Shown: in pieces, positions 1 to 64,000 of the stretch
Layout: the number at the start of each line of letters is the position of its first letter
Position numbering within the stretch: the stretch's first letter is position 1
From: an uncultured Gemmatimonadales bacterium
GTDB lineage: Bacteria > Gemmatimonadota > Gemmatimonadetes > Gemmatimonadales > GWC2-71-9
DNA: 64,000 nt
Direction: 5' to 3'
Assembly: GCA_963821525.1 (NCBI GenBank)
Contig: CAWGED010000019.1
Location: forward strand, 416,001 to 480,000
Notes under the pieces: generated by a model
Seen by the model: only the letters and a program-made list of their open reading frames with translations
Databases searched by the model: none
What the model was told of the DNA's origin: nothing
Translations under genes and position numbers: made by a program

Positions 1-790
1 GCACGTGACCCATCTCGTGCAGAATCACGTCGTTCAACGTCCCGTTGGCTTCCATGTTGGGCAGGTCGGCGGTATCGAACTTCATGATCCCGATGACCGT
101 CAGCTTGTTGCTGGTCCGGATGAAACAGGGTCCCGCCTGACCCAGCACCTTCCCCACCCCGTCGATGCCCACCAGGCTCACGAAGATCAGCAGGTCATCC
201 ACGATGAAATTGCTGAGCGCCGGGTCGCCCACTCCGCAGGCGTTGGCCGCCTTGTTGGTGACCACGTCCGTGAGGTCGCCGGTAATGACCCGCGACCACC
301 GGGCGGCCGCACCGTCGAAGGCCGCCTTCTGGGCCGTGGTCGGTGTCTGGAGGTAGTTGAGCGCGATTGTGAAGTTGGAGAGGACAGTCGAGGCGTTCGC
401 GGTGAAGGTGACCGGACTTCCGGTCAGACCGGTTACCGTTGCCGTCACAGTATTGATTCCCGCCGTTGGACCCGTAGTCCAGGATCCCAGAGTCGCGATA
501 CCGGCGTTATCGGTGACCGGGGTCGCTCCGGTGAGCGTCCCAGCTCCGGCGGTGACCGCGAAGGTCACAGTCACGCCGCCCACTCCGAAGTTGTTGGCGT
601 CGGTGACCTTCACCGACGGCTTGGTCGTGACCGCCTGGCTCGTGACCGCGTTCTGAGTCGTCGCCGAGGTGGACGCGATCTGGGTGGCAGGCCCGACGTT
701 GGTGCCGCCGTCGGTCGAACTGCTGCAGCTCGCAACCGCGGCCGCGGCAAACGCGACAAGCGCCGCCTTAATGGAATGGGAGCGACTCAT
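1..790 (-). CDS. Lipoprotein with Ig-like (Big-1) domain and leishmanolysin-like (M8-type) zinc metalloprotease domain; 3' end runs off the window
   Basis: Not in ORF track; hand translation from ATG at 790: MSRSHSIKAALVAFAAAAVASCSSS (lipobox-like Cys), Thr/Gly-rich VKVTDANNFGVGGVTVTF Ig-like segment, then IDGVGKVLGQAGPC and VILHEMGHV (HExxH) at the window edge. Confidence 0.8.
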   Translation of the reverse strand, partial: MSRSHSIKAALVAFAAAAVASCSSSTDGGTNVGPATQIASTSATTQNAVTSQAVTTKPSVKVTDANNFGVGGVTVTFAVTAGAGTLTGATPVTDNAGIATLGSWTTGPTAGINTVTATVTGLTGSPVTFTANASTVLSNFTIALNYLQTPTTAQKAAFDGAAARWSRVITGDLTDVVTNKAANACGVGDPALSNFIVDDLLIFVSLVGIDGVGKVLGQAGPCFIRTSNKLTVIGIMKFDTADLPNMEANGTLNDVILHEMGHV

Positions 791-959
791 GCTTACCCTT
801 GTTGTATGGTTGGAGCCGAACAGCCCGCCGGCCGCCGGCACTGGCTAAAGCATAGGACCGCTGCACCAACTGCGCCACCTCGGACCTCGGCTGCTGCTTC
901 GATTGAGGAAACGCCTGACCGTACCCGTGCAAACACACCCGACCGACTCGGCAATCGAG

Positions 960-1799
960 CTATTTCGCCCCGTCTCCCTGCATCTCGCGCAGGCTGCGCT
1001 GCTGCCACAGAACGATGGCGCCAAGCAACAGGAGACTGCCCGTCAGGATTGCGGTCGCGAGCACGTTGATCTGGGGAGGGAATGCCGCCCGCCGGGCCCC
1101 GTACACGTAGAGGGGATAGGTCACCCGGCTGCCGGCGTTGAACAGCGTGATGATGAAGTCGTCGAGCGAGAGCGCGAACGAGAGCATGGCTGCAGCCGCA
1201 ATGCCGGGCGCAATGAGCGGCAGAGTCACCTTGGTTACCACCCGGAGCGGAGCCGCTCCGAGATCCATCGCCGCCTCTTCCAGGGTCCAATCGAAGCCGC
1301 GGATCCGGGCTCGCACCGTCAACGCCACGTAGCTCACCGAGAACATGATGTGGGCTATGACGATGGTCCAGAAGCCGGTCCGCGCTCCGACGTTGAGGAA
1401 GAGGGACAGCAGTGAAGACCCGAGCACTACTTCCGGCGTCGTGAGGGGCAGCACCAGGAGCAGATTGATGAAGTTGCTGCCGCGGAAGGTGTAGCGGCAG
1501 AGGGCCAGGGCAATGAGCGCCCCGAAGACGGTTGCGACACTGGTGGAGAGCGCGGCGACCTTGAGACTGAGCTTCAAGGCGTCGAAGAGCGGCTGGTACT
1601 TGAAGGGATCCCGCCAGGCATCGAGGGAGAAGGCCTTCCAGACGAAATTGAATTTCCCCTCCGGCCGGTTGAAGCTGTACAGGATGATCACGAAAATCGG
1701 CAGGAAGAGATACAGCAGCACCATCGCCGCATAGATGTCCAGCAGCCGGGAACCCACCCGACGGTACCAGGGGATGACGGCGCCGGTCCGTGGTGTCAT
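960..1799 (-). CDS. potC: Spermidine/putrescine ABC transporter permease
   Basis: LYLFLPIFVIILYSFN N-terminus, EAA loop LEEAAMDLGA, SLDDFIIT. Confidence 0.9.
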   Translation of the reverse strand: MTPRTGAVIPWYRRVGSRLLDIYAAMVLLYLFLPIFVIILYSFNRPEGKFNFVWKAFSLDAWRDPFKYQPLFDALKLSLKVAALSTSVATVFGALIALALCRYTFRGSNFINLLLVLPLTTPEVVLGSSLLSLFLNVGARTGFWTIVIAHIMFSVSYVALTVRARIRGFDWTLEEAAMDLGAAPLRVVTKVTLPLIAPGIAAAAMLSFALSLDDFIITLFNAGSRVTYPLYVYGARRAAFPPQINVLATAILTGSLLLLGAIVLWQQRSLREMQGDGAK

Positions 1800-2642
1800 G
1801 CGAGGTCCTCGGTACCCAGCACGCGGGCGTAGAGCAGCACGCCTCCGGTGATCACCACCATCAGCACGAACGACAACGCCGCCGCCAGCGGATAGTCCCG
1901 CACATCGAGGAATTGATTCTGGATGACGGTGCCGATCATCTGCTGATTGGGACTACCCAGCAACTCGGCGTTGATGAAGTCGCCGAGCGCTGGGATGAAG
2001 GTGAGCAGGCTCCCGGCAAAGACTCCGGGCAGCGAGAGAGGCAAAATCACTTTGCGAAAGGCGCTGGAGGGCGGGTTATACAGATCCTGCGCCGCTTCGA
2101 CCAGGCGCGGTGTCGATCTTCTCGAGACTCACGTAGATCGGCAGGATCATGAACGGCAGGAAGTTGTAGGTCAGCCCGCCAACCACCGCGAGCGTGGTGT
2201 TGAGCAGCCGGCCGCCCTCCGACAGCAGGTGAACCGACTGCAGGAAATTGATTGCGAACCCGTTGTCGTTGAGGATGGTCTTCCAGGCGAAGGTGCGGAC
2301 CAGGAAGGTGGTGAAGAACGGCAGGATCACGAGGCCGAGCAGGAGATTCTTGTATTTCCCAGCCCGAAAGGCCATCACATAGGCCAACGGGTAACCGAGA
2401 AGGATGGCGATGAGTGTGGCTGCGAGCGCATACTCCGCCGAACGGAGAAAATGATCCCCGTAGCCGGTGAGCGCCTGACGGTAGCTCTCCCACCAGGGCG
2501 CGTCGCCGACGGCCAAGGAGGTCTTGGCCAGGGTGAGGGTGGGGATGACGTAGAAGACGATCAGCCACAACACCCCTGGGGCCACAAGCAGATACGGCGC
2601 GAGCCTGCTCTGCCTCGCGCCGCCCTGGGCTGCTCCAGCCAT
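1796..2642 (-). CDS. potB: Spermidine/putrescine ABC transporter permease (frameshift near 2100)
   Basis: ORF 2076-2642 (ILPFFTTFLVRTFAW, YNFLPFMILPIY) continues in ORF 1796-2050 (LPLSLPGVFAGSLLTFIPALGDF). Confidence 0.88.
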
Positions 2643-2647
2643 GTCTG

Positions 2648-3828
2648 CTAGGCTCCGATCGCGTCCTGGAAAATCTTGTTGAACTCGGTGTCCTCGGCGT
2701 CGCTCAGCGCGCGGAAAACGTGGAGCCGGGCGCGGAGATCGTCGGGTGGGTTGACCAGCGAGCTCTTGGCCAGATCAGGCGCGATCTTGGCGAGTTCATC
2801 TCCGGCTCCCTTCACCGCGGAGATGTAGGGTGCGCGCCGCCACGATCTGAGCAGAATGGGCGGGATCGTAGCAGTAATTGATCCAGGCCATTGCCAGGTC
2901 CTGCCGGTCGGAGGTCTTCGGGATGAGCATGTTATCGGAGTACAGCATCGCCCCTTCCTTGGGCGCGATCCAGCGGAGATCCGGATTGTCGGCCGCCAGA
3001 CCCTGGATGTCGCCCGACCAGGCGATCGCCACCGCGATGTTCCCGGCCGCCAGGTCCTCGGCGTAGTCGTTGCCGGTGAACGCGCGGATGTGCCCGCTCT
3101 CCCGCGCCTTCTTGATCCGGGCGCAGGCCTTCTCCGCGTCGGCCTTGGTGCAGTTGGCGGGGTCGGCGCCATTAGCCAGCATGATGAGACCCAGCGTGTC
3201 GCGCATCTCGGTCAGCATGGTGACCTGACCCTTGTACTTCGGATCGAAGATGTCGTTCATGCTGGTCAGCTCGCGGCCGGTCTTCTTGGGGTTGTAGCCC
3301 ACGCCGGTCATGCCGGAGAGCCATGGCACGCTGTACTTGCGGCCGGGGTCGAAGCTGACATCGCGCAGGTTGTCGACCAGGTTCGCCTTGTTGGGGAACT
3401 TGCTGTCGTCGAGCGGCGCGGCGTAGCCGAGGGTGATGAGCCGTCCCGCCATCCAGTCGGTGAGGACGACGATCTCGCGGTCGATGCTCTGCGAGCGCTT
3501 GAGCGGCTCGTCGATCTTGGCGAAGTACTCGTTGTTGTCGTTGATGTCCTCGGTGTACTCGACCTTGATGCCGGTGGCCGCTTCGAAGTCGGGCACCGTC
3601 TTGGCATCGATGTACAGCGGCCAGTTGGACACCCGGACAACTTTGGTGGTGGATCCCCCGGCGGCGGCCCCTCCCCTCCTTGCCCTTGCACGCGGCGAGG
3701 AAGCTGCTCCCGAAGGCGAGGCCCCCGGCGGCGGCGGCGGTACTGCCGAGAAACTGGCGGCGGCTCAGCGCGCGACGCAGGATGCGCTGGATTTCGGCGT
3801 CGCTGTCGCGGTCATCGGTACGGCTCAT
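2648..3828 (-). CDS. potD: Polyamine ABC transporter substrate-binding lipoprotein with Tat signal (frameshifts near 3660 and 2830)
   Basis: MSRTDD...SRRQFL...FLAAC twin-arginine lipoprotein signal; SNWPLYID, AIAWSGD, YSDNMLIP motifs across three ORF pieces. Confidence 0.85.
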
Positions 3829-3844
3829 GGGCGCTCCTTGCGGG

Positions 3845-5003
3845 TTAGGACTGCGTTTGCACCGCACCGGTCGCAAGCTCGGCGGTGCTGGCGAGGGTGA
3901 GTTCCAGCGGAGAGGGCGTCTTGCTGGGCGGTAGCAGACAAGCAGCGTCAGCGTCCCAGGACACCCAGAGGGATTGGCCGGTATCGAGACCGGGCAAGGG
4001 GTCGTCGTGTCCGACGTGAGCAACGATGGGAGTTCCGTCCGCGGTCTTGAGGATGCAGCGGATCGACGATCCCTGGAACAGGACCGCATCCACGACCGTG
4101 GGGAGGGCCGTGGCCCCATTGGCCTCGCGGCTCAGGTGAAGCCGCTCGGGGCGGATCATGACGGTCGCCGCGTCTCCCACCGACCAGGATCGAGAGCCCC
4201 CGTCGACCTGCACCAACCGGTTGCCGCCCACCAGCACGTGTCATGTCGCTTACCGGCATTGGACTGGACCGTAGCTGGCAGCAGGTTCGCTATCGCCGAT
4301 GAAATTGGCGACGAAGACCGAGCTCGGAGAGTGATAGATCTCCTCGGGCGAGCCGATCTGCTCCACCCTGCCCTCGTTCATGACCGCGATGCGGTCCGAC
4401 ATGGTGAGGGCTTCTTCCTGATCGTGGGTCACGTAGATGAAAGTGATCCCCACTTCGCGCTGAATTCGCTTCAGCTCGATCTGCATCGCCTGGCGCAGCT
4501 TCAAGTCGAGGGCGCCGAGCGGCTCGTCGAGGAGGAGCGCGCTGGGGTAATTCACCAGCGCCCTTGCCAGCGCCACCCGCTGCTGCTGGCCGCCGGAGAG
4601 CTGGGTCGGTTTGCGAGTCGGCGAACTTCTGCAACCGGACCACTTCCAGCAGCTCCGCGACCCGCTTCTTCACGTCGGCCTCGTCGAGCTTCCGGCTGCG
4701 GGGGCCGAAGGCGACGTTGTCATACACCGACATGTGGGGGAAGAGTGCGTAATGCTGGAAGACGGTGTTGACGTTGCGCCGATAGGGGGGGACCCGGGAA
4801 ACGTCTTTCCCTTCCAGCAGGATGCGACCGGTGGTCGGTTGCTCGAATCCGGCGATCATGCGAAGTGTCGTCGTCTTGCCGCAACCGGAGGGACCGAGCA
4901 TAGAGAAGAACTCGCCCCGCGCGATCTCGAAATTGGCATCGTTTACGGCGACATAGTCGCCGAACCGCTTGACCACGTGGTCAACGGTGATGACCGGATC
5001 CAT
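3845..5003 (-). CDS. potA: Polyamine ABC transporter ATP-binding protein (two frameshifts)
   Basis: Walker [54 protein letters not shown]-terminal TOBE-like IRPERL. Confidence 0.9.
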
Positions 5004-5185
5004 GGGGCGTTGTCTACCTCAGAGTGATCGAAAGGAGGGTCTGTCGAGCCCAATCTACGTCTTGTCGGAGAGTTGACAACCCGGGGGCCGGGGCCCAGAG
5101 TTATCCTCAAGACAGGCGACCGACTGCTTTTCCTCCCGCAGCAGGCGATAGCACCCAGCCTCCTCATATCAAGCCAGGACGCGTC

Positions 5186-6575
5186 ATGAGCACTACCGTC
5201 GCTTCAACGAAGCCCGGGGTGAGCGATGAGTTGCTCGCCAGGGCCCGCCAGATCGGCGAGCAGGAAATGGCCCGGCTCCTCGAGCGGACCAAGGCCTCGG
5301 CCCGCCTCTACGAACGGGCGGTCCGCCTCCTGCCGTTCGGGGTCGTCTCGTCGTTTCAGAAGATGCAACCTTACCCGATCTACGTGACCCGGGGCCGGGG
5401 AAGCCATATCTGGGACCAGGACGGGCAGGAATACCTCGACTTCCATTGCGGCTTCGGCGCCATGGTGGTGGGGCATGCCCATCCCCGCATCGTCGAGGCG
5501 ATCAGTCAGGCGGCCAGCCGCGGCACCCACTTCGCCGCCACCACCGAAGAGGGCATTGCCTTCGGAGAGGAAATCGCCCGCCGGTTCAACCTCGAAATGG
5601 TGCGGTTCGCCAACTCGGGCACCGAGGCCACGATGGACGCGATCCGGGTCGCCCGTGCCGCCACCGGCCGGGATGTGGTCTGCAAGATCGAGGGGTCGTA
5701 TCACGGACATCATGACGCCGTCATGTTCTCCGTGGTGCCCAACGCGGATGTGATGGGCGGGCGGGAGCGCCCGGCCAAGGCGCCAGTCTCCCGCGGCCTG
5801 GTCAAGGACGCGTCGCGCTACATCGAGGTGGTGCCCTTCAACGACGCCGAGGCCCTGGAAAAGCTTTTCATTGAGCGGGGAAAGGAAATCGCCTGCATCA
5901 TCATGGAACCGGCGATGATGAACATCGGCATCGTGGTTCCCCAGGCCGGTTATCTCCAGAAGGTCCGAGAGCTCTGCACCCGTCACGGGGTGATCTTCAT
6001 CTTCGACGAGATCAAGACCGGGTTCACGATCGCCGCGGGCGGCGCCGACCGAGCGGTTCGGCGTGCAGCCCGATCTGGTCTGCCTCGCCAAGGCCATTTC
6101 GGGTGGTCTCCCGGCGGCGGCCTTTGGCGGCCGGGCCGATCTGATGCGGCTCATCGAGCAGGGCGTTTCTCAGATGGGGACCTACAACGGCAACCCGCTC
6201 GTCTCCCACGTGGGGCTGGTGACCCTGCGCGAGGTTCTCACCCCGTCGGCCTACCAGCACTTCGCCAGACTGGGCACTCGGCTCGCCACGGGATGCCAGA
6301 AGGTGATCGACCAGTACGGAATCCCGGCGCACACCGTGGATCTGGGCGCCAAGGGATGCGTTTCGTACCGGCCCACGCCCATGAAGAACTATCGTGATTT
6401 CCTGGAAACCAAGCCGGAACTCTTCTCGGCTTCCTATCCCTGGCTACTCAACCGCGGCGTCTTCATGACCCCCGGCGACGAGGAGCAGTGGACTCTGTCG
6501 GTGCAGCACACCGAGGCGGACGTCGATGTCTACATCAGCGTATTCTCCGACTTCTGCCGCGCGCTCACAGCCTGA
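5186..6575 (+). CDS. Class III PLP aminotransferase, HemL/glutamate-1-semialdehyde-aminomutase-like (frameshift near 6050)
   Basis: VRFANSGTEATMDAIRVARAATGR, KIEGSYHGHHD, FIFDEIKTGF, PDLVCLAKAISGGLP, GTYNGNP. Confidence 0.85.
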
Positions 6576-6585
6576 GGGCGCGGCG

Positions 6586-8044
6586 GTGAAGTACCCCGAT
6601 GTCCGGAACTACGTGTCCGGCCGCTTCGTGGCGGGCGGGGATCGGTTCCAGGAAATCAACGATCCTTCAGACGGCAGCGTCATCGCCCGGGTCCCAATGG
6701 GCGGCCCCGCTGAAGTGGACGCGGCCGTCGCGGCCGCGCGCGCCGCGTTGCCGGGCTGGGCTTCCACGCCGATCAAGGAGCGGGTCCAGGTCTTCTTCCG
6801 CTACAAGGCGCTGCTGGAGCAGAACCTTGCGGAACTTTCGGCGCTGATCTGCGAAGAACACGGCAAGGTGAAGAGCGAGGCCGATGCTGAAATCCTCAAG
6901 GCCATCGAGCTGACCGAATTCGCCTGCTCGATGCCTCAGCTGGTCGCGGGCGAGACGATGGAAGTGAGCCGCGGCGTCGAGTGCCGGGTGGAGCGATACC
7001 CGGTGGGCATCGTCGCCTCGATCGTACCGTTCAATTTCCCCTCGATGGTTCCCCACTGGACCATTCCCAACGCGATCGTGCTGGGGAACTGCTTCATCCT
7101 CAAGCCGTCGGAACGGGTGCCACTCAGCGCCCAGCGCATCGCGACGCTGCTGACCGAGGCGGGACTGCCTCCCGGCGTATTCAACACGGTGAACGGTGGA
7201 CGCGAGGCGGTCGAAGCCATCCTCGATCACTCCGGAATCGAGGCGGTCACCTTCGTGGGTTCAACCGCGGTTGCGCGCGAGGTGTACCGGCGGGGGACAT
7301 CTCATCTCAAGCGCGTGCTGGCGCTGGGCGGCGCCAAGAATCACGTCATCGTGCTGCCCGATGCCGATCCCGAGATGGCCTCGACCGGCGTGCTTGCCGC
7401 GATGTCGGGGTGCACCGGGCAGCGCTGCATGGCGGCTTCGGTCATGGTCGCGGTATCGGCAACCGATCACGTCATCTCGCAGATGAGCGATCAGGCCAGG
7501 AAGATCGTGCCTGGGGCGTGACGTGGGGCCGGTGATCTCCAAGGCAGCGAAGGAAAGGATCGAGAAGGCGATCGATGAGGCGGAGGCGGCGGGCGCCAAG
7601 GTGCTGGTAGATGGACGCAACGCCACGGTCCCCGGGAAGCCCGGGGGTTACTGGGTCGGCCCGACGATTCTCGATCAGGTGCAACCAGATATGCGCATCG
7701 CGCGAGAGGAGGTCTTCGGACCGGTGCTCTCGATCGTGCGCACCAAGACCCTGGAAGAGGCACTGGCAGTCGAGAATGCCTCGCCCTACGGCAATGCAGC
7801 CTCGGTGTTCACCGAGAGCGGTGCCGCGGCACGCTACGCGATGGAGCGGGCCAGCGCCGGCATGGTGGGAGTCAACGTCGGCGTTCCGGTACCCCGCGAG
7901 CCGTTCGGTTTCGGAGGCTGGAATGACTCCAAGTTCGGCGTGGGAGACATCACCGGCCACGGCTCGATCGAATTCTGGACCAAGGCCAAGAAGATCACGA
8001 CCAAGTGGAATCGGGAAGCTGGCGTGAATTGGATGTCGAGGTGA
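6586..8044 (+). CDS. mmsA: CoA-acylating (methyl)malonate-semialdehyde dehydrogenase (frameshift near 7520)
   Basis: PFNFPSMVP, LKPSERVP, FVGST, GGAKNH, GQRCMA, EEVFGPV, VGVNVGVPVP. Confidence 0.9.
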
Positions 8045-8079
8045 AGCCGTCAGCCGTCAGCCCTTAGCTGTTAGCTGTT
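8045..8079. repeat. Heptamer tandem array AGCYNTY x5 (single arm)
   Basis: AGCCGTC AGCCGTC AGCCCTT AGCTGTT AGCTGTT immediately after the mmsA TGA. Confidence 0.7.
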
Positions 8080-8154
8080 GCAGCTTAATGCTTCAATCTG
8101 CAATCGCATTGCGACGCTCGATGACAGACCACCAGCGCTCCCACCCGCCCTGTC

Positions 8155-9487
8155 ATGCCGCCGCACGACCACAAGCCGCACCCCTACACCGGACCGTCCC
8201 GGCAAGAGGTGCTCGCGATGCGGCAGCAGTACTGCAATCCCGCGATCTTCACGCTCTATCAGGATCCGCTGATGATCGTCGAGGGGCACATGCAGTACCT
8301 CTACGACGAGACCGGGCGCCGTTATCTCGACCTGTTCGCCGGTATCGTGACCGTCTCCTGCGGGCACAGTCACCCGAAGGTCGTGGCCCGGATGAAGGAG
8401 CAGCTGGATCTCATCACCCACACCACGACCATCTATCTCCATCCCAACTTCCCGGCGATGGCCAAGAAGCTCGCCTCGAAGATGCCGCAGGGACTGGACG
8501 TCACCTACTTCACCAACAGCGGGAGCGAGGCGAACGACCTCGCCATGCTGATCGCCCGGCTGTACACCGGGAGCAACGACATCATCGCGGTGCGGAACAG
8601 CTACCACGGCAATTCACCGACTGCCATGGCGGCCACGTCCCATCACACCTGGAAGTATCCGGCCCAGCTCAACAGCGGGATCCATCACGCGATCTCCCCC
8701 GATCCCTATCGCAGCCCATTCTCAGGCACACCGGAACAGGTAGCGTCGCAGGCGGCGGACGACATCCGGCAGCTGATCCGCTATTCGACTCCGGGCCGGG
8801 TGGCCGGCTTCATCGCCGAGCCGATCCAGGGCGTAGGGGGAGCCACCCACGGAGCTTCGAATTATCTGAAGGAAGCGTACGCGGTGATCCGGGAGAACGG
8901 CGGACTCTGCATCGCCGATGAGGTGCAGACTGGCTTCGGCCGCACCGGCGATCACTACTGGGGATTTCAGAATTTCGGGGTGGTGCCCGACATCGTCACG
9001 ATGGCCAAGGGAATCGGCAACGGGGCGCCGCTCGCCGCCGTCACCACCCGGCGCGACATCGCGAGCGTCCTCACCCAACGGGTCCACTTCAACACCTTCG
9101 GCGGCAACCCCGTTTCGATGGCGGCGGGCCTCGCGGTGCTCGACACAATCGACGAAGACGGACTGCAGGAGAACTCGAAGGTGGTAGGTGGGCCGCTTCA
9201 AGCAGGGGCTCAAGGAGCTGCAGACCCGCCATCGCCTGATCGGCGACGTCCGCGGTATGGGGCTCATGCTCGGCGCGGAGCTGGTCCGGGACCGCGGGAC
9301 GAAAGAACCGGCCAAGGAAGAGACCTTGCAGATCCTGGAGATCGCCCGGGAGCACGGCGTGTTGCTCGGCAAGGGCGGCCTGGACGGCAACGTGCTCCGG
9401 ATCAAGCCGCCCATGTGTCTCACGGCGCAGGATGTGGACTTTGCCCTCGAAGTCCTGGACGTGGCGCTGGGTCGGGTGGAGAAGTAG
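8155..9487 (+). CDS. Class III aminotransferase, alanine-glyoxylate aminotransferase 2 / beta-alanine-pyruvate-like (frameshift near 9190; start may be slightly upstream)
   Basis: [79 protein letters not shown]. Confidence 0.88.
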
Positions 9488-9654
9488 ACGGGAGACGGGA
9501 GACAGGAGACGGGAACAGCGTGAGAAGTGAGAAGTGAGAAGGAACAATCCGATGGTACGACAAGCAAATCACCCTCCGTGGACCCGAGTCCACGGAGGGT
9601 GAAATCGTTATGATCGGAGTTCCCTCTCACTTCTCACTTCTTACTTCTCACGCT
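9486..9654. repeat. Inverted heptamer-array cassette with internal perfect hairpin
   Basis: AGACRGG x4, then AGC+GTGAGAA x3 ... TTCTCAC-type x4+GCT; 15-bp stem 9569-9583/9588-9602. Confidence 0.9.
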
Positions 9655-9662
9655 TTTTGGGG

Positions 9663-11045
9663 TTAGCTGCTGAACCCAATCCCCATCCGTTCCAGGAGCC
9701 GAAGAAGCAGACCGGGCGGCTCACCGGCATCCACTCTCCGCAATCCCCTGGTCACCGCGTTCACCGCCCAGGATCGCATCGGTTCTGGGGGATAGGGGAA
9801 CGGTTTCTTCCTCACGAGCGAGAGGTCCAGCAGTTCACTGGGACGATCCAGCGCCAAGTGCGCGAGAATCCGTCCGGCCAGCCGGGTGGTTCCCAGTCCG
9901 TGCCCGGTATATCCCAGTCCGTAGTGCACCCGGCCCCCGACGGCCGATCCGAAGAAGGGCGTCATCCGCGTCGTGGAGCAGATCGGACCGCCCCAGGCGT
10001 ACTCCCACTCCAGGCCGCCCAGCGCGGGAAAGTGGCGCTTCCAGCTATCGGTAAGAGACTGGTAGTGCCGAGCCGAGTGATCGCAGGACGCGGAGACCTC
10101 ATTGCCGCGGTAGTAGGTCGCCTCGCTGGTCCCCCACAGCACCCTGCCATCCGCCGTCGGGCGATAGTAGTTGAAGAAGGTCCTGCCATCGGTGATTCCC
10201 TGCCGCCGTTTCCAGCCGAGAGTTTCCCACTGCGAAGCCGTAAGCGGGACGCTCACCAGGACGTAATCGTAGAGCGGGATGAACCGGCGAGTGAGCTTCG
10301 GCAGCAGCTGGTGGGTGTACGCGCTGGTAGCAAGCACGGCCCTCCGCGCTCGCAGCGTACCGTTCGCCGTTTTTACCACGATGCCGGAGCCATTCCGGTG
10401 GAACGATCGCACCGGACTCTTCTCGTAGACCCGGACGCCGAGCCGTTCGGCCTCCTGGCGCAGCGCGTCTACCAGTTTGACCGGATCGAGAATCCCTCCG
10501 CCGCTGACCGCGACTCCGCCCTGATACAACGGTGAGTGGAGCTCGGCCTGGGCCTCCTCGCGATCGAGAGAGCGGAAGCTGGTAACCCCCAATCGAACGG
10601 CGCTCTCGACATTCTTCCGACCTTCCTCGACTTGCGCCGGCGTCAGCGCCATCACGATCCGCCCGGTCGGCTCGAAGTCGCAGTTCAGTCTCCGCGAATG
10701 CAGGAACTCGATCAGCTCCGCGACGTTCGACTCGCCAAGCCGGGCCAAAACAGCAGCCTCGCGGGCCCCGAAATGGGCGACCGCGAGGCCGTGGGAATGG
10801 TCAACCGTCTCCGACAGCATGCCGGCGTTACGGCCGCTCGCGCCGTAGGCCACCAGCTCCTGTTCCAGCACGACTACCCGAGCGGACGGATCGAGCTCAC
10901 ACAGAAAGAGGGCGGTCCACAATCCAGTGAGACCGCCCCCAACGACAACAACCGTCGCCTCTTCTACGCCTTCCTGAACCGTGACCTTCGAGGCCTTTCT
11001 TTGAGCAAGCCAGAAACAGGCCTGCTCAACAGGCCGCTCAAGCAA
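9663..11045 (-). CDS. FAD-dependent oxidoreductase, PuuB/DAO family (gamma-glutamylputrescine oxidase-like)
   Basis: VVGGGLTGLW, GASGRNAG, YAWGGP, GYTGHGLG. Confidence 0.85.
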   Translation of the reverse strand: MLERPVEQACFWLAQRKASKVTVQEGVEEATVVVVGGGLTGLWTALFLCELDPSARVVVLEQELVAYGASGRNAGMLSETVDHSHGLAVAHFGAREAAVLARLGESNVAELIEFLHSRRLNCDFEPTGRIVMALTPAQVEEGRKNVESAVRLGVTSFRSLDREEAQAELHSPLYQGGVAVSGGGILDPVKLVDALRQEAERLGVRVYEKSPVRSFHRNGSGIVVKTANGTLRARRAVLATSAYTHQLLPKLTRRFIPLYDYVLVSVPLTASQWETLGWKRRQGITDGRTFFNYYRPTADGRVLWGTSEATYYRGNEVSASCDHSARHYQSLTDSWKRHFPALGGLEWEYAWGGPICSTTRMTPFFGSAVGGRVHYGLGYTGHGLGTTRLAGRILAHLALDRPSELLDLSLVRKKPFPYPPEPMRSWAVNAVTRGLRRVDAGEPPGLLLRLLERMGIGFSS

Positions 11046-11097
11046 CGCTGCTATCGTCCGATCGTCCTGCCTTGTGCTGCCGCTCAGGCCAGCCCCC

Positions 11098-11685
11098 TCA
11101 TTGTTCCTCCGCTTGCACGATCATGATGTGGGCCCAAGGCTCACCTGCCCCCATGATCCAGGGCTTTCCTTTCTCGGGCTTGATCGGCAGACCGGTCGTC
11201 TCCTCGGTGGCGTAGGGGATGTAGACCACCTGAAGTCCCTCCGGCGATTTGGCAATGCCGGTACTGGCATCGATGCTGTCGGCGGGCGCATAGAGATTGT
11301 AGAGTGCGCGCGGCCCGTCCGGCATCTTGAGCGTGCCCGCCTTGATTGCCGCGCGCCGAGCCTCCTTGATCTCCTGAGACGTCTTGCCTTGCGCCTCGAG
11401 CTCGCGCCCCATAGCCATGAAGGGCTCGAGATCCCTGTGATAACAGGCGACATGCCACGAGGCCGCCGAGGGATCATCGGCTAGACAAACCATCTCTCCA
11501 CTGCCCTGTCGCAGCACGGTCATCCGGTGATAGTTGCTGTAGCCCAGGACCGTTGCGTCCTTGCGCATTTCTTCGGGGGCTGCCGTGACAGCGGCCGCAA
11601 TCTGTTGCTCGGCCGAGGGGACCTGTGCCGCCAGGTTGGTCGCAGCGGCGAGGGCGATACAGCCGGCCAGGGGAAGGGCTCTCAT
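11098..11685 (-). CDS. Hypothetical secreted protein
   Basis: Signal peptide MRALPLAGCIALAAATNLAAQ; motifs CLADDP, VACYH, PWIMGAGEPWAHIMI. Confidence 0.7.
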   Translation of the reverse strand: MRALPLAGCIALAAATNLAAQVPSAEQQIAAAVTAAPEEMRKDATVLGYSNYHRMTVLRQGSGEMVCLADDPSAASWHVACYHRDLEPFMAMGRELEAQGKTSQEIKEARRAAIKAGTLKMPDGPRALYNLYAPADSIDASTGIAKSPEGLQVVYIPYATEETTGLPIKPEKGKPWIMGAGEPWAHIMIVQAEEQ

Positions 11686-11692
11686 AGTCGTC

Positions 11693-12173
11693 CTAACTCT
11701 CCTTGGAAAACGAAATCTTGAACCCGTCCGGGTCGGTGAGCATGAAAATCCTGGCACCCCACGGCATATCGGCAGGCTCCTGATCCAGCACGATGCCACT
11801 CGCTTTGGCGCGAGCCGCAAGCCCATCGAGATCCTGAGCGGTGTAGAACCACAGCCGCACGCCGATCCCCTTCACCCGGTCGCGGCCTTTCTTGAAGTCA
11901 TCCTGGGTGAGAACCAGGTGGGCGTTGCCCGCACTAAGCTCTACGCCGGCAAGCTTGCCTTCTTCTTCCCACCGCTCGTGGACTGATGAATCCCAGCCCC
12001 TCGGTATAGAACGCCAGGCTCCGAGCCAAGTCATTGACCGTGATGCCCGGCGTGATGTGGCGCAGCCGGAGTGACTGGGGTTCATGACGCTTGGGCCGCC
12101 GCGCGGCAGACTTGGACGAGCGGGCGACTTTGGCGGCCTTCCGGGGCCGCCGCTTGGCTGACTTGGTAGGCAT
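11693..12173 (-). CDS. VOC/glyoxalase family protein with Lys/Arg-rich N-terminal tail (frameshift near 11985)
   Basis: [19 protein letters not shown] joined to ...[20 protein letters not shown]. Confidence 0.8.
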
Positions 12174-12336
12174 GGACAACTTCTCCTGGAGCATACGGGG
12201 TGACAAGGCGTCGGAGGGGCCGGGGTGGCTCACCAGCCCTCCGCAGGACATTATACTGGCTGTGGCACCGGCTCGCCTGACCCCCTCCGGCACCCGGCTT
12301 GCAGCGTCGGCGCCGCCACCCCGAACCGAGGCTTCA

Positions 12337-13407
12337 ATGGCGAGTATTGATCAGATCGTCTCCCTGCTCGGCGACAAGGCCGATCCTCTTCTCAAGTTTT
12401 CTTCACCGAAGATCGCCAGGAACCGGCTCCACGTACCGGGACCCGACTTCATTGACCGGATCTTTGCCCCGTCCGACCGCAACAATCGCGTCCTGGTCAA
12501 TCTGCAGCGGCTCCTGGGTTCCGGTCGGCTGGCCGGCACGGGATACCTGTCGATCCTGCCGGTGGATCAGGGCATCGAGCATTCGGCCGGCGCCAGCTTC
12601 GCGAAGAATCCGGATTACTTCGATGCGGAGAACATCGTCCGGCTGGGGATGGAAGGTGGCTGCAATGCCGTCGCCTCAACGTTCGGTGTCCTGGGTTTCT
12701 GCGCCCGGAAGTACGCCCACAAGATCCCGTTCATCGTGAAGATCAACCACAACGAGCTGCTCACGGTTCCCAACAAGTTCGACCAGGTCCTGTTCGGGAC
12801 GGTGAAGCAGGCGGTGGACATGGGCGCAGCGGCGGTGGGAGCCACGATCTACTTCGGGTCCGAGGAAAGCGGCCGCCAGATCATTGAGATCAGCCAGGCG
12901 TTCGCCATGGCGCACGATCAGGGGCTGGCGACGGTACTGTGGTGCTACCTGCGCAATCCCGCGTTCAAGAAAGACAAGGACTATCACGTCGCGGCCGACC
13001 TCAGCGGTCAGGCCAACCACCTCGGCGTTACGATCGAGGCCGATATCATCAAGCAGAAGCTTCCGGAGAACAACGGCGGGTATCAGGCCCTGAACATGGG
13101 CGGCTCGAGTTACGGCAAGTTTGATGAACGGATCTACACCGAGCTCAGCAGCGACCATCCGATCGACCTGTGCCGCTACCAGGTGGCCAATTGCTACATG
13201 GGCCGAGCCGGGTTGATCAATAGCGGTGGCGCCTCGGGGAAGAACGATATCCAGGATGCGGTAGTGACGGCCGTCATCAACAAGCGGGCGGGAGGGATGG
13301 GTCTCATCTCGGGTCGTAAGGCCTTCCAGAAGCCCATGAAGGACGGCGTGGCTCTGTTCAACGCGGTCCAGGACGTCTACCTCTGCAAGGAAGTGACGGT
13401 CGCGTAG
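12337..13407 (+). CDS. fbaB: Class I fructose-bisphosphate aldolase
   Basis: [53 protein letters not shown]. Confidence 0.95.
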
Positions 13408-13490
13408 TGGCCGACACAGAATCCCCAAGCCGAGCGTGGTAATGTAGGCGCTATCGGCTTGGTCAAGTATCCGTCCATTGGTGGTGGGGC

Positions 13491-15020
13491 ATGAGACGAT
13501 TCTCTCCACGGGCCTTTTGGCCCGCTGCGCTATCAGTACTGCTCACCTGTTCCGATGCTCCCTCCGGCGGTGTGGCGCCGCCCTCAATACCACTTTCGTC
13601 AGTCGTCGCTAAGCGCCCTAACATCATCTTCATCTTAAGCGATGATGAAGACGTTGGAATCCACGCCTTCCTGCCTAAGACCAAGGCGCTGCTGCACGAG
13701 AAGGGGACAACCCTCAACAACTTCTTCACGACCTATTCACTGTGTTGTCCGGCGCGGGCAAGCATTCTCCTCGGCCAGTACCCCCACAACACCAAGGTCG
13801 AGTCGAATGCCCCGCCTTCAGGGGGATATATCCAATTCAGGGATCTGGGGCGAGAACAGACCACCGTCGCCACCTGGCTTCAGCAGGCCGGGTATCGGAC
13901 GATCCTCATCGGCAAGTACCTCAATGGATACGACATCTCGGTAGCCGGCGCCGCTCCCCCTGGCTGGGGCGACTGGAACGGTGCGTTTGGCACCGTGTAT
14001 CAAGGGTTCAACTACTCGTTGGACGAGAACGGCACGATCGTCAACTACGGTGCAGCGTCGCAGGATTTCCTCACCGACGTGATTGCCCGCAAAGCGGTCG
14101 CGGCCATTCGCCAGGCAGCGCAGGACAGCGTGCCGCTCTTTCTCTACCTCTCGCCAGTCACCCCGCACCTTCCGGCCGGCTTCGCGCCGCGTCATGCGGG
14201 CTTGTTCGGTGCGACTCCACTGCCAATCCTGCCGAACTACAACGAGAAAAACGTGAGCGATAAGCCGCTCGCCATCCGGTCCCTGCCGCTCCTCGGATCC
14301 ACGGCACTGAGCGATTTGACCAGGGTTTACCGGAACCGGCTTCGCTCCCTTCAATCGATCGATGACCTGGTGGATTCAGTAGTCACTACTCTCAAGGCCG
14401 TCCACCGGCTGGACAAGACCTGGATCTTCTACCTGTCGGACAACGGCTTTCACCTCGGAGCACACCGGAGTCAGCGGGGAAAGAACCTTCCCTATGAGGA
14501 AGACCTGCGAGTACCCTTCGTGGTTCGCGGGCCACGTGTCCCAGCCGGCCGGGTGGTGAACGAGATCGGGCTCAACATCGACCTGGCAGCCACCTTCGCC
14601 GAGATTGCGCAGGTCACACCGACCGTGGCGCAGGACGGCCGATCGCTAGTTCCCCTTCTTACCGGAACCGGAGCCCCAGGCTGGAGGCAGAGCTTCCAGG
14701 CCGAGAAAGGCAGCGAGGACACCACATCAATTTTCATGGCGACGGATACCACACATCCTCAGCTCGAATTAGGAGACGCTGTGACAAGCTTCGCCGGCCT
14801 GGGGTGGAACGCAATCCGCAGCGTGCGTTGGAAATATGTCGAGTGGGGGACTGGGGAGCGGGAGCTCTATGATCTCACAGCGGACCCTTATGAGATGAGC
14901 AACCTCCTCTTCGTCGGCGGCGACACTACGGCAGTACCGGCACTCTCGACCCGGTTGCATCAGCTCATGACCTGTGCGGGCCCCAGCTGCGCGATGCTGG
15001 AAGATCTTCCCGTCCCCTGA
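13491..15020 (+). CDS. Sulfatase (N-acetylglucosamine-6-sulfatase-like), exported/lipoprotein
   Basis: RPNIIFILSDD, formylglycine motif CCPAR, GKYLNGY, SDNGFHLG, ELYDLTADPYEMSNL. Confidence 0.9.
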   Translation: MRRFSPRAFWPAALSVLLTCSDAPSGGVAPPSIPLSSVVAKRPNIIFILSDDEDVGIHAFLPKTKALLHEKGTTLNNFFTTYSLCCPARASILLGQYPHNTKVESNAPPSGGYIQFRDLGREQTTVATWLQQAGYRTILIGKYLNGYDISVAGAAPPGWGDWNGAFGTVYQGFNYSLDENGTIVNYGAASQDFLTDVIARKAVAAIRQAAQDSVPLFLYLSPVTPHLPAGFAPRHAGLFGATPLPILPNYNEKNVSDKPLAIRSLPLLGSTALSDLTRVYRNRLRSLQSIDDLVDSVVTTLKAVHRLDKTWIFYLSDNGFHLGAHRSQRGKNLPYEEDLRVPFVVRGPRVPAGRVVNEIGLNIDLAATFAEIAQVTPTVAQDGRSLVPLLTGTGAPGWRQSFQAEKGSEDTTSIFMATDTTHPQLELGDAVTSFAGLGWNAIRSVRWKYVEWGTGERELYDLTADPYEMSNLLFVGGDTTAVPALSTRLHQLMTCAGPSCAMLEDLPVP

Positions 15021-15088
15021 GCCACCTACCGAAGGGGGTTGGGCCAGAATAGCTTTGCGAACCTCCTCCTACACACGATAAATCCGGC

Positions 15089-16788
15089 ATGGGTTCCTCA
15101 CCCGCGAAGCTCGACCTAATCTCTCCCGCTCTCACAATTGCCTCGACGGTTTTCCTGGTCTCGACGATGGCCGCGCAAGCCCCCTCTCCGGGCGCGGCAC
15201 CCGGTCGCTCTCCGGTCTACGCCCCCCACGGAGTGGTCGCCACCAGCCAGCCACTCGCTACGGCCGCGGGTCTTGCCGTGCTCGAGGGTGGCGGGAACGC
15301 CTTTGATGCAGCGGTGACCGCGGCGGCGGTTCTCAACCTGGTGGAGCCCCACATGACGGGGATCGGCGGCGACATGTTCGCGCTGATCTGGTCCGCAAAG
15401 GAAAGCCGGCTTATCGGGCTCAACGCGAGCGGACGGTCGGGCTCCGGCATGACTCGCGACGTTCTCCTCGACCGGGGAGAGAAAGCGGTCCCCACCTATG
15501 GTGCCGAGTCCATCACCGTTCCGGGCGCGCTAAGCGGATGGGCTAAGCTGCTCGAGCATTATGGAACCATCACGCTGGCCCAGGCGCTGGGACCCGCCAT
15601 CCAACTCGCCGAGGAAGGATTCCCAGTCTCCCCCATCATCGCCCAGCAGTGGGCCGATGAGACCGAACGGCTGCAGAAGGACGAGGGAGCCAAGGCTACG
15701 TTTCTCATCGACGGGGTCCGAGCACCGAAGGCCGGCGAATGGTTCAAGAATCCGGACCTGGCTCGGACCTTCCGGGCGATAGCAGAGGGTGGACCCGGCG
15801 TGCTGTACGGTGGGGAGCTGGGACAGCTCATCGTCAACCGGGTCCAGGCGCTGGGAGGATTTATCACCCTCGACGACCTGATGAGCCAGCAAGCCAACTG
15901 GGTTGAGCCGATCTCGGTGCCGTTCAAGAGTTACCGCGTATGGGAGCTGCCGCCCAACAACCAGGGCGTCGCCGTGCTGGAGATGTTGCGGATTCTCGAG
16001 CCCTACGACCTCGCCGCGTTAGGACACAATTCGGCGCCGTATCTCCACCGGCTGATAGAGGCCAAGAAGCTCGCCTTCGCGGATCTCGACCGGTACGTGG
16101 GGGATCCCGCGGCCATGAAGACCCCGGTTTCCCTGCTCTACTCCGACAAGTTCATCGCTCAACGCCGGTCCCAAGCTGAATCCGAAGCGCGCGGTCGAAC
16201 GCCCGGAGCCGGGCGCAGCCATGACCCACAGCGAGACCATCTACCTGACCGTGGCCGACGCGCAGGGGAACATGGTCTCCTTCATCAACAGCCTCTACGA
16301 CGCCTTCGGCTCGGGCGTTGTGGTGCCGGGCACGGGGTTCGCGCTCCAGAATCGGGGATCGGGTTTCACCATCGAACCGGGACTTCCCGAACACGGTGGG
16401 CCCCAAGAAACTGCCCTTTCACACTTTGATTCCCGGGTTCGTGACCCGCTCTACGCCACAGGGCGAGGAGGCCTGGATGAGTTTTGGGGTGATGGGCGGG
16501 TCGATGCAGCCGCAGGGACACGTCCAGGTGTTGCTCAATCTCCTGGTCTTCGGCATGAACGTGCAGGACGCGATTGACGCACCGCGGTTCCGGCATCTGA
16601 GCGGGCTCAAGGTAGCGCTCGAAGCTCCACTCGCCGATCAGGTGCGCGCGAAGCTCCAGGCCATGGGGCACCAGGTGGTCAACTTGGCACCGGGATCAGC
16701 CGGCGGGGCACAGATCATCATTCGGCTGGATAAGGGATGGGAGGCCGGATCGGACCACCGAAAAGACGGACAAGCAGCGGGGTATTAA
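15089..16788 (+). CDS. ggt: Gamma-glutamyltransferase (frameshifts near 16175 and 16390)
   Basis: GGNAFDAAV, EPHMTGIGGD, nucleophile region SETIYLTVADAQGN, GVMGGSMQPQGH, SDHRKDG. Confidence 0.9.
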
Positions 16789-16800
16789 TCGTGAGTCAGA

Positions 16801-16842
16801 GCCCGGTGCTCGCCAACTCAGGGCACCGGGCGTGCTTTTTTT
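16801..16842 (+). terminator. Probable intrinsic terminator after ggt
   Basis: GCCCGGTGC...GCACCGGGC stem followed shortly by a run of T. Confidence 0.6.
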
Positions 16843-17282
16843 CACGCTGCGACAAAGTGGGCCCCACAGCGGTTGCACATGAACGACTGCTCCCACTTCT
16901 GCATCAGGCCGGGAAGAACCTCGTTGTTGAACTGCCTTCCTGAAATCGCAAATCGAACGGCCAGAACCGTGAGTCCCAGGGCCACCAGGGTTCCGAGCCC
17001 GGGATGGACAATGCTGCCGATTGCGTAGAACCCACAGAAGAAGGCTGCGGTGCTCCAGAGCATCCAGTGCTTCTTTCCCGGAGGGGCCGCCTGTTGGGAG
17101 AGGGCGGTCTGCTGCCGGCCGGTGGTGCTCGTACTGGTGCTGCCGAAGGCCATGCCTCCACCCGATCCAAACGCGGCGCCGCTGCCGTGGCTCACCGTGT
17201 TGATGATGGAAAGCCCCTCGTTGTAGATCAGCGACAGTTTCCGAACCTCGGTCGAGGTGCACTTCGGGCAAGCGAGATTCAT
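16842..17282 (-). CDS. Hypothetical membrane protein with split Zn-ribbon (CPKC ... CNRC)
   Basis: N-terminal CPKC, two hydrophobic helices, C-terminal CNRCG. Confidence 0.7.
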   Translation of the reverse strand: MNLACPKCTSTEVRKLSLIYNEGLSIINTVSHGSGAAFGSGGGMAFGSTSTSTTGRQQTALSQQAAPPGKKHWMLWSTAAFFCGFYAIGSIVHPGLGTLVALGLTVLAVRFAISGRQFNNEVLPGLMQKWEQSFMCNRCGAHFVAA

Positions 17283-17423
17283 GGGTACCTCCGGTGGCAG
17301 GTGGACCGGCCCGGCTTGCGGAGTTTGGGTCTGGGCCTATGATCTCCCTTGGCGGGGGCCCTGTGCGGCCCTCCCGGGAGTGCAAGCTCCCCCGCATTGC
17401 GCGGAATCCGAGGGAAAACCGTC

Positions 17424-17954
17424 ATGTCGCATCCAGAGCTGCAGGGAGAAACACTGGACGAGATGTTCAGTGTCGCCTACGAGGAGTTGCGCCGGCTGGC
17501 CGCCAGCGTACGGAGGGACGACCCCGGCATGACCCTGAGCCCGACCGCGCTCGTCAACGAGGCCTGGCTCAAGCTGGCCAGCTCGCCCGGAGTTCAGCCC
17601 GCTTCCCGTCTCCACTTCAAGCGCATCGCGGCCCGCGCCATGCGCCAGGTCCTGATCGAGGCCGCCCGCCGCCGCAAGGCGGACAAGCGTGGCGGAGGTG
17701 CGCTCGCGATCACCTTCGATGATGGCCTGCAGCAATCCACCACCTGCGATGACGAACTGCTGGCGCTGGACGAGGCCCTCGAGCAGTTGGCCCGACTCGA
17801 GCCCCGCCAGGCGGAGATGGTAGAAAGCCGGTTCTTCGGGGGACTCGACGTCAGCGAGACTGCCCAGCTGCTCCAGGTCTCCGAGGCCACGATTCTCCGC
17901 GACTGGCGGGCGGCAAGGGCCTGGCTGGCCCGTGAACTCCGGAGGTCCTCATAG
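17424..17954 (+). CDS. ECF RNA polymerase sigma factor, STK-associated (TIGR02999-like)
   Basis: YEELRRLAA, TLSPTALVNEAWLKL, AMRQVLIEAARRR, RFFGGL, RDWRAARAWL. Confidence 0.9.
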   Translation: MSHPELQGETLDEMFSVAYEELRRLAASVRRDDPGMTLSPTALVNEAWLKLASSPGVQPASRLHFKRIAARAMRQVLIEAARRRKADKRGGGALAITFDDGLQQSTTCDDELLALDEALEQLARLEPRQAEMVESRFFGGLDVSETAQLLQVSEATILRDWRAARAWLARELRRSS

Positions 17955-20609
17955 ATCCGGCGCGGTGGGGACGGGTGCAGGAGCTCTTCCATGCTGCGGC
18001 GGAGCTCGACGCAACCGGGCGGGAGGCCTTCCTGAAACGGGAGTGCGGCGATGATGCACCGCTCCTGAGCGAGGTGCTTGCCCTCCTCGAGGAGGACGCC
18101 CAGCGGAGGTTCACTGCTCGATCGGGACCTGAGGCGCGTTGCGCAACAGGTGCTGGATGATTCGTCGGTGCTTCCCACCCAGCGGTTCGGCCCTTACCGG
18201 GTTCTTCAAATGTTGGGTGAGGGGGGAATGGGAGTCGTCTACCTCGCGGAACGGGAGGATCTCGGTACCCTGGCCGCGGTGAAGCTGCTGCGGGATGCGT
18301 GGCTCTCTCCCGCCCGTCGCGAGCGGTTCGCCAGCGAGCAGCGTACCCTGGCTCACCTGAATCACCCGTCCATCGCCCGCCTGTACGACGCGGATACCCT
18401 CGCGGACGGAACGCCATGGTTCGTCATGGAGTACGTCGAGGGTGTCCCGCTCACCCACTATTGTGCCGCGCACGGATCGAGTATTGCAGAGAGGCTCGAG
18501 TTGTTCCGCGCCGTGTGCGAGGCGGTTCAGCACGCCCATCGCCATCTGGTAGTACATCGCGATCTCAAGCCCTCCAACATCCTCGTCACCGCCGACCGCA
18601 CGGTGAAGCTGCTCGACTTCGGTATAGCCAAGCAGCTGGAAGGCCTCGAAGCCCCGATCGAGCAGACCCGGACCGGCCTGCGGCTCATGACGCCCGCCTA
18701 CGCCGCTCCGGAACAGATCCGGGCCGGGCGGATCGGCATCCACACCGATGTCTACAGCCTCGGCGTGGTGCTGTACGAGTTGCTCGTGGGGCGACTGCCG
18801 TTCGATCTGACCGACAAGACTCCCGGAGAAATCGAGGCGATCGTCACCGAACGGGAGCCGGAGAAGCCATCGGTCGCCGCACGGCGGATGGCCGCCCTCG
18901 GGGGAAAGGCTCCCGCCTGGCCGGGTAGCAGGTCCGCGGCGGCCGATCTCGATGTGCTCTGCCTCACGGCGATGCACAAGGATCCTCAGCGCCGGTATCG
19001 CACGGTCGAGGCGTTGATCCGCGATATCGATCACTACCGCCATGCTCAGCCGCTCGAGGCGCGAGCGGACACGCTGGGATACCGGGTCGGGAAATTCGTG
19101 AGACGGAACTGGCGCGCGGTCGCGGCCACGAGCGTGGCGTTCGCCGCCGTTCTCGCGCTGGTGATCTTCTACACCGTCCGGTTGACCAGGGCGCGCAACA
19201 CCGCCGTCGCCGAAGCGGCACGAACCCAGCGGATTCAGGGCTTCATGATGAAGCTCTTCGAAGGGGGCGATGAAGAGGTCGGTCCCACCGACAGCCTGAG
19301 AGTGCTCACGATCATCGATCGCGGCTTCGAGGAGGCGAGGAGTCTCGACGCCGAACCCGCGGTGCAGGCCGAGCTGTACCAGACTCTCGGGAGCATCTAC
19401 CAGAAGCTGGGCAACTTCGTCCAGGCCGATTCACTCCTGCGCTTCGCCCTCGAGCGCCGCAAGGCGATCTTCGGTCCGGACCATCCCGAGGTCGCCAGGA
19501 GCCTGGTAGCGCTGGGGTCGCTCCGGGTGGATCAGGCGGAATATGAAGAAGCGGAGCTGTTGATCCGCGAGGGGCTGGCGATGAGCACCAGGGACCTTCC
19601 GGCCGGACATCCCGACGTGGCCCGGGCGACCGAGGCGCTGGGTCAGGTCCTGATCGAGAAGGGTGACAACGAGCAGGCGATCCAGGTCCTGGAACAGCTC
19701 GTCCAGCTCAGGGCTCCCGCCGGACCCAATTCGGCGGACATGGCCTCCGCCCTCTACGAACTCGCCAACGCCCACTTCTATGCCGGACACTACGCGGAAT
19801 CCGACTCACTGAACCGGCGGGTCATGGAGATCTATCGCGAGCTCTACGGCGATCACCACCCGGTCATCGCCGACGGGCTGATCAACCTCGGCGCGTCGCA
19901 ATTCGACCTCGGCCACTACGCCGAAGCGGAGAAGTACTACCGGCAAGCTCTGGCGATCACTCAAGCGACCTACGGACTGAACCACTACAAGACCGCGGCG
20001 GACCTCACCATGCTGGGCCGCGCACTGGTCTTCGAGAAACGCGATTCCGAGGCGACGGTCATGCTGAAGGAGGCGCTCGCCATCAGAGAACGGGTCTACG
20101 GGCCGGTGCACCCCAGTGTCGCGTCGACCCTGAACGAGTTGGGGAATATCGCCTACGCGGCGGACAGCCTGGACCAGGCCGAGGCCTATTACACGAGAAT
20201 GGTGGACATCTACCGGAAGGTCTATCACGACCACCACTTCCGGATCGGGATCGCGATGGCGAACCTCGCCGGCGTGTACATGGATCGGAAGGAATACCCC
20301 AGAGCGGAGAAGCTTTATCGGGAGGCGCTGGACATCTACAAGACCACGCTCGAACCGACCAACATCAATGTAGGTATCGGGAAGATCAAACTGGGAAGGA
20401 GCCTGCTGCGTCAGAGTCGTTTCACCGAGGCCAGCCGGGAGAGCCTGGCAGGATACCAGATCCTGATCACCCAGACCGATCCTGCGGTGAGTTTCCTCCG
20501 TGCCGCCCGGAAAGATCTGATCGCGGCCTACGACTCGATGGGCCAGCCGGAAAAGGCTGTGAAGTTCAGGGCCGAGCTGGCCGACACGGTGCAGCCCCGA
20601 ACCAACTGA
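17951..20609 (+). CDS. Membrane Ser/Thr protein kinase with extracytoplasmic TPR repeats (frameshift near 18110)
   Basis: LGEGGMGVVY, HRDLKPSN, DFGIAK, YAAPEQ, DVYSLG; TM helix; HPEVA/HPDVA/HPSVA TPR repeats; N-terminal ..RWGRVQELFHAAAEL. Confidence 0.9.
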
Positions 20610-20622
20610 GGTCGACCACAGT

Positions 20623-21288
20623 TCAGGGAGCCGAACTCGCTCCGGTATCGCCGGTCGAGTCGGGCGGTACCTTCAGGTAATGCAGGGTGAACGAGCGGCC
20701 CTGCATCATCCCGTCCAGATCCACGAACGCAATGAGCCGGGTGCCACCCAGGCCCAGCTCGTACCTGGTTTTCACCTTGCCGCCGCCGTCCACCTTCCGC
20801 TCGACCACGATGGCGTCGTGATCCCAGCGGGCAGTGGTTTCCACGGTTCCGCCGCCCTCCACGGGCTCCTCGAGCTTTTTCCCATCGAGGTGGAGGGTCT
20901 TTACACTGCCGGAGTCGTCGACCACGGTGAAAGTCGAAGCCTGCGCATCGATGCGGATTCGCTTCGGCACCCGCTTCGAAAGCACCATGGTCTCGCGCAT
21001 GCGGGCCCTGGCCTTGTCACTAAACTCGGGGTGCCGCCCGCCATAACCAGGAGTCGGCTGCCGGGGCTCCCCTCCGGCCGTTCCGGTCGAGGGCTCACCC
21101 CAGGAGGGCCGAATTGGCAGCTGGCTGTCGGCTTGAGCGCTGCCCGAGTCGAGGCCGGCCTTGGCCATGTCCAGTCGCCATTCTCCGTCAGGACGGGCTT
21201 GGGCCGCGAGAGCGGGGGCGCAGGCAAGCGCGAGGAGGAGGAAACCTGCGTGAGATCCCTTGGTACGAAATCCGAGCATTATGACCAA
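20623..21288 (-). CDS. Hypothetical secreted beta-rich protein
   Basis: Signal peptide ...LALACAPALAAQ; GEWRLD motif typical of beta-barrel N-termini. Confidence 0.6.
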   Translation of the reverse strand: MVIMLGFRTKGSHAGFLLLALACAPALAAQARPDGEWRLDMAKAGLDSGSAQADSQLPIRPSWGEPSTGTAGGEPRQPTPGYGGRHPEFSDKARARMRETMVLSKRVPKRIRIDAQASTFTVVDDSGSVKTLHLDGKKLEEPVEGGGTVETTARWDHDAIVVERKVDGGGKVKTRYELGLGGTRLIAFVDLDGMMQGRSFTLHYLKVPPDSTGDTGASSAP

Positions 21289-21540
21289 GCGCCGGAGCGC
21301 GAAGAAAGACGAACGTTGAGAGAACCTGAACCGTTCATACTGACGCCTGAAAAATAGCGAAGTTGCACCACATTTTCTCTGCCAGCGCTACCCTTGCGTG
21401 GATTACACCGGCGGGCATAAAATGAGCCACATGGGGGCCGGTGGTGCACCGGCTTCGAGGTCCGTTCGGGCGGGAGAGACTCGTCAGTTGCGGGCGCGGG
21501 AGGCTTCGGCCTCGACCGCGCCCGTTGTGCTTATACGAGG

Positions 21541-21576
21541 AGAAAGAAGAAGTCCCGGAAGCGAACTTCCGGGACT
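21541..21576 (-). terminator. Intrinsic terminator
   Basis: Perfect 11-bp stem with UUCG loop (minus strand) followed by U-rich tail, downstream of 21599-21919. Confidence 0.75.
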
Positions 21577-21598
21577 CTCCAGCATCGCAGCACAACGA

Positions 21599-21919
21599 TC
21601 AGCTGCCTGCTCTGCTCATCTTGTCTACGTCGAGGCGGTTCTTTCCGGTCAACCGGTTCCACGCGTCATGAACGGCATCCTTGACGTTCTCCCACGCGGC
21701 GCCGCCTGGACCCTTGGCCTCGAACTTGTCCCAACCGGTCCTCAGGTCCTCCTTCGCCTCATCCCAGCTGCGGCCCCTGTGACGGTGAGTTGAGACATAT
21801 CCATAGAAATATGCCGGTCGCAGTTCGTCATACGCGCGACCCTTGGCGTAAGGCCGGGAGGCGTAGTTTGCCTTCCACCAGGCATCCTCTTCATCCCAGC
21901 CGGCATCAAAATCGTGCAT
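21599..21919 (-). CDS. Small Trp/Tyr-rich hypothetical protein
   Basis: GGAGGTG RBS upstream; YDELRPAYFYGY...WENVKDAVHDAW. Confidence 0.75.
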   Translation of the reverse strand: MHDFDAGWDEEDAWWKANYASRPYAKGRAYDELRPAYFYGYVSTHRHRGRSWDEAKEDLRTGWDKFEAKGPGGAAWENVKDAVHDAWNRLTGKNRLDVDKMSRAGS

Positions 21920-22098
21920 TGTCCTTCACCTCCGAGAACATGTGAATGAGAGCTGCTGCGGAGGTACGGTAACTCGAAGGTGAAGGGATCGGAGTGATCG
22001 ATGTCACGGCGATTATTGCGCATTTGCGCCCGACCCGCGTAGCGCAGTCATTCTCCTGTCAGGTCGCGATGAACTTGCGATTCAGCTTCATTACCGGT

Positions 22099-24483
22099 TC
22101 ACGAGGCGCTGCCTGCCGCCGGCACGGTTGTCTTCGGGGGACGCAATGTGAAGTGGAGGCTTGCGCCACGGTCGGCGTTGTTGGTGGCCCACAGACGCCC
22201 ATGATGCGCAGTGACGATGGTGCGACAAATTGCAAGTCCCAGCCCCAGGCCCTCGGATTTGGTACTCACGAAGGGCTGGAAGATGCGCTCCAGGTCCTCT
22301 GGAGGGATTCCGCTGCCCCGGTCGGCAACCGACACTTCGACTCCTCCATCGGTTAGCGCGACAGTTCGCAGCGTCAATGCTCGATCCGGCGCTTCGTCCA
22401 TGGCCTCGCGGCCGTTCATCAAGAGATTGAGCAGGACCTGCTGCAGTTGGACCCGGTCGCCCTCTACCAGGGGCAGCCCCACTCCGAGCTGCGTGTTGAC
22501 CGGTACGTTGCGGTTCAGGAGATCGATGCGCATCAACCTGAGGGCGTCGAGCGCGACTTCGTTGATGTCGAGCGGCAGGTGTTGCGCCGGGTCATTCCTG
22601 AGCAAGGCGCGCAGCCGGCTGATGACTCTGCTGGCGCGTTGGTCATCCTCGACGATGTCCGTGACGATGTCCCGTACCTCGTCGAGGTCATCTGGGTCCC
22701 CCGGCAATAATCGCAGGGCGGCTTGAGCGTTGCTGAGTATCGCTGTCAGCGGTTGATTCAGCTCGTGGGCAAGTGCACCGGACAGCTCCCCCAGCATCGC
22801 CACCCGCGAGAGGTGCGCCAGTTGATTGCGCTGCTGCGCCGCCTCCACCTCCAGTGCCCGGCGTGGGGTGATATCGATGATCGACGCCAGTATTCCGGTG
22901 CCCTCGGAAATATCGATCGGATTGAGGCCTACTTCGAGCGCCATTTCGCTACCGTCCTTGCGCCGGCCGTACAGATCGCGACCGGTACCCATCGCCCGTG
23001 CGGTTGGCGCCTGGAGGTAGCGGTGACGATTGTCGGCATGAGCGGAGCGGTGCGGCTCGGGAATCAGGATGTCGATGGAGCGGCCCAGCAGCTCTTCGCG
23101 GGTGTAGCCGAATACCCTCTCCGCCTGCGCGTTGAGCAAGGTGATCCGCCCCTCCTGATTGGACACGACAATCGCATTAGGGACGGCCTCCACCACGAGG
23201 CGCATCCGTTCATGCGCACGTTTGAGATCGGTCACATCGATGCACGAACCTATGTAGCCGACGAACCGGTCGCCCGCCTCGAAGCGGGGCACGCCGCTGT
23301 CGAGGATCCAGCAATACGCACCGTCGTGCCGGCGGAGGCGGTACTCCATCGTGAAAGCACAGTGCCCGTCGAACGCATCGTTATAAGTCCGAAGGCACCG
23401 GTCAAGGTCCGCCGGATGGACTCCCTCCACCCATCCGTTGCCGAGTTCCTGGTTCATGCTGCGGCCCGTGAAATCGAGCCAGCCCTTGTTGAAAAACGTG
23501 CAGAGGCGGTCGATGTCCGCCATCCAGATCATCACCGGCGCCGTGTCAGCGGTGGCGCGAAAACGCGCCTCGCTTTCCCGCAATGCCGCCAACGCTCTGT
23601 TGTGCTGGGTATCGGTGGTATGCAGCAGGCTGGCGTTGATCCAGACGAGAGCGCCCAGGATCAGGACGTTAGCCAACGCAAACACTCCGGTTCCGGCCGC
23701 GCCATCGATCCAACCAGCCGTCTGTCCCTTCAGCTGTAGCCAGCCCAGCAAGACTGGGACAACCAACACGGCCGGCACCAGGCGCCGGGCAATCAAGCCT
23801 CCCATGGTGTCGCTCGTCAGCAATGCCATCAGGCCCGCGTCGGTCCGGGTACAGAGAATGCCGACACTCAGGATCAGAAGCACCACTGCGGTGTGAACCG
23901 CCATCGGCGCGAAGGGCAGCAGCGGTCCGCCGCCATAGAGATAGCGACTGAACCCCAGCCACCCCAACAATCCGGCCGATAGGGAGAAGACCTGAAACGC
24001 AACACTGAAACGGGGGCGGGTCGCCAAGCCCAAGGCGCATCCCAGCAGAAGGAGGGCCAGCGCAGTCGGTGGTGCCATGCGAGTCGCGGTTGTTCCATCC
24101 GCACCGGGCGACTCCCGAAAGCCAAGCAGGTCGATGCCGAGATTCCAGCCCATCAGGTAGGCGGACAGCCTGAGCAACCCAATGAACGCCACCGCAGCAG
24201 CGAACCCTTGCCACGGCCAGCGCCTTGGCGATGACGGCATCCGTTCCGAACTCCGGCCCACCGCACGAGGACTTGTGGCGACAAGGCCGCAGAGTGCCGC
24301 TCCGGACAACATGAAGGCAAGCGCCGTGAGCGGGGCCATTGCTGCCCATTCGGGGGCAACGCGTTTCAGGACGTCGAGGTCCAGAATCCAGCCGAGCAAT
24401 ACGAATGCTCCCACCAGAAAAACCATTGCGCCCGCCAGGACAGCAAGCCTCCTGGGCAGCTCCGAGACCGGTGTTTCGCTCAT
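22099..24483 (-). CDS. Multi-TM, two-PAS sensor histidine kinase (FixL-like)
   Basis: About 7 TM helices, two PAS/PAC domains, H-box LAHELNQPL, N-box QVLLNLLMN, DRGSG, GLGLGL. Confidence 0.9.
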   Translation of the reverse strand: MSETPVSELPRRLAVLAGAMVFLVGAFVLLGWILDLDVLKRVAPEWAAMAPLTALAFMLSGAALCGLVATSPRAVGRSSERMPSSPRRWPWQGFAAAVAFIGLLRLSAYLMGWNLGIDLLGFRESPGADGTTATRMAPPTALALLLLGCALGLATRPRFSVAFQVFSLSAGLLGWLGFSRYLYGGGPLLPFAPMAVHTAVVLLILSVGILCTRTDAGLMALLTSDTMGGLIARRLVPAVLVVPVLLGWLQLKGQTAGWIDGAAGTGVFALANVLILGALVWINASLLHTTDTQHNRALAALRESEARFRATADTAPVMIWMADIDRLCTFFNKGWLDFTGRSMNQELGNGWVEGVHPADLDRCLRTYNDAFDGHCAFTMEYRLRRHDGAYCWILDSGVPRFEAGDRFVGYIGSCIDVTDLKRAHERMRLVVEAVPNAIVVSNQEGRITLLNAQAERVFGYTREELLGRSIDILIPEPHRSAHADNRHRYLQAPTARAMGTGRDLYGRRKDGSEMALEVGLNPIDISEGTGILASIIDITPRRALEVEAAQQRNQLAHLSRVAMLGELSGALAHELNQPLTAILSNAQAALRLLPGDPDDLDEVRDIVTDIVEDDQRASRVISRLRALLRNDPAQHLPLDINEVALDALRLMRIDLLNRNVPVNTQLGVGLPLVEGDRVQLQQVLLNLLMNGREAMDEAPDRALTLRTVALTDGGVEVSVADRGSGIPPEDLERIFQPFVSTKSEGLGLGLAICRTIVTAHHGRLWATNNADRGASLHFTLRPPKTTVPAAGSAS

Positions 24484-24598
24484 TCACGACCTCCTCTGTC
24501 GATGCATGGCGACAACCACGTGAGCCGTTCATCCCCAGGCGATGAGGATCCAGCTGCTCGAGTCTGGGAACAGGTTTGCAGGCGCCCCTACGGAGAAG

Positions 24599-27500
24599 CT
24601 ACTTCGTCTTGACCCGGTCCGCCGGCTTGCCAGGCAGCGTGCCCGGATTGGCCTGGAGTGCTTTCTGGATTTCGGCGATTGCCCGCTCCAGCTGCGGATC
24701 CCGACCCGCCAGGATCGAGGCGGGATCGTTCTCGACCTCGATGTCGGGGTCTACTCCGTATCCCTCGATGATCCACTCTCCAGTCGTGCTCGCGGTCGCG
24801 AACTCGGGAACAAATACCGTTCCGCCGTCGATCAGTGGTCCGTGCCCGGAAATTCCCACTACCCCGCCCCACGAACGCTTGCCGATCAACGGTCCGATCT
24901 TGGCCTGCTTGAACATTGCCGCGAAGATGTCGCCATCCGATGCCGAGTTCTCGTTGACGAGCCCCACCTTGGGCCCGACGAAGACGGCGTCGGGATAGGT
25001 GCTCGCGGCGTCGTCGGTGCGGGAGAAGTCCAGGGAGAGCAGCGTGCGCCGCAGACGCTCGATCAGCATCTGGGATACGTTGCCGCCGCCATTGTCACGA
25101 TCATCAATGATCAATCCCTGACGATGGATCTGGGGGTAGTACCACTTGATGAATTCGCGGATCCCGTCCTCGCCCATGTCGGGAACATGGATGTAGGCGA
25201 CGCGCCCTCCGGTCGCGTCGTCAACCCGCTTCCGGTTCTGCTGGACCATCTCGAGATACATGAGGTCCGACTCGTCGCTGACCGGCTCGAAGGTCACCTG
25301 GCGACCCGAATCGCCCTTGGCGGCTCGGCTCAGCGTCAGGGTCACCGGACGATCCGCCTTGTTGCGGAGGAGCTGATAGGGATCGGTCTGCGCCGTCAGC
25401 GGCTCGCCATCGATCTTGAGCACATAGTCGCCCACGGCGGCGTTCACGCCAATCCCGGTCAACGGGGAGCGATAGTTCTGCTCCTCGTTCTGCCCGCCGA
25501 AGATCTTCGCGATGCGATAGAGCCCGGTCGCCGAGTCCACCGCGAAACGGGCGCCCGGAAGCGCCACCCTGGGGCGCGCCGGCCGCTCCCAGTCTCCACC
25601 CGAGACGTAGGCGTGCTGCACGCTCAGTTCCGCGATCATCTCGGAGATGACGTAATTGAGGTCCGAACGGTGGGCCACGTACTGCAGCAGCGGGCGATAC
25701 CGGTTGCGAAGGCCTTCCCAGTCGTACCCGTGCATGTTCTTCACATAGAAGTAGTCCCGATACCGGCGCCACACTTCGTCGAAGATCTGGGCCCATTCCT
25801 GGGCCGGCACCCGGTCTACCGCGAGGCCGGCCGTCGAGACCGTCTTCTTGGAGCCGCCACCGGTCGGCGTCGCATCGAGTAGTTGGTAGGTCTTGGCGCT
25901 GGATAGCAGGACCTTCTTGCCGTCCTGGGAAAGCTCATAGCCATTGACGTCGGTGGCGATCGTGGTGTCCTTGCGCTCCGCCAGGGTATAGACCTTGAGC
26001 GCGGTCTTCCTGTCGTTGTCTCGTCCGTAGTAGAAGCCGCCGAACACCAGGTACAGCAGGTAATCCTTCGTGGCGGTGAGGCCGCCGATATTGTCGGCCT
26101 CGAGCGGAACCCGGGCGACTCTCGTCTCGATGCCGTCGAAGTCGATCTTGAGGCTGTCGGTCTTGGCGGCCGTACTATCCTTCGCCGCTTTGGGCTTCTT
26201 TTCCTTCTCCTTGGGGGGCGCCTTGGACGCGCTGTCGGCGACGACGGAATCCGGTTTCACCTCGTCGCTCTGCGGCGGGAAGGGATCCTTCACATCCTTG
26301 CGCAGGGCGAGCGCGAAGATCCCCGTGGTCCGATTCTCGGCGAAATTGAATTCGACGTTGGAGAGGAGGGGCTGGTATTCGCGATCGCTCAGGAAATACA
26401 GATAGTCTCCCTTGGGGTCCCACGCGGGGTTGTATTCGGCAAAGGGTTGCCCGGTCACCCGCCGCACTTTGCCGTCGCCAGCACTCCAGATGTAGACCGA
26501 CAACTCGTTGTCGAGGGCCCGCATGCTGAAGGCGAGGTAGTTGCCCCGCGGCGACCAGACGTAGTCCCCGATCGTGCCCCGCGGATCATCGGCCACTTCG
26601 ATCACCTTCTTGTCAGTCCGGCCCAGCACATAGAGCTTGCCATCCTTGTCGCCGAAGGCGATGCGCTTCCCGTCGGGAGACCAGACCGGATTGCTGCGGC
26701 GGGCCTTGCCGCCAGTCGTGAGCTGCGTCGCCTTGCCGGTCCCGTCCTGCGGGATCACCCATACTTCCTCTTCGCCGGTCTGGTCCGAGATGTAGGCGAT
26801 CTCCTTGCCGTCAGGAGACCAGCGCGCGTCGCGATCGTGGGCTCCCGACGAATTCGTCAGGTTCCGGGTCGGTCCCTTCTCGATTGGCGCCGTGAAGACA
26901 TCCCCGCGTCCCACGAACAGCGCTCGCTCTCCCTTTGGGCTCACGCTGAACCATTCGATCGCATCGGCCGCCGAGATATGCGACGGGCGGGACGCGACAG
27001 CGTCGGTCGGCACCGTGATGGAGATCGGCGTGGACTGCCCCGTCTTGGTGTCCAGTACCTGCAACTCGCCGCCCAGCTCGTAGACGATCCGGCCACCGTC
27101 TCCCAGGCTGGGCCAGCGCAAATCCCACGTCGTGCCCTGGGTCACCTGGCGCCGCTGGCCCGAGGCGATGTCGTAGGTCCAGAGGTTGAAGGTCCCGGTC
27201 TTGTCGGTGTTGTAGTAGATCGTTTTCTCCAGCCACATCGGATCCCGCTCAGCGCGGGGGCCCTCGGAGATCGGCTTGGCGGTCTTGCCCGCGAGATCGA
27301 AGATCCAGAGTCGATTGGCCTGTCCACCGCCGTAGCGCTTCTCCGAGCGGAAATCGCGGAACAGCGGGGAGTACACCATCTGCTTCCCGTCGGGAGAAAA
27401 TGCGCCGGCACCGGCCGTCGGCATCGGAAGCTGTACCGCGCTGCCACCCTCCGCGCTCACGGTGTAGAGATGGTTCTCCACCAGGGTCCAGCCATCGCGC

Positions 27501-27922
27501 AGGCTCCGGAACAGCACCCGCTTCCCATCCGGCGTCCAGCCATAGACCTGGTTGTCGTAGCCCCACCGCTCGGTGAGCGGCCCCCGCGCGGGATAGAAAG
27601 TGAGCTGCTTGGGAACGCCACCCGTTACCGGCACGACGTAGACCTGCTCATCTCCGTCGTACTGCCCGGTGAAGGCGATGCTCTTCCCGTCCGGTGAAAA
27701 CTTGGCGAACAGCTCGATACCCGGGTGTGCCGTGAGTCGAGTCGCGGTCCCTCCCGTCACCGGGGCAAGCCAGAGATCACCACCATAGGTGAAGACGACC
27801 TTGTCCCCGTGGATATCGGGGAAGCGGAGGAGTTTGGTCTGGGCGGCTGCGACTGAGGAAAGGCCAAGGGACAAAACGATGGCCAGCGCGGAGCGCATGG
27901 CGGCACGAGCGAGCATTGTCAT
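24599..27922 (-). CDS. Tricorn protease (S41) with PD40/beta-propeller and PDZ domains
   Basis: LLRFPDIHGDKVVFTYGGDLW, SPDG repeats, YIHVPDMG, NGGG, SASDGD, GKRSWGG, EGYGVDPDIEV. Confidence 0.93.
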   Translation of the reverse strand: MTMLARAAMRSALAIVLSLGLSSVAAAQTKLLRFPDIHGDKVVFTYGGDLWLAPVTGGTATRLTAHPGIELFAKFSPDGKSIAFTGQYDGDEQVYVVPVTGGVPKQLTFYPARGPLTERWGYDNQVYGWTPDGKRVLFRSLRDGWTLVENHLYTVSAEGGSAVQLPMPTAGAGAFSPDGKQMVYSPLFRDFRSEKRYGGGQANRLWIFDLAGKTAKPISEGPRAERDPMWLEKTIYYNTDKTGTFNLWTYDIASGQRRQVTQGTTWDLRWPSLGDGGRIVYELGGELQVLDTKTGQSTPISITVPTDAVASRPSHISAADAIEWFSVSPKGERALFVGRGDVFTAPIEKGPTRNLTNSSGAHDRDARWSPDGKEIAYISDQTGEEEVWVIPQDGTGKATQLTTGGKARRSNPVWSPDGKRIAFGDKDGKLYVLGRTDKKVIEVADDPRGTIGDYVWSPRGNYLAFSMRALDNELSVYIWSAGDGKVRRVTGQPFAEYNPAWDPKGDYLYFLSDREYQPLLSNVEFNFAENRTTGIFALALRKDVKDPFPPQSDEVKPDSVVADSASKAPPKEKEKKPKAAKDSTAAKTDSLKIDFDGIETRVARVPLEADNIGGLTATKDYLLYLVFGGFYYGRDNDRKTALKVYTLAERKDTTIATDVNGYELSQDGKKVLLSSAKTYQLLDATPTGGGSKKTVSTAGLAVDRVPAQEWAQIFDEVWRRYRDYFYVKNMHGYDWEGLRNRYRPLLQYVAHRSDLNYVISEMIAELSVQHAYVSGGDWERPARPRVALPGARFAVDSATGLYRIAKIFGGQNEEQNYRSPLTGIGVNAAVGDYVLKIDGEPLTAQTDPYQLLRNKADRPVTLTLSRAAKGDSGRQVTFEPVSDESDLMYLEMVQQNRKRVDDATGGRVAYIHVPDMGEDGIREFIKWYYPQIHRQGLIIDDRDNGGGNVSQMLIERLRRTLLSLDFSRTDDAASTYPDAVFVGPKVGLVNENSASDGDIFAAMFKQAKIGPLIGKRSWGGVVGISGHGPLIDGGTVFVPEFATASTTGEWIIEGYGVDPDIEVENDPASILAGRDPQLERAIAEIQKALQANPGTLPGKPADRVKTK

Positions 27923-28037
27923 AGGGGTGGAGTTAGCGGGCGGAGTTTCCGGTGGGTGGTCTCGTTTTCAGGCGTCGACGGCGAATACTTGAAGGCGGCG
28001 CAATGTATTCGAGTGGTTGGGTGAGAGCTAGGCAACG

Positions 28038-28074
28038 GGAAGAAAAAGCCCCGCCGGTGGAACCTGGCAGGGCT
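28038..28074 (-). terminator. Terminator-like hairpin upstream of the tricorn gene
   Basis: Minus strand AGCCCTGCCAG-GTTCCA-CCGGCGGGGCT followed by TTTTCTTC. Confidence 0.5.
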
Positions 28075-28139
28075 ACAATCTCGCCTTACGTGATTTTCCA
28101 TTAGACTCCACAAGACCCCACCCACCCATATGAGGTTCG

Positions 28140-28523
28140 ATGTCGCTCACGCTCGACCTGTTGCCGGAAACCCTCGCCATCTGCCGTCTGGAACCGGACG
28201 CCCCGGTGCCCACTTGGGCGACCGCGGCCGGCCCGTTCCTCACCATCAGCCGGACACCGGAGGAACTGTCGATTACCGTGGCCCAAGAGGCCGTCCCAGC
28301 CGATGTTCGTTGCGAGCGAGACTACCGGGCACTCCGTGTCCATGGCCAGCTCCCGCCGAATCTGGTCGGGATTCTGCTCTCGATCGCCCAGCCGCTGGCG
28401 AAGGCTGGTCTCGCCATCTTTGCCATCTCGACCTACGACACCGACTACGTGCTGGTGAAGCTGCGAGATCTACCGGCGGCCCTGAACGCCTTACATGGGG
28501 CCGGCCACCAGGTCAGCGGGTAG
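28140..28523 (+). CDS. ACT domain protein (ACT_7 type)
   Basis: ISRTPEELSI, LVGILLSIAQPLAKAGLAIFAISTYDTDYVLVK. Confidence 0.88.
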   Translation: MSLTLDLLPETLAICRLEPDAPVPTWATAAGPFLTISRTPEELSITVAQEAVPADVRCERDYRALRVHGQLPPNLVGILLSIAQPLAKAGLAIFAISTYDTDYVLVKLRDLPAALNALHGAGHQVSG

Positions 28524-28930
28524 CCAGCGGAGCTCCCGGGAAGACCAGCCGCTTGACAGCAACCGCCTCGATTTCGACTCGGACCCCTCCGGGCAGGCTC
28601 GATACACCCACAGTCGAACGGGCCGGCCGGTGATCTCCAAACGCTCTGGCGTAGACCGCGTTCAGCCCCGCGTAATCGGCGAAGTCCACCAGGAACACGG
28701 TCGTTTTCACCACTCGGTCAAGATCCGACCCCGCGGTCTGCAGCACAATCCTCAGGTTGGCGAGCGCCTGGGTGGCGTGTTCCTCGATTCCCCCTGCCAC
28801 GACTTCCATGGTCACCGGATCGAGCGGGATCTGTCCCGAGGTGTAGATCAGATCCCCGGCGGTTATGGCCTGACTGTAGGGACCGTATACCCGTGGTGCC
28901 CGGCTCGGAGTAGGTGACCGTGAGTGTCAT
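28513..28930 (-). CDS. ridA: RidA/YjgF family enamine deaminase (frameshifted 5' part)
   Basis: GPYSQAI, YTSGQIPLDP, VVKTTVFL, PARSTVGVSSLP, VEIEAVA. Confidence 0.85.
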
Positions 28931-28937
28931 GGCAGAT

Positions 28938-29498
28938 TCAGCGCCCTTCGACTGTGAGTCGCATCCAGGGGTGGATGCAGCATTGATAGCGTTCGATGCC
29001 GGGGTGTTCCACCGGATCGTCGCGGAAGGCTGCCGGAGCGATGAATTCATTACTTGCCGAGGGCGAGACACTCCGGAGCGGGTACCGTATTGCCAAAGGG
29101 TTCGTTGATGAAGTCCAGGAAGCCGCCGCCAAATTGCTCGACTTCCGTGAAGGTGTGGGTCTCACCGCCATCGTTGACCGCCCGGAGGATCGTTCCTACC
29201 GGGACCTTGATCGTCCCACCGGGCGCGAAGTGCCAGCCGCCCACCTTGTGATGCTGGCCAAGTAGAGCAAGGAACGACGGCAGGGTTACGCCCCCGCTGC
29301 GGATACAGACGTTGGGCCCAAGTGTGTTGAATGTCGTCGAATCGCAGGCATCCTTGATGTTGATTGTGCGCGGACCACTCGCGATCGCACCGTAGCCGGT
29401 CCACGCGAGGCGGTTGGCGTCATAGGCTTGGCGTCATCACACGCCGCGGCGGCCACGGCGACCAGCACACCCGCGGCGATACAGTAAAAGCGACCCAT
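28938..29498 (-). CDS. Cupredoxin/plastocyanin-like lipoprotein (several frameshifts)
   Basis: Lipobox AAAAC; NDGGETHTFT and YQCCIHPWM type-1 copper ligand pattern in separate ORF pieces. Confidence 0.65.
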
Positions 29499-29704
29499 GC
29501 TCCCTCCCTCAAGTTGACGGTTCGTCCGCTTAGCCGAGTGGCCGTTGGAAGGTGAGCCAAGTTAGGGCGGCAGGTGGGACCCGACAGGATCAGGGAATGC
29601 CTGACGTGAGCTTCGGACATTCCGGAGGGAACGCATCAGACGGAGGGCTACACGCGGCCGCGAAACGTTTCATGCCGCCGCGTCGCCACCCTTACGCGCT
29701 GGCC

Positions 29705-29747
29705 CGCGAAAAAGCCCCGTCAGTCGTACTGCTGACGGGGCTTCGCG
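29705..29747 (-). terminator. Intrinsic terminator downstream of tRNA-Ile
   Basis: AAGCCCCGTCAG...CTGACGGGGCTT stem, T-run on minus strand. Confidence 0.8.
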
Positions 29748-29756
29748 TTGGGAGAG

Positions 29757-29830
<74 letters not shown>

Positions 29831-29894
29831 CAGAACGGGCCGAAATGCTAACCGGACGCGCCGAGCCGGGCAAGGTTGCATGCCCTCTGAAACG

Positions 29895-29926
29895 AAACCG
29901 CCCCCGCGACTTCACGGGGGCGGTTC
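29895..29926. terminator. Hairpin/terminator downstream of the acidic-protein gene
   Basis: AACCGCCCCCG...CGGGGGCGGTT stem. Confidence 0.6.
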
Positions 29927-29964
29927 GTTACCGGCTCCGGCGGAGGGGCCGAGCCGAATGCCGG

Positions 29965-30201
29965 TCAGCGACGGCGAGGCTCATCGTCTTCGACATCGTC
30001 CACATCGGCGTCATCAAAGTCCTCGTCATCGAGGTCTTCGTCGTCGAACTCGTCGTCGTCGAAATCCTCGTCGTCTTCCTCGTCGTCGAAGTCGTCCTCC
30101 TCGTCAGTGTCATCGAAGGTGAACGCTTCTTCGTCATCGGGATCGTCGTCATCCCGGCGACGTGCCTCCAGCGCCTCCATCGATGCTTCCCACGCCAACA
30201 T
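29965..30201 (-). CDS. Small extremely acidic protein (78 aa)
   Basis: GGAGG RBS 5 nt before ATG at 30201; about 47 of 78 residues Asp/Glu; downstream hairpin. Confidence 0.7.
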   Translation of the reverse strand: MLAWEASMEALEARRRDDDDPDDEEAFTFDDTDEEDDFDDEEDDEDFDDDEFDDEDLDDEDFDDADVDDVEDDEPRRR

Positions 30202-30241
30202 GAGTGCCTCCGGCTCGAGAAAGGTGGTGGGTACCTGCGAG

Positions 30242-32105
30242 TTAGGATGCGTCAGCCGCCCGCGCCGCCGCCCGGGCTGCCCGCTTGCGGTCAGTCGCCG
30301 CGAGCGCCCGCTTGCGCAGGCGAATGCTCTTCGGCGTGACTTCAATGAGCTCATCTTCCTCGATGTACTCCAGGGCATACTCGAGCGTGATCTGCCGCGG
30401 CGGCTCGAGCTGGACGTTATCATCCGATGCCGTGGTGCGCATGTTGGTGAGCTTCTTTTCCTTGGTCACATTGACGTCCATGTCACCAGGCCGGGAATTC
30501 TCCCCGGCGACCATCCCTTCATACACCTCGTCTCCCGGGGTAACGAACATCTGGGCCCGCTCCTGCAGGTTCCCCAGGGCGAAGGCTACGACACTGCCCA
30601 CCCGGTCGGCCACCAGTACCCCGTTCTTCCTGCCGGCCAGCGGGCCGGCCCAGGGGCCGTAGTCCAGGAACCGGTGATGCATCACGCCGGTTCCCCGGGT
30701 GTCCGTCAGGAACTCCGACCGGTAGCCAAACAGGCCGCGGGCGGGGATCCGGAAGGTCATACGGACCATGCCCTGCCCCGGGTTCTTCATCTCCAGCAAC
30801 TCCGACCGGCGAGGGCCCAGCTTCTCAATGACGGTGCCGATGTACTCCTCAGGCACATCGATCATCAGCTCCTCGTAAGGCTCCAGCCGTTCTCCCCCTT
30901 CGCCGATCCGGGTGATGACCCGCGGGCGGGAGACCTGGAACTCGTAGCCCTCGCGCCGCATCGTCTCCATCAGGATGCCCAGATGGAGCTCTCCGCGGCC
31001 CGCGACCGCCCAGGTATCGGGACTGTCAGTGTCCTGTACCTTGAGCGCGACGTTTCGTTCCAGTTCGCGGAACAGCCGGTCCCGCACCTGGCGGCTGGTG
31101 ACGAACTTCCCTTCGCGGCCGGCGAACGGGCTGTTGTTGATGATGAAGTCGACCGAGATGGTCGGCTCCTCGACCGCGATGCCTTCGAGCCGCTCCGGGG
31201 TGTCCACCGCTGTGATAGTCTTCCCGATCTCGATTCCCTCGAGGCCGGAAAGCACCACGATGTCTCCCGCCGCCGCCTCCTCCACCTCGACTTTATGCAG
31301 CCCGTCGAAGGTGAAGAGCTTGGTGATCCGGCTGTGCTCGATGATTTCCTCGCTCACCATGCCCGGGTACGCCCAGGGGGAGCAGGGCCACCTGGTCTCC
31401 CACCTTCACCCGGCCCCGCTCGATCCTGCCGATCGCCATCCGGCCCAGGAAGGTCGAGAAATCGAGGGTGGAGACCAGCATCTGGAATGGGAGATCCGAG
31501 TTCCCGCTGGGAGCGGGCACGTGGTCGAGGATGGACTGGAAGAGCGGCTTGAGATCGGTGCCGGGGTGATCGAGCTCCGCGGTCGCGGTGCCGGCCCGGC
31601 TCGAGGTATAGAGGAAAGGCGCGTCCAGCTGCTCGTGGGTCGCTTCCAGATCGATGAACAGCCCGAGCACCTCATCGTGCACCCGGAGCGGTTCGGCGTC
31701 GGCCCGATCGATCTTGTTGATCGCCACGATCGGACGGAGGCCCAGACTGAGCGCCTTCCGGGTGACGAACCGGGTCTGCGGCATCGGCCCTTCGGCGGCA
31801 TCCACCAGGATCAGCACCCCATCCACCATGCGGAGAATCCGCTCCACCTCACCACCGAAATCGGCGTGGCCGGGGGTATCCACGATGTTGATCTTGGTCC
31901 CGCCCCAGTGCACCGCGGTGTTCTTGGCCAGAATGGTGATGCCCCGCTCCCGTTCCAGCGGGTTCGAGTCCATCACCCGTTCTTCGACCTGCTGATTGGC
32001 CCGGAAAGCGCCGGCCTGTCGCAGCATCTGATCCACCAGGGTGGTCTTCCCGTGGTCCACGTGCGCGATGATCGCGAGATTCCGGATGTTGGCGTTCGTG
32101 GACAT
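30242..32105 (-). CDS. typA: Translational GTPase TypA/BipA (frameshift near 31370)
   Basis: [56 protein letters not shown]. Confidence 0.95.
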
Positions 32106-32190
32106 CGTTTCCCATCGGTGTACGGATGCAACCTACCCCTTCGCGCGGCATATATAGATAGGCTGAGGTGCCGGGGCAAGGGCTTGGTGG

Positions 32191-32226
32191 AAGGCGGTCA
32201 GGGCGGGCGGGACGGACGGGGCGGAC
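32191..32226. repeat. Left 9-mer array (RRGRCGGNC x4) flanking four-helix-bundle gene
   Basis: AAGGCGGTC AGGGCGGGC GGGACGGAC GGGGCGGAC. Confidence 0.7.
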
Positions 32227-32296
32227 GCGTCAGGATGTAGCCTGATCGCGTCGGTCTGGTTTGGTGTTGGCAGTTCCTCGGTTCTACGTTGAACGG

Positions 32297-32734
32297 ATGC
32301 AGCCTTATGAGGGGATAAAGGCGTGGCAGGCATCCCACGCACTTGCCTTGGCGGTATTTCGAGCAACCCATTCCTGGCCGAGGAGCGAGCTCTACGGGAT
32401 AACCGCACAGCTCAAACGAGCGGCGATTTCCGCCCCGACCAACATCGTCGAAGGTCGTGCCCGCCTGGGAAGCCGGGAGTTTCGTCGCTTCGTTGGGATC
32501 AGCTTGGGGAGCTTGGCGAGGCTAGGATACACTGCTTCGATTCGCCTACGAACTGAAGATACTCGAGGAGAAAGACTGGAAACGTCTGGAGAGCTCAACG
32601 GGAGAGCTGCGAGCAAGCTGACATGGCTGCTGTTGAAATCTCTCAACCGAACCGCCGCCACGCCGTCCGTCGTCCGCCTTCCCGCCTTGACCGCCCTGTC
32701 CGCCTCCCCACATCTCTCCCTCACCTCCAGCTGA
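32297..32734 (+). CDS. Four helix bundle protein (23S rRNA IVP / Avd-like family); probable compensating frameshifts in 3' half, true stop uncertain
   Basis: IKAWQASHALALAVFRATHSWPRSELYGITAQLKRAAISAPTNIVEG..R...EFRRFVGISLGSL family signature. Confidence 0.88.
   Translation: MQPYEGIKAWQASHALALAVFRATHSWPRSELYGITAQLKRAAISAPTNIVEGRARLGSREFRRFVGISLGSLARLGYTASIRLRTEDTRGERLETSGELNGRAASKLTWLLLKSLNRTAATPSVVRLPALTALSASPHLSLTSS
32672..32706. repeat. Right inverted 9-mer array flanking four-helix-bundle gene
   Basis: GTCCGCCTT CCCGCCTT GACCGCCCT GTCCGCCTC, reverse complement matches the left-array consensus. Confidence 0.7.
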
Positions 32735-33598
32735 ACCGTCACATGCCCTATTCCCAGATCACCCATCGCCTCTCGAATCCCGCTCAAGACATCGGGATGA
32801 TCGGCGAGCTCGGGCACCACCGCGTGTCCGCTCATGGCCACCATGCCGCTCGTGACCGTCCACACGTGGAGGTCGTGGACCGCGGAGACGCCGGGGACCG
32901 CCAGCATGCGGCGCTGGACTTCCGGCATCGAGACGTGGCCCGGAACCGCTTCGAGCAGGATGTCGGTGCTCTCGCGGACCAGCCGCCAGGCCCCGCCCAA
33001 AATCAGTACCGCAATGAGCACGGAGATGATCGGGTCAGCCAGCGTCCAGCCGGTCGTCAGCAGGATGATCGCGGCTATCAAGGCGCCCACCGAGCCCAGC
33101 AGGTCTCCCAGAATGTGGAGGTAGGCGCCTCGGGTATTGAGATGATGCTCTCTGTCGCGGTGCAGCAGGCTGAGACCGACGGCATTCACCAGGAGGCCAG
33201 CGGCCGCCACTGCCAGGAACAATCCTCCCTGAATCGGGGCCGGGTTCCTCACCCGGTGAATTGCTTCCAGCAACGATCAGTCCCGCGATCACGAAGAGGA
33301 GCGCCCCATTGACCAGCGCCGCCAGGATTTCGAGCCGCAGGTAGCCGTAGGTCTTGGTGTCGTTCGGGGGACGCCGCGCCATGCGGGCGGTGAAGAGGGT
33401 AAGGCCCAGCGCCCCGACGTCAGTCAGCATGTGTCCGGCATCGGCCAGCAGGGCCAGGGAACCGCTCAGCCATCCGCCAACCGCCTCGACCACCATGAAG
33501 CCGCCGGTGAGCAACAGGACGGTCCATAGCCGGTCGATCGGGGGCCGGATTGCGAGGTTTTCGGCCTGCAGGTGGGAGCAGTCGGTGCGTGGGGCCAT
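32700..33598 (-). CDS. czcD: Cation diffusion facilitator (Zn/Co/Cd efflux); frameshift near 33270, 3' end uncertain
   Basis: SLALLADAGHMLTD, TYGYLRLEILAALVNG, HILGDLLGS, VHDLHVW, HVTVQLE. Confidence 0.88.
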
Positions 33599-33639
33599 GG
33601 GATGAAAGTTAGTCGGAATCGGCAAGCTTCGTTGTCGGA

Positions 33640-33762
33640 GGTTAGACGGATAGACGGTTAGACGGTTCGACGGTTCGAACGCGAGAATCTGAATCCCTCT
33701 GAGGTTGTCCAAGCGTCCCGACGCACCGTCCACGAACCGACGAACCGTCTAACCGTCTAACC
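33640..33762. repeat. Inverted octamer-array cassette (GGTTMGAC)
   Basis: Five GGTTAGAC/GGTTCGAC-type units at 33640-33679; four inverted units (GTCTAACC type) at 33731-33762 containing the hisD stop. Confidence 0.9.
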
Positions 33763-35048
33763 CTGCCCCTGCCCTTCCACCCTGATCCTCACCGCCTCAG
33801 CATGCCCGAACAATCCCTCCGCCCGCGCCAGCGCCATGATCCGGGCCGCATCGTCGTGGAGGCGGTTCCTGGTATAGTAGATCATGCTGGTCCGCTTCAC
33901 GAAGTCGTACACGCCAAGCGGGGACGCATACCGTGCGGTCCCTCCCGTGGGCAGAACGTGACTCGGCCCGGCGAGATAATCCCCGACTGGTTCAGGCGTA
34001 TCCTCTCCCATGAAAATCGCCCCGGCGTGCCGCACACCCTGCGCGATTCCCTCCGCGTCGCGGGCGATGATCTGCACGTGCTCGGCCGCGCGCAGATTCG
34101 CCACCTCGATCGCGTCACGCATCGAAGGGACCCAGATCACCAATCCATGCCGGCGCAAGGACTCGCCCGCAATCTGGGCTCGGCGGGTTTCGAGCCAGAC
34201 AGGCTTCGAGCGCGGCCGGCAGATTTGTCCGCCAGCTGGTGATCGGTGGTCACACACCAGGCCGTCGCCTCCTCATCATGCTCCGCCTGCGCCACCATAT
34301 CTGCCGCGACCTGAGCGACATTGGCAGTGGAGTCCGCGATGATGAGCACTTCGGTGGGCCCCGCCATCATGTCCACGCCGACCAGTCCGGTGATTTGACG
34401 CTTGGCCTCGGTCACCCACTTGTTTCCCGGTCCAACGACCTTGTCTACTCGCGGAATCGTGCGAGTTCCGAACGCGAGCGCCGCGATCGCCTGAGCGCCC
34501 CCGATGCGGAAGAGCCGTGTCACTCCGGCCAGAGAGCAGGCCGCCAGCACGGCATCGGTGATGCCTCCAGGAGGCGTCACGGCGATGATCTCTTCGACTC
34601 CAGCGACCGATGCTGGCACCACGTTCATGATGACGGTGGAGGGATACGCCGCCTTCCCCCCGGGCACGTAGACCCCAACCCGATCCAGCGGATTGACCCG
34701 CATGCCGAGCAGGCTGCCATCTTCCTGCAGCAGGGTAAAGCCGATGTCGCGCTGCTTCTTGTGAAAGGCTCCTACCCGCTCGACCGCCGTTTCCAGCGCC
34801 TCCCGTAACTCGAGATCGATCCGGTCCAGCGCGTTGTCCCATTCCTCGCGGGGAATTTCCCAGCTGGACGGCTCGAGATCGGTTCCGTCGAGTTTCGAGA
34901 TCCATTGCCGGACACCGGCATCTCCCCGCTCGGCGACGTCGGCCAGGATCCGCCGCACCTGCTCCCGGGTCTCCCCGTCAACCTCTGATGGTTTCGGGAG
35001 ATACGGCGTGAGGCTGTCGAGCGGCGGAACCGCGATTTGACGAATCAT
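33757..35048 (-). CDS. hisD: Histidinol dehydrogenase (frameshifts near 34200-34260)
   Basis: GVYVPGGKAAYPSTV, GGAQAIAALAFGT, GPGNKWV, AGPTEV, QAEHD, GDYLAGPSHVLPTGG. Confidence 0.93.
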
Positions 35049-35093
35049 CTGCCTCCCTCGCGAGTGGGAGAATTCGGCGCTAGTCTTCCCGCT

Positions 35094-36416
35094 ATGGAAA
35101 CGTCGTGGAGTACGACACTGACCGGCCTTGCCGCGGTCGTCATTCTGGTTGCCCTCAATGCGTTCTTCGTGGCCGCCGAGTTCGCGCTGGTAGGCTCGCG
35201 CAAGACCAAGCTTGAGGAAATGATCCAGGCTGGCGATCAACGGGCGGCATTGGCGCAACGCGTCAAAACATCGCTGAACCGCTACATCTCCGCTACCCAA
35301 TTGGGGATCACTCTCACCTCGCTCGGCTTGGGCTGGGTGGGCGAACCGGCGCTCGCTGGACTCATCAGTCGTGCCATGACCTGGCTTCCCGATCGAGCCC
35401 AGATTGTCGCTACCCACGCCGTAGCCGCGACCATCGCGTTCATCCTGATCTCGATGCTGCACATCGTGCTTGGTGAGCTGGTGCCCAAGGCGTTCGCACT
35501 GCTCTATCCCGAAAAGGTCGCTCGGTGGACCACGCCTCCGCTGATGGCCTTCAATTGGACCATGGCGGTTCCCATCAGGCTCCTGAATGGGATGTCGAAC
35601 CGGTTGCTCAAGCTGATGCACATTGTGCGGCCCCTGGAGCACGAGCGGCTCCATTCCCCCGACGAAATCCGGATCCTGGTCGAGCAGAGCCAGGAGGGAG
35701 GGTCGCTCGGCAAGGAAGACGCACGACTCCTCGAGGGCGTCTTCGAGTTCAGCGAGAAGACCGCCCAGGAAGTCATGACGCCCCGCACCCAGATGATCGG
35801 GCTGGAGCGGGAGCTGACGGTGGAGCAGGCGGCGGACGAGGTGGCCCAGGCCAAGCGGTCGCGCTATCCGGTCTATGCCGAGTCGCTGGACGACATCGTG
35901 GGCGTCGTCCACGCGAAGGATATTCTCACCGCCGTCCGTCAGGCCCCCGGCACGACGGTCGCGAGCATCATGCGGGCGCCGTTGTTCGTGCCGGGCACCC
36001 GGGAGGTCGAGGACGTCCTGGCCGACATGAAGCGCCTCAAGGTCCACCTCGCCATCGTGCTCGATGAGTACGGCGGGACGGCGGGTCTCGTCACGATGGA
36101 AGACCTGCTGGAGGAGATCGTCGGGGACATCTACGACGAATACGATCGCCAGGAGCGGAAACCTTCGCCCGCCGAGGGAGCCCCGTTGCTGTCCGGATCG
36201 TTGCCGCTCAGCGAGTTCAACGCCGAGTACGATCGAGAGCTCGACGACACCGAATACACCACCCTCGGCGGCTACCTCTTCGGCCAGCTGGGGCGGCTGC
36301 CCCGCGCGGGAGACCGGATGTCGGTGGGAGACGATGTCTTCGAGATCGTCGAGATGGAGGGTCGCCGGGTCAAGACCGTGAGGTATCTGCGCGGCGCTGG
36401 AGCGACCACGACGTGA
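35094..36416 (+). CDS. HlyC/CorC family (CNNM + CBS + CorC) transporter
   Basis: NAFFVAAEFALV, TQLGIT, GELVPK, VMTPR, SRYPV, DEYGGTAGLVTMEDLLEEIVG. Confidence 0.92.
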   Translation: METSWSTTLTGLAAVVILVALNAFFVAAEFALVGSRKTKLEEMIQAGDQRAALAQRVKTSLNRYISATQLGITLTSLGLGWVGEPALAGLISRAMTWLPDRAQIVATHAVAATIAFILISMLHIVLGELVPKAFALLYPEKVARWTTPPLMAFNWTMAVPIRLLNGMSNRLLKLMHIVRPLEHERLHSPDEIRILVEQSQEGGSLGKEDARLLEGVFEFSEKTAQEVMTPRTQMIGLERELTVEQAADEVAQAKRSRYPVYAESLDDIVGVVHAKDILTAVRQAPGTTVASIMRAPLFVPGTREVEDVLADMKRLKVHLAIVLDEYGGTAGLVTMEDLLEEIVGDIYDEYDRQERKPSPAEGAPLLSGSLPLSEFNAEYDRELDDTEYTTLGGYLFGQLGRLPRAGDRMSVGDDVFEIVEMEGRRVKTVRYLRGAGATTT

Positions 36417-37379
36417 CCCAGGCGCCGATTCCCCCCGGCGCCCTGGATCGAAGCGGTCCCGCCGCAGCCAGCCGTCGCCGTCTTCAGCGCGCGGCCCTCG
36501 AGATCTTCGGAGCGGCTGGCTACGAAGAGCTCGATTCCACCCGTCTTCGAATACGAGGATGTCTTTCTCCGTGCCGGCGGACCCGAGGTCGGCGAGCGGC
36601 TCATCCGGTTCATCGATCGCGACGGCCGCGTGCTGGCGTTGCGCTATGACTTCACCGCGAGCATCGCGCGCGTTGCCGCGACCACGTTCGCCCAGGCGTC
36701 GAATCCTCTGCGGCTCTGCTACGCGGGCGGGGTATTTCGCCAGGAGCCGGAACGCGGCAACCGTCCGAGGGAAACGCTTCAGGCTGGTGCCGAGTTGCTT
36801 GGTGAGAGCGGCCTCGATGCCGACATCGAGATCGTCCGGCTGACCCTGGAGTTGGCGCGAAGTGCGGGCCTCAAGGAATTCCAGCTCAATCTGGGTCACG
36901 CCGAGGTGCTCTCCGGCGGGCTCGCCGCCATTGCTCCGGATCAGCGCACTGCCATCCGGCACTGGATCGATCGGAAGGACCGCGGCAACCTCACCCGCGC
37001 ACTGGACCGCGCGACACCCGAGGCTCGCGCCCTCCTCAGTCTCCCCTTCGTGATCGGACGGCGGGCCGCGCTTGAGGCAGCCTTGCGTAGCGCGCCTCAG
37101 ACTGCGCGTCCTGGTCTCGAGTCACTTCTCGCCCTCGACGCGAGACTCTCCCACGAGGACCGCAGGCACGTCGTGTACGACTTGGGAGAGGTCCGCGGAC
37201 TCGACTACTACACCGGGATCCACTTCGAATTGTTCATCGCCGGCACCGGAAGGGCCGCGGGCGCCGGGGGCCGCTATGACGATCTGATGGGGCGGTTCGG
37301 CCGGGCGCGGCCGGCGGTCGGCGTCTCGCTCGATCTCGACACTATCGCCGAGGCCATCGCGGCCGCCGGGGCAACGTGA
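36413..37379 (+). CDS. hisZ: ATP phosphoribosyltransferase regulatory subunit (frameshift near 36535)
   Basis: LALRYDFTASIAR, QAGAELLG, RGLDYYTG, GGRYDDLM; directly upstream of short hisG. Confidence 0.88.
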
Positions 37380-38012
37380 GCAAGCTCCGAATCGCGCTAC
37401 CCAAGGGCCGGCTCTACGACGCTGCGGTCGATTGCTTCCGCCAGGCTGGCATCACGCTCGACCCGGATCCGGGCCGTCGCCTTCTCATTCCATCCAGCGT
37501 TCCCGGTATCGAATTCCTCGCGGTGCGACCGGGCGACGTCCCCGTGTATGTCGAGGCTGGCGCCGCGGATCTCGGGATAACCGGCACCGACGTCTTGCGG
37601 GAATCCGACGCGGATGTGCTGGAACCGCTGGATCTCAAGTTCGGCTTTTGCCGGCTCGTCGTGGCTACCCCGGCAGAGATGGAGTGGCCCAACCTGCCGG
37701 GCGGCGTCACCCCACGAGTTGCGACCAAGTATCCCCGGATCGCGTGGCGCCACTTCGGCGATCAAGGGCGGCCGGTTGAGATCATCACCGTCGGAGGGTC
37801 GGTGGAGGTCGCTCCCCTACTGGGATTGTCTCACTGGATCGTGGACCTGGTCGACACGGGAAATACGTTGCGTGCCAATGGTCTCACGGAGCGTGAGACG
37901 ATCCTCGAGTGCACTGCGGTCCTCGTCGCCAATCGGGCGAGCCAGAAGCTGAAGCTGGACGAGCACCTGAGACTCATGGACCGGATCGAGCGCGGCCGCT
38001 CAGAGTTCATGA
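37376..38012 (+). CDS. hisG: ATP phosphoribosyltransferase, short form (ORF as given runs to 38152; real end probably near 38010)
   Basis: IALPKGRL, DVPVYVEAGAADLGITGTDVL, VATKYP, GSVEVAP, IVDLVDTGNTLRANGL. Confidence 0.92.
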
Positions 38013-38936
38013 AGCGAGACGTTTCCGGGCCAGATGAATGGCAAGCTCCACCGCCGCCCGCATGCTGCCGGGATCGGCGCGGCCGGTGCCCGCGATGTCC
38101 AGGGCGGTTCCGTGATCGGGAGAAGTGCGGGGGAATGGGAGGCCCAGAGTGACGTTCACTCCGCGGCCGAACGCGGCGACCTTGATCGCCGTCATGCCAA
38201 CATCGTGGTAGGGTGCCAGCACCGCGTCGAACTCTCCGCGCATCGCCCGAACGAAGACGGTGTCGGCCGGCAGCGGGCCGTCGGCGCCCAGCGCGCGTGC
38301 GGCGGGCGCGAGCACCCGCTCGTCCTCATCTCCGAAGAGTCCTGACTCTCCCGCGTGGGGATTCAGGGCACAGACCGCGAGACGCGGCGTCGCGATGCCC
38401 CACCAGCCGCGAAGAGCGGCGGCCGCGATCTGGCCGGTCCGGACCACGCGCTCGGTGGTAACCAGCTCGGGCACCGACCGCAGCGGGACGTGAGTCGTCA
38501 CCAGCACGACGCGCAGCTCCTCCGCGGCGAGCATCATCGCGACCTCGACGTCTCCCGCGAGGTGCGCCAGCCACTCCGTGTGCCCCGGATAGGCAAAGCC
38601 CGCGAGGCGCAGCGCGTGCTTGTGGGCGGGGGCGGTGACGATCGCGTCCACTTCCTTCGCTATCGCGAGCCGGGCCGCGGTCTCTACTCCATGGCCAGCG
38701 ATTCGCCCCGCTCGGGCCGCCCGGCCCCGCTCCGCCGCGCCGGTGCCCTCGCCCGATCCCTGATCCCAGTTCCCCACCGGGATCTTCCGAGCCGCCGGAA
38801 GGCTCGCGATCTGATCCTCGGCGCCAATGAGCGTAACGTCCGCCTCGATCCCCTGGGCGAGAACCTTGGCGGTAATCTCGGGCCCGATGCCGCGCGGGTC
38901 TCCCAGCGTGATGGCGATCCGTGGACGGGAAGTCAT
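38007..38936 (-). CDS. pdxA: 4-hydroxythreonine-4-phosphate dehydrogenase
   Basis: ITLGDPRGIGPE, GHTEWLA, LNPHAGE, YHDVG, RTSPDHGTALDIAG. Confidence 0.93.
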   Translation of the reverse strand: MTSRPRIAITLGDPRGIGPEITAKVLAQGIEADVTLIGAEDQIASLPAARKIPVGNWDQGSGEGTGAAERGRAARAGRIAGHGVETAARLAIAKEVDAIVTAPAHKHALRLAGFAYPGHTEWLAHLAGDVEVAMMLAAEELRVVLVTTHVPLRSVPELVTTERVVRTGQIAAAALRGWWGIATPRLAVCALNPHAGESGLFGDEDERVLAPAARALGADGPLPADTVFVRAMRGEFDAVLAPYHDVGMTAIKVAAFGRGVNVTLGLPFPRTSPDHGTALDIAGTGRADPGSMRAAVELAIHLARKRLAS

Positions 38937-38949
38937 TGCAAGGAAGTAA

Positions 38950-39194
38950 AGCGGGAACAGGGAACAGGGAACAGGGAACAGGGGACGGTGAACGGGGGGA
39001 CGCCAACGAAGTAGAACCACCTCATCCGAGAGCTCGCCCCGAGCGCAGCGAGGGGAGCGAAGCGAGGAGGGATCTAGCTTCCTGACCACGGAGTCTGGGA
39101 TAGGATACCAGATCCCTCGCTTCCGCTCGGGATGAGGTGGTCCGACTCGCTCATCTCCGCTCCCGTTCCCTGTTCCCTCTTCCCTGTTCCCGCT
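38950..39194. repeat. Inverted heptamer-array cassette (GGGAACA) enclosing a second palindromic element
   Basis: AGC+GGGAACA x4 plus 2 degenerate units ... TGTTCCC-type x4-5+GCT; inner IRs 39016-39027/39130-39141 and 39067-39075/39110-39118. Confidence 0.9.
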
Positions 39195-39201
39195 GTTGTC
39201 T

Positions 39202-40657
39202 CTACAGTCGCATATCGACGTACGTCGATCGCCGGAGCTTGTCGATGTAGTGGCGCACCGCCAGCTCGTCGCCCAGCCGCTTTCGGATCGCGTCGCGCAC
39301 ATCCTCGTACCGGATGGTGCCGGCAGGGCGGCGCCTGGTCACCTGAAGAACCGCATACTTCTGCCGCAGACCCTGCTGCTTCTGCAGGGAGAAGACCGGG
39401 ACCACCACGCTCGAATCCGACTCGCCGATGCCGTCCTTGTATTCGTCCGGCAGCTGATTCACCGGCACGTCGTCCGCCGCCTTTTCTTCGGAGGGATCGT
39501 GGTAGAGTCGTTGGAGCGAGTCGAACGCCCCACCATTTTTCAGTTCTGCCCGGATCTGTTCGGCGAGTGCCTTGGCGCTGTCGGCATTCTCCTGGGTGAT
39601 CTCCGGCATGATCAGGATGTGACGGGCTTGCACTTCGGCCGGCTGAACCCGCTGGACCTGGATGATGTGAAACCCAAAGGGTGTCTCGACCGGATCGGAG
39701 ATGGTCCCGGGTTTGAGCGAGAATGCCACCTGCTCGAACTCCGGGACCATGGTCCCCCGCCGGAACCAGTTCAGCTCGCCCCCCTGCTCCTTCGAGGCCG
39801 GGTCCATGGAGAAACGCTTGGCCGCGGTGCCGAAGTCGGCGCCGTGCCGCAGTTCGCGAGCGATCGAGTCCGCGGTCGCGTGCGCTCGCTCGCGAGCCTC
39901 CGGTGAAGGCTTGGGTGCGACGACGATATTGCGGAAGGAGACCGTAGCCGGCCGCTCGCCCAGCTGGCCCTTCTGCGCATCGAAATAGTCTCGCATCTCG
40001 CGCTCGGTGGGCTGAACCGCCTTGATCTTGCCGTCGCTCTTCATCTTGTCGATCAGCCGGTTCTGGAGCGCGGCGCGACGCTGCTGGTCGGTCAGCCAGC
40101 GGCGATACTCCTCGGGAGTCTGGAAGCCGGCCTTCTTCAGCTCGTTGCGGTAATCGACCTCCGAGGTGAACTTCCCGCGGATGTTCTTGATCTGCTCCTC
40201 GACACCGTCGGACACTTCCTGATCGGTCACCTTGATCGCGGTATCCCGGGTCGCCTGCTGGACCAGCACCTCGACATCCACGATTCGGGAGAGTGCCGCG
40301 CGACACATGCTGAGAAGCTCCTGCGGATTGCTCGGCGCCGGAGCTCCCTGGGCCCGTTGGGAATAAATCTCTTCCTCCAGCTGAGACGACATCACCGGCG
40401 CATCGCCCACGACCGCGATTACCCGGTCAACCGCGTTAGTGGTGTCGCAGCGGGCGATCGGCTGATTGTCCCCGGCGTTCACGCTGTCCTGCGGGGTCAG
40501 GCCGTTCGGCGCCCGGACGCTGTCCCGAGGAGAAGGTGTCCTGACCGATCAAGCTGTCTGTCGTGCTCACGCTGTCCTGAGCGGACATCGGTCCGGCGCC
40601 CGCGGAGACCGCGAGCGCGAACAGACAGAGACCCTTCAACCACCGGCGAGTACTCAA
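39202..40657 (-). CDS. surA: SurA-like parvulin peptidyl-prolyl isomerase/chaperone (frameshifted 5' region)
   Basis: VDRVIAVVG, FSMDPASKEQGGEL, MVPEFEQVAFSL, VETPFGFHII, ARHILI; adjacent to pdxA. Confidence 0.82.
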
Positions 40658-42105
40658 GGCGCTTTCCTGGCCGCGCTATCTGAAGGAACCGGAACCGCGG
40701 CTGGAGGAGTTGGAGGATTCTTCTTCGCGCCAGAGTCCGAAGCGGCTTTCGCCGCCTTGAGATCCCGGGTCTGCTCGAGCGCCTCCTGAAGGGCTGCGTC
40801 ATTGATCCTGAACGAAGCATGCTCCCGCAGGGAGGCGCTCAGAGCCGGTGGCAAAGGCCGCGGGCGAGAGGCTCCGCTCGCGATCTTGTTCCACACTGCG
40901 TCGAGCCTCAACTGCGCCATCTTCTGGCGCTCGGGCAACGGGATGGTGGAGTCGGTGATGTCGGGCCCGGCCAGATCGAGGCCCGCCTTCAGGCTATCAA
41001 TCTGGGCCTGATACTTCTGCATGACACCGCTCCATTCCTCGGCGCTGAGATGAATTCCGGCGGAATCGGCCTGCCGGAGCAGAAGCGTGTTCTGTCCGAT
41101 CACCTTGGCGAACTGGGTCAGCGCCGAGTCGTTCGCCTGTTGCAGCTGTGCCGCGAACTGCGGACCCAGAGCCGTCGCCCACCGCATGTAATCGGCAACC
41201 GTCAACTCGCCCCCTTGATAGCTGGCCACCCGCTCCGTCGACCGGAAGGACTTGTTGCGGTCGAGGAATGCGGCCCGCATCAGCTTCGGCGCCTCTCCGG
41301 ACACATCCAGCTTCCGCGCCGTGGACAGGCTGTCGAGGTACATCGAGTCGAGACGCACTCCCGCGCGCTCCTGCAGGTAGGCCAGGAGCTGGGGCCGGAC
41401 TTCGTCGAGAGGGGGACGCCGGATGATGTGATAACCGAACGGCGTCTCGATCAGCCCGGCGATAGCTCCGGGAGCCAGCGACCACCCCGCACTATCGAAG
41501 GCGGTCACGAACCGGCCTCGAGGGCTGGGCGGCAGATAGCCGTTGTGGTTCTTGCTGGAGTAGTCGTCGCTCAGCTGCGTAGCGAGAGTGCCGAAATTTG
41601 CTCCCCCGTGGATCTTGGCCAGGGTGGCAACCCCCTTCTTCCGCTGCGCCTCGCGCACCGGCGGCTCGGCATGCTGGTCAACCTTGAAGAGGATGTGCTG
41701 CAGTACCCGGATCTGATCCGCCTGGTAGACGCTGTCCGACTTGGTCGAGTCCATGGGGGCACGGTGCGCCATCAGCGTATCGTGCCACCGCTGCCCGATC
41801 ATCTCGGTGATCTCCGGCCACAGCACTTCCGACGCCCGCGCGGAATCCGCGAGGTTCTCCCCCGCCGCAACGGCGTGGGCGAAAAGAGTGTGGTCAACCC
41901 AGAGATTGGCGAGGAATTGTTCGGCCTCGAGGGTTACCGGGAAACCCTTGATCGTGCTCGCCATGTTGGCCAGCCGCTCGACCGTCAGCTCCTGACCCGC
42001 CGCCTCGGCCGCAACGGTCGGCCGGATGCTGAACGCGTCTTTCATGTTCGAGCAACTGGCCGCTCCGGCCAGGAGGACAACCAACCAGAATCCGATACGC
42101 TTCAC
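40654..42105 (-). CDS. Parvulin-type PPIase lipoprotein (PrsA/PpiD-like)
   Basis: Lipobox AASC; QHILF, LSDDYSS, ETPFGYHII. Confidence 0.8.
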   Translation of the reverse strand: MKRIGFWLVVLLAGAASCSNMKDAFSIRPTVAAEAAGQELTVERLANMASTIKGFPVTLEAEQFLANLWVDHTLFAHAVAAGENLADSARASEVLWPEITEMIGQRWHDTLMAHRAPMDSTKSDSVYQADQIRVLQHILFKVDQHAEPPVREAQRKKGVATLAKIHGGANFGTLATQLSDDYSSKNHNGYLPPSPRGRFVTAFDSAGWSLAPGAIAGLIETPFGYHIIRRPPLDEVRPQLLAYLQERAGVRLDSMYLDSLSTARKLDVSGEAPKLMRAAFLDRNKSFRSTERVASYQGGELTVADYMRWATALGPQFAAQLQQANDSALTQFAKVIGQNTLLLRQADSAGIHLSAEEWSGVMQKYQAQIDSLKAGLDLAGPDITDSTIPLPERQKMAQLRLDAVWNKIASGASRPRPLPPALSASLREHASFRINDAALQEALEQTRDLKAAKAASDSGAKKNPPTPPAAVPVPSDSAARKAP

Positions 42106-42156
42106 TCAACACTCCATTGGTGAGATTGGTCTACCAACCGCGTCGATTCGCTGTTC

Positions 42157-45100
42157 TTATCCAGTCTTCGCGCCAGTGCGCCCATTGCCAGAACTTTGAC
42201 GCGCGCTCACCGCTCGTAGTGCGCGCACCAGCGCGGGAATCAGCGCCTCTCCACCCAGCCGGGTCAGGCGGAGCGACAGCGGCACGTTTCGCCGGACGTC
42301 CACCGCGAGCTGCACGTCGTCCAGCGCCGTGGTGAGGCCGCCGAGCCGGGGTGTCGCCCCTTCCCGGAAACTGAGCCGTGCCTCATCGCCCCGCGCCAGG
42401 ATGTGCTGCACTTCCAGCTCGGCGCCGAGGACCCGAAGTCTGGCCATGTTGAGCAGGGTGTCAGCGGGCTCAGGAAGGGGGCCAAACCGCTCGCGCATTT
42501 CCTCGCGAAGCTCTTCAATTTCGCCACTCGTCCCGGCCCGCGCCAGTCGGCGGTACAGATCGAGTTTCACGTCGTCATCCGGCACATAACCGTCGGGGAG
42601 GTGAGCCGGACGGTCCAGGACGACCTCGGGCGGAACCGGTCTTTCCAGTTTCCCCTGTCCCCGGAGGCTGCGCACGGTCTCCTCCAGCCACCGCAGGTAG
42701 AGATCGAACCCCACCGCGTGGGCGTGTCCCGACTGTTCAGCGCCGAGCAGATTCCCCGCACCGCGCAGCTCGAGGTCCTTGAGCGCGATACGGTAACCGG
42801 CCCCGAGGTCGGAGTGGTGCTCCAGCACCTTGAGCCGGTCCTCCGCTGCCGGGTCGATCAGATCCGGCACCAGCAGGTAGCAGTATGCGCGGCGGTGGCT
42901 GCGGCCCACCCGCCCTCGCAGTTGATAGAGCTGGGCCAGACCGAACCGGTGGGCATCGTGCACCACCATGGTGTTGGCGTTGGGCACATCCAGCCCGGAT
43001 TCGACGATCATGGTGGAGACCAGGATGTCCACTTCGCCGGAGACGAACTTGCGCATGACCGTCTCCAATGGCTCTGCGGCCATCTGGCCGTGCGCCACGC
43101 CGACCCGCGCCCGCGGGGCCAATGCGCGCACCCGCGCGGCGATGGTATCGATCGTCTCGATCCGGTTGTGAACCATGAAGGTCTGTCCTCCACGGTCCAG
43201 CTCCCGCGCGAAGGCCTCCTCCAGCAGCGCGTCGTCCCACGGCTCCACGAACGTCAGGATCGGTGAACGGTCTCGTGGCGGAGTCTCGATCAGCACCAGG
43301 TCGCGCAGCCCCGCCAGCGAGAGATGCAACGTGCGCGGAATCGGAGTGGCGGTCAGAGTCAGCACATCCACGCTCAGACGCAGAGCCTTGAGTCGCTCCT
43401 TGTGCTTCACCCCGAATCGATGCTCCTCGTCTACCACGAGGAGTCCCAGATCTTTGAAGGTCACGTCGGACGACAGGAGCCGGTGCGTGCCAACCACGAT
43501 ATCGATTTCGCCGGCAGCCACTCGGGCCAGCACCGCCTTCTGCTCCTTGGCGGTCCGAAAGCGCGACAGTACCTCGATCTTGATCGGAAAATCGGCCAGC
43601 CGTTCGAGGAAAGTCCGTCCATGCTGATCGGCGAGAATCGTGGTCGGCACGAGAACCGCCACTTGCTTCCCGCCCTGCACCGCTTTGAACGCAGCCCTCA
43701 CGGCAACCTCGGTCTTGCCGTAGCCGACGTCGCCGACCAGGAGGAGATCCATCGGTAGCGCCTGCTCCATGGCACGCTTCACCGCGTCCGTCGCCTTGCG
43801 CTGGTCCGGCGTGTCCTCATAGAGGAAGGACGACTCCAGCTCCCGCTGCCATCCACCATCGGGTGGGAACGCGTACCCCGCGCTCACCTTCCGTCTGGCG
43901 TACAACTCGAGCAGCTCGGAGGCCATCTGACGGATGGCCTGTCGCGTCTTGTCGCGGACCCGTTGCCAGGAATTGCCGCCCAGTTTGTGGAGGCGAGGCG
44001 GCGGGTGGTCGCCATCTTCATCGGCGGCCCGATACCGTTCCAGCTGGTCGAGCCGGTAGAGCGGGACGTTGAGCCGGTCACCGCCTTCGTACTCGACGAT
44101 CGCGACCTCGAGCGTCGCCTCGCCAACCTGGATCGTGGCGATCCCGCGATAGATCCCGATGCCGTGATCGAGGTGAACGACGTAGTCCCCGCCCTGAAGT
44201 TGTCCCGTTGCAGCAGACGGGGCGGCCTGCCGGTAGCGACGCGGCCGGCGCAAGCGACGAGCCCGGCGGAAAATCTCGTGGTCGGTCAGCACCCGGAGGG
44301 TGCGCATCACGAACCCGCCGTCCAAAGCGCCGATGGCCAGCGTCACATTGAGCCGTGACCGGCCATCCTCGTGGAGCAACTCCTCGAGTCGCTCCAGCTG
44401 GCCTTCGTTGTCGCAGAGAATGAGGGTGGGCAGATCGCCCGCGAGGAGACCACGGAGTCGCTTGAGGTCCCGATCCACTCGGTCCGGCGGCAGAAATCCA
44501 GCCTGCAGCTCCGCCGGCTCATCCCGGAGCGAAAGCCTCGCGAACTGATGGAGGCGAGCCTCCCATCGTTCCGGCGCCTCGAAAATTTCTTCCCGCGCTG
44601 GCACTTCCTCTCCCAGGCGCCGCGCGACCACCAGATGGTGTTCCGCCTCTCGCCAGGCGCGGGATACTTCTTCCCCATTGGCGCCTGACGCTTCTTCGAT
44701 GACGAGCGTTCCCGCCGGCAACAGCTCCAACAATGACTGACGCTGGTCGGCGAGCGGCTGCGGAATTCGTCTCACTCAATCGAGACTCGCCGGTAGCACC
44801 GGCCATTGGAAGAATCGTGATCTCCTCCACACGCCTCGCCCGAGCGTTGCGAAGTGAGGTCGAAACTCCGGATCGAGTCGAGCTGGTCACCCCACCATTC
44901 GAGACGTGCCGGCGCCGCCATGCCGAAGCCGTATACGTCGATGATGCCGCCCCGGACACTGAACTCGGCTACCTCGGTCACCGTGGGGACCCGGCGATAA
45001 CCCATCGCTTCGAGAGCAGTGGCGGTTTCGGTGAGGGTACCGCTGCCTGCCTGCCTCCATCGGGTCGCGCCGGTCCGGAGGCGAAGCGTCTTCTGGGCGA

Positions 45101-45504
45101 GGGAGGCTGGGACGCGGGTGCGCTCCAGAGTCGCCCGGGCGGTGGTGACCAGGATTCGGAGGCGGCCCTCGAGCAGGGCGGCAATCGTTTCCACCCGCTC
45201 ACCCGCGATCTCGTAGTGCGGCTCTTCCTCACCCAGCGCCTCACGCTGGGGATAGAGCGCGATCGGCACATCGGTGAGGTGCTGCAGATCGCTGAGCCAA
45301 CGCTCCGCGTCGGCCGGCGTCGTGCTGATGATGGTCAGCAGCCGCTGGGGCGATTCCTCGGCGAGCCAGGCGGCCAGCACGGCTCCGCTCGAACCGGGGA
45401 GGCCGCCAATCCGGACCTGCTGCCCTCGACCGGGGAGTCGCTCCCGGAGATCGAAAGCAACCGAGGTTCTGCCCAATGCATCGAGCAGAGGTCCGCAGCG
45501 TCAC
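42157..45504 (-). CDS. mfd: Transcription-repair coupling factor (frameshifts near 45490 and 44780-44830)
   Basis: SVRGGIIDV, VVHLDHGIG, GDVGYGKTEV, DEEHRFGV, TATPIPRTL, QLRGRVGRS, DLELRGAGNLLG. Confidence 0.95.
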
Positions 45505-47289
45505 GTGCGTCGCCTCCAGCCGCTGGCCAGCAGCACTTCGGTCACCGCCAGCGCGAAGGCGAGCCACAACAACGGAGCCTGCAGGTCGGCTCGCCCGACC
45601 TGGGCGAACGCCTCGGCGGCGGCGTGTCCCGATTCAACGATGCGAGCGCCGGACCAGAGAGAGCGCACCTCGCCATCGCTGGCCGGCGCAAGCTCCGATT
45701 CGCGGGGATCGAGATTGGCCGTGAGGACTCCGATCGTGTCCCGACCGCCGAGCAGATAGTAGAGCCCCACCTCCGGCGGCCGAAACGACGCGCCGCCTTC
45801 GATCGTCCACTTCCGGCCATTGGCGATGAGCCCAGTGGTTTGATCCGGTAACGCCACCGGATCCCCCGGTGCCGCCGCGAGCGACGCGATCTGGCCCCGT
45901 GCGACCCGGTTGATCATGGCATCGAGGAACGGCATGAACGCCGCGGAGAGGGGCAAGCTGGTCCACTCGGGATCCATCCGGCTGCCGATCACCACCACAT
46001 CAGCACCCCGAACAATCCACGGCTCGCCGCCCACTGTGGCCAGCACTCCCGCGCTCGAGGAGTTCTTCGTTGCTCGCAGGCGGTATCGCTTGAGAATTCG
46101 TTCGTTGCCCAGCAAAGGTCCGCTGTCCACCACACCCGGCGCCGGCACGATCACGTCGTAGACCCACCCGGTGCCGCGCCGCTCCAATGCTCGATTGACC
46201 GCCCCCAGTTGTGCAGGATCTGCCGGTGGTAGCAGGATCGACGCAGCGGGTCCGAGAGAACCGATCGTCACCTCCGATCCCTTGCGGGCTCGCCCATTGG
46301 CCTCGAGGACCGCCTCGGCTGCTTGCAGGTACTGGTCACCTGTCGGCCAGCGAAACGCCGGCGATTGGTGCCACCCGAACGGCGGCAAGACGCTCGTCAT
46401 CGGCCCGAAATTCGTCAGGGTCAACGAAGGCCCGAAGCGTCCACCACCCGCTGGCCCCTCCTGGAACCGCAATGCTGCTTGCAGTGCCAACCAGGGCGAG
46501 TGCCGCGCGCCCGGTCCGTCCTCCGAGAGAGACCGTTACTGGCGCGGAGCGCCCGGAGTCTCCCGCAAGGGTCACGACAACCGAGGCACCCTCAACGGTC
46601 CAGGGCTGTGACCCTGCCTTCAACGAAGCCACGCCGATGTTAGGCGGACTTTCCCCCTCCATCCTCACTACCAAGAGCGGGGTGTTCACCTTCGCCGGGG
46701 AGAGCGCCGTCGCCTGAAGATCAGAGAGAACTGCGATGCCTCCGGGACGCGCATCGGCGCCGAGTACCTGGGTTGCCGAGGCCACGGCCTCGCCGAGATC
46801 CATCCGGCGATCTGAGGCAGCGAGGCTGTCAACCATGCGACTCAGCTCGGCCGCGGTCCCCCGCTGCGGAATCCCGTCTGCCGTGAGCAGCCAGAGCCCA
46901 TCGGCCGGCGTGGCCCCGTCCAGAATTCTTCGAGCGGCGGCGCGCAGGTCCGTGAGCCGTGAGGTGCCGTTCACCACCTGGCCCGCGCTCGGACTATTGT
47001 CGAGAACCAGCACCAGGGCGCTCGGCCCGTGCCCTCCGGCTTGCCGTAGCGCGGCGGAGGGACCAGCCGCAGCAATGATCAGGGCAAGGATGAGCAGGGT
47101 GCGAAGCAGCAGAAGCAGCCAGTGACGAAGCTTGAGACGCCGCTCATGCTCTCGGGTGACAGCCTGGAGATAGCGGACGGCAGGAAAGACGACCGTCGGC
47201 GGTTCCCGCCGAGCGATCAAGTGCAGGAGGAGCGGCACCCCAGCCAGCGGCAATGCCGCCAGCACCCACGGCTGAAGGAAGGAGATCAC
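45501..47289 (-). CDS. BatA N-terminal / vWA-like membrane protein (frameshifted)
   Basis: ISFLQPWVLAALPLAGVPLLLHL..FPAVRYL BatA motif, LVLDNSPS, SDLQ, C-terminal TM; GTGA overlaps at both ends. Confidence 0.8.
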
Positions 47290-48212
47290 ACCAGACCGCT
47301 TGGACTCGCCACCACGCGACGAAGGGCCAGTCCGAATGGCATATCCGTGGTTATTCGATGGTACTGGATTCCCTGCGACCGGCACTGACGCCGCCAGTCC
47401 GAGACCACGCTGTGGACTGTCGCGCGGTACGCATCCGCCCAGTCCTTCGGGCGGAGAATCACGGCCTGATGCGTCTCCGGGTCTTCAAACCGCGCTTCCG
47501 CCGGACCGTGGAGCTCCAATTCGAAGGGATCCATCACGTGGAGCACGATTACCTGATGCCCCCGGTGGCGGAGGAACTTGAGGGCCCGAAGAGCGGTTGT
47601 TTGATCCAGCAGGAGATCGGAGATGAACACCACCAATCCGCGGCGCCGTAACAGGTCAACTACCCTGCGAAGCGCCGGCTCTGCGGCCGTTCCCTGCCCC
47701 GCTTCCAAGGCGCTCAGCGCTCGAACCAGCGTGTGCCAGTGCATGGTCCGCGCTTTCGAGGGAATGACCTGGCGGACCACCTCATCGAAAGCGATGAGCC
47801 CAGTCGCGTCGCGCTGCCGGAGCAGCACCAGTGCCAGGGCCGCAGCAATGCGTTGCACGTAAGCCAGCTTCGGCAGGAGCGTCTCTGGATCACCGGTCCA
47901 GGCCATGGAGCGGCTGGCATCGACCACTATCATGGCCCGAAGATTGGTTTCCTCCTCAAACTGCTTGACGTAAAGGCGATCCTTACGGCCGAGCAGCTTC
48001 CAATCGATATAGCGCAGCTCATCGCCCGGCTGATACATGCGATGCTCGGCGAACTCTACCGAAAACCCTCGGCGGGGCGAGCGATGCAGACCGGCCAGAA
48101 AGCCCTCAACCACCCCTTCGGTCAGCAATTCCAGGCCGGCGAGCCGTGAGGCCTCCAGGGGGTCGAGCAGGTCGAACCGGGGGCGGGCTTGAAACGGGGT
48201 GGTCGTGCTCAT
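47286..48212 (-). CDS. DUF58 (vWA-associated) protein
   Basis: GLHRSPRRGFSVEFAEHRMYQPGDELRYIDWK, KQFEEETN, VDASRSM, ISDLL. Confidence 0.92.
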   Translation of the reverse strand: MSTTTPFQARPRFDLLDPLEASRLAGLELLTEGVVEGFLAGLHRSPRRGFSVEFAEHRMYQPGDELRYIDWKLLGRKDRLYVKQFEEETNLRAMIVVDASRSMAWTGDPETLLPKLAYVQRIAAALALVLLRQRDATGLIAFDEVVRQVIPSKARTMHWHTLVRALSALEAGQGTAAEPALRRVVDLLRRRGLVVFISDLLLDQTTALRALKFLRHRGHQVIVLHVMDPFELELHGPAEARFEDPETHQAVILRPKDWADAYRATVHSVVSDWRRQCRSQGIQYHRITTDMPFGLALRRVVASPSGLV

Positions 48213-48410
48213 GCGGGCCGCAACGTATTGGAGGTTGCCGTGGTAAGTCAACGCGCCGTTTCCGTGTCCGGCAGGCAGGACAGCGCAGCCGTGCGCGCCC
48301 TCAGCCCCACACGACCTAAGTGAATGACAAGACGGAAGATACGCTATTCGGGCCGAGTGGCATACCCCCTGCCTTTCACCTCAGTCCCTGCTCTATCCTC
48401 CGGAGGATTC

Positions 48411-49724
48411 ATGTACGGCCAGCTGGCGCTCGTGGTTGCGACGTTGATCGCCCCGACCACCGGCACGCCTAACCCGGCTCTGTCCCTGCTGGGGCGCCAT
48501 CTCGCGACGTACGATCGCCCCAGAGTCAACGTCTGGCTCAACCAGCAAGATCCTTATCGTACGGGCGAGCCTGCCCGGGTCTTTTTCAAGACCAACATCG
48601 ACGCCTACATCACCGTTCTTCGAGTGGATACCGATGGCAAGGTCCGCGTGCTGTTCCCGGTCGAGCCGTGGGAGGACAACTACACGCGCGGGGGCCGCAC
48701 CTTCGAAGTCCTTGGCCGTTCGCAGGACGAAGCCTTTCGAGTAGATGATCCGGCTGGAGTCGGTTACGTGTTTGCCGTCACTGGTCCCGATCCCTTCGAC
48801 TACGATGAAATCACCCGGGGTGATCACTGGGACTACCGCGCCATCTCCGATGGCCAGGTTCGGGGAGACCCGTACGTCGCCCTGACCGACCTCGCCGCGC
48901 GCATTGCGGGGCCCAACGACTACGACTACGACATCGCGGAGTACTACGTCGAGCAGCACTACGACTATCCGCGCTTCGTCTGCTACGACTGCCACGGTTA
49001 CGTCAGCTACAACTATTGGGATCCGTACGATTCGTTCTGCTCCCGATTCCGCATCGTGGTTTACGATGACCCCTACTACTACCCGTACCGGTACTACGGC
49101 GGACGAGTGACCGTCGTGCATCCTTACCGTCCGGAGCCGAGGTACGTCTTCAAGGATTACAACCCGAGCGACGACTACATCACTCGCGTCGCGACCCGTC
49201 CTCGAGGCGAGCCGAACCGGCCCGGCGATGCCGACCGATCGAGCGCCGATGTCGGCGGCCGCGGCCGGGTTCCTGCGCCGATCGCTCCCCGCCCGCGTGA
49301 TGGCGACAGACCTGATGCAGGTGATCGGGACGGTCGTCCAACTCGCGACAGAACCGGCATTGAATCACCGCGCCGCGTGAGCCCCGACGATCAACCGTCC
49401 CGGGAGGAGGCTCCAGACCAGCCGCGACGTCGGGCACCGACCCCCACTCCGGACCAGCCCCGGCGAACGGGTGAGGAACGTGAGCCCTTCCCCGAGAGCC
49501 GAACCGCGTCGCGCAGCTCCAGCCCCCTCTACAGCTATTGAGAAGCCTCGCTCCAAGGAAGCAAAACCGCGGCAGGAAGCGCCGCGCACGGAGCCGCAGA
49601 AGCAGCCCGCCGAGATAGTGACAAGGACAAGGACAAGGACAAGGACAAGGATGCGGCCCGCAGCAAACCCACACCACCGAAGAGCACCGGGGAGCCCGAG
49701 TTGCGTCGCCGGAAGCCCTCCTGA
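48411..49724 (+). CDS. DUF4384-like exported protein with Tyr-rich region and Pro/Arg/Asp-Lys disordered tail (two frameshifts in tail)
   Basis: YRTGEPARVFF, DAYITVLRVDTDGKVRVLFP; tail re-read as DKDKDKDKDK...GEPELRRRKPS*. Confidence 0.72.
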
Positions 49725-49826
49725 TCGTTCGAAACCCGAAATCACGCTCGTCCGTACCGCACTCGCAGGACCCCGGCCATATTTCCTGCCGCAAAATCGA
49801 TCTCTTCAACCTGCGAGAAAACCTGG

Positions 49827-51362
49827 ATGCGTCGTAATCTGGTTCTTCCTTTCGCGCTCAGTTTGAGTCTCACCGCTGTTCCAGCCCGTTACCTGTTTGC
49901 CCAAACTTCCAGTCCGCTCGCGGCGGCCGCGAATACCATCACTCCCGCGGACGTAGCGCGCCGGATCGGAATCATCGCCGATGATTCCATGATGGGACGT
50001 GACACGCCGAGTCCCGGCCTGGAGATGACTGCCGCGTACGTGGCGGACCAGTTCAAGAAGTTCGGGCTCAAGCCCGGCGGGGAAAATGGAACCTGGTTTC
50101 AGCGCTATCGCATCTCACGTCGGCGGGTTGACACCGCGGCATCCAGCGTCGGCTTCACGGTTCAGGGAAAGCGAACGGATGTAAAGCTCGACCGTGATGC
50201 ACGGCTGGCGTTCGGCAGCGTCGACAAGGATGTCGAGGCTCCAGCGGTCTTGATGGGTGGGACGCTCAATAGCACCGAAGCAAAGAGCGCCGATATCAAG
50301 GGTAAAGCGGTGGTAGTGGTGCTGGACTACGGCAAGCCGCTCCAGCCCGAGGTACAGCAGACCATTGTCTCGCTCTACGAGGCAGGTGCCGCCGGCGTCG
50401 TGATCCTATCCAATAGAGACTCTGCCACATTCGCCCAGCGGGTAACGGCGCAGACCCGGCAGGTCAGCCTTGGAGTCGAAGGACTCGGGAGTCAGGTACC
50501 GGTCGTCGAGGTACACCAGAGGGCGTTGGGAACCGTGATTCCAGCCTTGGGGATCAAGCCGGACGAGATCCGCGGAGCCCAGGGCATGAAGGTGCAGCCT
50601 CTGCCCAATCTCCGGGTGTCGTTCCACATCAAGAACGAGATTCTCGATTCCAGCAGCGCGCCCAACACGATCGGCATTCTCGAGGGGAGCGACCCAGAGC
50701 TGCGCAACGAATACGTCGTCTTCTCCGCCCACATGGACCATATCGGCATCTCCCACGGCCAGGCCGACAGCATCAACAATGGGGCAGATGACGACGGCTC
50801 GGGTACCACAGGCGTGATCGAGCTTGCCGAAGCGTTCAGCCAGAAGGGTGTCAGACCCAAACGGTCGATGATTTTTCTCACGGTGAGCGGCGAGGAGAAG
50901 GGCCTCTATGGCAGCGCCTACTTCACCGAGCATCCGACGGTGCCTCTCACCGACATCGTGGCCGATCTCAACATCGACATGATCGGACGCAACTGGAAAG
51001 ACACCATCGTCGCGATCGGCAAGGAGCATTCCGATCTGGGCACGACACTGCAGAAGGTCAATGCTGCCCATCCCGAGCTGCGCATGGCCGCGATCGACGA
51101 CCGGTGGCCGGAGGAGAACTTCTACTCGAGGTCCGACCACTTCAACTTCGCCCGGAAGGGTGTGCCGATCCTGTTCTTCTTCAACGGGGTCCACAAGGAC
51201 TACCACCAGCCGTCCGATTCGCCCGACAAGATCGACGCCGAGAAGGAATCCCGGATTCTCAAGTTGCTGTTCTACCTCGGCCAGGAAGTCGGAAACGCTC
51301 CCCAGCGGCCGAAGTGGAATCCCGACAGTTACAAAAAGATCGTCGAGATGGCCGGTCACTGA
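49827..51362 (+). CDS. M28 family peptidase with PA domain
   Basis: SAHMDH, NGADDDGSG, SGEEKGLYGS, NIDMIGR, RSDHFNF, DYHQPSD. Confidence 0.92.
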   Translation: MRRNLVLPFALSLSLTAVPARYLFAQTSSPLAAAANTITPADVARRIGIIADDSMMGRDTPSPGLEMTAAYVADQFKKFGLKPGGENGTWFQRYRISRRRVDTAASSVGFTVQGKRTDVKLDRDARLAFGSVDKDVEAPAVLMGGTLNSTEAKSADIKGKAVVVVLDYGKPLQPEVQQTIVSLYEAGAAGVVILSNRDSATFAQRVTAQTRQVSLGVEGLGSQVPVVEVHQRALGTVIPALGIKPDEIRGAQGMKVQPLPNLRVSFHIKNEILDSSSAPNTIGILEGSDPELRNEYVVFSAHMDHIGISHGQADSINNGADDDGSGTTGVIELAEAFSQKGVRPKRSMIFLTVSGEEKGLYGSAYFTEHPTVPLTDIVADLNIDMIGRNWKDTIVAIGKEHSDLGTTLQKVNAAHPELRMAAIDDRWPEENFYSRSDHFNFARKGVPILFFFNGVHKDYHQPSDSPDKIDAEKESRILKLLFYLGQEVGNAPQRPKWNPDSYKKIVEMAGH

Positions 51363-51389
51363 CCGGGAGATGTTGGCTATACTTCCCGC

Positions 51390-51764
51390 ATGTCGGAGAC
51401 AACGGGCAGCCTGAAGGACTTCAACGCCTTCCGGACCAGGATGAACGAAACCATCCTGGCCGGAGGCAACCTCACCATCGGCCGGTTCTTCGCGCTCGAT
51501 CATCGGGCGTACGAGCCCGGCGCCCTCGGCACAAAAACGAAGGAAATGCTGGGCCTCGTGTCCTCGCTGGTCCTCCGGTGCGACGACTGTATCACCTACC
51601 ACATCATTCGCTGCGCCGAGGAAGGTGTCACCGACGAGGAGTTCCATGACGTCTTCGCGGTCGGACTGGTGGTGGGCGGCAGCATCGTCATTCCGCACCT
51701 GAGGCGCGCGGTGGCGAGGCTGGAAGAGGTTCGGGCTGGAAGTGAAGTGGGAGACAGGGAGTAG
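51390..51764 (+). CDS. Carboxymuconolactone decarboxylase/AhpD-like protein
   Basis: KEMLGLVSSLVLRCDDCITYH, VVGGSIVIPH. Confidence 0.88.
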   Translation: MSETTGSLKDFNAFRTRMNETILAGGNLTIGRFFALDHRAYEPGALGTKTKEMLGLVSSLVLRCDDCITYHIIRCAEEGVTDEEFHDVFAVGLVVGGSIVIPHLRRAVARLEEVRAGSEVGDRE

Positions 51765-51838
51765 TGAGTAGGTGGTAGGGATTAGGGATCGATGAGTCGC
51801 AAGTCACGCCCTATTCCCTACTCCCTACTCCTCACTTC
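51744..51838. repeat. Inverted heptamer-array cassette (GGGAGTA family)
   Basis: GGGAGTA GTGAGTA GGTGGTA GGGATTA ... CCCTATT CCCTACT CCCTACT CCTCACT. Confidence 0.85.
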
Positions 51839-51880
51839 GATCTCCCCGCTTCGGTCGCGTCCCGGACTATATTCCCCGCC

Positions 51881-53678
<1,798 letters not shown>

Positions 53679-53680
<2 letters not shown>

Positions 53681-53766
53681 TTCCGAGTTCCGAGTGCCAT
53701 CTCCGCAAGGGTCGTACGCCGCACCCCGGTAGGAGCTCGGAACTCGGAACTCGGAACTCGGAACTC
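53679..53766. repeat. Inverted heptamer-array cassette (AGTTCCG / CGGAACT)
   Basis: AGTTCCG x2 + AGTGCCA ... CTCGGAA x4. Confidence 0.88.
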
Positions 53767-53770
53767 AATC

Positions 53771-54751
53771 ATGGCTGACTTGATTCGGGCCCCAAACCAC
53801 CTGGGCGACTTCGTGCTCTCGCTGCCCGGCACTGGAGGCGGCGCCCCGCGCCGATATTCTGGTGGCCCAGCACCTGGAGCCGCTGGCGCAACTGGCGCTT
53901 CCGGGCCGGGTGATTCTTCCGCTTATTCCGCGGAGCCGAAGGGTTCGCGCGCGGCGTCGTTCAGCTGCGAAGCCGGTCGAGGGCCTCGGCCACCCTGCTG
54001 ACTCCGTCGTTCTCCTCCGCGCTTCTGGTGGCCCTGGCCGGCATCCCCGGCCGGCGCGGCTCCAGGACCGATCACCGCGGTTCGCTGCTTACCGATCCAG
54101 TTGATCCTGTGCAGGTGGACACAGTGCACCGAAGCACAGCCTACATGTTGCTGGTAACCGGAGCGGCACCGGCTCAGCCTCCGACTCCGTTGCTCACTCT
54201 CGACGACTCGGCGCGGAAAGCGTGGTCCGCGCTGCGGCCCTTCGACGCTCCCTTTGTCGGCGTGTTCCCCGGCAGTCGCGCTTCCGCCCGAAGGTGGCGA
54301 CCCGGAACGTTTTCGCCAGATCGTCAATCGCCTGGCCGAGGCGGGACATCGGGTGATTGTCTTCGGAGGGATGGAGGAGAGGGGACTCACCGCGCAGGTC
54401 GCCGGCAGCGATGCGGCTGATCTCGGAGGACGCTGCAGTCTGCCGGCCCTGGCGGCTGGACTGGCGGAATGCCGCTGGCTTCTGACCAATGACAGCGGAC
54501 CGATGCACCTGGCCGCGGCGGTAAGGACGCCGACGGTGTCGCTGTGGGGTGCCGGTGACCCCCATCGCACTGGACCTCTGGGACCCGGTCATCGACTGCT
54601 CCGGCGGACCGACTTGCCGTGCGTCCCCTGCGTCCGCAACCAGTGTCCCCGCCGAGGCAGGGGAACCATTCTGCCGGAGGCCGAGCGCGAGTGCATGGCA
54701 CTGCTCGAGGTTGACCAGGTCTGGCGGGAAATCACGGGGGCGTCGAGGTAG
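53771..54751 (+). CDS. Glycosyltransferase family 9 (LPS heptosyltransferase II-like), multiple frameshifts
   Basis: IRAPNHLGDFVLSLP, PGSRASARRW, TNDSGPMHLAAA, CVPC. Confidence 0.82.
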
Positions 54752-54818
54752 AGAGATTCACCTTGTCTCTCTATCATTCTTTCTTCTCGATCGTTCGTCC
54801 CCCGTTCCCGGTCATCGC

Positions 54819-55805
54819 ATGCGCCACATCATTGGAATCGATCTGGGCGGAACCAATATTGTCGCCGGCTGCGTCGCCGAGGATGGCAGCGCCATCCATG
54901 GAGTGCGGTCGGTGCCGACCGGGGTGGAGCAAGGCCCGGACGCCGTGGTGGACCGGATCATCGCCACCGCGCAGGAGAGCCTGGAGGAAGCGCACCGGAT
55001 TGTGCCGGGACTCAAGCCGATCGGAGTGGGAATCGGGGCGCCGGGTCCGCTCGACACTCGCGCGGGGATCGTGCTGCTGACTCCCAACCTTGGTTGGGTC
55101 AACATGCCGTTGCGCGAGCGCATGATGAAGGGTCTCAAGCTTCCTACCGCGCTCGACAACGACGCCAACTGCGCCGTGCTCGGCGAATGGTGGCAGGGTG
55201 CGGCGCGCGGAACCCGGCATGCGATCGGGATGACGATCGGGACCGGGATCGGCGGCGGGATCATCCTGGACGGGAAGTTGTACCACGGGGCGTCGGACAT
55301 CGCCGGAGAGGTCGGCCACATGACCATCGATGCCAACGGCCGGCGCTGTAAGTGCGGGAATTACGGTTGTCTCGAGGCATACGCCTCGGGTCCCAATATC
55401 GCGCTCCGCGCCGTGGAGGCGATCGAGAGCGGAGCCGTGAGTTCTCTTCCTTCTTATGTCGGGGGCGACCTCCGCAAGGTGACGGCGCAGACCGTCTACG
55501 AGGCGGCCCACGCCGATGATGATCTCGCGCTCGAAGTGGTCCGCGACACGGCCAAGTTCCTCGGTGCGGGAGTCGCGAGCCTCATCAACATCTTCAATCC
55601 GGAAGCGGTGGTGATCTGCGGCGGAGTCACCCTGGCGGGGCCCAGCCTGTTCGAGCCGCTGCAGCGAGAGGTATCCCGTCGAGCGTTTCGGCCGGCGGTA
55701 AAGGTCTGCCGGATCGTGCCAGGCACGCTGCCCGGAACGGCGGGAGTCTTCGGCGCAGCACGAGCTTTCCTGGAACAGGTCGAGGCAGGGATCGTCACAT
55801 GCTGA
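54819..55805 (+). CDS. ROK family sugar kinase (glucokinase)
   Basis: GIDLGGTN, DNDANCA, GTGIGGG, GEVGH, CKCGNYGCLEAYAS. Confidence 0.9.
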   Translation: MRHIIGIDLGGTNIVAGCVAEDGSAIHGVRSVPTGVEQGPDAVVDRIIATAQESLEEAHRIVPGLKPIGVGIGAPGPLDTRAGIVLLTPNLGWVNMPLRERMMKGLKLPTALDNDANCAVLGEWWQGAARGTRHAIGMTIGTGIGGGIILDGKLYHGASDIAGEVGHMTIDANGRRCKCGNYGCLEAYASGPNIALRAVEAIESGAVSSLPSYVGGDLRKVTAQTVYEAAHADDDLALEVVRDTAKFLGAGVASLINIFNPEAVVICGGVTLAGPSLFEPLQREVSRRAFRPAVKVCRIVPGTLPGTAGVFGAARAFLEQVEAGIVTC

Positions 55806-55821
55806 CGGAAACTGCCTAAGC

Positions 55822-56784
55822 ATGCCGAAGCTCGGCGTTCTCGGCTCCCTGGTCTGGGATGTCATCTACGGACGCGACCCCGCCGCGCCACCGGTCGAGG
55901 AATGGGGCGGGATCGCGTATGCCCTGGCCGGCTTCGATGCGGCGCTTCCCGACGACTGGGAAATCGTTCCTTTGATAAAGGTAGGGAGCGACCTCCGCGA
56001 TCGCGCCGCCGATCTGATCCGCTCCCTGACTCACGTGGCGCCCGGAGCCCGATGCATCGAGGTGCCGGTGCCCAACAACCGCGTGGTCTTGCGCTACCAA
56101 TCGGCCGAGCGGCGTTGCGAGCGGATGTCGGGGGGAGTTCCCGGTTGGACCTGGGGCGAGCTGGGCCCGATGGTCCGCGACCTCGACGCTCTCTACGTCA
56201 ATTTCATCTCCGGATTCGAGATGGAGTTGGGCACCGCGCAGGCGCTGCGTCAGGCTTACCGTCGTCCGATTTACGGGGACTTGCACAGCCTCTTCCTCGG
56301 CATGCCTCAGGACGGCATCCGGGTACTCAAACCCCTGAGCGATCCGCTGGAGTGGCTTCGGTGCTTCGACGTGGTGCAGGTGAACGAGGATGAGATGCGC
56401 CAGCTCTGGCCCGATCCAATGGCGCTCGCCGCGGGCGCCATCGAGGCGGGAGTCTCCTTGCTGCTGGTAACCCTCGGTCCCCGGGGCTCCGTCTATGTTG
56501 CCGCTCCGGGATTCGACGGCTGGGCAACTCATTCGATCTCATCGACCGCCGTCCGCACCGAGCTGATCCCGGCCCCGTCGGTCGACTCGCTGGACCCGAC
56601 GGGCTGCGGCGACGTCTTCGGGGCCGCGATGATGAGCCGCCTCCTGGCGGGTGATGGCCCCCAGTCCGCAACCCGCGAGGCGACCCGCCTGGCAGCGCGG
56701 AATGCGATGCTCCGTGGAGCCAGCGACCTGGCGCGGCTGCTGCGCGGAAGGTTGGCCACTGCTTCCGCCACGAGCTCGGTATGA
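55822..56784 (+). CDS. PfkB family carbohydrate kinase
   Basis: VNEDE, VTLGPRG, DPTGCGDVFGA. Confidence 0.82.
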   Translation: MPKLGVLGSLVWDVIYGRDPAAPPVEEWGGIAYALAGFDAALPDDWEIVPLIKVGSDLRDRAADLIRSLTHVAPGARCIEVPVPNNRVVLRYQSAERRCERMSGGVPGWTWGELGPMVRDLDALYVNFISGFEMELGTAQALRQAYRRPIYGDLHSLFLGMPQDGIRVLKPLSDPLEWLRCFDVVQVNEDEMRQLWPDPMALAAGAIEAGVSLLLVTLGPRGSVYVAAPGFDGWATHSISSTAVRTELIPAPSVDSLDPTGCGDVFGAAMMSRLLAGDGPQSATREATRLAARNAMLRGASDLARLLRGRLATASATSSV

Positions 56785-57689
56785 GCCGAGTCGTCGAAAT
56801 CCCTGCATTCTTCGATGACAAGGGCTTCGAGCAATTCGCCCACTCCTTTTCCGCCGGACCGATCACCGACCGGATGCTGTTCGACGCCCGCGGGGCGCAG
56901 TGGGCGTCACCTTACGGTCTGATTGGCATGCTGACAGCAGGACAGGCCGTCAAGGAGGCAGGAGGTCCGCCCCCCGCGTTCGCGGTGCCCGAAGCCGACG
57001 AGGTCCGGCGCTACTGGGTGCGAGCGGGATTCTTCGGTCCGGCTGCCGAGTTGTTCGAGCTCCACGGCAAGGTGCCGAAAGTCAAGGTCGAAGAAATATC
57101 GGATGTGCTGCTCAGTGTGACGGCAGTGCGGGCCATGGAGGACGTGCATGGCGTGGTCGGCAGGATTCAGGAAGGGGCGGCGCGGATTCTGACCAACGAG
57201 CTTGGCCTCGAGCCGGCCGCGACCGCAAGGTTCGGCATGGCGCTTTCGGAGGCTTGTCAGAATATTGTGGAGCACTCCGGTACGAGCGGATGGGTAGCGG
57301 TCCACGCCTATACCTTCCGTCGAAGGCTCGGCGGCAGGAGAGTGGTCGTTATTGCGGTGGGAGATGCGGGAGTCGGCTTTCGCCGCTCGCTCGAAGCCAC
57401 TCAGGCTCGCCGGTTCGGCGACCGCTGGGGCGACGCCGCGGCGCTCGAGGCCGCAGTGATCCAGGAAGTCAGCCGATTTCGAGATCCTGGCCGTGGCCAG
57501 GGACTCCCGGGCATCAAGCGCTACCTCCTGCGCTGGCAGGGCAAGTTGTCCATCCGGAGCGGCACGGCGCGAATCGCCATCGTGCCGCCCTGGGATGAGG
57601 ATGTCCCAATGACCGAATCGCTGCCGCCATTTCCGGGCGCGCAGCTCCAGATCGTGATCCCCGCGAAGGAAGGTGCTCCAACCACATGA
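56781..57689 (+). CDS. STAS-like + HATPase_c (anti-sigma-kinase-like) protein
   Basis: N-box SEACQNIVEHS, VGDAGVG, GRGQGL, LSIRSG; no H-box. Confidence 0.75.
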   Translation: MSRVVEIPAFFDDKGFEQFAHSFSAGPITDRMLFDARGAQWASPYGLIGMLTAGQAVKEAGGPPPAFAVPEADEVRRYWVRAGFFGPAAELFELHGKVPKVKVEEISDVLLSVTAVRAMEDVHGVVGRIQEGAARILTNELGLEPAATARFGMALSEACQNIVEHSGTSGWVAVHAYTFRRRLGGRRVVVIAVGDAGVGFRRSLEATQARRFGDRWGDAAALEAAVIQEVSRFRDPGRGQGLPGIKRYLLRWQGKLSIRSGTARIAIVPPWDEDVPMTESLPPFPGAQLQIVIPAKEGAPTT

Positions 57690-58222
57690 TGCATACCATC
57701 CGGGTGGACCGCGTGCTGCGGGAAACGGTCAACACTTCCTATTCCGATCTCGTTACCCGGGCCACCGGTCGTGCGGTGCGCAGCAGTATCCGGCAGACTA
57801 TCGCCGGACTCGAGGGCGGCACCGCTCTCCTCGACTTTTCTTCGGTGGGGCTGGTGGACTTCAGCTGCGCCGATGAAGTCGTCGCCCAGCTGCTGCTCGA
57901 AAAGACTGACGATGTCATCGTCGTACTGGGCGGGCTGCGCGAGGATCACACTGAAACCATCGAGCATGTCCTGACGCACCACGCGCTGGCGGTGGTCGTG
58001 CAGGAATCACCCGACGGTTGTCCCCGTTTGCTGGGCCTGGTGGACCGTGAAGCCCAGGAAGTCTTCGAACGACTTCACGCGCACGGAGCCGCGGATGCCG
58101 AGACGATGGGACAGCACATGGGCTGGGATGCGGAGCGGGCTCAGGACGCGCTCGACACTCTGGTCCGGCTCCGGCTCGTCCGGCAGGAAGGACTCACGTT
58201 CGCTCCGCTTCCGCTCCCGTGA
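57686..58222 (+). CDS. STAS-like (DUF4325-like) protein with C-terminal winged HTH
   Basis: LVTRATGRAVR, LLDFSSVGLVDFSCADEV; C-terminal AQDALDTLVRLRLVRQ. Confidence 0.65.
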   Translation: MMHTIRVDRVLRETVNTSYSDLVTRATGRAVRSSIRQTIAGLEGGTALLDFSSVGLVDFSCADEVVAQLLLEKTDDVIVVLGGLREDHTETIEHVLTHHALAVVVQESPDGCPRLLGLVDREAQEVFERLHAHGAADAETMGQHMGWDAERAQDALDTLVRLRLVRQEGLTFAPLPLP

Positions 58223-59367
58223 AACGCCGCTACGGCCTGTCTACGCTGGCCATTCACGGCGACCCGCATCGCCGCCCTGACTGGACTCCTGTCGTTCCGC
58301 CTGTGATGCAGAGCAGCACCTTCACCAATCCCGTCGGTTCGGCGGAGGAGGTGATGTACTCGCGCTATGGGAACAATCCCAATCAGGTGGCGCTGGGGAA
58401 GAAGTACGCCCTGCTCGAAGGCACCGAGGCCGCCGTCTTCGTGTCGAGCGGCATGGCCGCGACCGCATTGGCGCACCTCGCGGTACTGCGCCCGGGAGAC
58501 CATCTGGTCACCAGCTCCTGGATCTACGGCGGGACCAAGCGGCTGTTCGACGAGGAATTCGGGCGCCTCGGCATCGACGTCACCTACGTGAACCCCGACC
58601 AGCCCCGCCTGTGGCGGCGGTCGGTGCGCAAGTCCACCCGCGCCATTTTCGTCGAGACGCCGACCAATCCGCTGATGCGGGTGCTCGATCTCACGCCGGT
58701 CGCTCAGATCGCCAGGGACTCGGGGCTGGCCTTACTGGTGGACGGCACCTTCGCCAGTCCGGTCAATTTCCGGCCCCTGGAGCATGGCGCGGACATCGTC
58801 ATTACCAGCGCCACCAAATACCTCAACGGGCACAGCGATGTGATCGCCGGCGCGGTCGCCGGTTCGGCGTCGCTCATTGAAGAGGTGATCAGGCTGATGA
58901 CGCTGTGGGGCCAGGCCATCGATCCCCACACTGCGTGGCTGATCGATCGCGGGATCCGCACGCTCGAAGTCCGGATGGCCCGTCACAACGAGAACGGCAT
59001 GGCGGTGGCGCAATGGGCCAGCCAGCATCCCGCCATCGTCCGGGTGCACTATCCCGGATTGCCCTCCCATCCGGAGCACGAACAGGCAAAGGAAGTGCTG
59101 AACGGGTTCGGAGGCATGGTAGGGCTCGAGATCAAGGGCGGCGTCCGCGCGACCGAGAAAATGCTGCGGAAGCTCAAGGTGATCACCCACGCACCGAGTC
59201 TCGCCGGTGTCGAAAGCCTGGTCTCCGAGCCGCGACTCACATCCCACAGCCGGCTCAGCGACGAGCAGCGGGCCAAGCTGGGCATTCCGGACGGATTCGT
59301 GCGGCTCTCCTGCGGGTTGGAGAATGCTCCGGACATCATCGCCGACCTGGAGCAGGCGCTGGGCTAG
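58219..59367 (+). CDS. Cys/Met metabolism PLP enzyme (cystathionine/methionine gamma-lyase family)
   Basis: YSRYGNNP, SSGMAA, ETPTNP, SATKYLNGHSD, SLAGVESL, RLSCGLE. Confidence 0.92.
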   Translation: MKRRYGLSTLAIHGDPHRRPDWTPVVPPVMQSSTFTNPVGSAEEVMYSRYGNNPNQVALGKKYALLEGTEAAVFVSSGMAATALAHLAVLRPGDHLVTSSWIYGGTKRLFDEEFGRLGIDVTYVNPDQPRLWRRSVRKSTRAIFVETPTNPLMRVLDLTPVAQIARDSGLALLVDGTFASPVNFRPLEHGADIVITSATKYLNGHSDVIAGAVAGSASLIEEVIRLMTLWGQAIDPHTAWLIDRGIRTLEVRMARHNENGMAVAQWASQHPAIVRVHYPGLPSHPEHEQAKEVLNGFGGMVGLEIKGGVRATEKMLRKLKVITHAPSLAGVESLVSEPRLTSHSRLSDEQRAKLGIPDGFVRLSCGLENAPDIIADLEQALG

Positions 59368-59425
59368 GTGGTAGGGAGTAGGTAGTAGGGAGTAGGGCCC
59401 CACTCCCCACCACCTACTCCCTACC
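59365..59425. repeat. Inverted heptamer-array cassette (TAGGGAG family)
   Basis: TAGGTGG TAGGGAG TAGGTAG TAGGGAG TAGGG / CCCCACT CCCCACC ACCTACT CCCTACC. Confidence 0.85.
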
Positions 59426-59458
59426 TGCGTCTCCACCAATAGCCTTATCTTCAAGCCC

Positions 59459-60149
59459 GTGATCCGCTTCACCCACGTCGACAAGCACTATTCCAAGGGC
59501 GCCGCGCTCAAGGACGTCACCCTTCACATCGCGAAGGGTGAATTCGTCTTTCTCACCGGCCATTCCGGCGCGGGCAAGTCCACCATGCTCAAGATGATGT
59601 TCGCCGAGCTGATGCCGACGAGCGGTGACGTGCGGGTGTCGGGATTCAACGTGACATGAGATCCGGCCGCGCGAGATAGCGAAACTGCGGCGCCGGCTGG
59701 GTATCGTGTTCCAGGATTTCCGGCTCCTGGAGGACCGGACCGCGGAGGAGAACGTGGCCTTCGCCCTCGAAGTGACGGGGGCCCATCGCGATGTGATTCC
59801 GTCGAAGGTGATGAGGGTGCTGACCCAGGTCGGCCTGGCCGCCAAGTCGCACGCTTATCCCACCGAACTGTCGGGGGGAGAGCAGCAACGGGTCGCGATC
59901 GCCCGGGCCCTGGTGAACGACCCCGCCATCCTCCTGGCCGACGAGCCTACCGGAAATCTCGACGAGCGGGCCACGCGCGGCGTGTTCCAGCTCATCCGGG
60001 AGATCAATGCCGGCGGAACCTGCGTCGTGATGGCCACTCACGATCTCGATCTGGTGAAACAGGCTACCTATCGCACGGTTGAGATGCGCGAAGGCGCGGT
60101 CGTGTTCGACAGTGGTACCGACGAATCAACCAGCGAGGAAGAGTTGTGA
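59459..60149 (+). CDS. ftsE: Cell division ATP-binding protein (frameshift near 59655)
   Basis: [36 protein letters not shown]. Confidence 0.92.
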
Positions 60150-61015
60150 GACTGGTCCTTCGCGAGGCGCTCAACGTCTTCCGCCGGGCGCCGGCCCTCT
60201 CGATCCTCTCCATTACCACCATCGCCTTCTCGCTGTATGTGGTCGGCCTGTTCGGCCTGGTGGCGCTCAACCTGCGCGAAGCGCTGCGCGGCGTGGAGCA
60301 GCGGGTCGAGGTCGTGGCGTACCTTCTCCGCGGAACGCCTCCGGAATCCATCGCCCAGGCCTCGGAGGACATTGCCGCATTCCCCGAAGTCCAGCGTGTC
60401 ACCTTCGTGAGTGAAGACGAAGCCTTGACCCGGGCACGAGCCGAGCTGGTCGAATTCCGTGACGCCTACCGCGACCTGGCGGTGAACCCGCTTCCGGCGT
60501 CTCTGGAGATTCAGCTCAAGGAGGGGAGCCGGGACGCGGTGCACGCGCAACAAGTGGCCGAGCGTCTTCGTGGCATCGGCTTCATTGATGACGTGCGCTA
60601 CGGCAGGGAGTGGGTGGAGAAACTGGACCGGCTGCGCAACATCGGCGGGCTGGTCGGCATGTCGATCGGGCTCGCCTTCGCAGCGGTGGCCGTGGTGATC
60701 ATCGGTGTCACGATCAGAATCACGGTGCTGCAGCGGGCCCGGGAGATCGCGATCATGCGGCTGGTGGGTGCCACCCGCGGGTTCATCAGAGGCCCGTTCC
60801 TGCTCGAGGGCGCGCTCAAGGGATTGCTGGGCGGGATCCTCGCGGTGGCCATGTGCTTCGCGAGCTACCTGCTGTTCCGGAATCAGAGCGAGCTGGCCAC
60901 CTCCGGCATCGTTTTTTTCAAGACACCCCAGATGCTGCTCGGCATTCTGTTCGGAATCGCGATCGGACTCGGCGGCAGCCTGGTGAGCGTCGGGCGTCAA
61001 CTCAAGAATGTCTAG
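60146..61015 (+). CDS. ftsX: Cell division permease
   Basis: NPLPASLEI, DVRYG, REIAIMRLVGATRGFIRGPFLLEG. Confidence 0.92.
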   Translation: MRLVLREALNVFRRAPALSILSITTIAFSLYVVGLFGLVALNLREALRGVEQRVEVVAYLLRGTPPESIAQASEDIAAFPEVQRVTFVSEDEALTRARAELVEFRDAYRDLAVNPLPASLEIQLKEGSRDAVHAQQVAERLRGIGFIDDVRYGREWVEKLDRLRNIGGLVGMSIGLAFAAVAVVIIGVTIRITVLQRAREIAIMRLVGATRGFIRGPFLLEGALKGLLGGILAVAMCFASYLLFRNQSELATSGIVFFKTPQMLLGILFGIAIGLGGSLVSVGRQLKNV

Positions 61016-62184
61016 CCGGATCCGGTGGGCGCTGGCGGTAGCGACGGGGCTCGCGATTCTGCCGTCGCGATCGCTGGTGGCCCAGCAGGATCTCGAGGAA
61101 TCACGAAGGCGGCTGGAGGAAGTCCGGCGAGAGCGGGAAAAGCTCCAGGAAGAGAGGGACCGGCTGCAGGGTCAGGTCCATGATCTCAATCAGGAGCTCG
61201 ACCTTCTTGAGCGGCAGCGGCAAAGCACCAACCGCATCGTGAACGAGCTGGAGACCCAGATCGGCGGCCTCAACAGCCACGTCGACGTCGCGAGCGCGGA
61301 GCTGGCCCTGGCGCAGGACAATCTGGCGGAAAAGCGCGCCGTTCTGACCCGCCGTCTCGTCGAGATCTACAAACGCGGCACACTCTATCCATTCCAGGTC
61401 ATCGTCGCCGCCGAGTCCTTCGGTGATCTGCTGAATCGCTACAAGTATCTCTTCCTCACCAGCCGGCAGGATCGCGCCCTCGTCACCGACGTCGAGAAGC
61501 TGCGGAACCAGGTGCAGAAGCGGCGGGGGGAGATCGTGTCGGTGCGGACCGAGCTCGATCACCGCCGTGAAGAACGGGAAGCGGAACTCAAGCGCTACGG
61601 CTCCCTGGTAGAGGAGCGATCCACCCGGCTCCGGGTGACGCGACGCTCGGCCAAGTCCAACGAGCAGACGGCTCAGTGCCCTGGACCGCGACGAGGCCCG
61701 GCTCAACGATTTGCTCGCCTCACTCGAACGGGCCCGCAAGGAACGCTCGGCAACGCCGGGAGCAGCAACTCTCACCACCGCCGACATCGGCAAACTCGAT
61801 TGGCCGGTAGACGGGGCCATTATTTACGGCTTCGGACGGCAGACGTTGCCCAGCGGAGGCGTGATCCGTCGCAATGGAATCGGGATTTCAGCAGCGGCGG
61901 GAACGCCGGTCAAGTCGGTCGAAGCAGGCAAGGTAGAATTGGTCCAGAACCTCGGTACGTACGGACTGACGGTCGTCCTGGCCCATGGCAACGGCTATCG
62001 CTCACTCTACACTCACCTGCTGGATGCCAAGGTGTCGATCGGGCAGGATGTGCTGAAGGGACAGACCATTGGCTCGGTGGGCGGAGGGAACACAGATGAG
62101 GGACCGCATCTCTATTTCGAGATCCGGGGAGAAAACGGTATCGCGCTGGACCCGGCGGACTGGTTGAGGAAGCGGAGGAAGTAG
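61008..62184 (+). CDS. envC: Murein hydrolase activator, coiled-coil + M23-like domain (frameshift near 61670)
   Basis: Long coiled coil; LDWPVDG, NGIGI, HGNGYRSLYTHL, HLYFEIR; follows ftsEX. Confidence 0.85.
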
Positions 62185-62228
62185 GCGGTCGGGTTCGGCG
62201 GTTCGGCCAACGAAGTGCGAATCGAGCT

Positions 62229-63670
62229 TTAGGCCGCCACGGTTTCCGCGGTACCGATCCGAGTGTCGGTCTGTGCTTTCCCTCGCATCAGAGCCGCTTC
62301 GACCAGGGCGAACAAGTCGGCGGTGCGGGCGGCGGAGGGATGAGGAAAGGTGACGATTCCCGCGCTGAGCCGAGGTCGCTCGCCGGCGGCGAGATCGGGG
62401 AATGGATGCTCGTCGATCCGGCGTCGCACCCGGCCGATCGAAGCGCGGGCACCGTCGAGGTCGGTTTCGGGCAGGACCAGAGCGAACTCGTCTCCCCCAT
62501 AGCGCGAAACGAAATCGGGCGCGCGAATCTCCCGTTGCAGGACCCCTCCCAGCTCCGCCATGATCCGATCCCCGGTTTCGGTGCCGAACCGTTCGTTGAA
62601 ATCCCGCAGCTGGTCGATGTCGAGCAGGATGAGACTGAAGGTGAGCGCATACCGCCGGGCTCGCTCGAACTCTTCCTGCAGCCGCCGGTCGAGCGCATCC
62701 AGATTGCCGCACCCTGTGAGCATATCGATCGTGAGGGCGCTCGCCTGGCGCCGCGCGGCGCCGGCACGTCGCTCCTCGCTCTCCAGCATCCGGGCGGCCG
62801 CTTGCAGCATCTGCCTCGGCGAAACCAACCTCATCCGCGGTAAGGTCAGGATCGCGCATGCCGAGTCCGAAGCAGAAACACCCCGACCGGCCGGCCGCGC
62901 AGCGTCATCGGCAGCGCGGCGACGCTCTTCACATCCGCCGAGACGCCGAGTTGTGCCCAGAGGGTGCGCAGCTCCGTGAAGAAAGAATGAGCCTGGAGAT
63001 CGGGGATAAAGACCGTTCGTTCGGTGCGCAGCGCCTCGCGCATTTCAGGGTAGCGGCGGAGGTCCACTCGCAGATCCCGGGTGGTAGGACTCTCGCACAC
63101 CGCGACAACGCGCCCGTACCGATCCTCGGAACCGGCCATGATGAAGGAGCACCGGGCCAACTCCAGGGCGAGGCCGACGCGGCGCACCAGAACTTCGAGG
63201 ATTTCGTCGCTGCGGGCGGCGGCCGAGAGGTCTCCCAGGATCTCGAACATCAGCTCTTGACGCCAGAGCGACCGCTGAGCCTGGTCGTCGGTCGCGCGGC
63301 GCCGGAGGCGAGCGGTGATCCTCGCGTTGAGCTCGGCAAGGTTGACCGGGCCGGCGAGAACGTCGTCGGCACCGGCCTGGAGCGTCTGGGTGACGGCTTC
63401 CGGATCAGGATCACGGAGCAGTACGAGGCGAGGAATCCCCTGCCACGCCACGCCTTGGAGCCGACCGAGAAGGGCTTCGAGCGCCTGGTCCAGCCTATGG
63501 ACGGTGATGAGGGCGATGTCGGGCGCGCGGGTGCCGACGGCGGCCAGGTGGGTATCGTCCGACTCTGCCACATGAAACCCGCCCCGGACCAGGGACCGCT
63601 CGAGTCCCTCGGGACGCACCGACGCGTCCCCGAGAAGAAGGACGCGGGGTGACCGCGGCAGTTGGATCAC
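62229..63670 (-). CDS. Diguanylate cyclase with REC-like and GAF domains (frameshift near 62845)
   Basis: AGADDVL REC-like segment, GAF (VAALPM...VGVFLL), RAPD I-site and SRYGGDEF. Confidence 0.85.
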
Positions 63671-63765
63671 GGAAGTGGGGTCGGCGGCACGGAGCGGGAG
63701 AACGTAGCCACCGCCCAAGGGGTGTCAAGCTGAAGCGGCCGCGACCTTACACCGCGACGAAAACA

Positions 63766-64000
63766 ATGCCCGTCCATGTCAATGACCTCCTCGGTGCTCA
63801 CGTTTCCACGCAGGGCGGCGTCCATACCGCGCCAGGGCGCGCGGAGGTCATCGGTGCCACGGCAATTCAGGTTTTCACCAAGACCCCGAATCAGTGGCGG
63901 GATCCGGTCATCGCCGCGGACGAGGGCAAACGATTCCGCCGGGAGTTGCGGAGAACCGGTGTGCGGGCGGTAGTTGCGCACGATTCGTACCTCATTAACC
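63766..64000 (+). CDS. nfo: Endonuclease IV, 5' partial
   Basis: Not in ORF track; hand translation MPVHVNDLLGAHVSTQGG...AIQVFTKTPNQW...VVAHDSYLIN. Confidence 0.9.
   Translation, partial: MPVHVNDLLGAHVSTQGGVHTAPGRAEVIGATAIQVFTKTPNQWRDPVIAADEGKRFRRELRRTGVRAVVAHDSYLIN

Follow-up and report, generated by a model that had tools for sequence, protein, structure and literature searches.

The window, the whole 64-kb stretch of DNA analysed here, comes from a Gemmatimonadales-like genome and carries short tandem repeat arrays at eight loci. The initial annotation had described seven of these as inverted pairs, which implied one locus without an inverted partner; this is the one at 8045. All of the loci were recovered at their coordinates (8/8) and a complementary partner array was found at 7/8. 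We refer to an inverted pair of arrays (arms) as a cassette, loaded when it encloses a gene and empty when it does not. The features are:

8045..8079, + strand: two same-direction 7-mer arrays, AGCCGTC then TTAGCTG; left-type arms, partnerless, beginning directly 3' of the aldehyde dehydrogenase stop TGA (8042-8044)
8091..8107, + strand: short right-type arm remnant of another family (GATTGCA/GATTGAA type), as read from the sequence
9486..9514, + strand: orphan arm of AGACGGG units that shares bases with the aminotransferase stop TAG (9485-9487)
9520..9651, no strand: empty GTGAGAA cassette, arms 9520-9541 and 9625-9651
32192..32227, + strand: left arm of a loaded cassette, 9-mer of GGCGGNCRG type with a CGG core
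32297..32734, + strand: four-helix-bundle gene (TIGR02436/PF05635) of the CGG-unit clade, its frame continuing into the right arm
32663..32704, + strand: right arm of the loaded cassette
33640..33762, no strand: empty 8-mer cassette GGTTMGAC, arms 33640-33678 and 33732-33762
38949..39191, no strand: GGGAACA cassette, arms 38949-38998 and 39161-39191
39018..39137, no strand: nested palindrome belonging to a second family, whose type flanks small GIY-YIG genes in this genome
51746..51842, no strand: empty GGGAGTA cassette 5' of lepA, with the upstream gene's stop TAG (51762-51764) inside the left arm
53679..53766, no strand: empty AGTTCCG cassette, its first unit overlapping the lepA stop TAG (53678-53680)
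59365..59425, no strand: empty GGGAGTA cassette, nearly loopless, beginning at the Cys/Met lyase stop TAG (59365-59367)

The window loci sit between protein genes, and one tRNA was the only Rfam match within the window. On folding, the seven inverted pairs gave long hairpins with z-scores of -13.6 (9520/9625), -4.3 (32193/32682), -6.9 (33640/33732), -10.6 (38953/39161), -5.5 (51746/51809), -6.5 (53679/53732) and -4.1 (59365/59403). The two same-direction arrays at 8045 gave no hairpin (z 0.18), and the same site in the genus mates G003 and G004 was likewise without a matching right arm. The 9486 locus was composite, with the orphan AGACGGG arm, whose partner is retained in G004, preceding a complete GTGAGAA cassette that lies between convergent genes and holds a perfect 15-bp hairpin within its loop. 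The hisD stop TAG (33757-33759, minus strand) falls inside an arm of the 33640 cassette, and the GGGAACA cassette lies 10 nt past a surA-like stop (39202-39204, minus strand). A joint 38972-39157 was seen in public-run contigs with just 21 letters on one side and was left out of account.

Comparison of the window sites with related genomes demonstrated extensive allelic variation. At 33640 both G003 and G004 have 7-mer cassettes with other units. A single arm is left at the GGGAACA site in G001, and the nested palindrome is present in G003 and missing in G004. The units at 51746 are GTGAGAR in G003 and GGAGTRA in G001, G002 and G004, with arrays absent in G016 and G019. The AGTTCCG unit at 53679 is common to G001-G004, and the cassette at 59365 is also found in G001, G003 and G004, with arrays absent in G016, G019, G020 and G021. 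The four-helix-bundle gene at 32297 is frameshifted in this assembly and intact in G003 and G004 (dN/dS between these two 0.07). An intact orthologue is located at L019:13396-13713 (minus strand), and a gene of the ATT clade at L012:1501-1806 (minus strand). Sequencing error is supported as the source of the frameshifts; the extra bases at 32595 and 32607 were absent from contigs of four and three public runs, respectively.

Arrays of this kind were abundant genome-wide. We counted 305 inverted array pairs less than 700 nt apart as compared to 16, 25 and 30 in three array-identity permutations, and 49 cassettes on contig C19 as compared to 0 after hexamer shuffling, numbers far above chance; equal frequency in shuffled sequence would have counted against the initial annotation. 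One-to-one pairing of arms less than 700 nt apart resulted in 270 cassettes, a slightly high count because a few of them are on contigs that look duplicated. Arms consist of about four units with repeats of 7-10 nt, and their polarity is fixed (arm order 201 vs 4). Cassettes are found mostly at the 3' ends of genes, including protein genes and tRNA; the cassette start is no more than 15 nt from a stop codon in 157/270, as compared to 9 at random and 1 in the wrong orientation, and convergent junctions outnumber divergent ones 43 to 8 (160 classified of 268 cassettes). This bias to gene ends could reflect selection rather than targeting. A total of 84 unit words occur in cassettes, with the same word at up to 21 unrelated sites and its polarity kept. 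The units differ between loci of the window, as the initial annotation had noted, but each belongs to a genome-wide family of up to 21 copies. No cassette was detected in 338 kb from five genomes without a detected four-helix-bundle gene vs 65-83 per Mb in G003 and G004, a contrast that is confounded by lineage and draws on a single genus.

The predicted enrichment of a cargo family between inverted arms was borne out, with four-helix-bundle genes the dominant cargo. This genome (G000) has 13 PF05635 genes and 13/13 lie inside a cassette. Among 84 such genes, 65 have paired arms, 12 one arm and 7 none, and copy number among relatives ranges from 0 to 13. The protein is under purifying selection, with dN/dS of 0.07-0.25 in 20/27 pairs and the other 7 saturated, and its residues Q30, R33, S37, N41 and E67 are invariant. 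We know of no function assigned to PF05635 proteins, for which structures have been solved since 2006. The protein is without a known catalytic site, and its fold is similar to 2GSC (TM 0.96) and to Avd (TM 0.77 to 4DWL; 0.77-0.80 for the PDB entries 4DWL and 8UB7). By analogy with pentameric Xcc0516 and Avd it likely forms a five-subunit ring. A viral search with the protein of the GTGAG-type clade found nothing.

The initial annotation had argued that architecture rather than sequence is conserved. This did not hold, as unit sequence and period are conserved within families and both unit core and period follow the protein clade in a quick tree of 84 proteins. In an out-of-sample set of loci picked by protein clade alone, the first clade had ATT units at 48/56 paired loci and period 7 at 40/56. 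The second had ATT or period 7 at 0/44, 8-10-mers at 44/44 and CGG at 35/44; these 44 loci represent 33 flank clusters and the CGG test set is almost wholly Gemmatimonadota. Mantel correlation was 0.44 over 147 loci, 0.15 (p 0.005) for one-per-site Gemmatimonadales and 0.17 (p 0.001) within the ATT clade, and within the CGG set it was not significant (rho 0.08, p 0.079). Part of this link is expected from common descent alone, since gene and arms are co-inherited. Empty cassettes followed the same words: 138/233 empty 7/8-mer cassettes matched exactly a unit flanking a four-helix-bundle gene in the genus, as compared to 7 shuffled and 2 reverse complement controls, and for 39/233 no gene-linked unit in the five genomes of the genus came close. 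ATT arrays were found in 28/138 genomes without a detected ATT-clade gene vs 11/13 with one, counts that were tallied by hand using a search pattern that also catches other units. Because the repeat word tracks the protein lineage, the protein likely recognises its own repeat.

A cassette system with loaded and empty copies and with presence/absence polymorphism had been proposed, and orthologous junctions in genus mates carried present, absent, loaded, empty and replaced alleles. Across 87 junctions in 1.27 Mb of G003 the unit was the same at 22, changed by one step at 7 and different at 16; the remainder were single or degenerate (29), much shorter (7) or lacked the array (6). The loop was unrelated in 11/14 different-unit cases vs 3/16 same-unit cases. 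Loss and replacement are rapid, being seen at 93% flank identity. New cassettes replace 0 to about 70 nt around the stop codon and often supply the new stop, host genes are truncated or altered by insertions, and one cassette was inserted in-frame within a kinase gene; clean absent alleles were also found. No target-site duplication was seen in the few cases available, a clean insertion (G000 C5:407k vs G004) and present/absent pairs judged by eye. At C19:413270 and C19:483962 the loop was kept and the unit of both arms changed, so whole-cassette replacement does not account for these few sites.

We also considered how empty cassettes might form. Comparison of 154 empty-cassette loops detected homology only for nested palindromes and one duplicated-contig pair, and the uniqueness of the loops led us to reject copy-and-paste of whole empties. 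Gradual decay from loaded to empty was rejected as well, since short loops contained no gene remnants and loop sizes were bimodal. Arms at the same site were no better mirrored (0.288) than arms at other sites of the family (0.313, n 180), which disfavours an origin by local fold-back copying of arm into arm. There are no unique spacers between units and CRISPR was set aside, as the initial annotation had it; its exclusion of classic REPs was also upheld, the arms being tandem 7-10-mers rather than palindromic REPs. GGG is present in only 61/270 units, arguing against G-quadruplexes as a general explanation.

RNase III was not found in 40/41 related genomes (30/31 of high quality), with controls responding in 8-9/14, and a motif search of G000, which is 81% complete, was also negative. 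Reverse transcriptase was not found in G000, G001 (98% complete), G011 (100%) or G022 and was found in 7/41 genomes; neither a reverse transcriptase nor a template or variable repeat was detected beside the four-helix-bundle genes. G000 has 4 Y1 genes, and some occur in most cassette-rich genus mates. Paired arrays enclose 0/4 of those in G000 and 0/18 other Y1 loci (5 with one array nearby), and the Y1 genes here bear other palindromes. These searches do not support RNase III, a resident reverse transcriptase or a Y1 transposase as an obligatory partner.

The eight loci are members of a population of about 270 turning-over cassettes, whose full-length forms enclose a PF05635 gene. On balance we lean towards a family of selfish cassettes in which the protein, probably a pentamer, likely reads its own repeat and likely promotes insertion. 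A five-subunit four-helix-bundle ring would bind its own tandem repeat as single-stranded RNA or DNA, as modelled on Xcc0516 and Avd, and the correlations above suggest that it may promote insertion of cassettes bearing that repeat. Empty copies would be by-products made in trans or the result of clean gene loss. For strand transfer our guess is host end-joining or recombination, as the cassettes come without RNase III, a reverse transcriptase or a matching Y1 transposase.

Passive microsatellites would offer another origin: arrays would lengthen by slippage at the ends of genes, RNA stability would preserve their pairing, homologous recombination between strains would spread the alleles, and the gene would hitchhike with the arms of its birth. 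Loops are unique, same-site alleles usually stay within one broad protein clade, some unit changes are single-step (51744 site) and Rehm 2015 tied heptamers to no mobile element (PMC4692102). However, one word can occur at as many as 21 unrelated sites without a change of polarity, empties share gene-linked words, own arms are not better mirrored, and the in-frame kinase-gene insertion and clean absent alleles also speak against this explanation, making it unlikely. A domesticated host system, in which gene-end hairpins serve as terminators or stabilisers on which the protein acts as an RNA-binding regulator, appears similarly improbable: quick turnover, by loss and replacement, at sites of 93% flank identity, gene copies of 0-13 among relatives and insertions that truncate or alter host genes weigh against it, although the strong bias to stops and convergent junctions, the long and stable hairpins, the purifying selection on the protein and the failure to find hairpin-cutting RNase III in 40/41 genomes all fit.

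The cassettes might also be REPIN-like elements that carry the four-helix-bundle gene along passively and are mobilised in trans, either by a transposase of the Y1 class (HUH, RAYT-like) or by the GxxExxY/GIY-YIG nucleases; doublet hairpins with variable spacers, as described for REPINs (PMC3116915), together with the Y1 genes in G000 and most cassette-rich mates, point that way. We consider it highly improbable, as paired arrays enclose none of the Y1 genes (0/4 and 0/18), the nucleases have their own arm types and a single enzyme would need to serve 84 unit words. A further reading takes the cassettes for an mRNA counterpart of the intervening sequence (IVS) of 23S rRNA, excised by RNase III and re-inserted via an RNA intermediate with an Avd-like protein beside a reverse transcriptase. 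The build equals that of the Coxiella IVS, where heptamers precede S23p and excision is by RNase III (PMC4990558), the Avd fold is shared and insertion is in the 3' parts of transcripts. However, searches for RNase III came up empty in 40/41 genomes (30/31 high-quality), and reverse transcriptase was not found in G000, G001, G011 or G022, with 7/41 genomes having one; this reading is very improbable.

Among known elements, the 23S rRNA IVS with an S23p gene comes closest. As described for Coxiella and Leptospira (S23p/PF05635; PMC4990558), it too encodes a protein of this family within a terminal stem, has tandem heptamers of variable copy number ahead of the ORF and shows a patchy, horizontally acquired distribution. 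The cassettes differ in lying outside rRNA, in hundreds of gene-less copies, in a protein under purifying selection and in hosts that appear to be without RNase III. The one 23S gene found was of normal length (2962 nt vs a 2925-position model). According to Rehm 2015 (PMC4692102), heptameric repeats are plentiful in bacteria and lack an explanation; the Xanthomonas GGGAATC and Nostoc repeats and gene-less inverted heptamer pairs (70-75 per Xanthomonas genome) were already published there. Those repeats also occur as about four tandem heptamers, in convergent inverted pairs, near stops and rarely between divergent genes. That study took a single G-rich word to be a quadruplex motif and tied it to no gene family, whereas here there are 84 words, they track the cargo clade, and most units have no GGG. 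REPIN-RAYT systems share extragenic inverted doublets that form hairpins with variable spacers, and a low-copy gene matched to and flanked by each repeat family (PMC3116915, PMC5581495, PMC6006769); here the arms are tandem non-palindromic words and the matching gene is not a HUH transposase. In contrast to MITEs, cassettes have no target-site duplication (few cases) and interiors that are not near-identical (154 loops). Avd of diversity-generating retroelements (PDB 4DWL, 8UB7) shares the four-helix-bundle fold, and its pentameric nucleic-acid-binding barrel, which binds flipped-out RNA bases between protomers (10.1101/2023.10.23.563531), may serve as a functional model, although identity is 10-11% and the genes here have no reverse transcriptase in the locus. 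In a search of the main texts of openly accessible papers, the gene-plus-array system was not found described.

The clade-to-unit code ties PF05635 proteins to bacterial heptameric repeats. Should the protein mobilise the cassette, a mobile element as small as ~500 nt would be inserting at stop codons and remodelling protein C-termini in hosts seemingly without RNase III. A broader reading is tentative and rather doubtful: a new class of mobile element that has none of the known types of transposase, integrase or reverse transcriptase, and in which a ring-shaped protein, by reading a clade-specific repeat code, puts inverted arms in place at the ends of genes or rewrites them. It would be the source of bacterial heptameric repeats, with the 23S rRNA IVS as a special case and GxxExxY cassettes as a parallel family. 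GxxExxY (PD-(D/E)xK) nuclease genes do occur in such a parallel family with 8-10-nt arms, and these and the GIY-YIG nuclease genes have arm types of their own.

The eight repeat loci proposed for the window in the initial annotation were all present in the sequence. Seven of them are inverted array pairs as described, with hairpins at seven (z -4.1 to -13.6) and none at 8045. The window spans positions 416001-480000 of contig C19 in the source assembly. Genome-wide, the source assembly (G000; 4.33 Mb, GC 64%, completeness 81%) contained 305 inverted array pairs less than 700 nt apart, versus 16-30 with array identities permuted, and contig C19 held 49 such cassettes as compared to 0 after shuffling, so the arrays do not arise as often in shuffled sequence. 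One-to-one pairing resulted in 270 cassettes at <700 nt and 279 at <1500 nt (period 7 in 226, 8 in 33, 9 in 12, 10 in 6 and other in 2), with some long "loops" in the latter being ordinary genes flanked by two adjacent cassettes. About half of the strong 7/8-mer arrays (413/861) belonged to an inverted pair and the others were orphan, composite or nested arms. The cassettes are a real family across the whole genome. Arms mostly had 3-5 units (mode 4), array order was fixed within each family (201 cassettes in one direction, 4 in the opposite) and loop length was bimodal, either below ~150 nt or 400-600 nt. Using our own crude gene caller, an arm edge and a co-directional stop codon were no more than 15 nt apart in 157/270 cassettes, versus 9 at random places and 1 in the wrong orientation. 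The stop codon was within or overlapped an arm at window loci 9486, 33640, 51744, 53679 and 59365. Both flanks were classified for 160/268 cassettes (109 tandem, 43 convergent, 8 divergent); in the genome background convergent junctions are as numerous as divergent. Cassettes were observed directly 3' of tRNAs in the genus mate G004 (at 277852 and 309767 in the joined 474-kb C1 stretch).

All 13 TIGR02436 matches in G000 were enclosed by inverted arrays, bearing out the four-helix-bundle gene as cargo, and the repeat unit differed at nearly every one. The cargo protein is under selection and its clade predicts the repeat unit. The dN/dS of same-site protein-gene pairs was 0.07-0.25 in 20/27 comparisons, with 7 saturated. 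Named relatives of the window protein were nearly all Gemmatimonadales. The structure model matched Xcc0516 (2GSC, TM 0.96), BT_0352 and Avd (TM 0.77), and a likeness to Avd has been remarked on (PMC10053308). The window gene had intact copies in genus mates G003 and G004, and two of its extra bases were not present in short-read contigs. Frameshifts split many housekeeping genes in G000, which is typical of long-read error and makes broken frames here weak evidence of decay. The following partial or split frames are probably long-read indel errors (window coordinates):

6526-8044, Aldehyde dehydrogenase
31293-32105, typA
32392-33733, CDF transporter
33757-36962, hisD
59455-60149, ftsE

A quick tree built from 84 proteins showed that members of a clade share unit cores (support 100 for ATT types, 99 for GTGAG/ACG types, 96 for GT(A/T)C types and 90 for 8/9-mer CGG types), and same-site alleles with differing units had much more divergent proteins. 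Out-of-sample loci were fetched by protein alignment. For the ATT clade, 80 metagenome loci (GC 0.30-0.66) had 56 paired, 13 single and 11 absent arms, with ATT in 48/56 paired units and period 7 in 40/56. For the CGG clade, 80 genome loci minus 5 identical to training rows had 44 paired (33 flank clusters), 12 single and 19 absent arms, with CGG in 35/44 paired units and neither ATT nor period 7 in any of the 44. The more identical two proteins were, the more similar were their units (Mantel rho 0.44, n=147; 0.15, p 0.005 for Gemmatimonadales, one per site; 0.17, p 0.001 within the ATT clade; 0.08, p 0.079 within the CGG clade). Empty cassettes matched a gene-linked unit of the genus exactly in 138/233 and within one change in 194/233, compared to 7 and 69 for shuffled units, and shared these words in the same polarity. 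By hand tally, ATT arrays (at least 4 matches) were found in 11/13 genomes with an ATT-clade gene versus 28/138 without across 151 genomes, and in 11/13 versus 21/49 within the family only. Five genomes with no such gene yielded no cassettes over 338 kb, as against a density of 65-83/Mb for G003 and G004, a contrast confounded with lineage. Joint descent of gene and arms accounts for at least part of all these patterns.

Cassettes are moved or exchanged as units, landing at gene ends. At the eight window junctions arrays were present in every alignable genus mate, with a different unit from G000 at 33640 and 51744, a different arrangement at 9486 in G004 and a single arm at 38950 in G001. The expected presence/absence polymorphism was evident in family-level relatives, with no arrays at 51744 in G016 and G019 or at 59365 in G016, G019, G020 and G021. 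Gene-bearing loci from G001-G004 and G011 were placeable in G000 in 37/45 cases, and several were empty, differently filled or absent there. C5:548000 was loaded with AGTACCG in G001 and G002 and empty with AGATTGA in G000, C5:1233058 was loaded in G011 and an overlapping stop-start in G000, and C7:55916 had loaded, empty and remnant alleles with three units in all across four genomes. G004 lacked the loaded C5:407k cassette of G000; the junction was clean, lay one base past a TGA and had no target duplication. Over 1.27 Mb of G003 (flank identity 93%), 87 junctions had the same unit (22), one change (7), a different unit (16), a single or degenerate array (29), a much shorter array (7) or no array (6), the last two classes including some decayed remnants or misclassified junctions. 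Loops were unrelated in 11/14 junctions where the unit differed versus 3/16 where it was the same, indicating that most changes are whole-cassette replacements. Contrary to this simple picture, both arms at C19:413270 and C19:483962 had switched to a related unit with the loop retained. In present/absent pairs, judged by eye, ~10-70 nt around the stop was replaced by the cassette, which often supplied the new stop. An empty cassette in G003 (C1 ~127250, L334) was in frame within a Ser/Thr kinase gene, with 78 nt in place of 15 nt. At C19:517343, G000 had a cassette and stop codon where G003 appears to hold one unbroken reading frame; either a split gene or paralogy could account for this.

Empties as clones of one another were ruled out by loop comparison, and as decayed loaded cassettes they were rejected with no visibly decayed genes in the loops. 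Mirror-correction between the two arms of empties was not seen. Inverted heptamer pairs alone are already known: Rehm 2015 describes them at the same kinds of position and gives no mechanism. Warrier 2016 reports heptamers preceding S23p in a 23S intervening sequence excised by RNase III, and a scattered occurrence of PF05635 genes, both in cas operons and at insertion sites in rRNA, has been noted (PMC3936711 and 10.1101/2024.02.27.582315). The cassette family is of the S23p intervening-sequence kind, yet is not a member. RNase III was not found in 40/41 Gemmatimonadales genomes, including 30/31 of high quality (sole match on G038 contig C294), so that for these hosts the rRNA intervening-sequence model loses its excision step. 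Gemmatimonadales may process rRNA without RNase III, and its absence may allow long hairpins to be tolerated in host mRNA. The nearest logic is REPIN/RAYT, whose bookkeeping works similarly, yet the cassettes are not a member. No published description of the whole gene-plus-array system was found in a literature search of main texts. Reverse transcriptase was found in 7/41 genomes and not found in G000, G001 or G011, and the palindromes associated with Y1 transposases differed from the cassette arrays. The cassette protein could form a pentameric ring in which each subunit binds one repeat unit. In Avd, a barrel of five protomers, flipped-out RNA bases are accommodated between neighbouring protomers (10.1101/2023.10.23.563531). 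Ring proteins that read tandem words, such as TRAP and Hfq, offer an analogy. Taken whole, we lean slightly towards a mechanism with cassettes at gene 3' ends in which a likely pentameric protein likely binds its own repeat and promotes insertion.

GxxExxY (PF13366) cassettes are a parallel family carrying nuclease cargo. Inverted flanks scored at least 14 at 21/24 loci, with some scores near the shuffled maximum, and paired arrays had period 8-10, never 7. Palindromes of a third type occur around small GIY-YIG genes and nested in cassette loops, and 25/34 of these palindromes had an array no more than 80 nt away. Four Y1 transposase genes each had their own REP-like palindromes.

G000 C5:948726, C4:251116, C8:120644 and loci L107-L136, GxxExxY (PD-(D/E)xK) genes with inverted 8-10-mer arrays, common core
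Window 39018-39137 (nested in loop) and G000 C5:845162, C8:283051, C12:227017, GIY-YIG-type palindrome sites
G000 C12:49440, C12:7145, C1:35924, C19:590173, Y1 transposase genes

Near-identical stretches were observed on separate G000 contigs (C9:1-800 and C4:415161; C12:74687 and C13:8387; C12:7145 and C1:35924), which suggests redundant strain contigs in the assembly. A GACAAG x5.3 tandem repeat was present at window 49620-49651, and contigs from two public runs skipped 50 nt across it (49596-49647).
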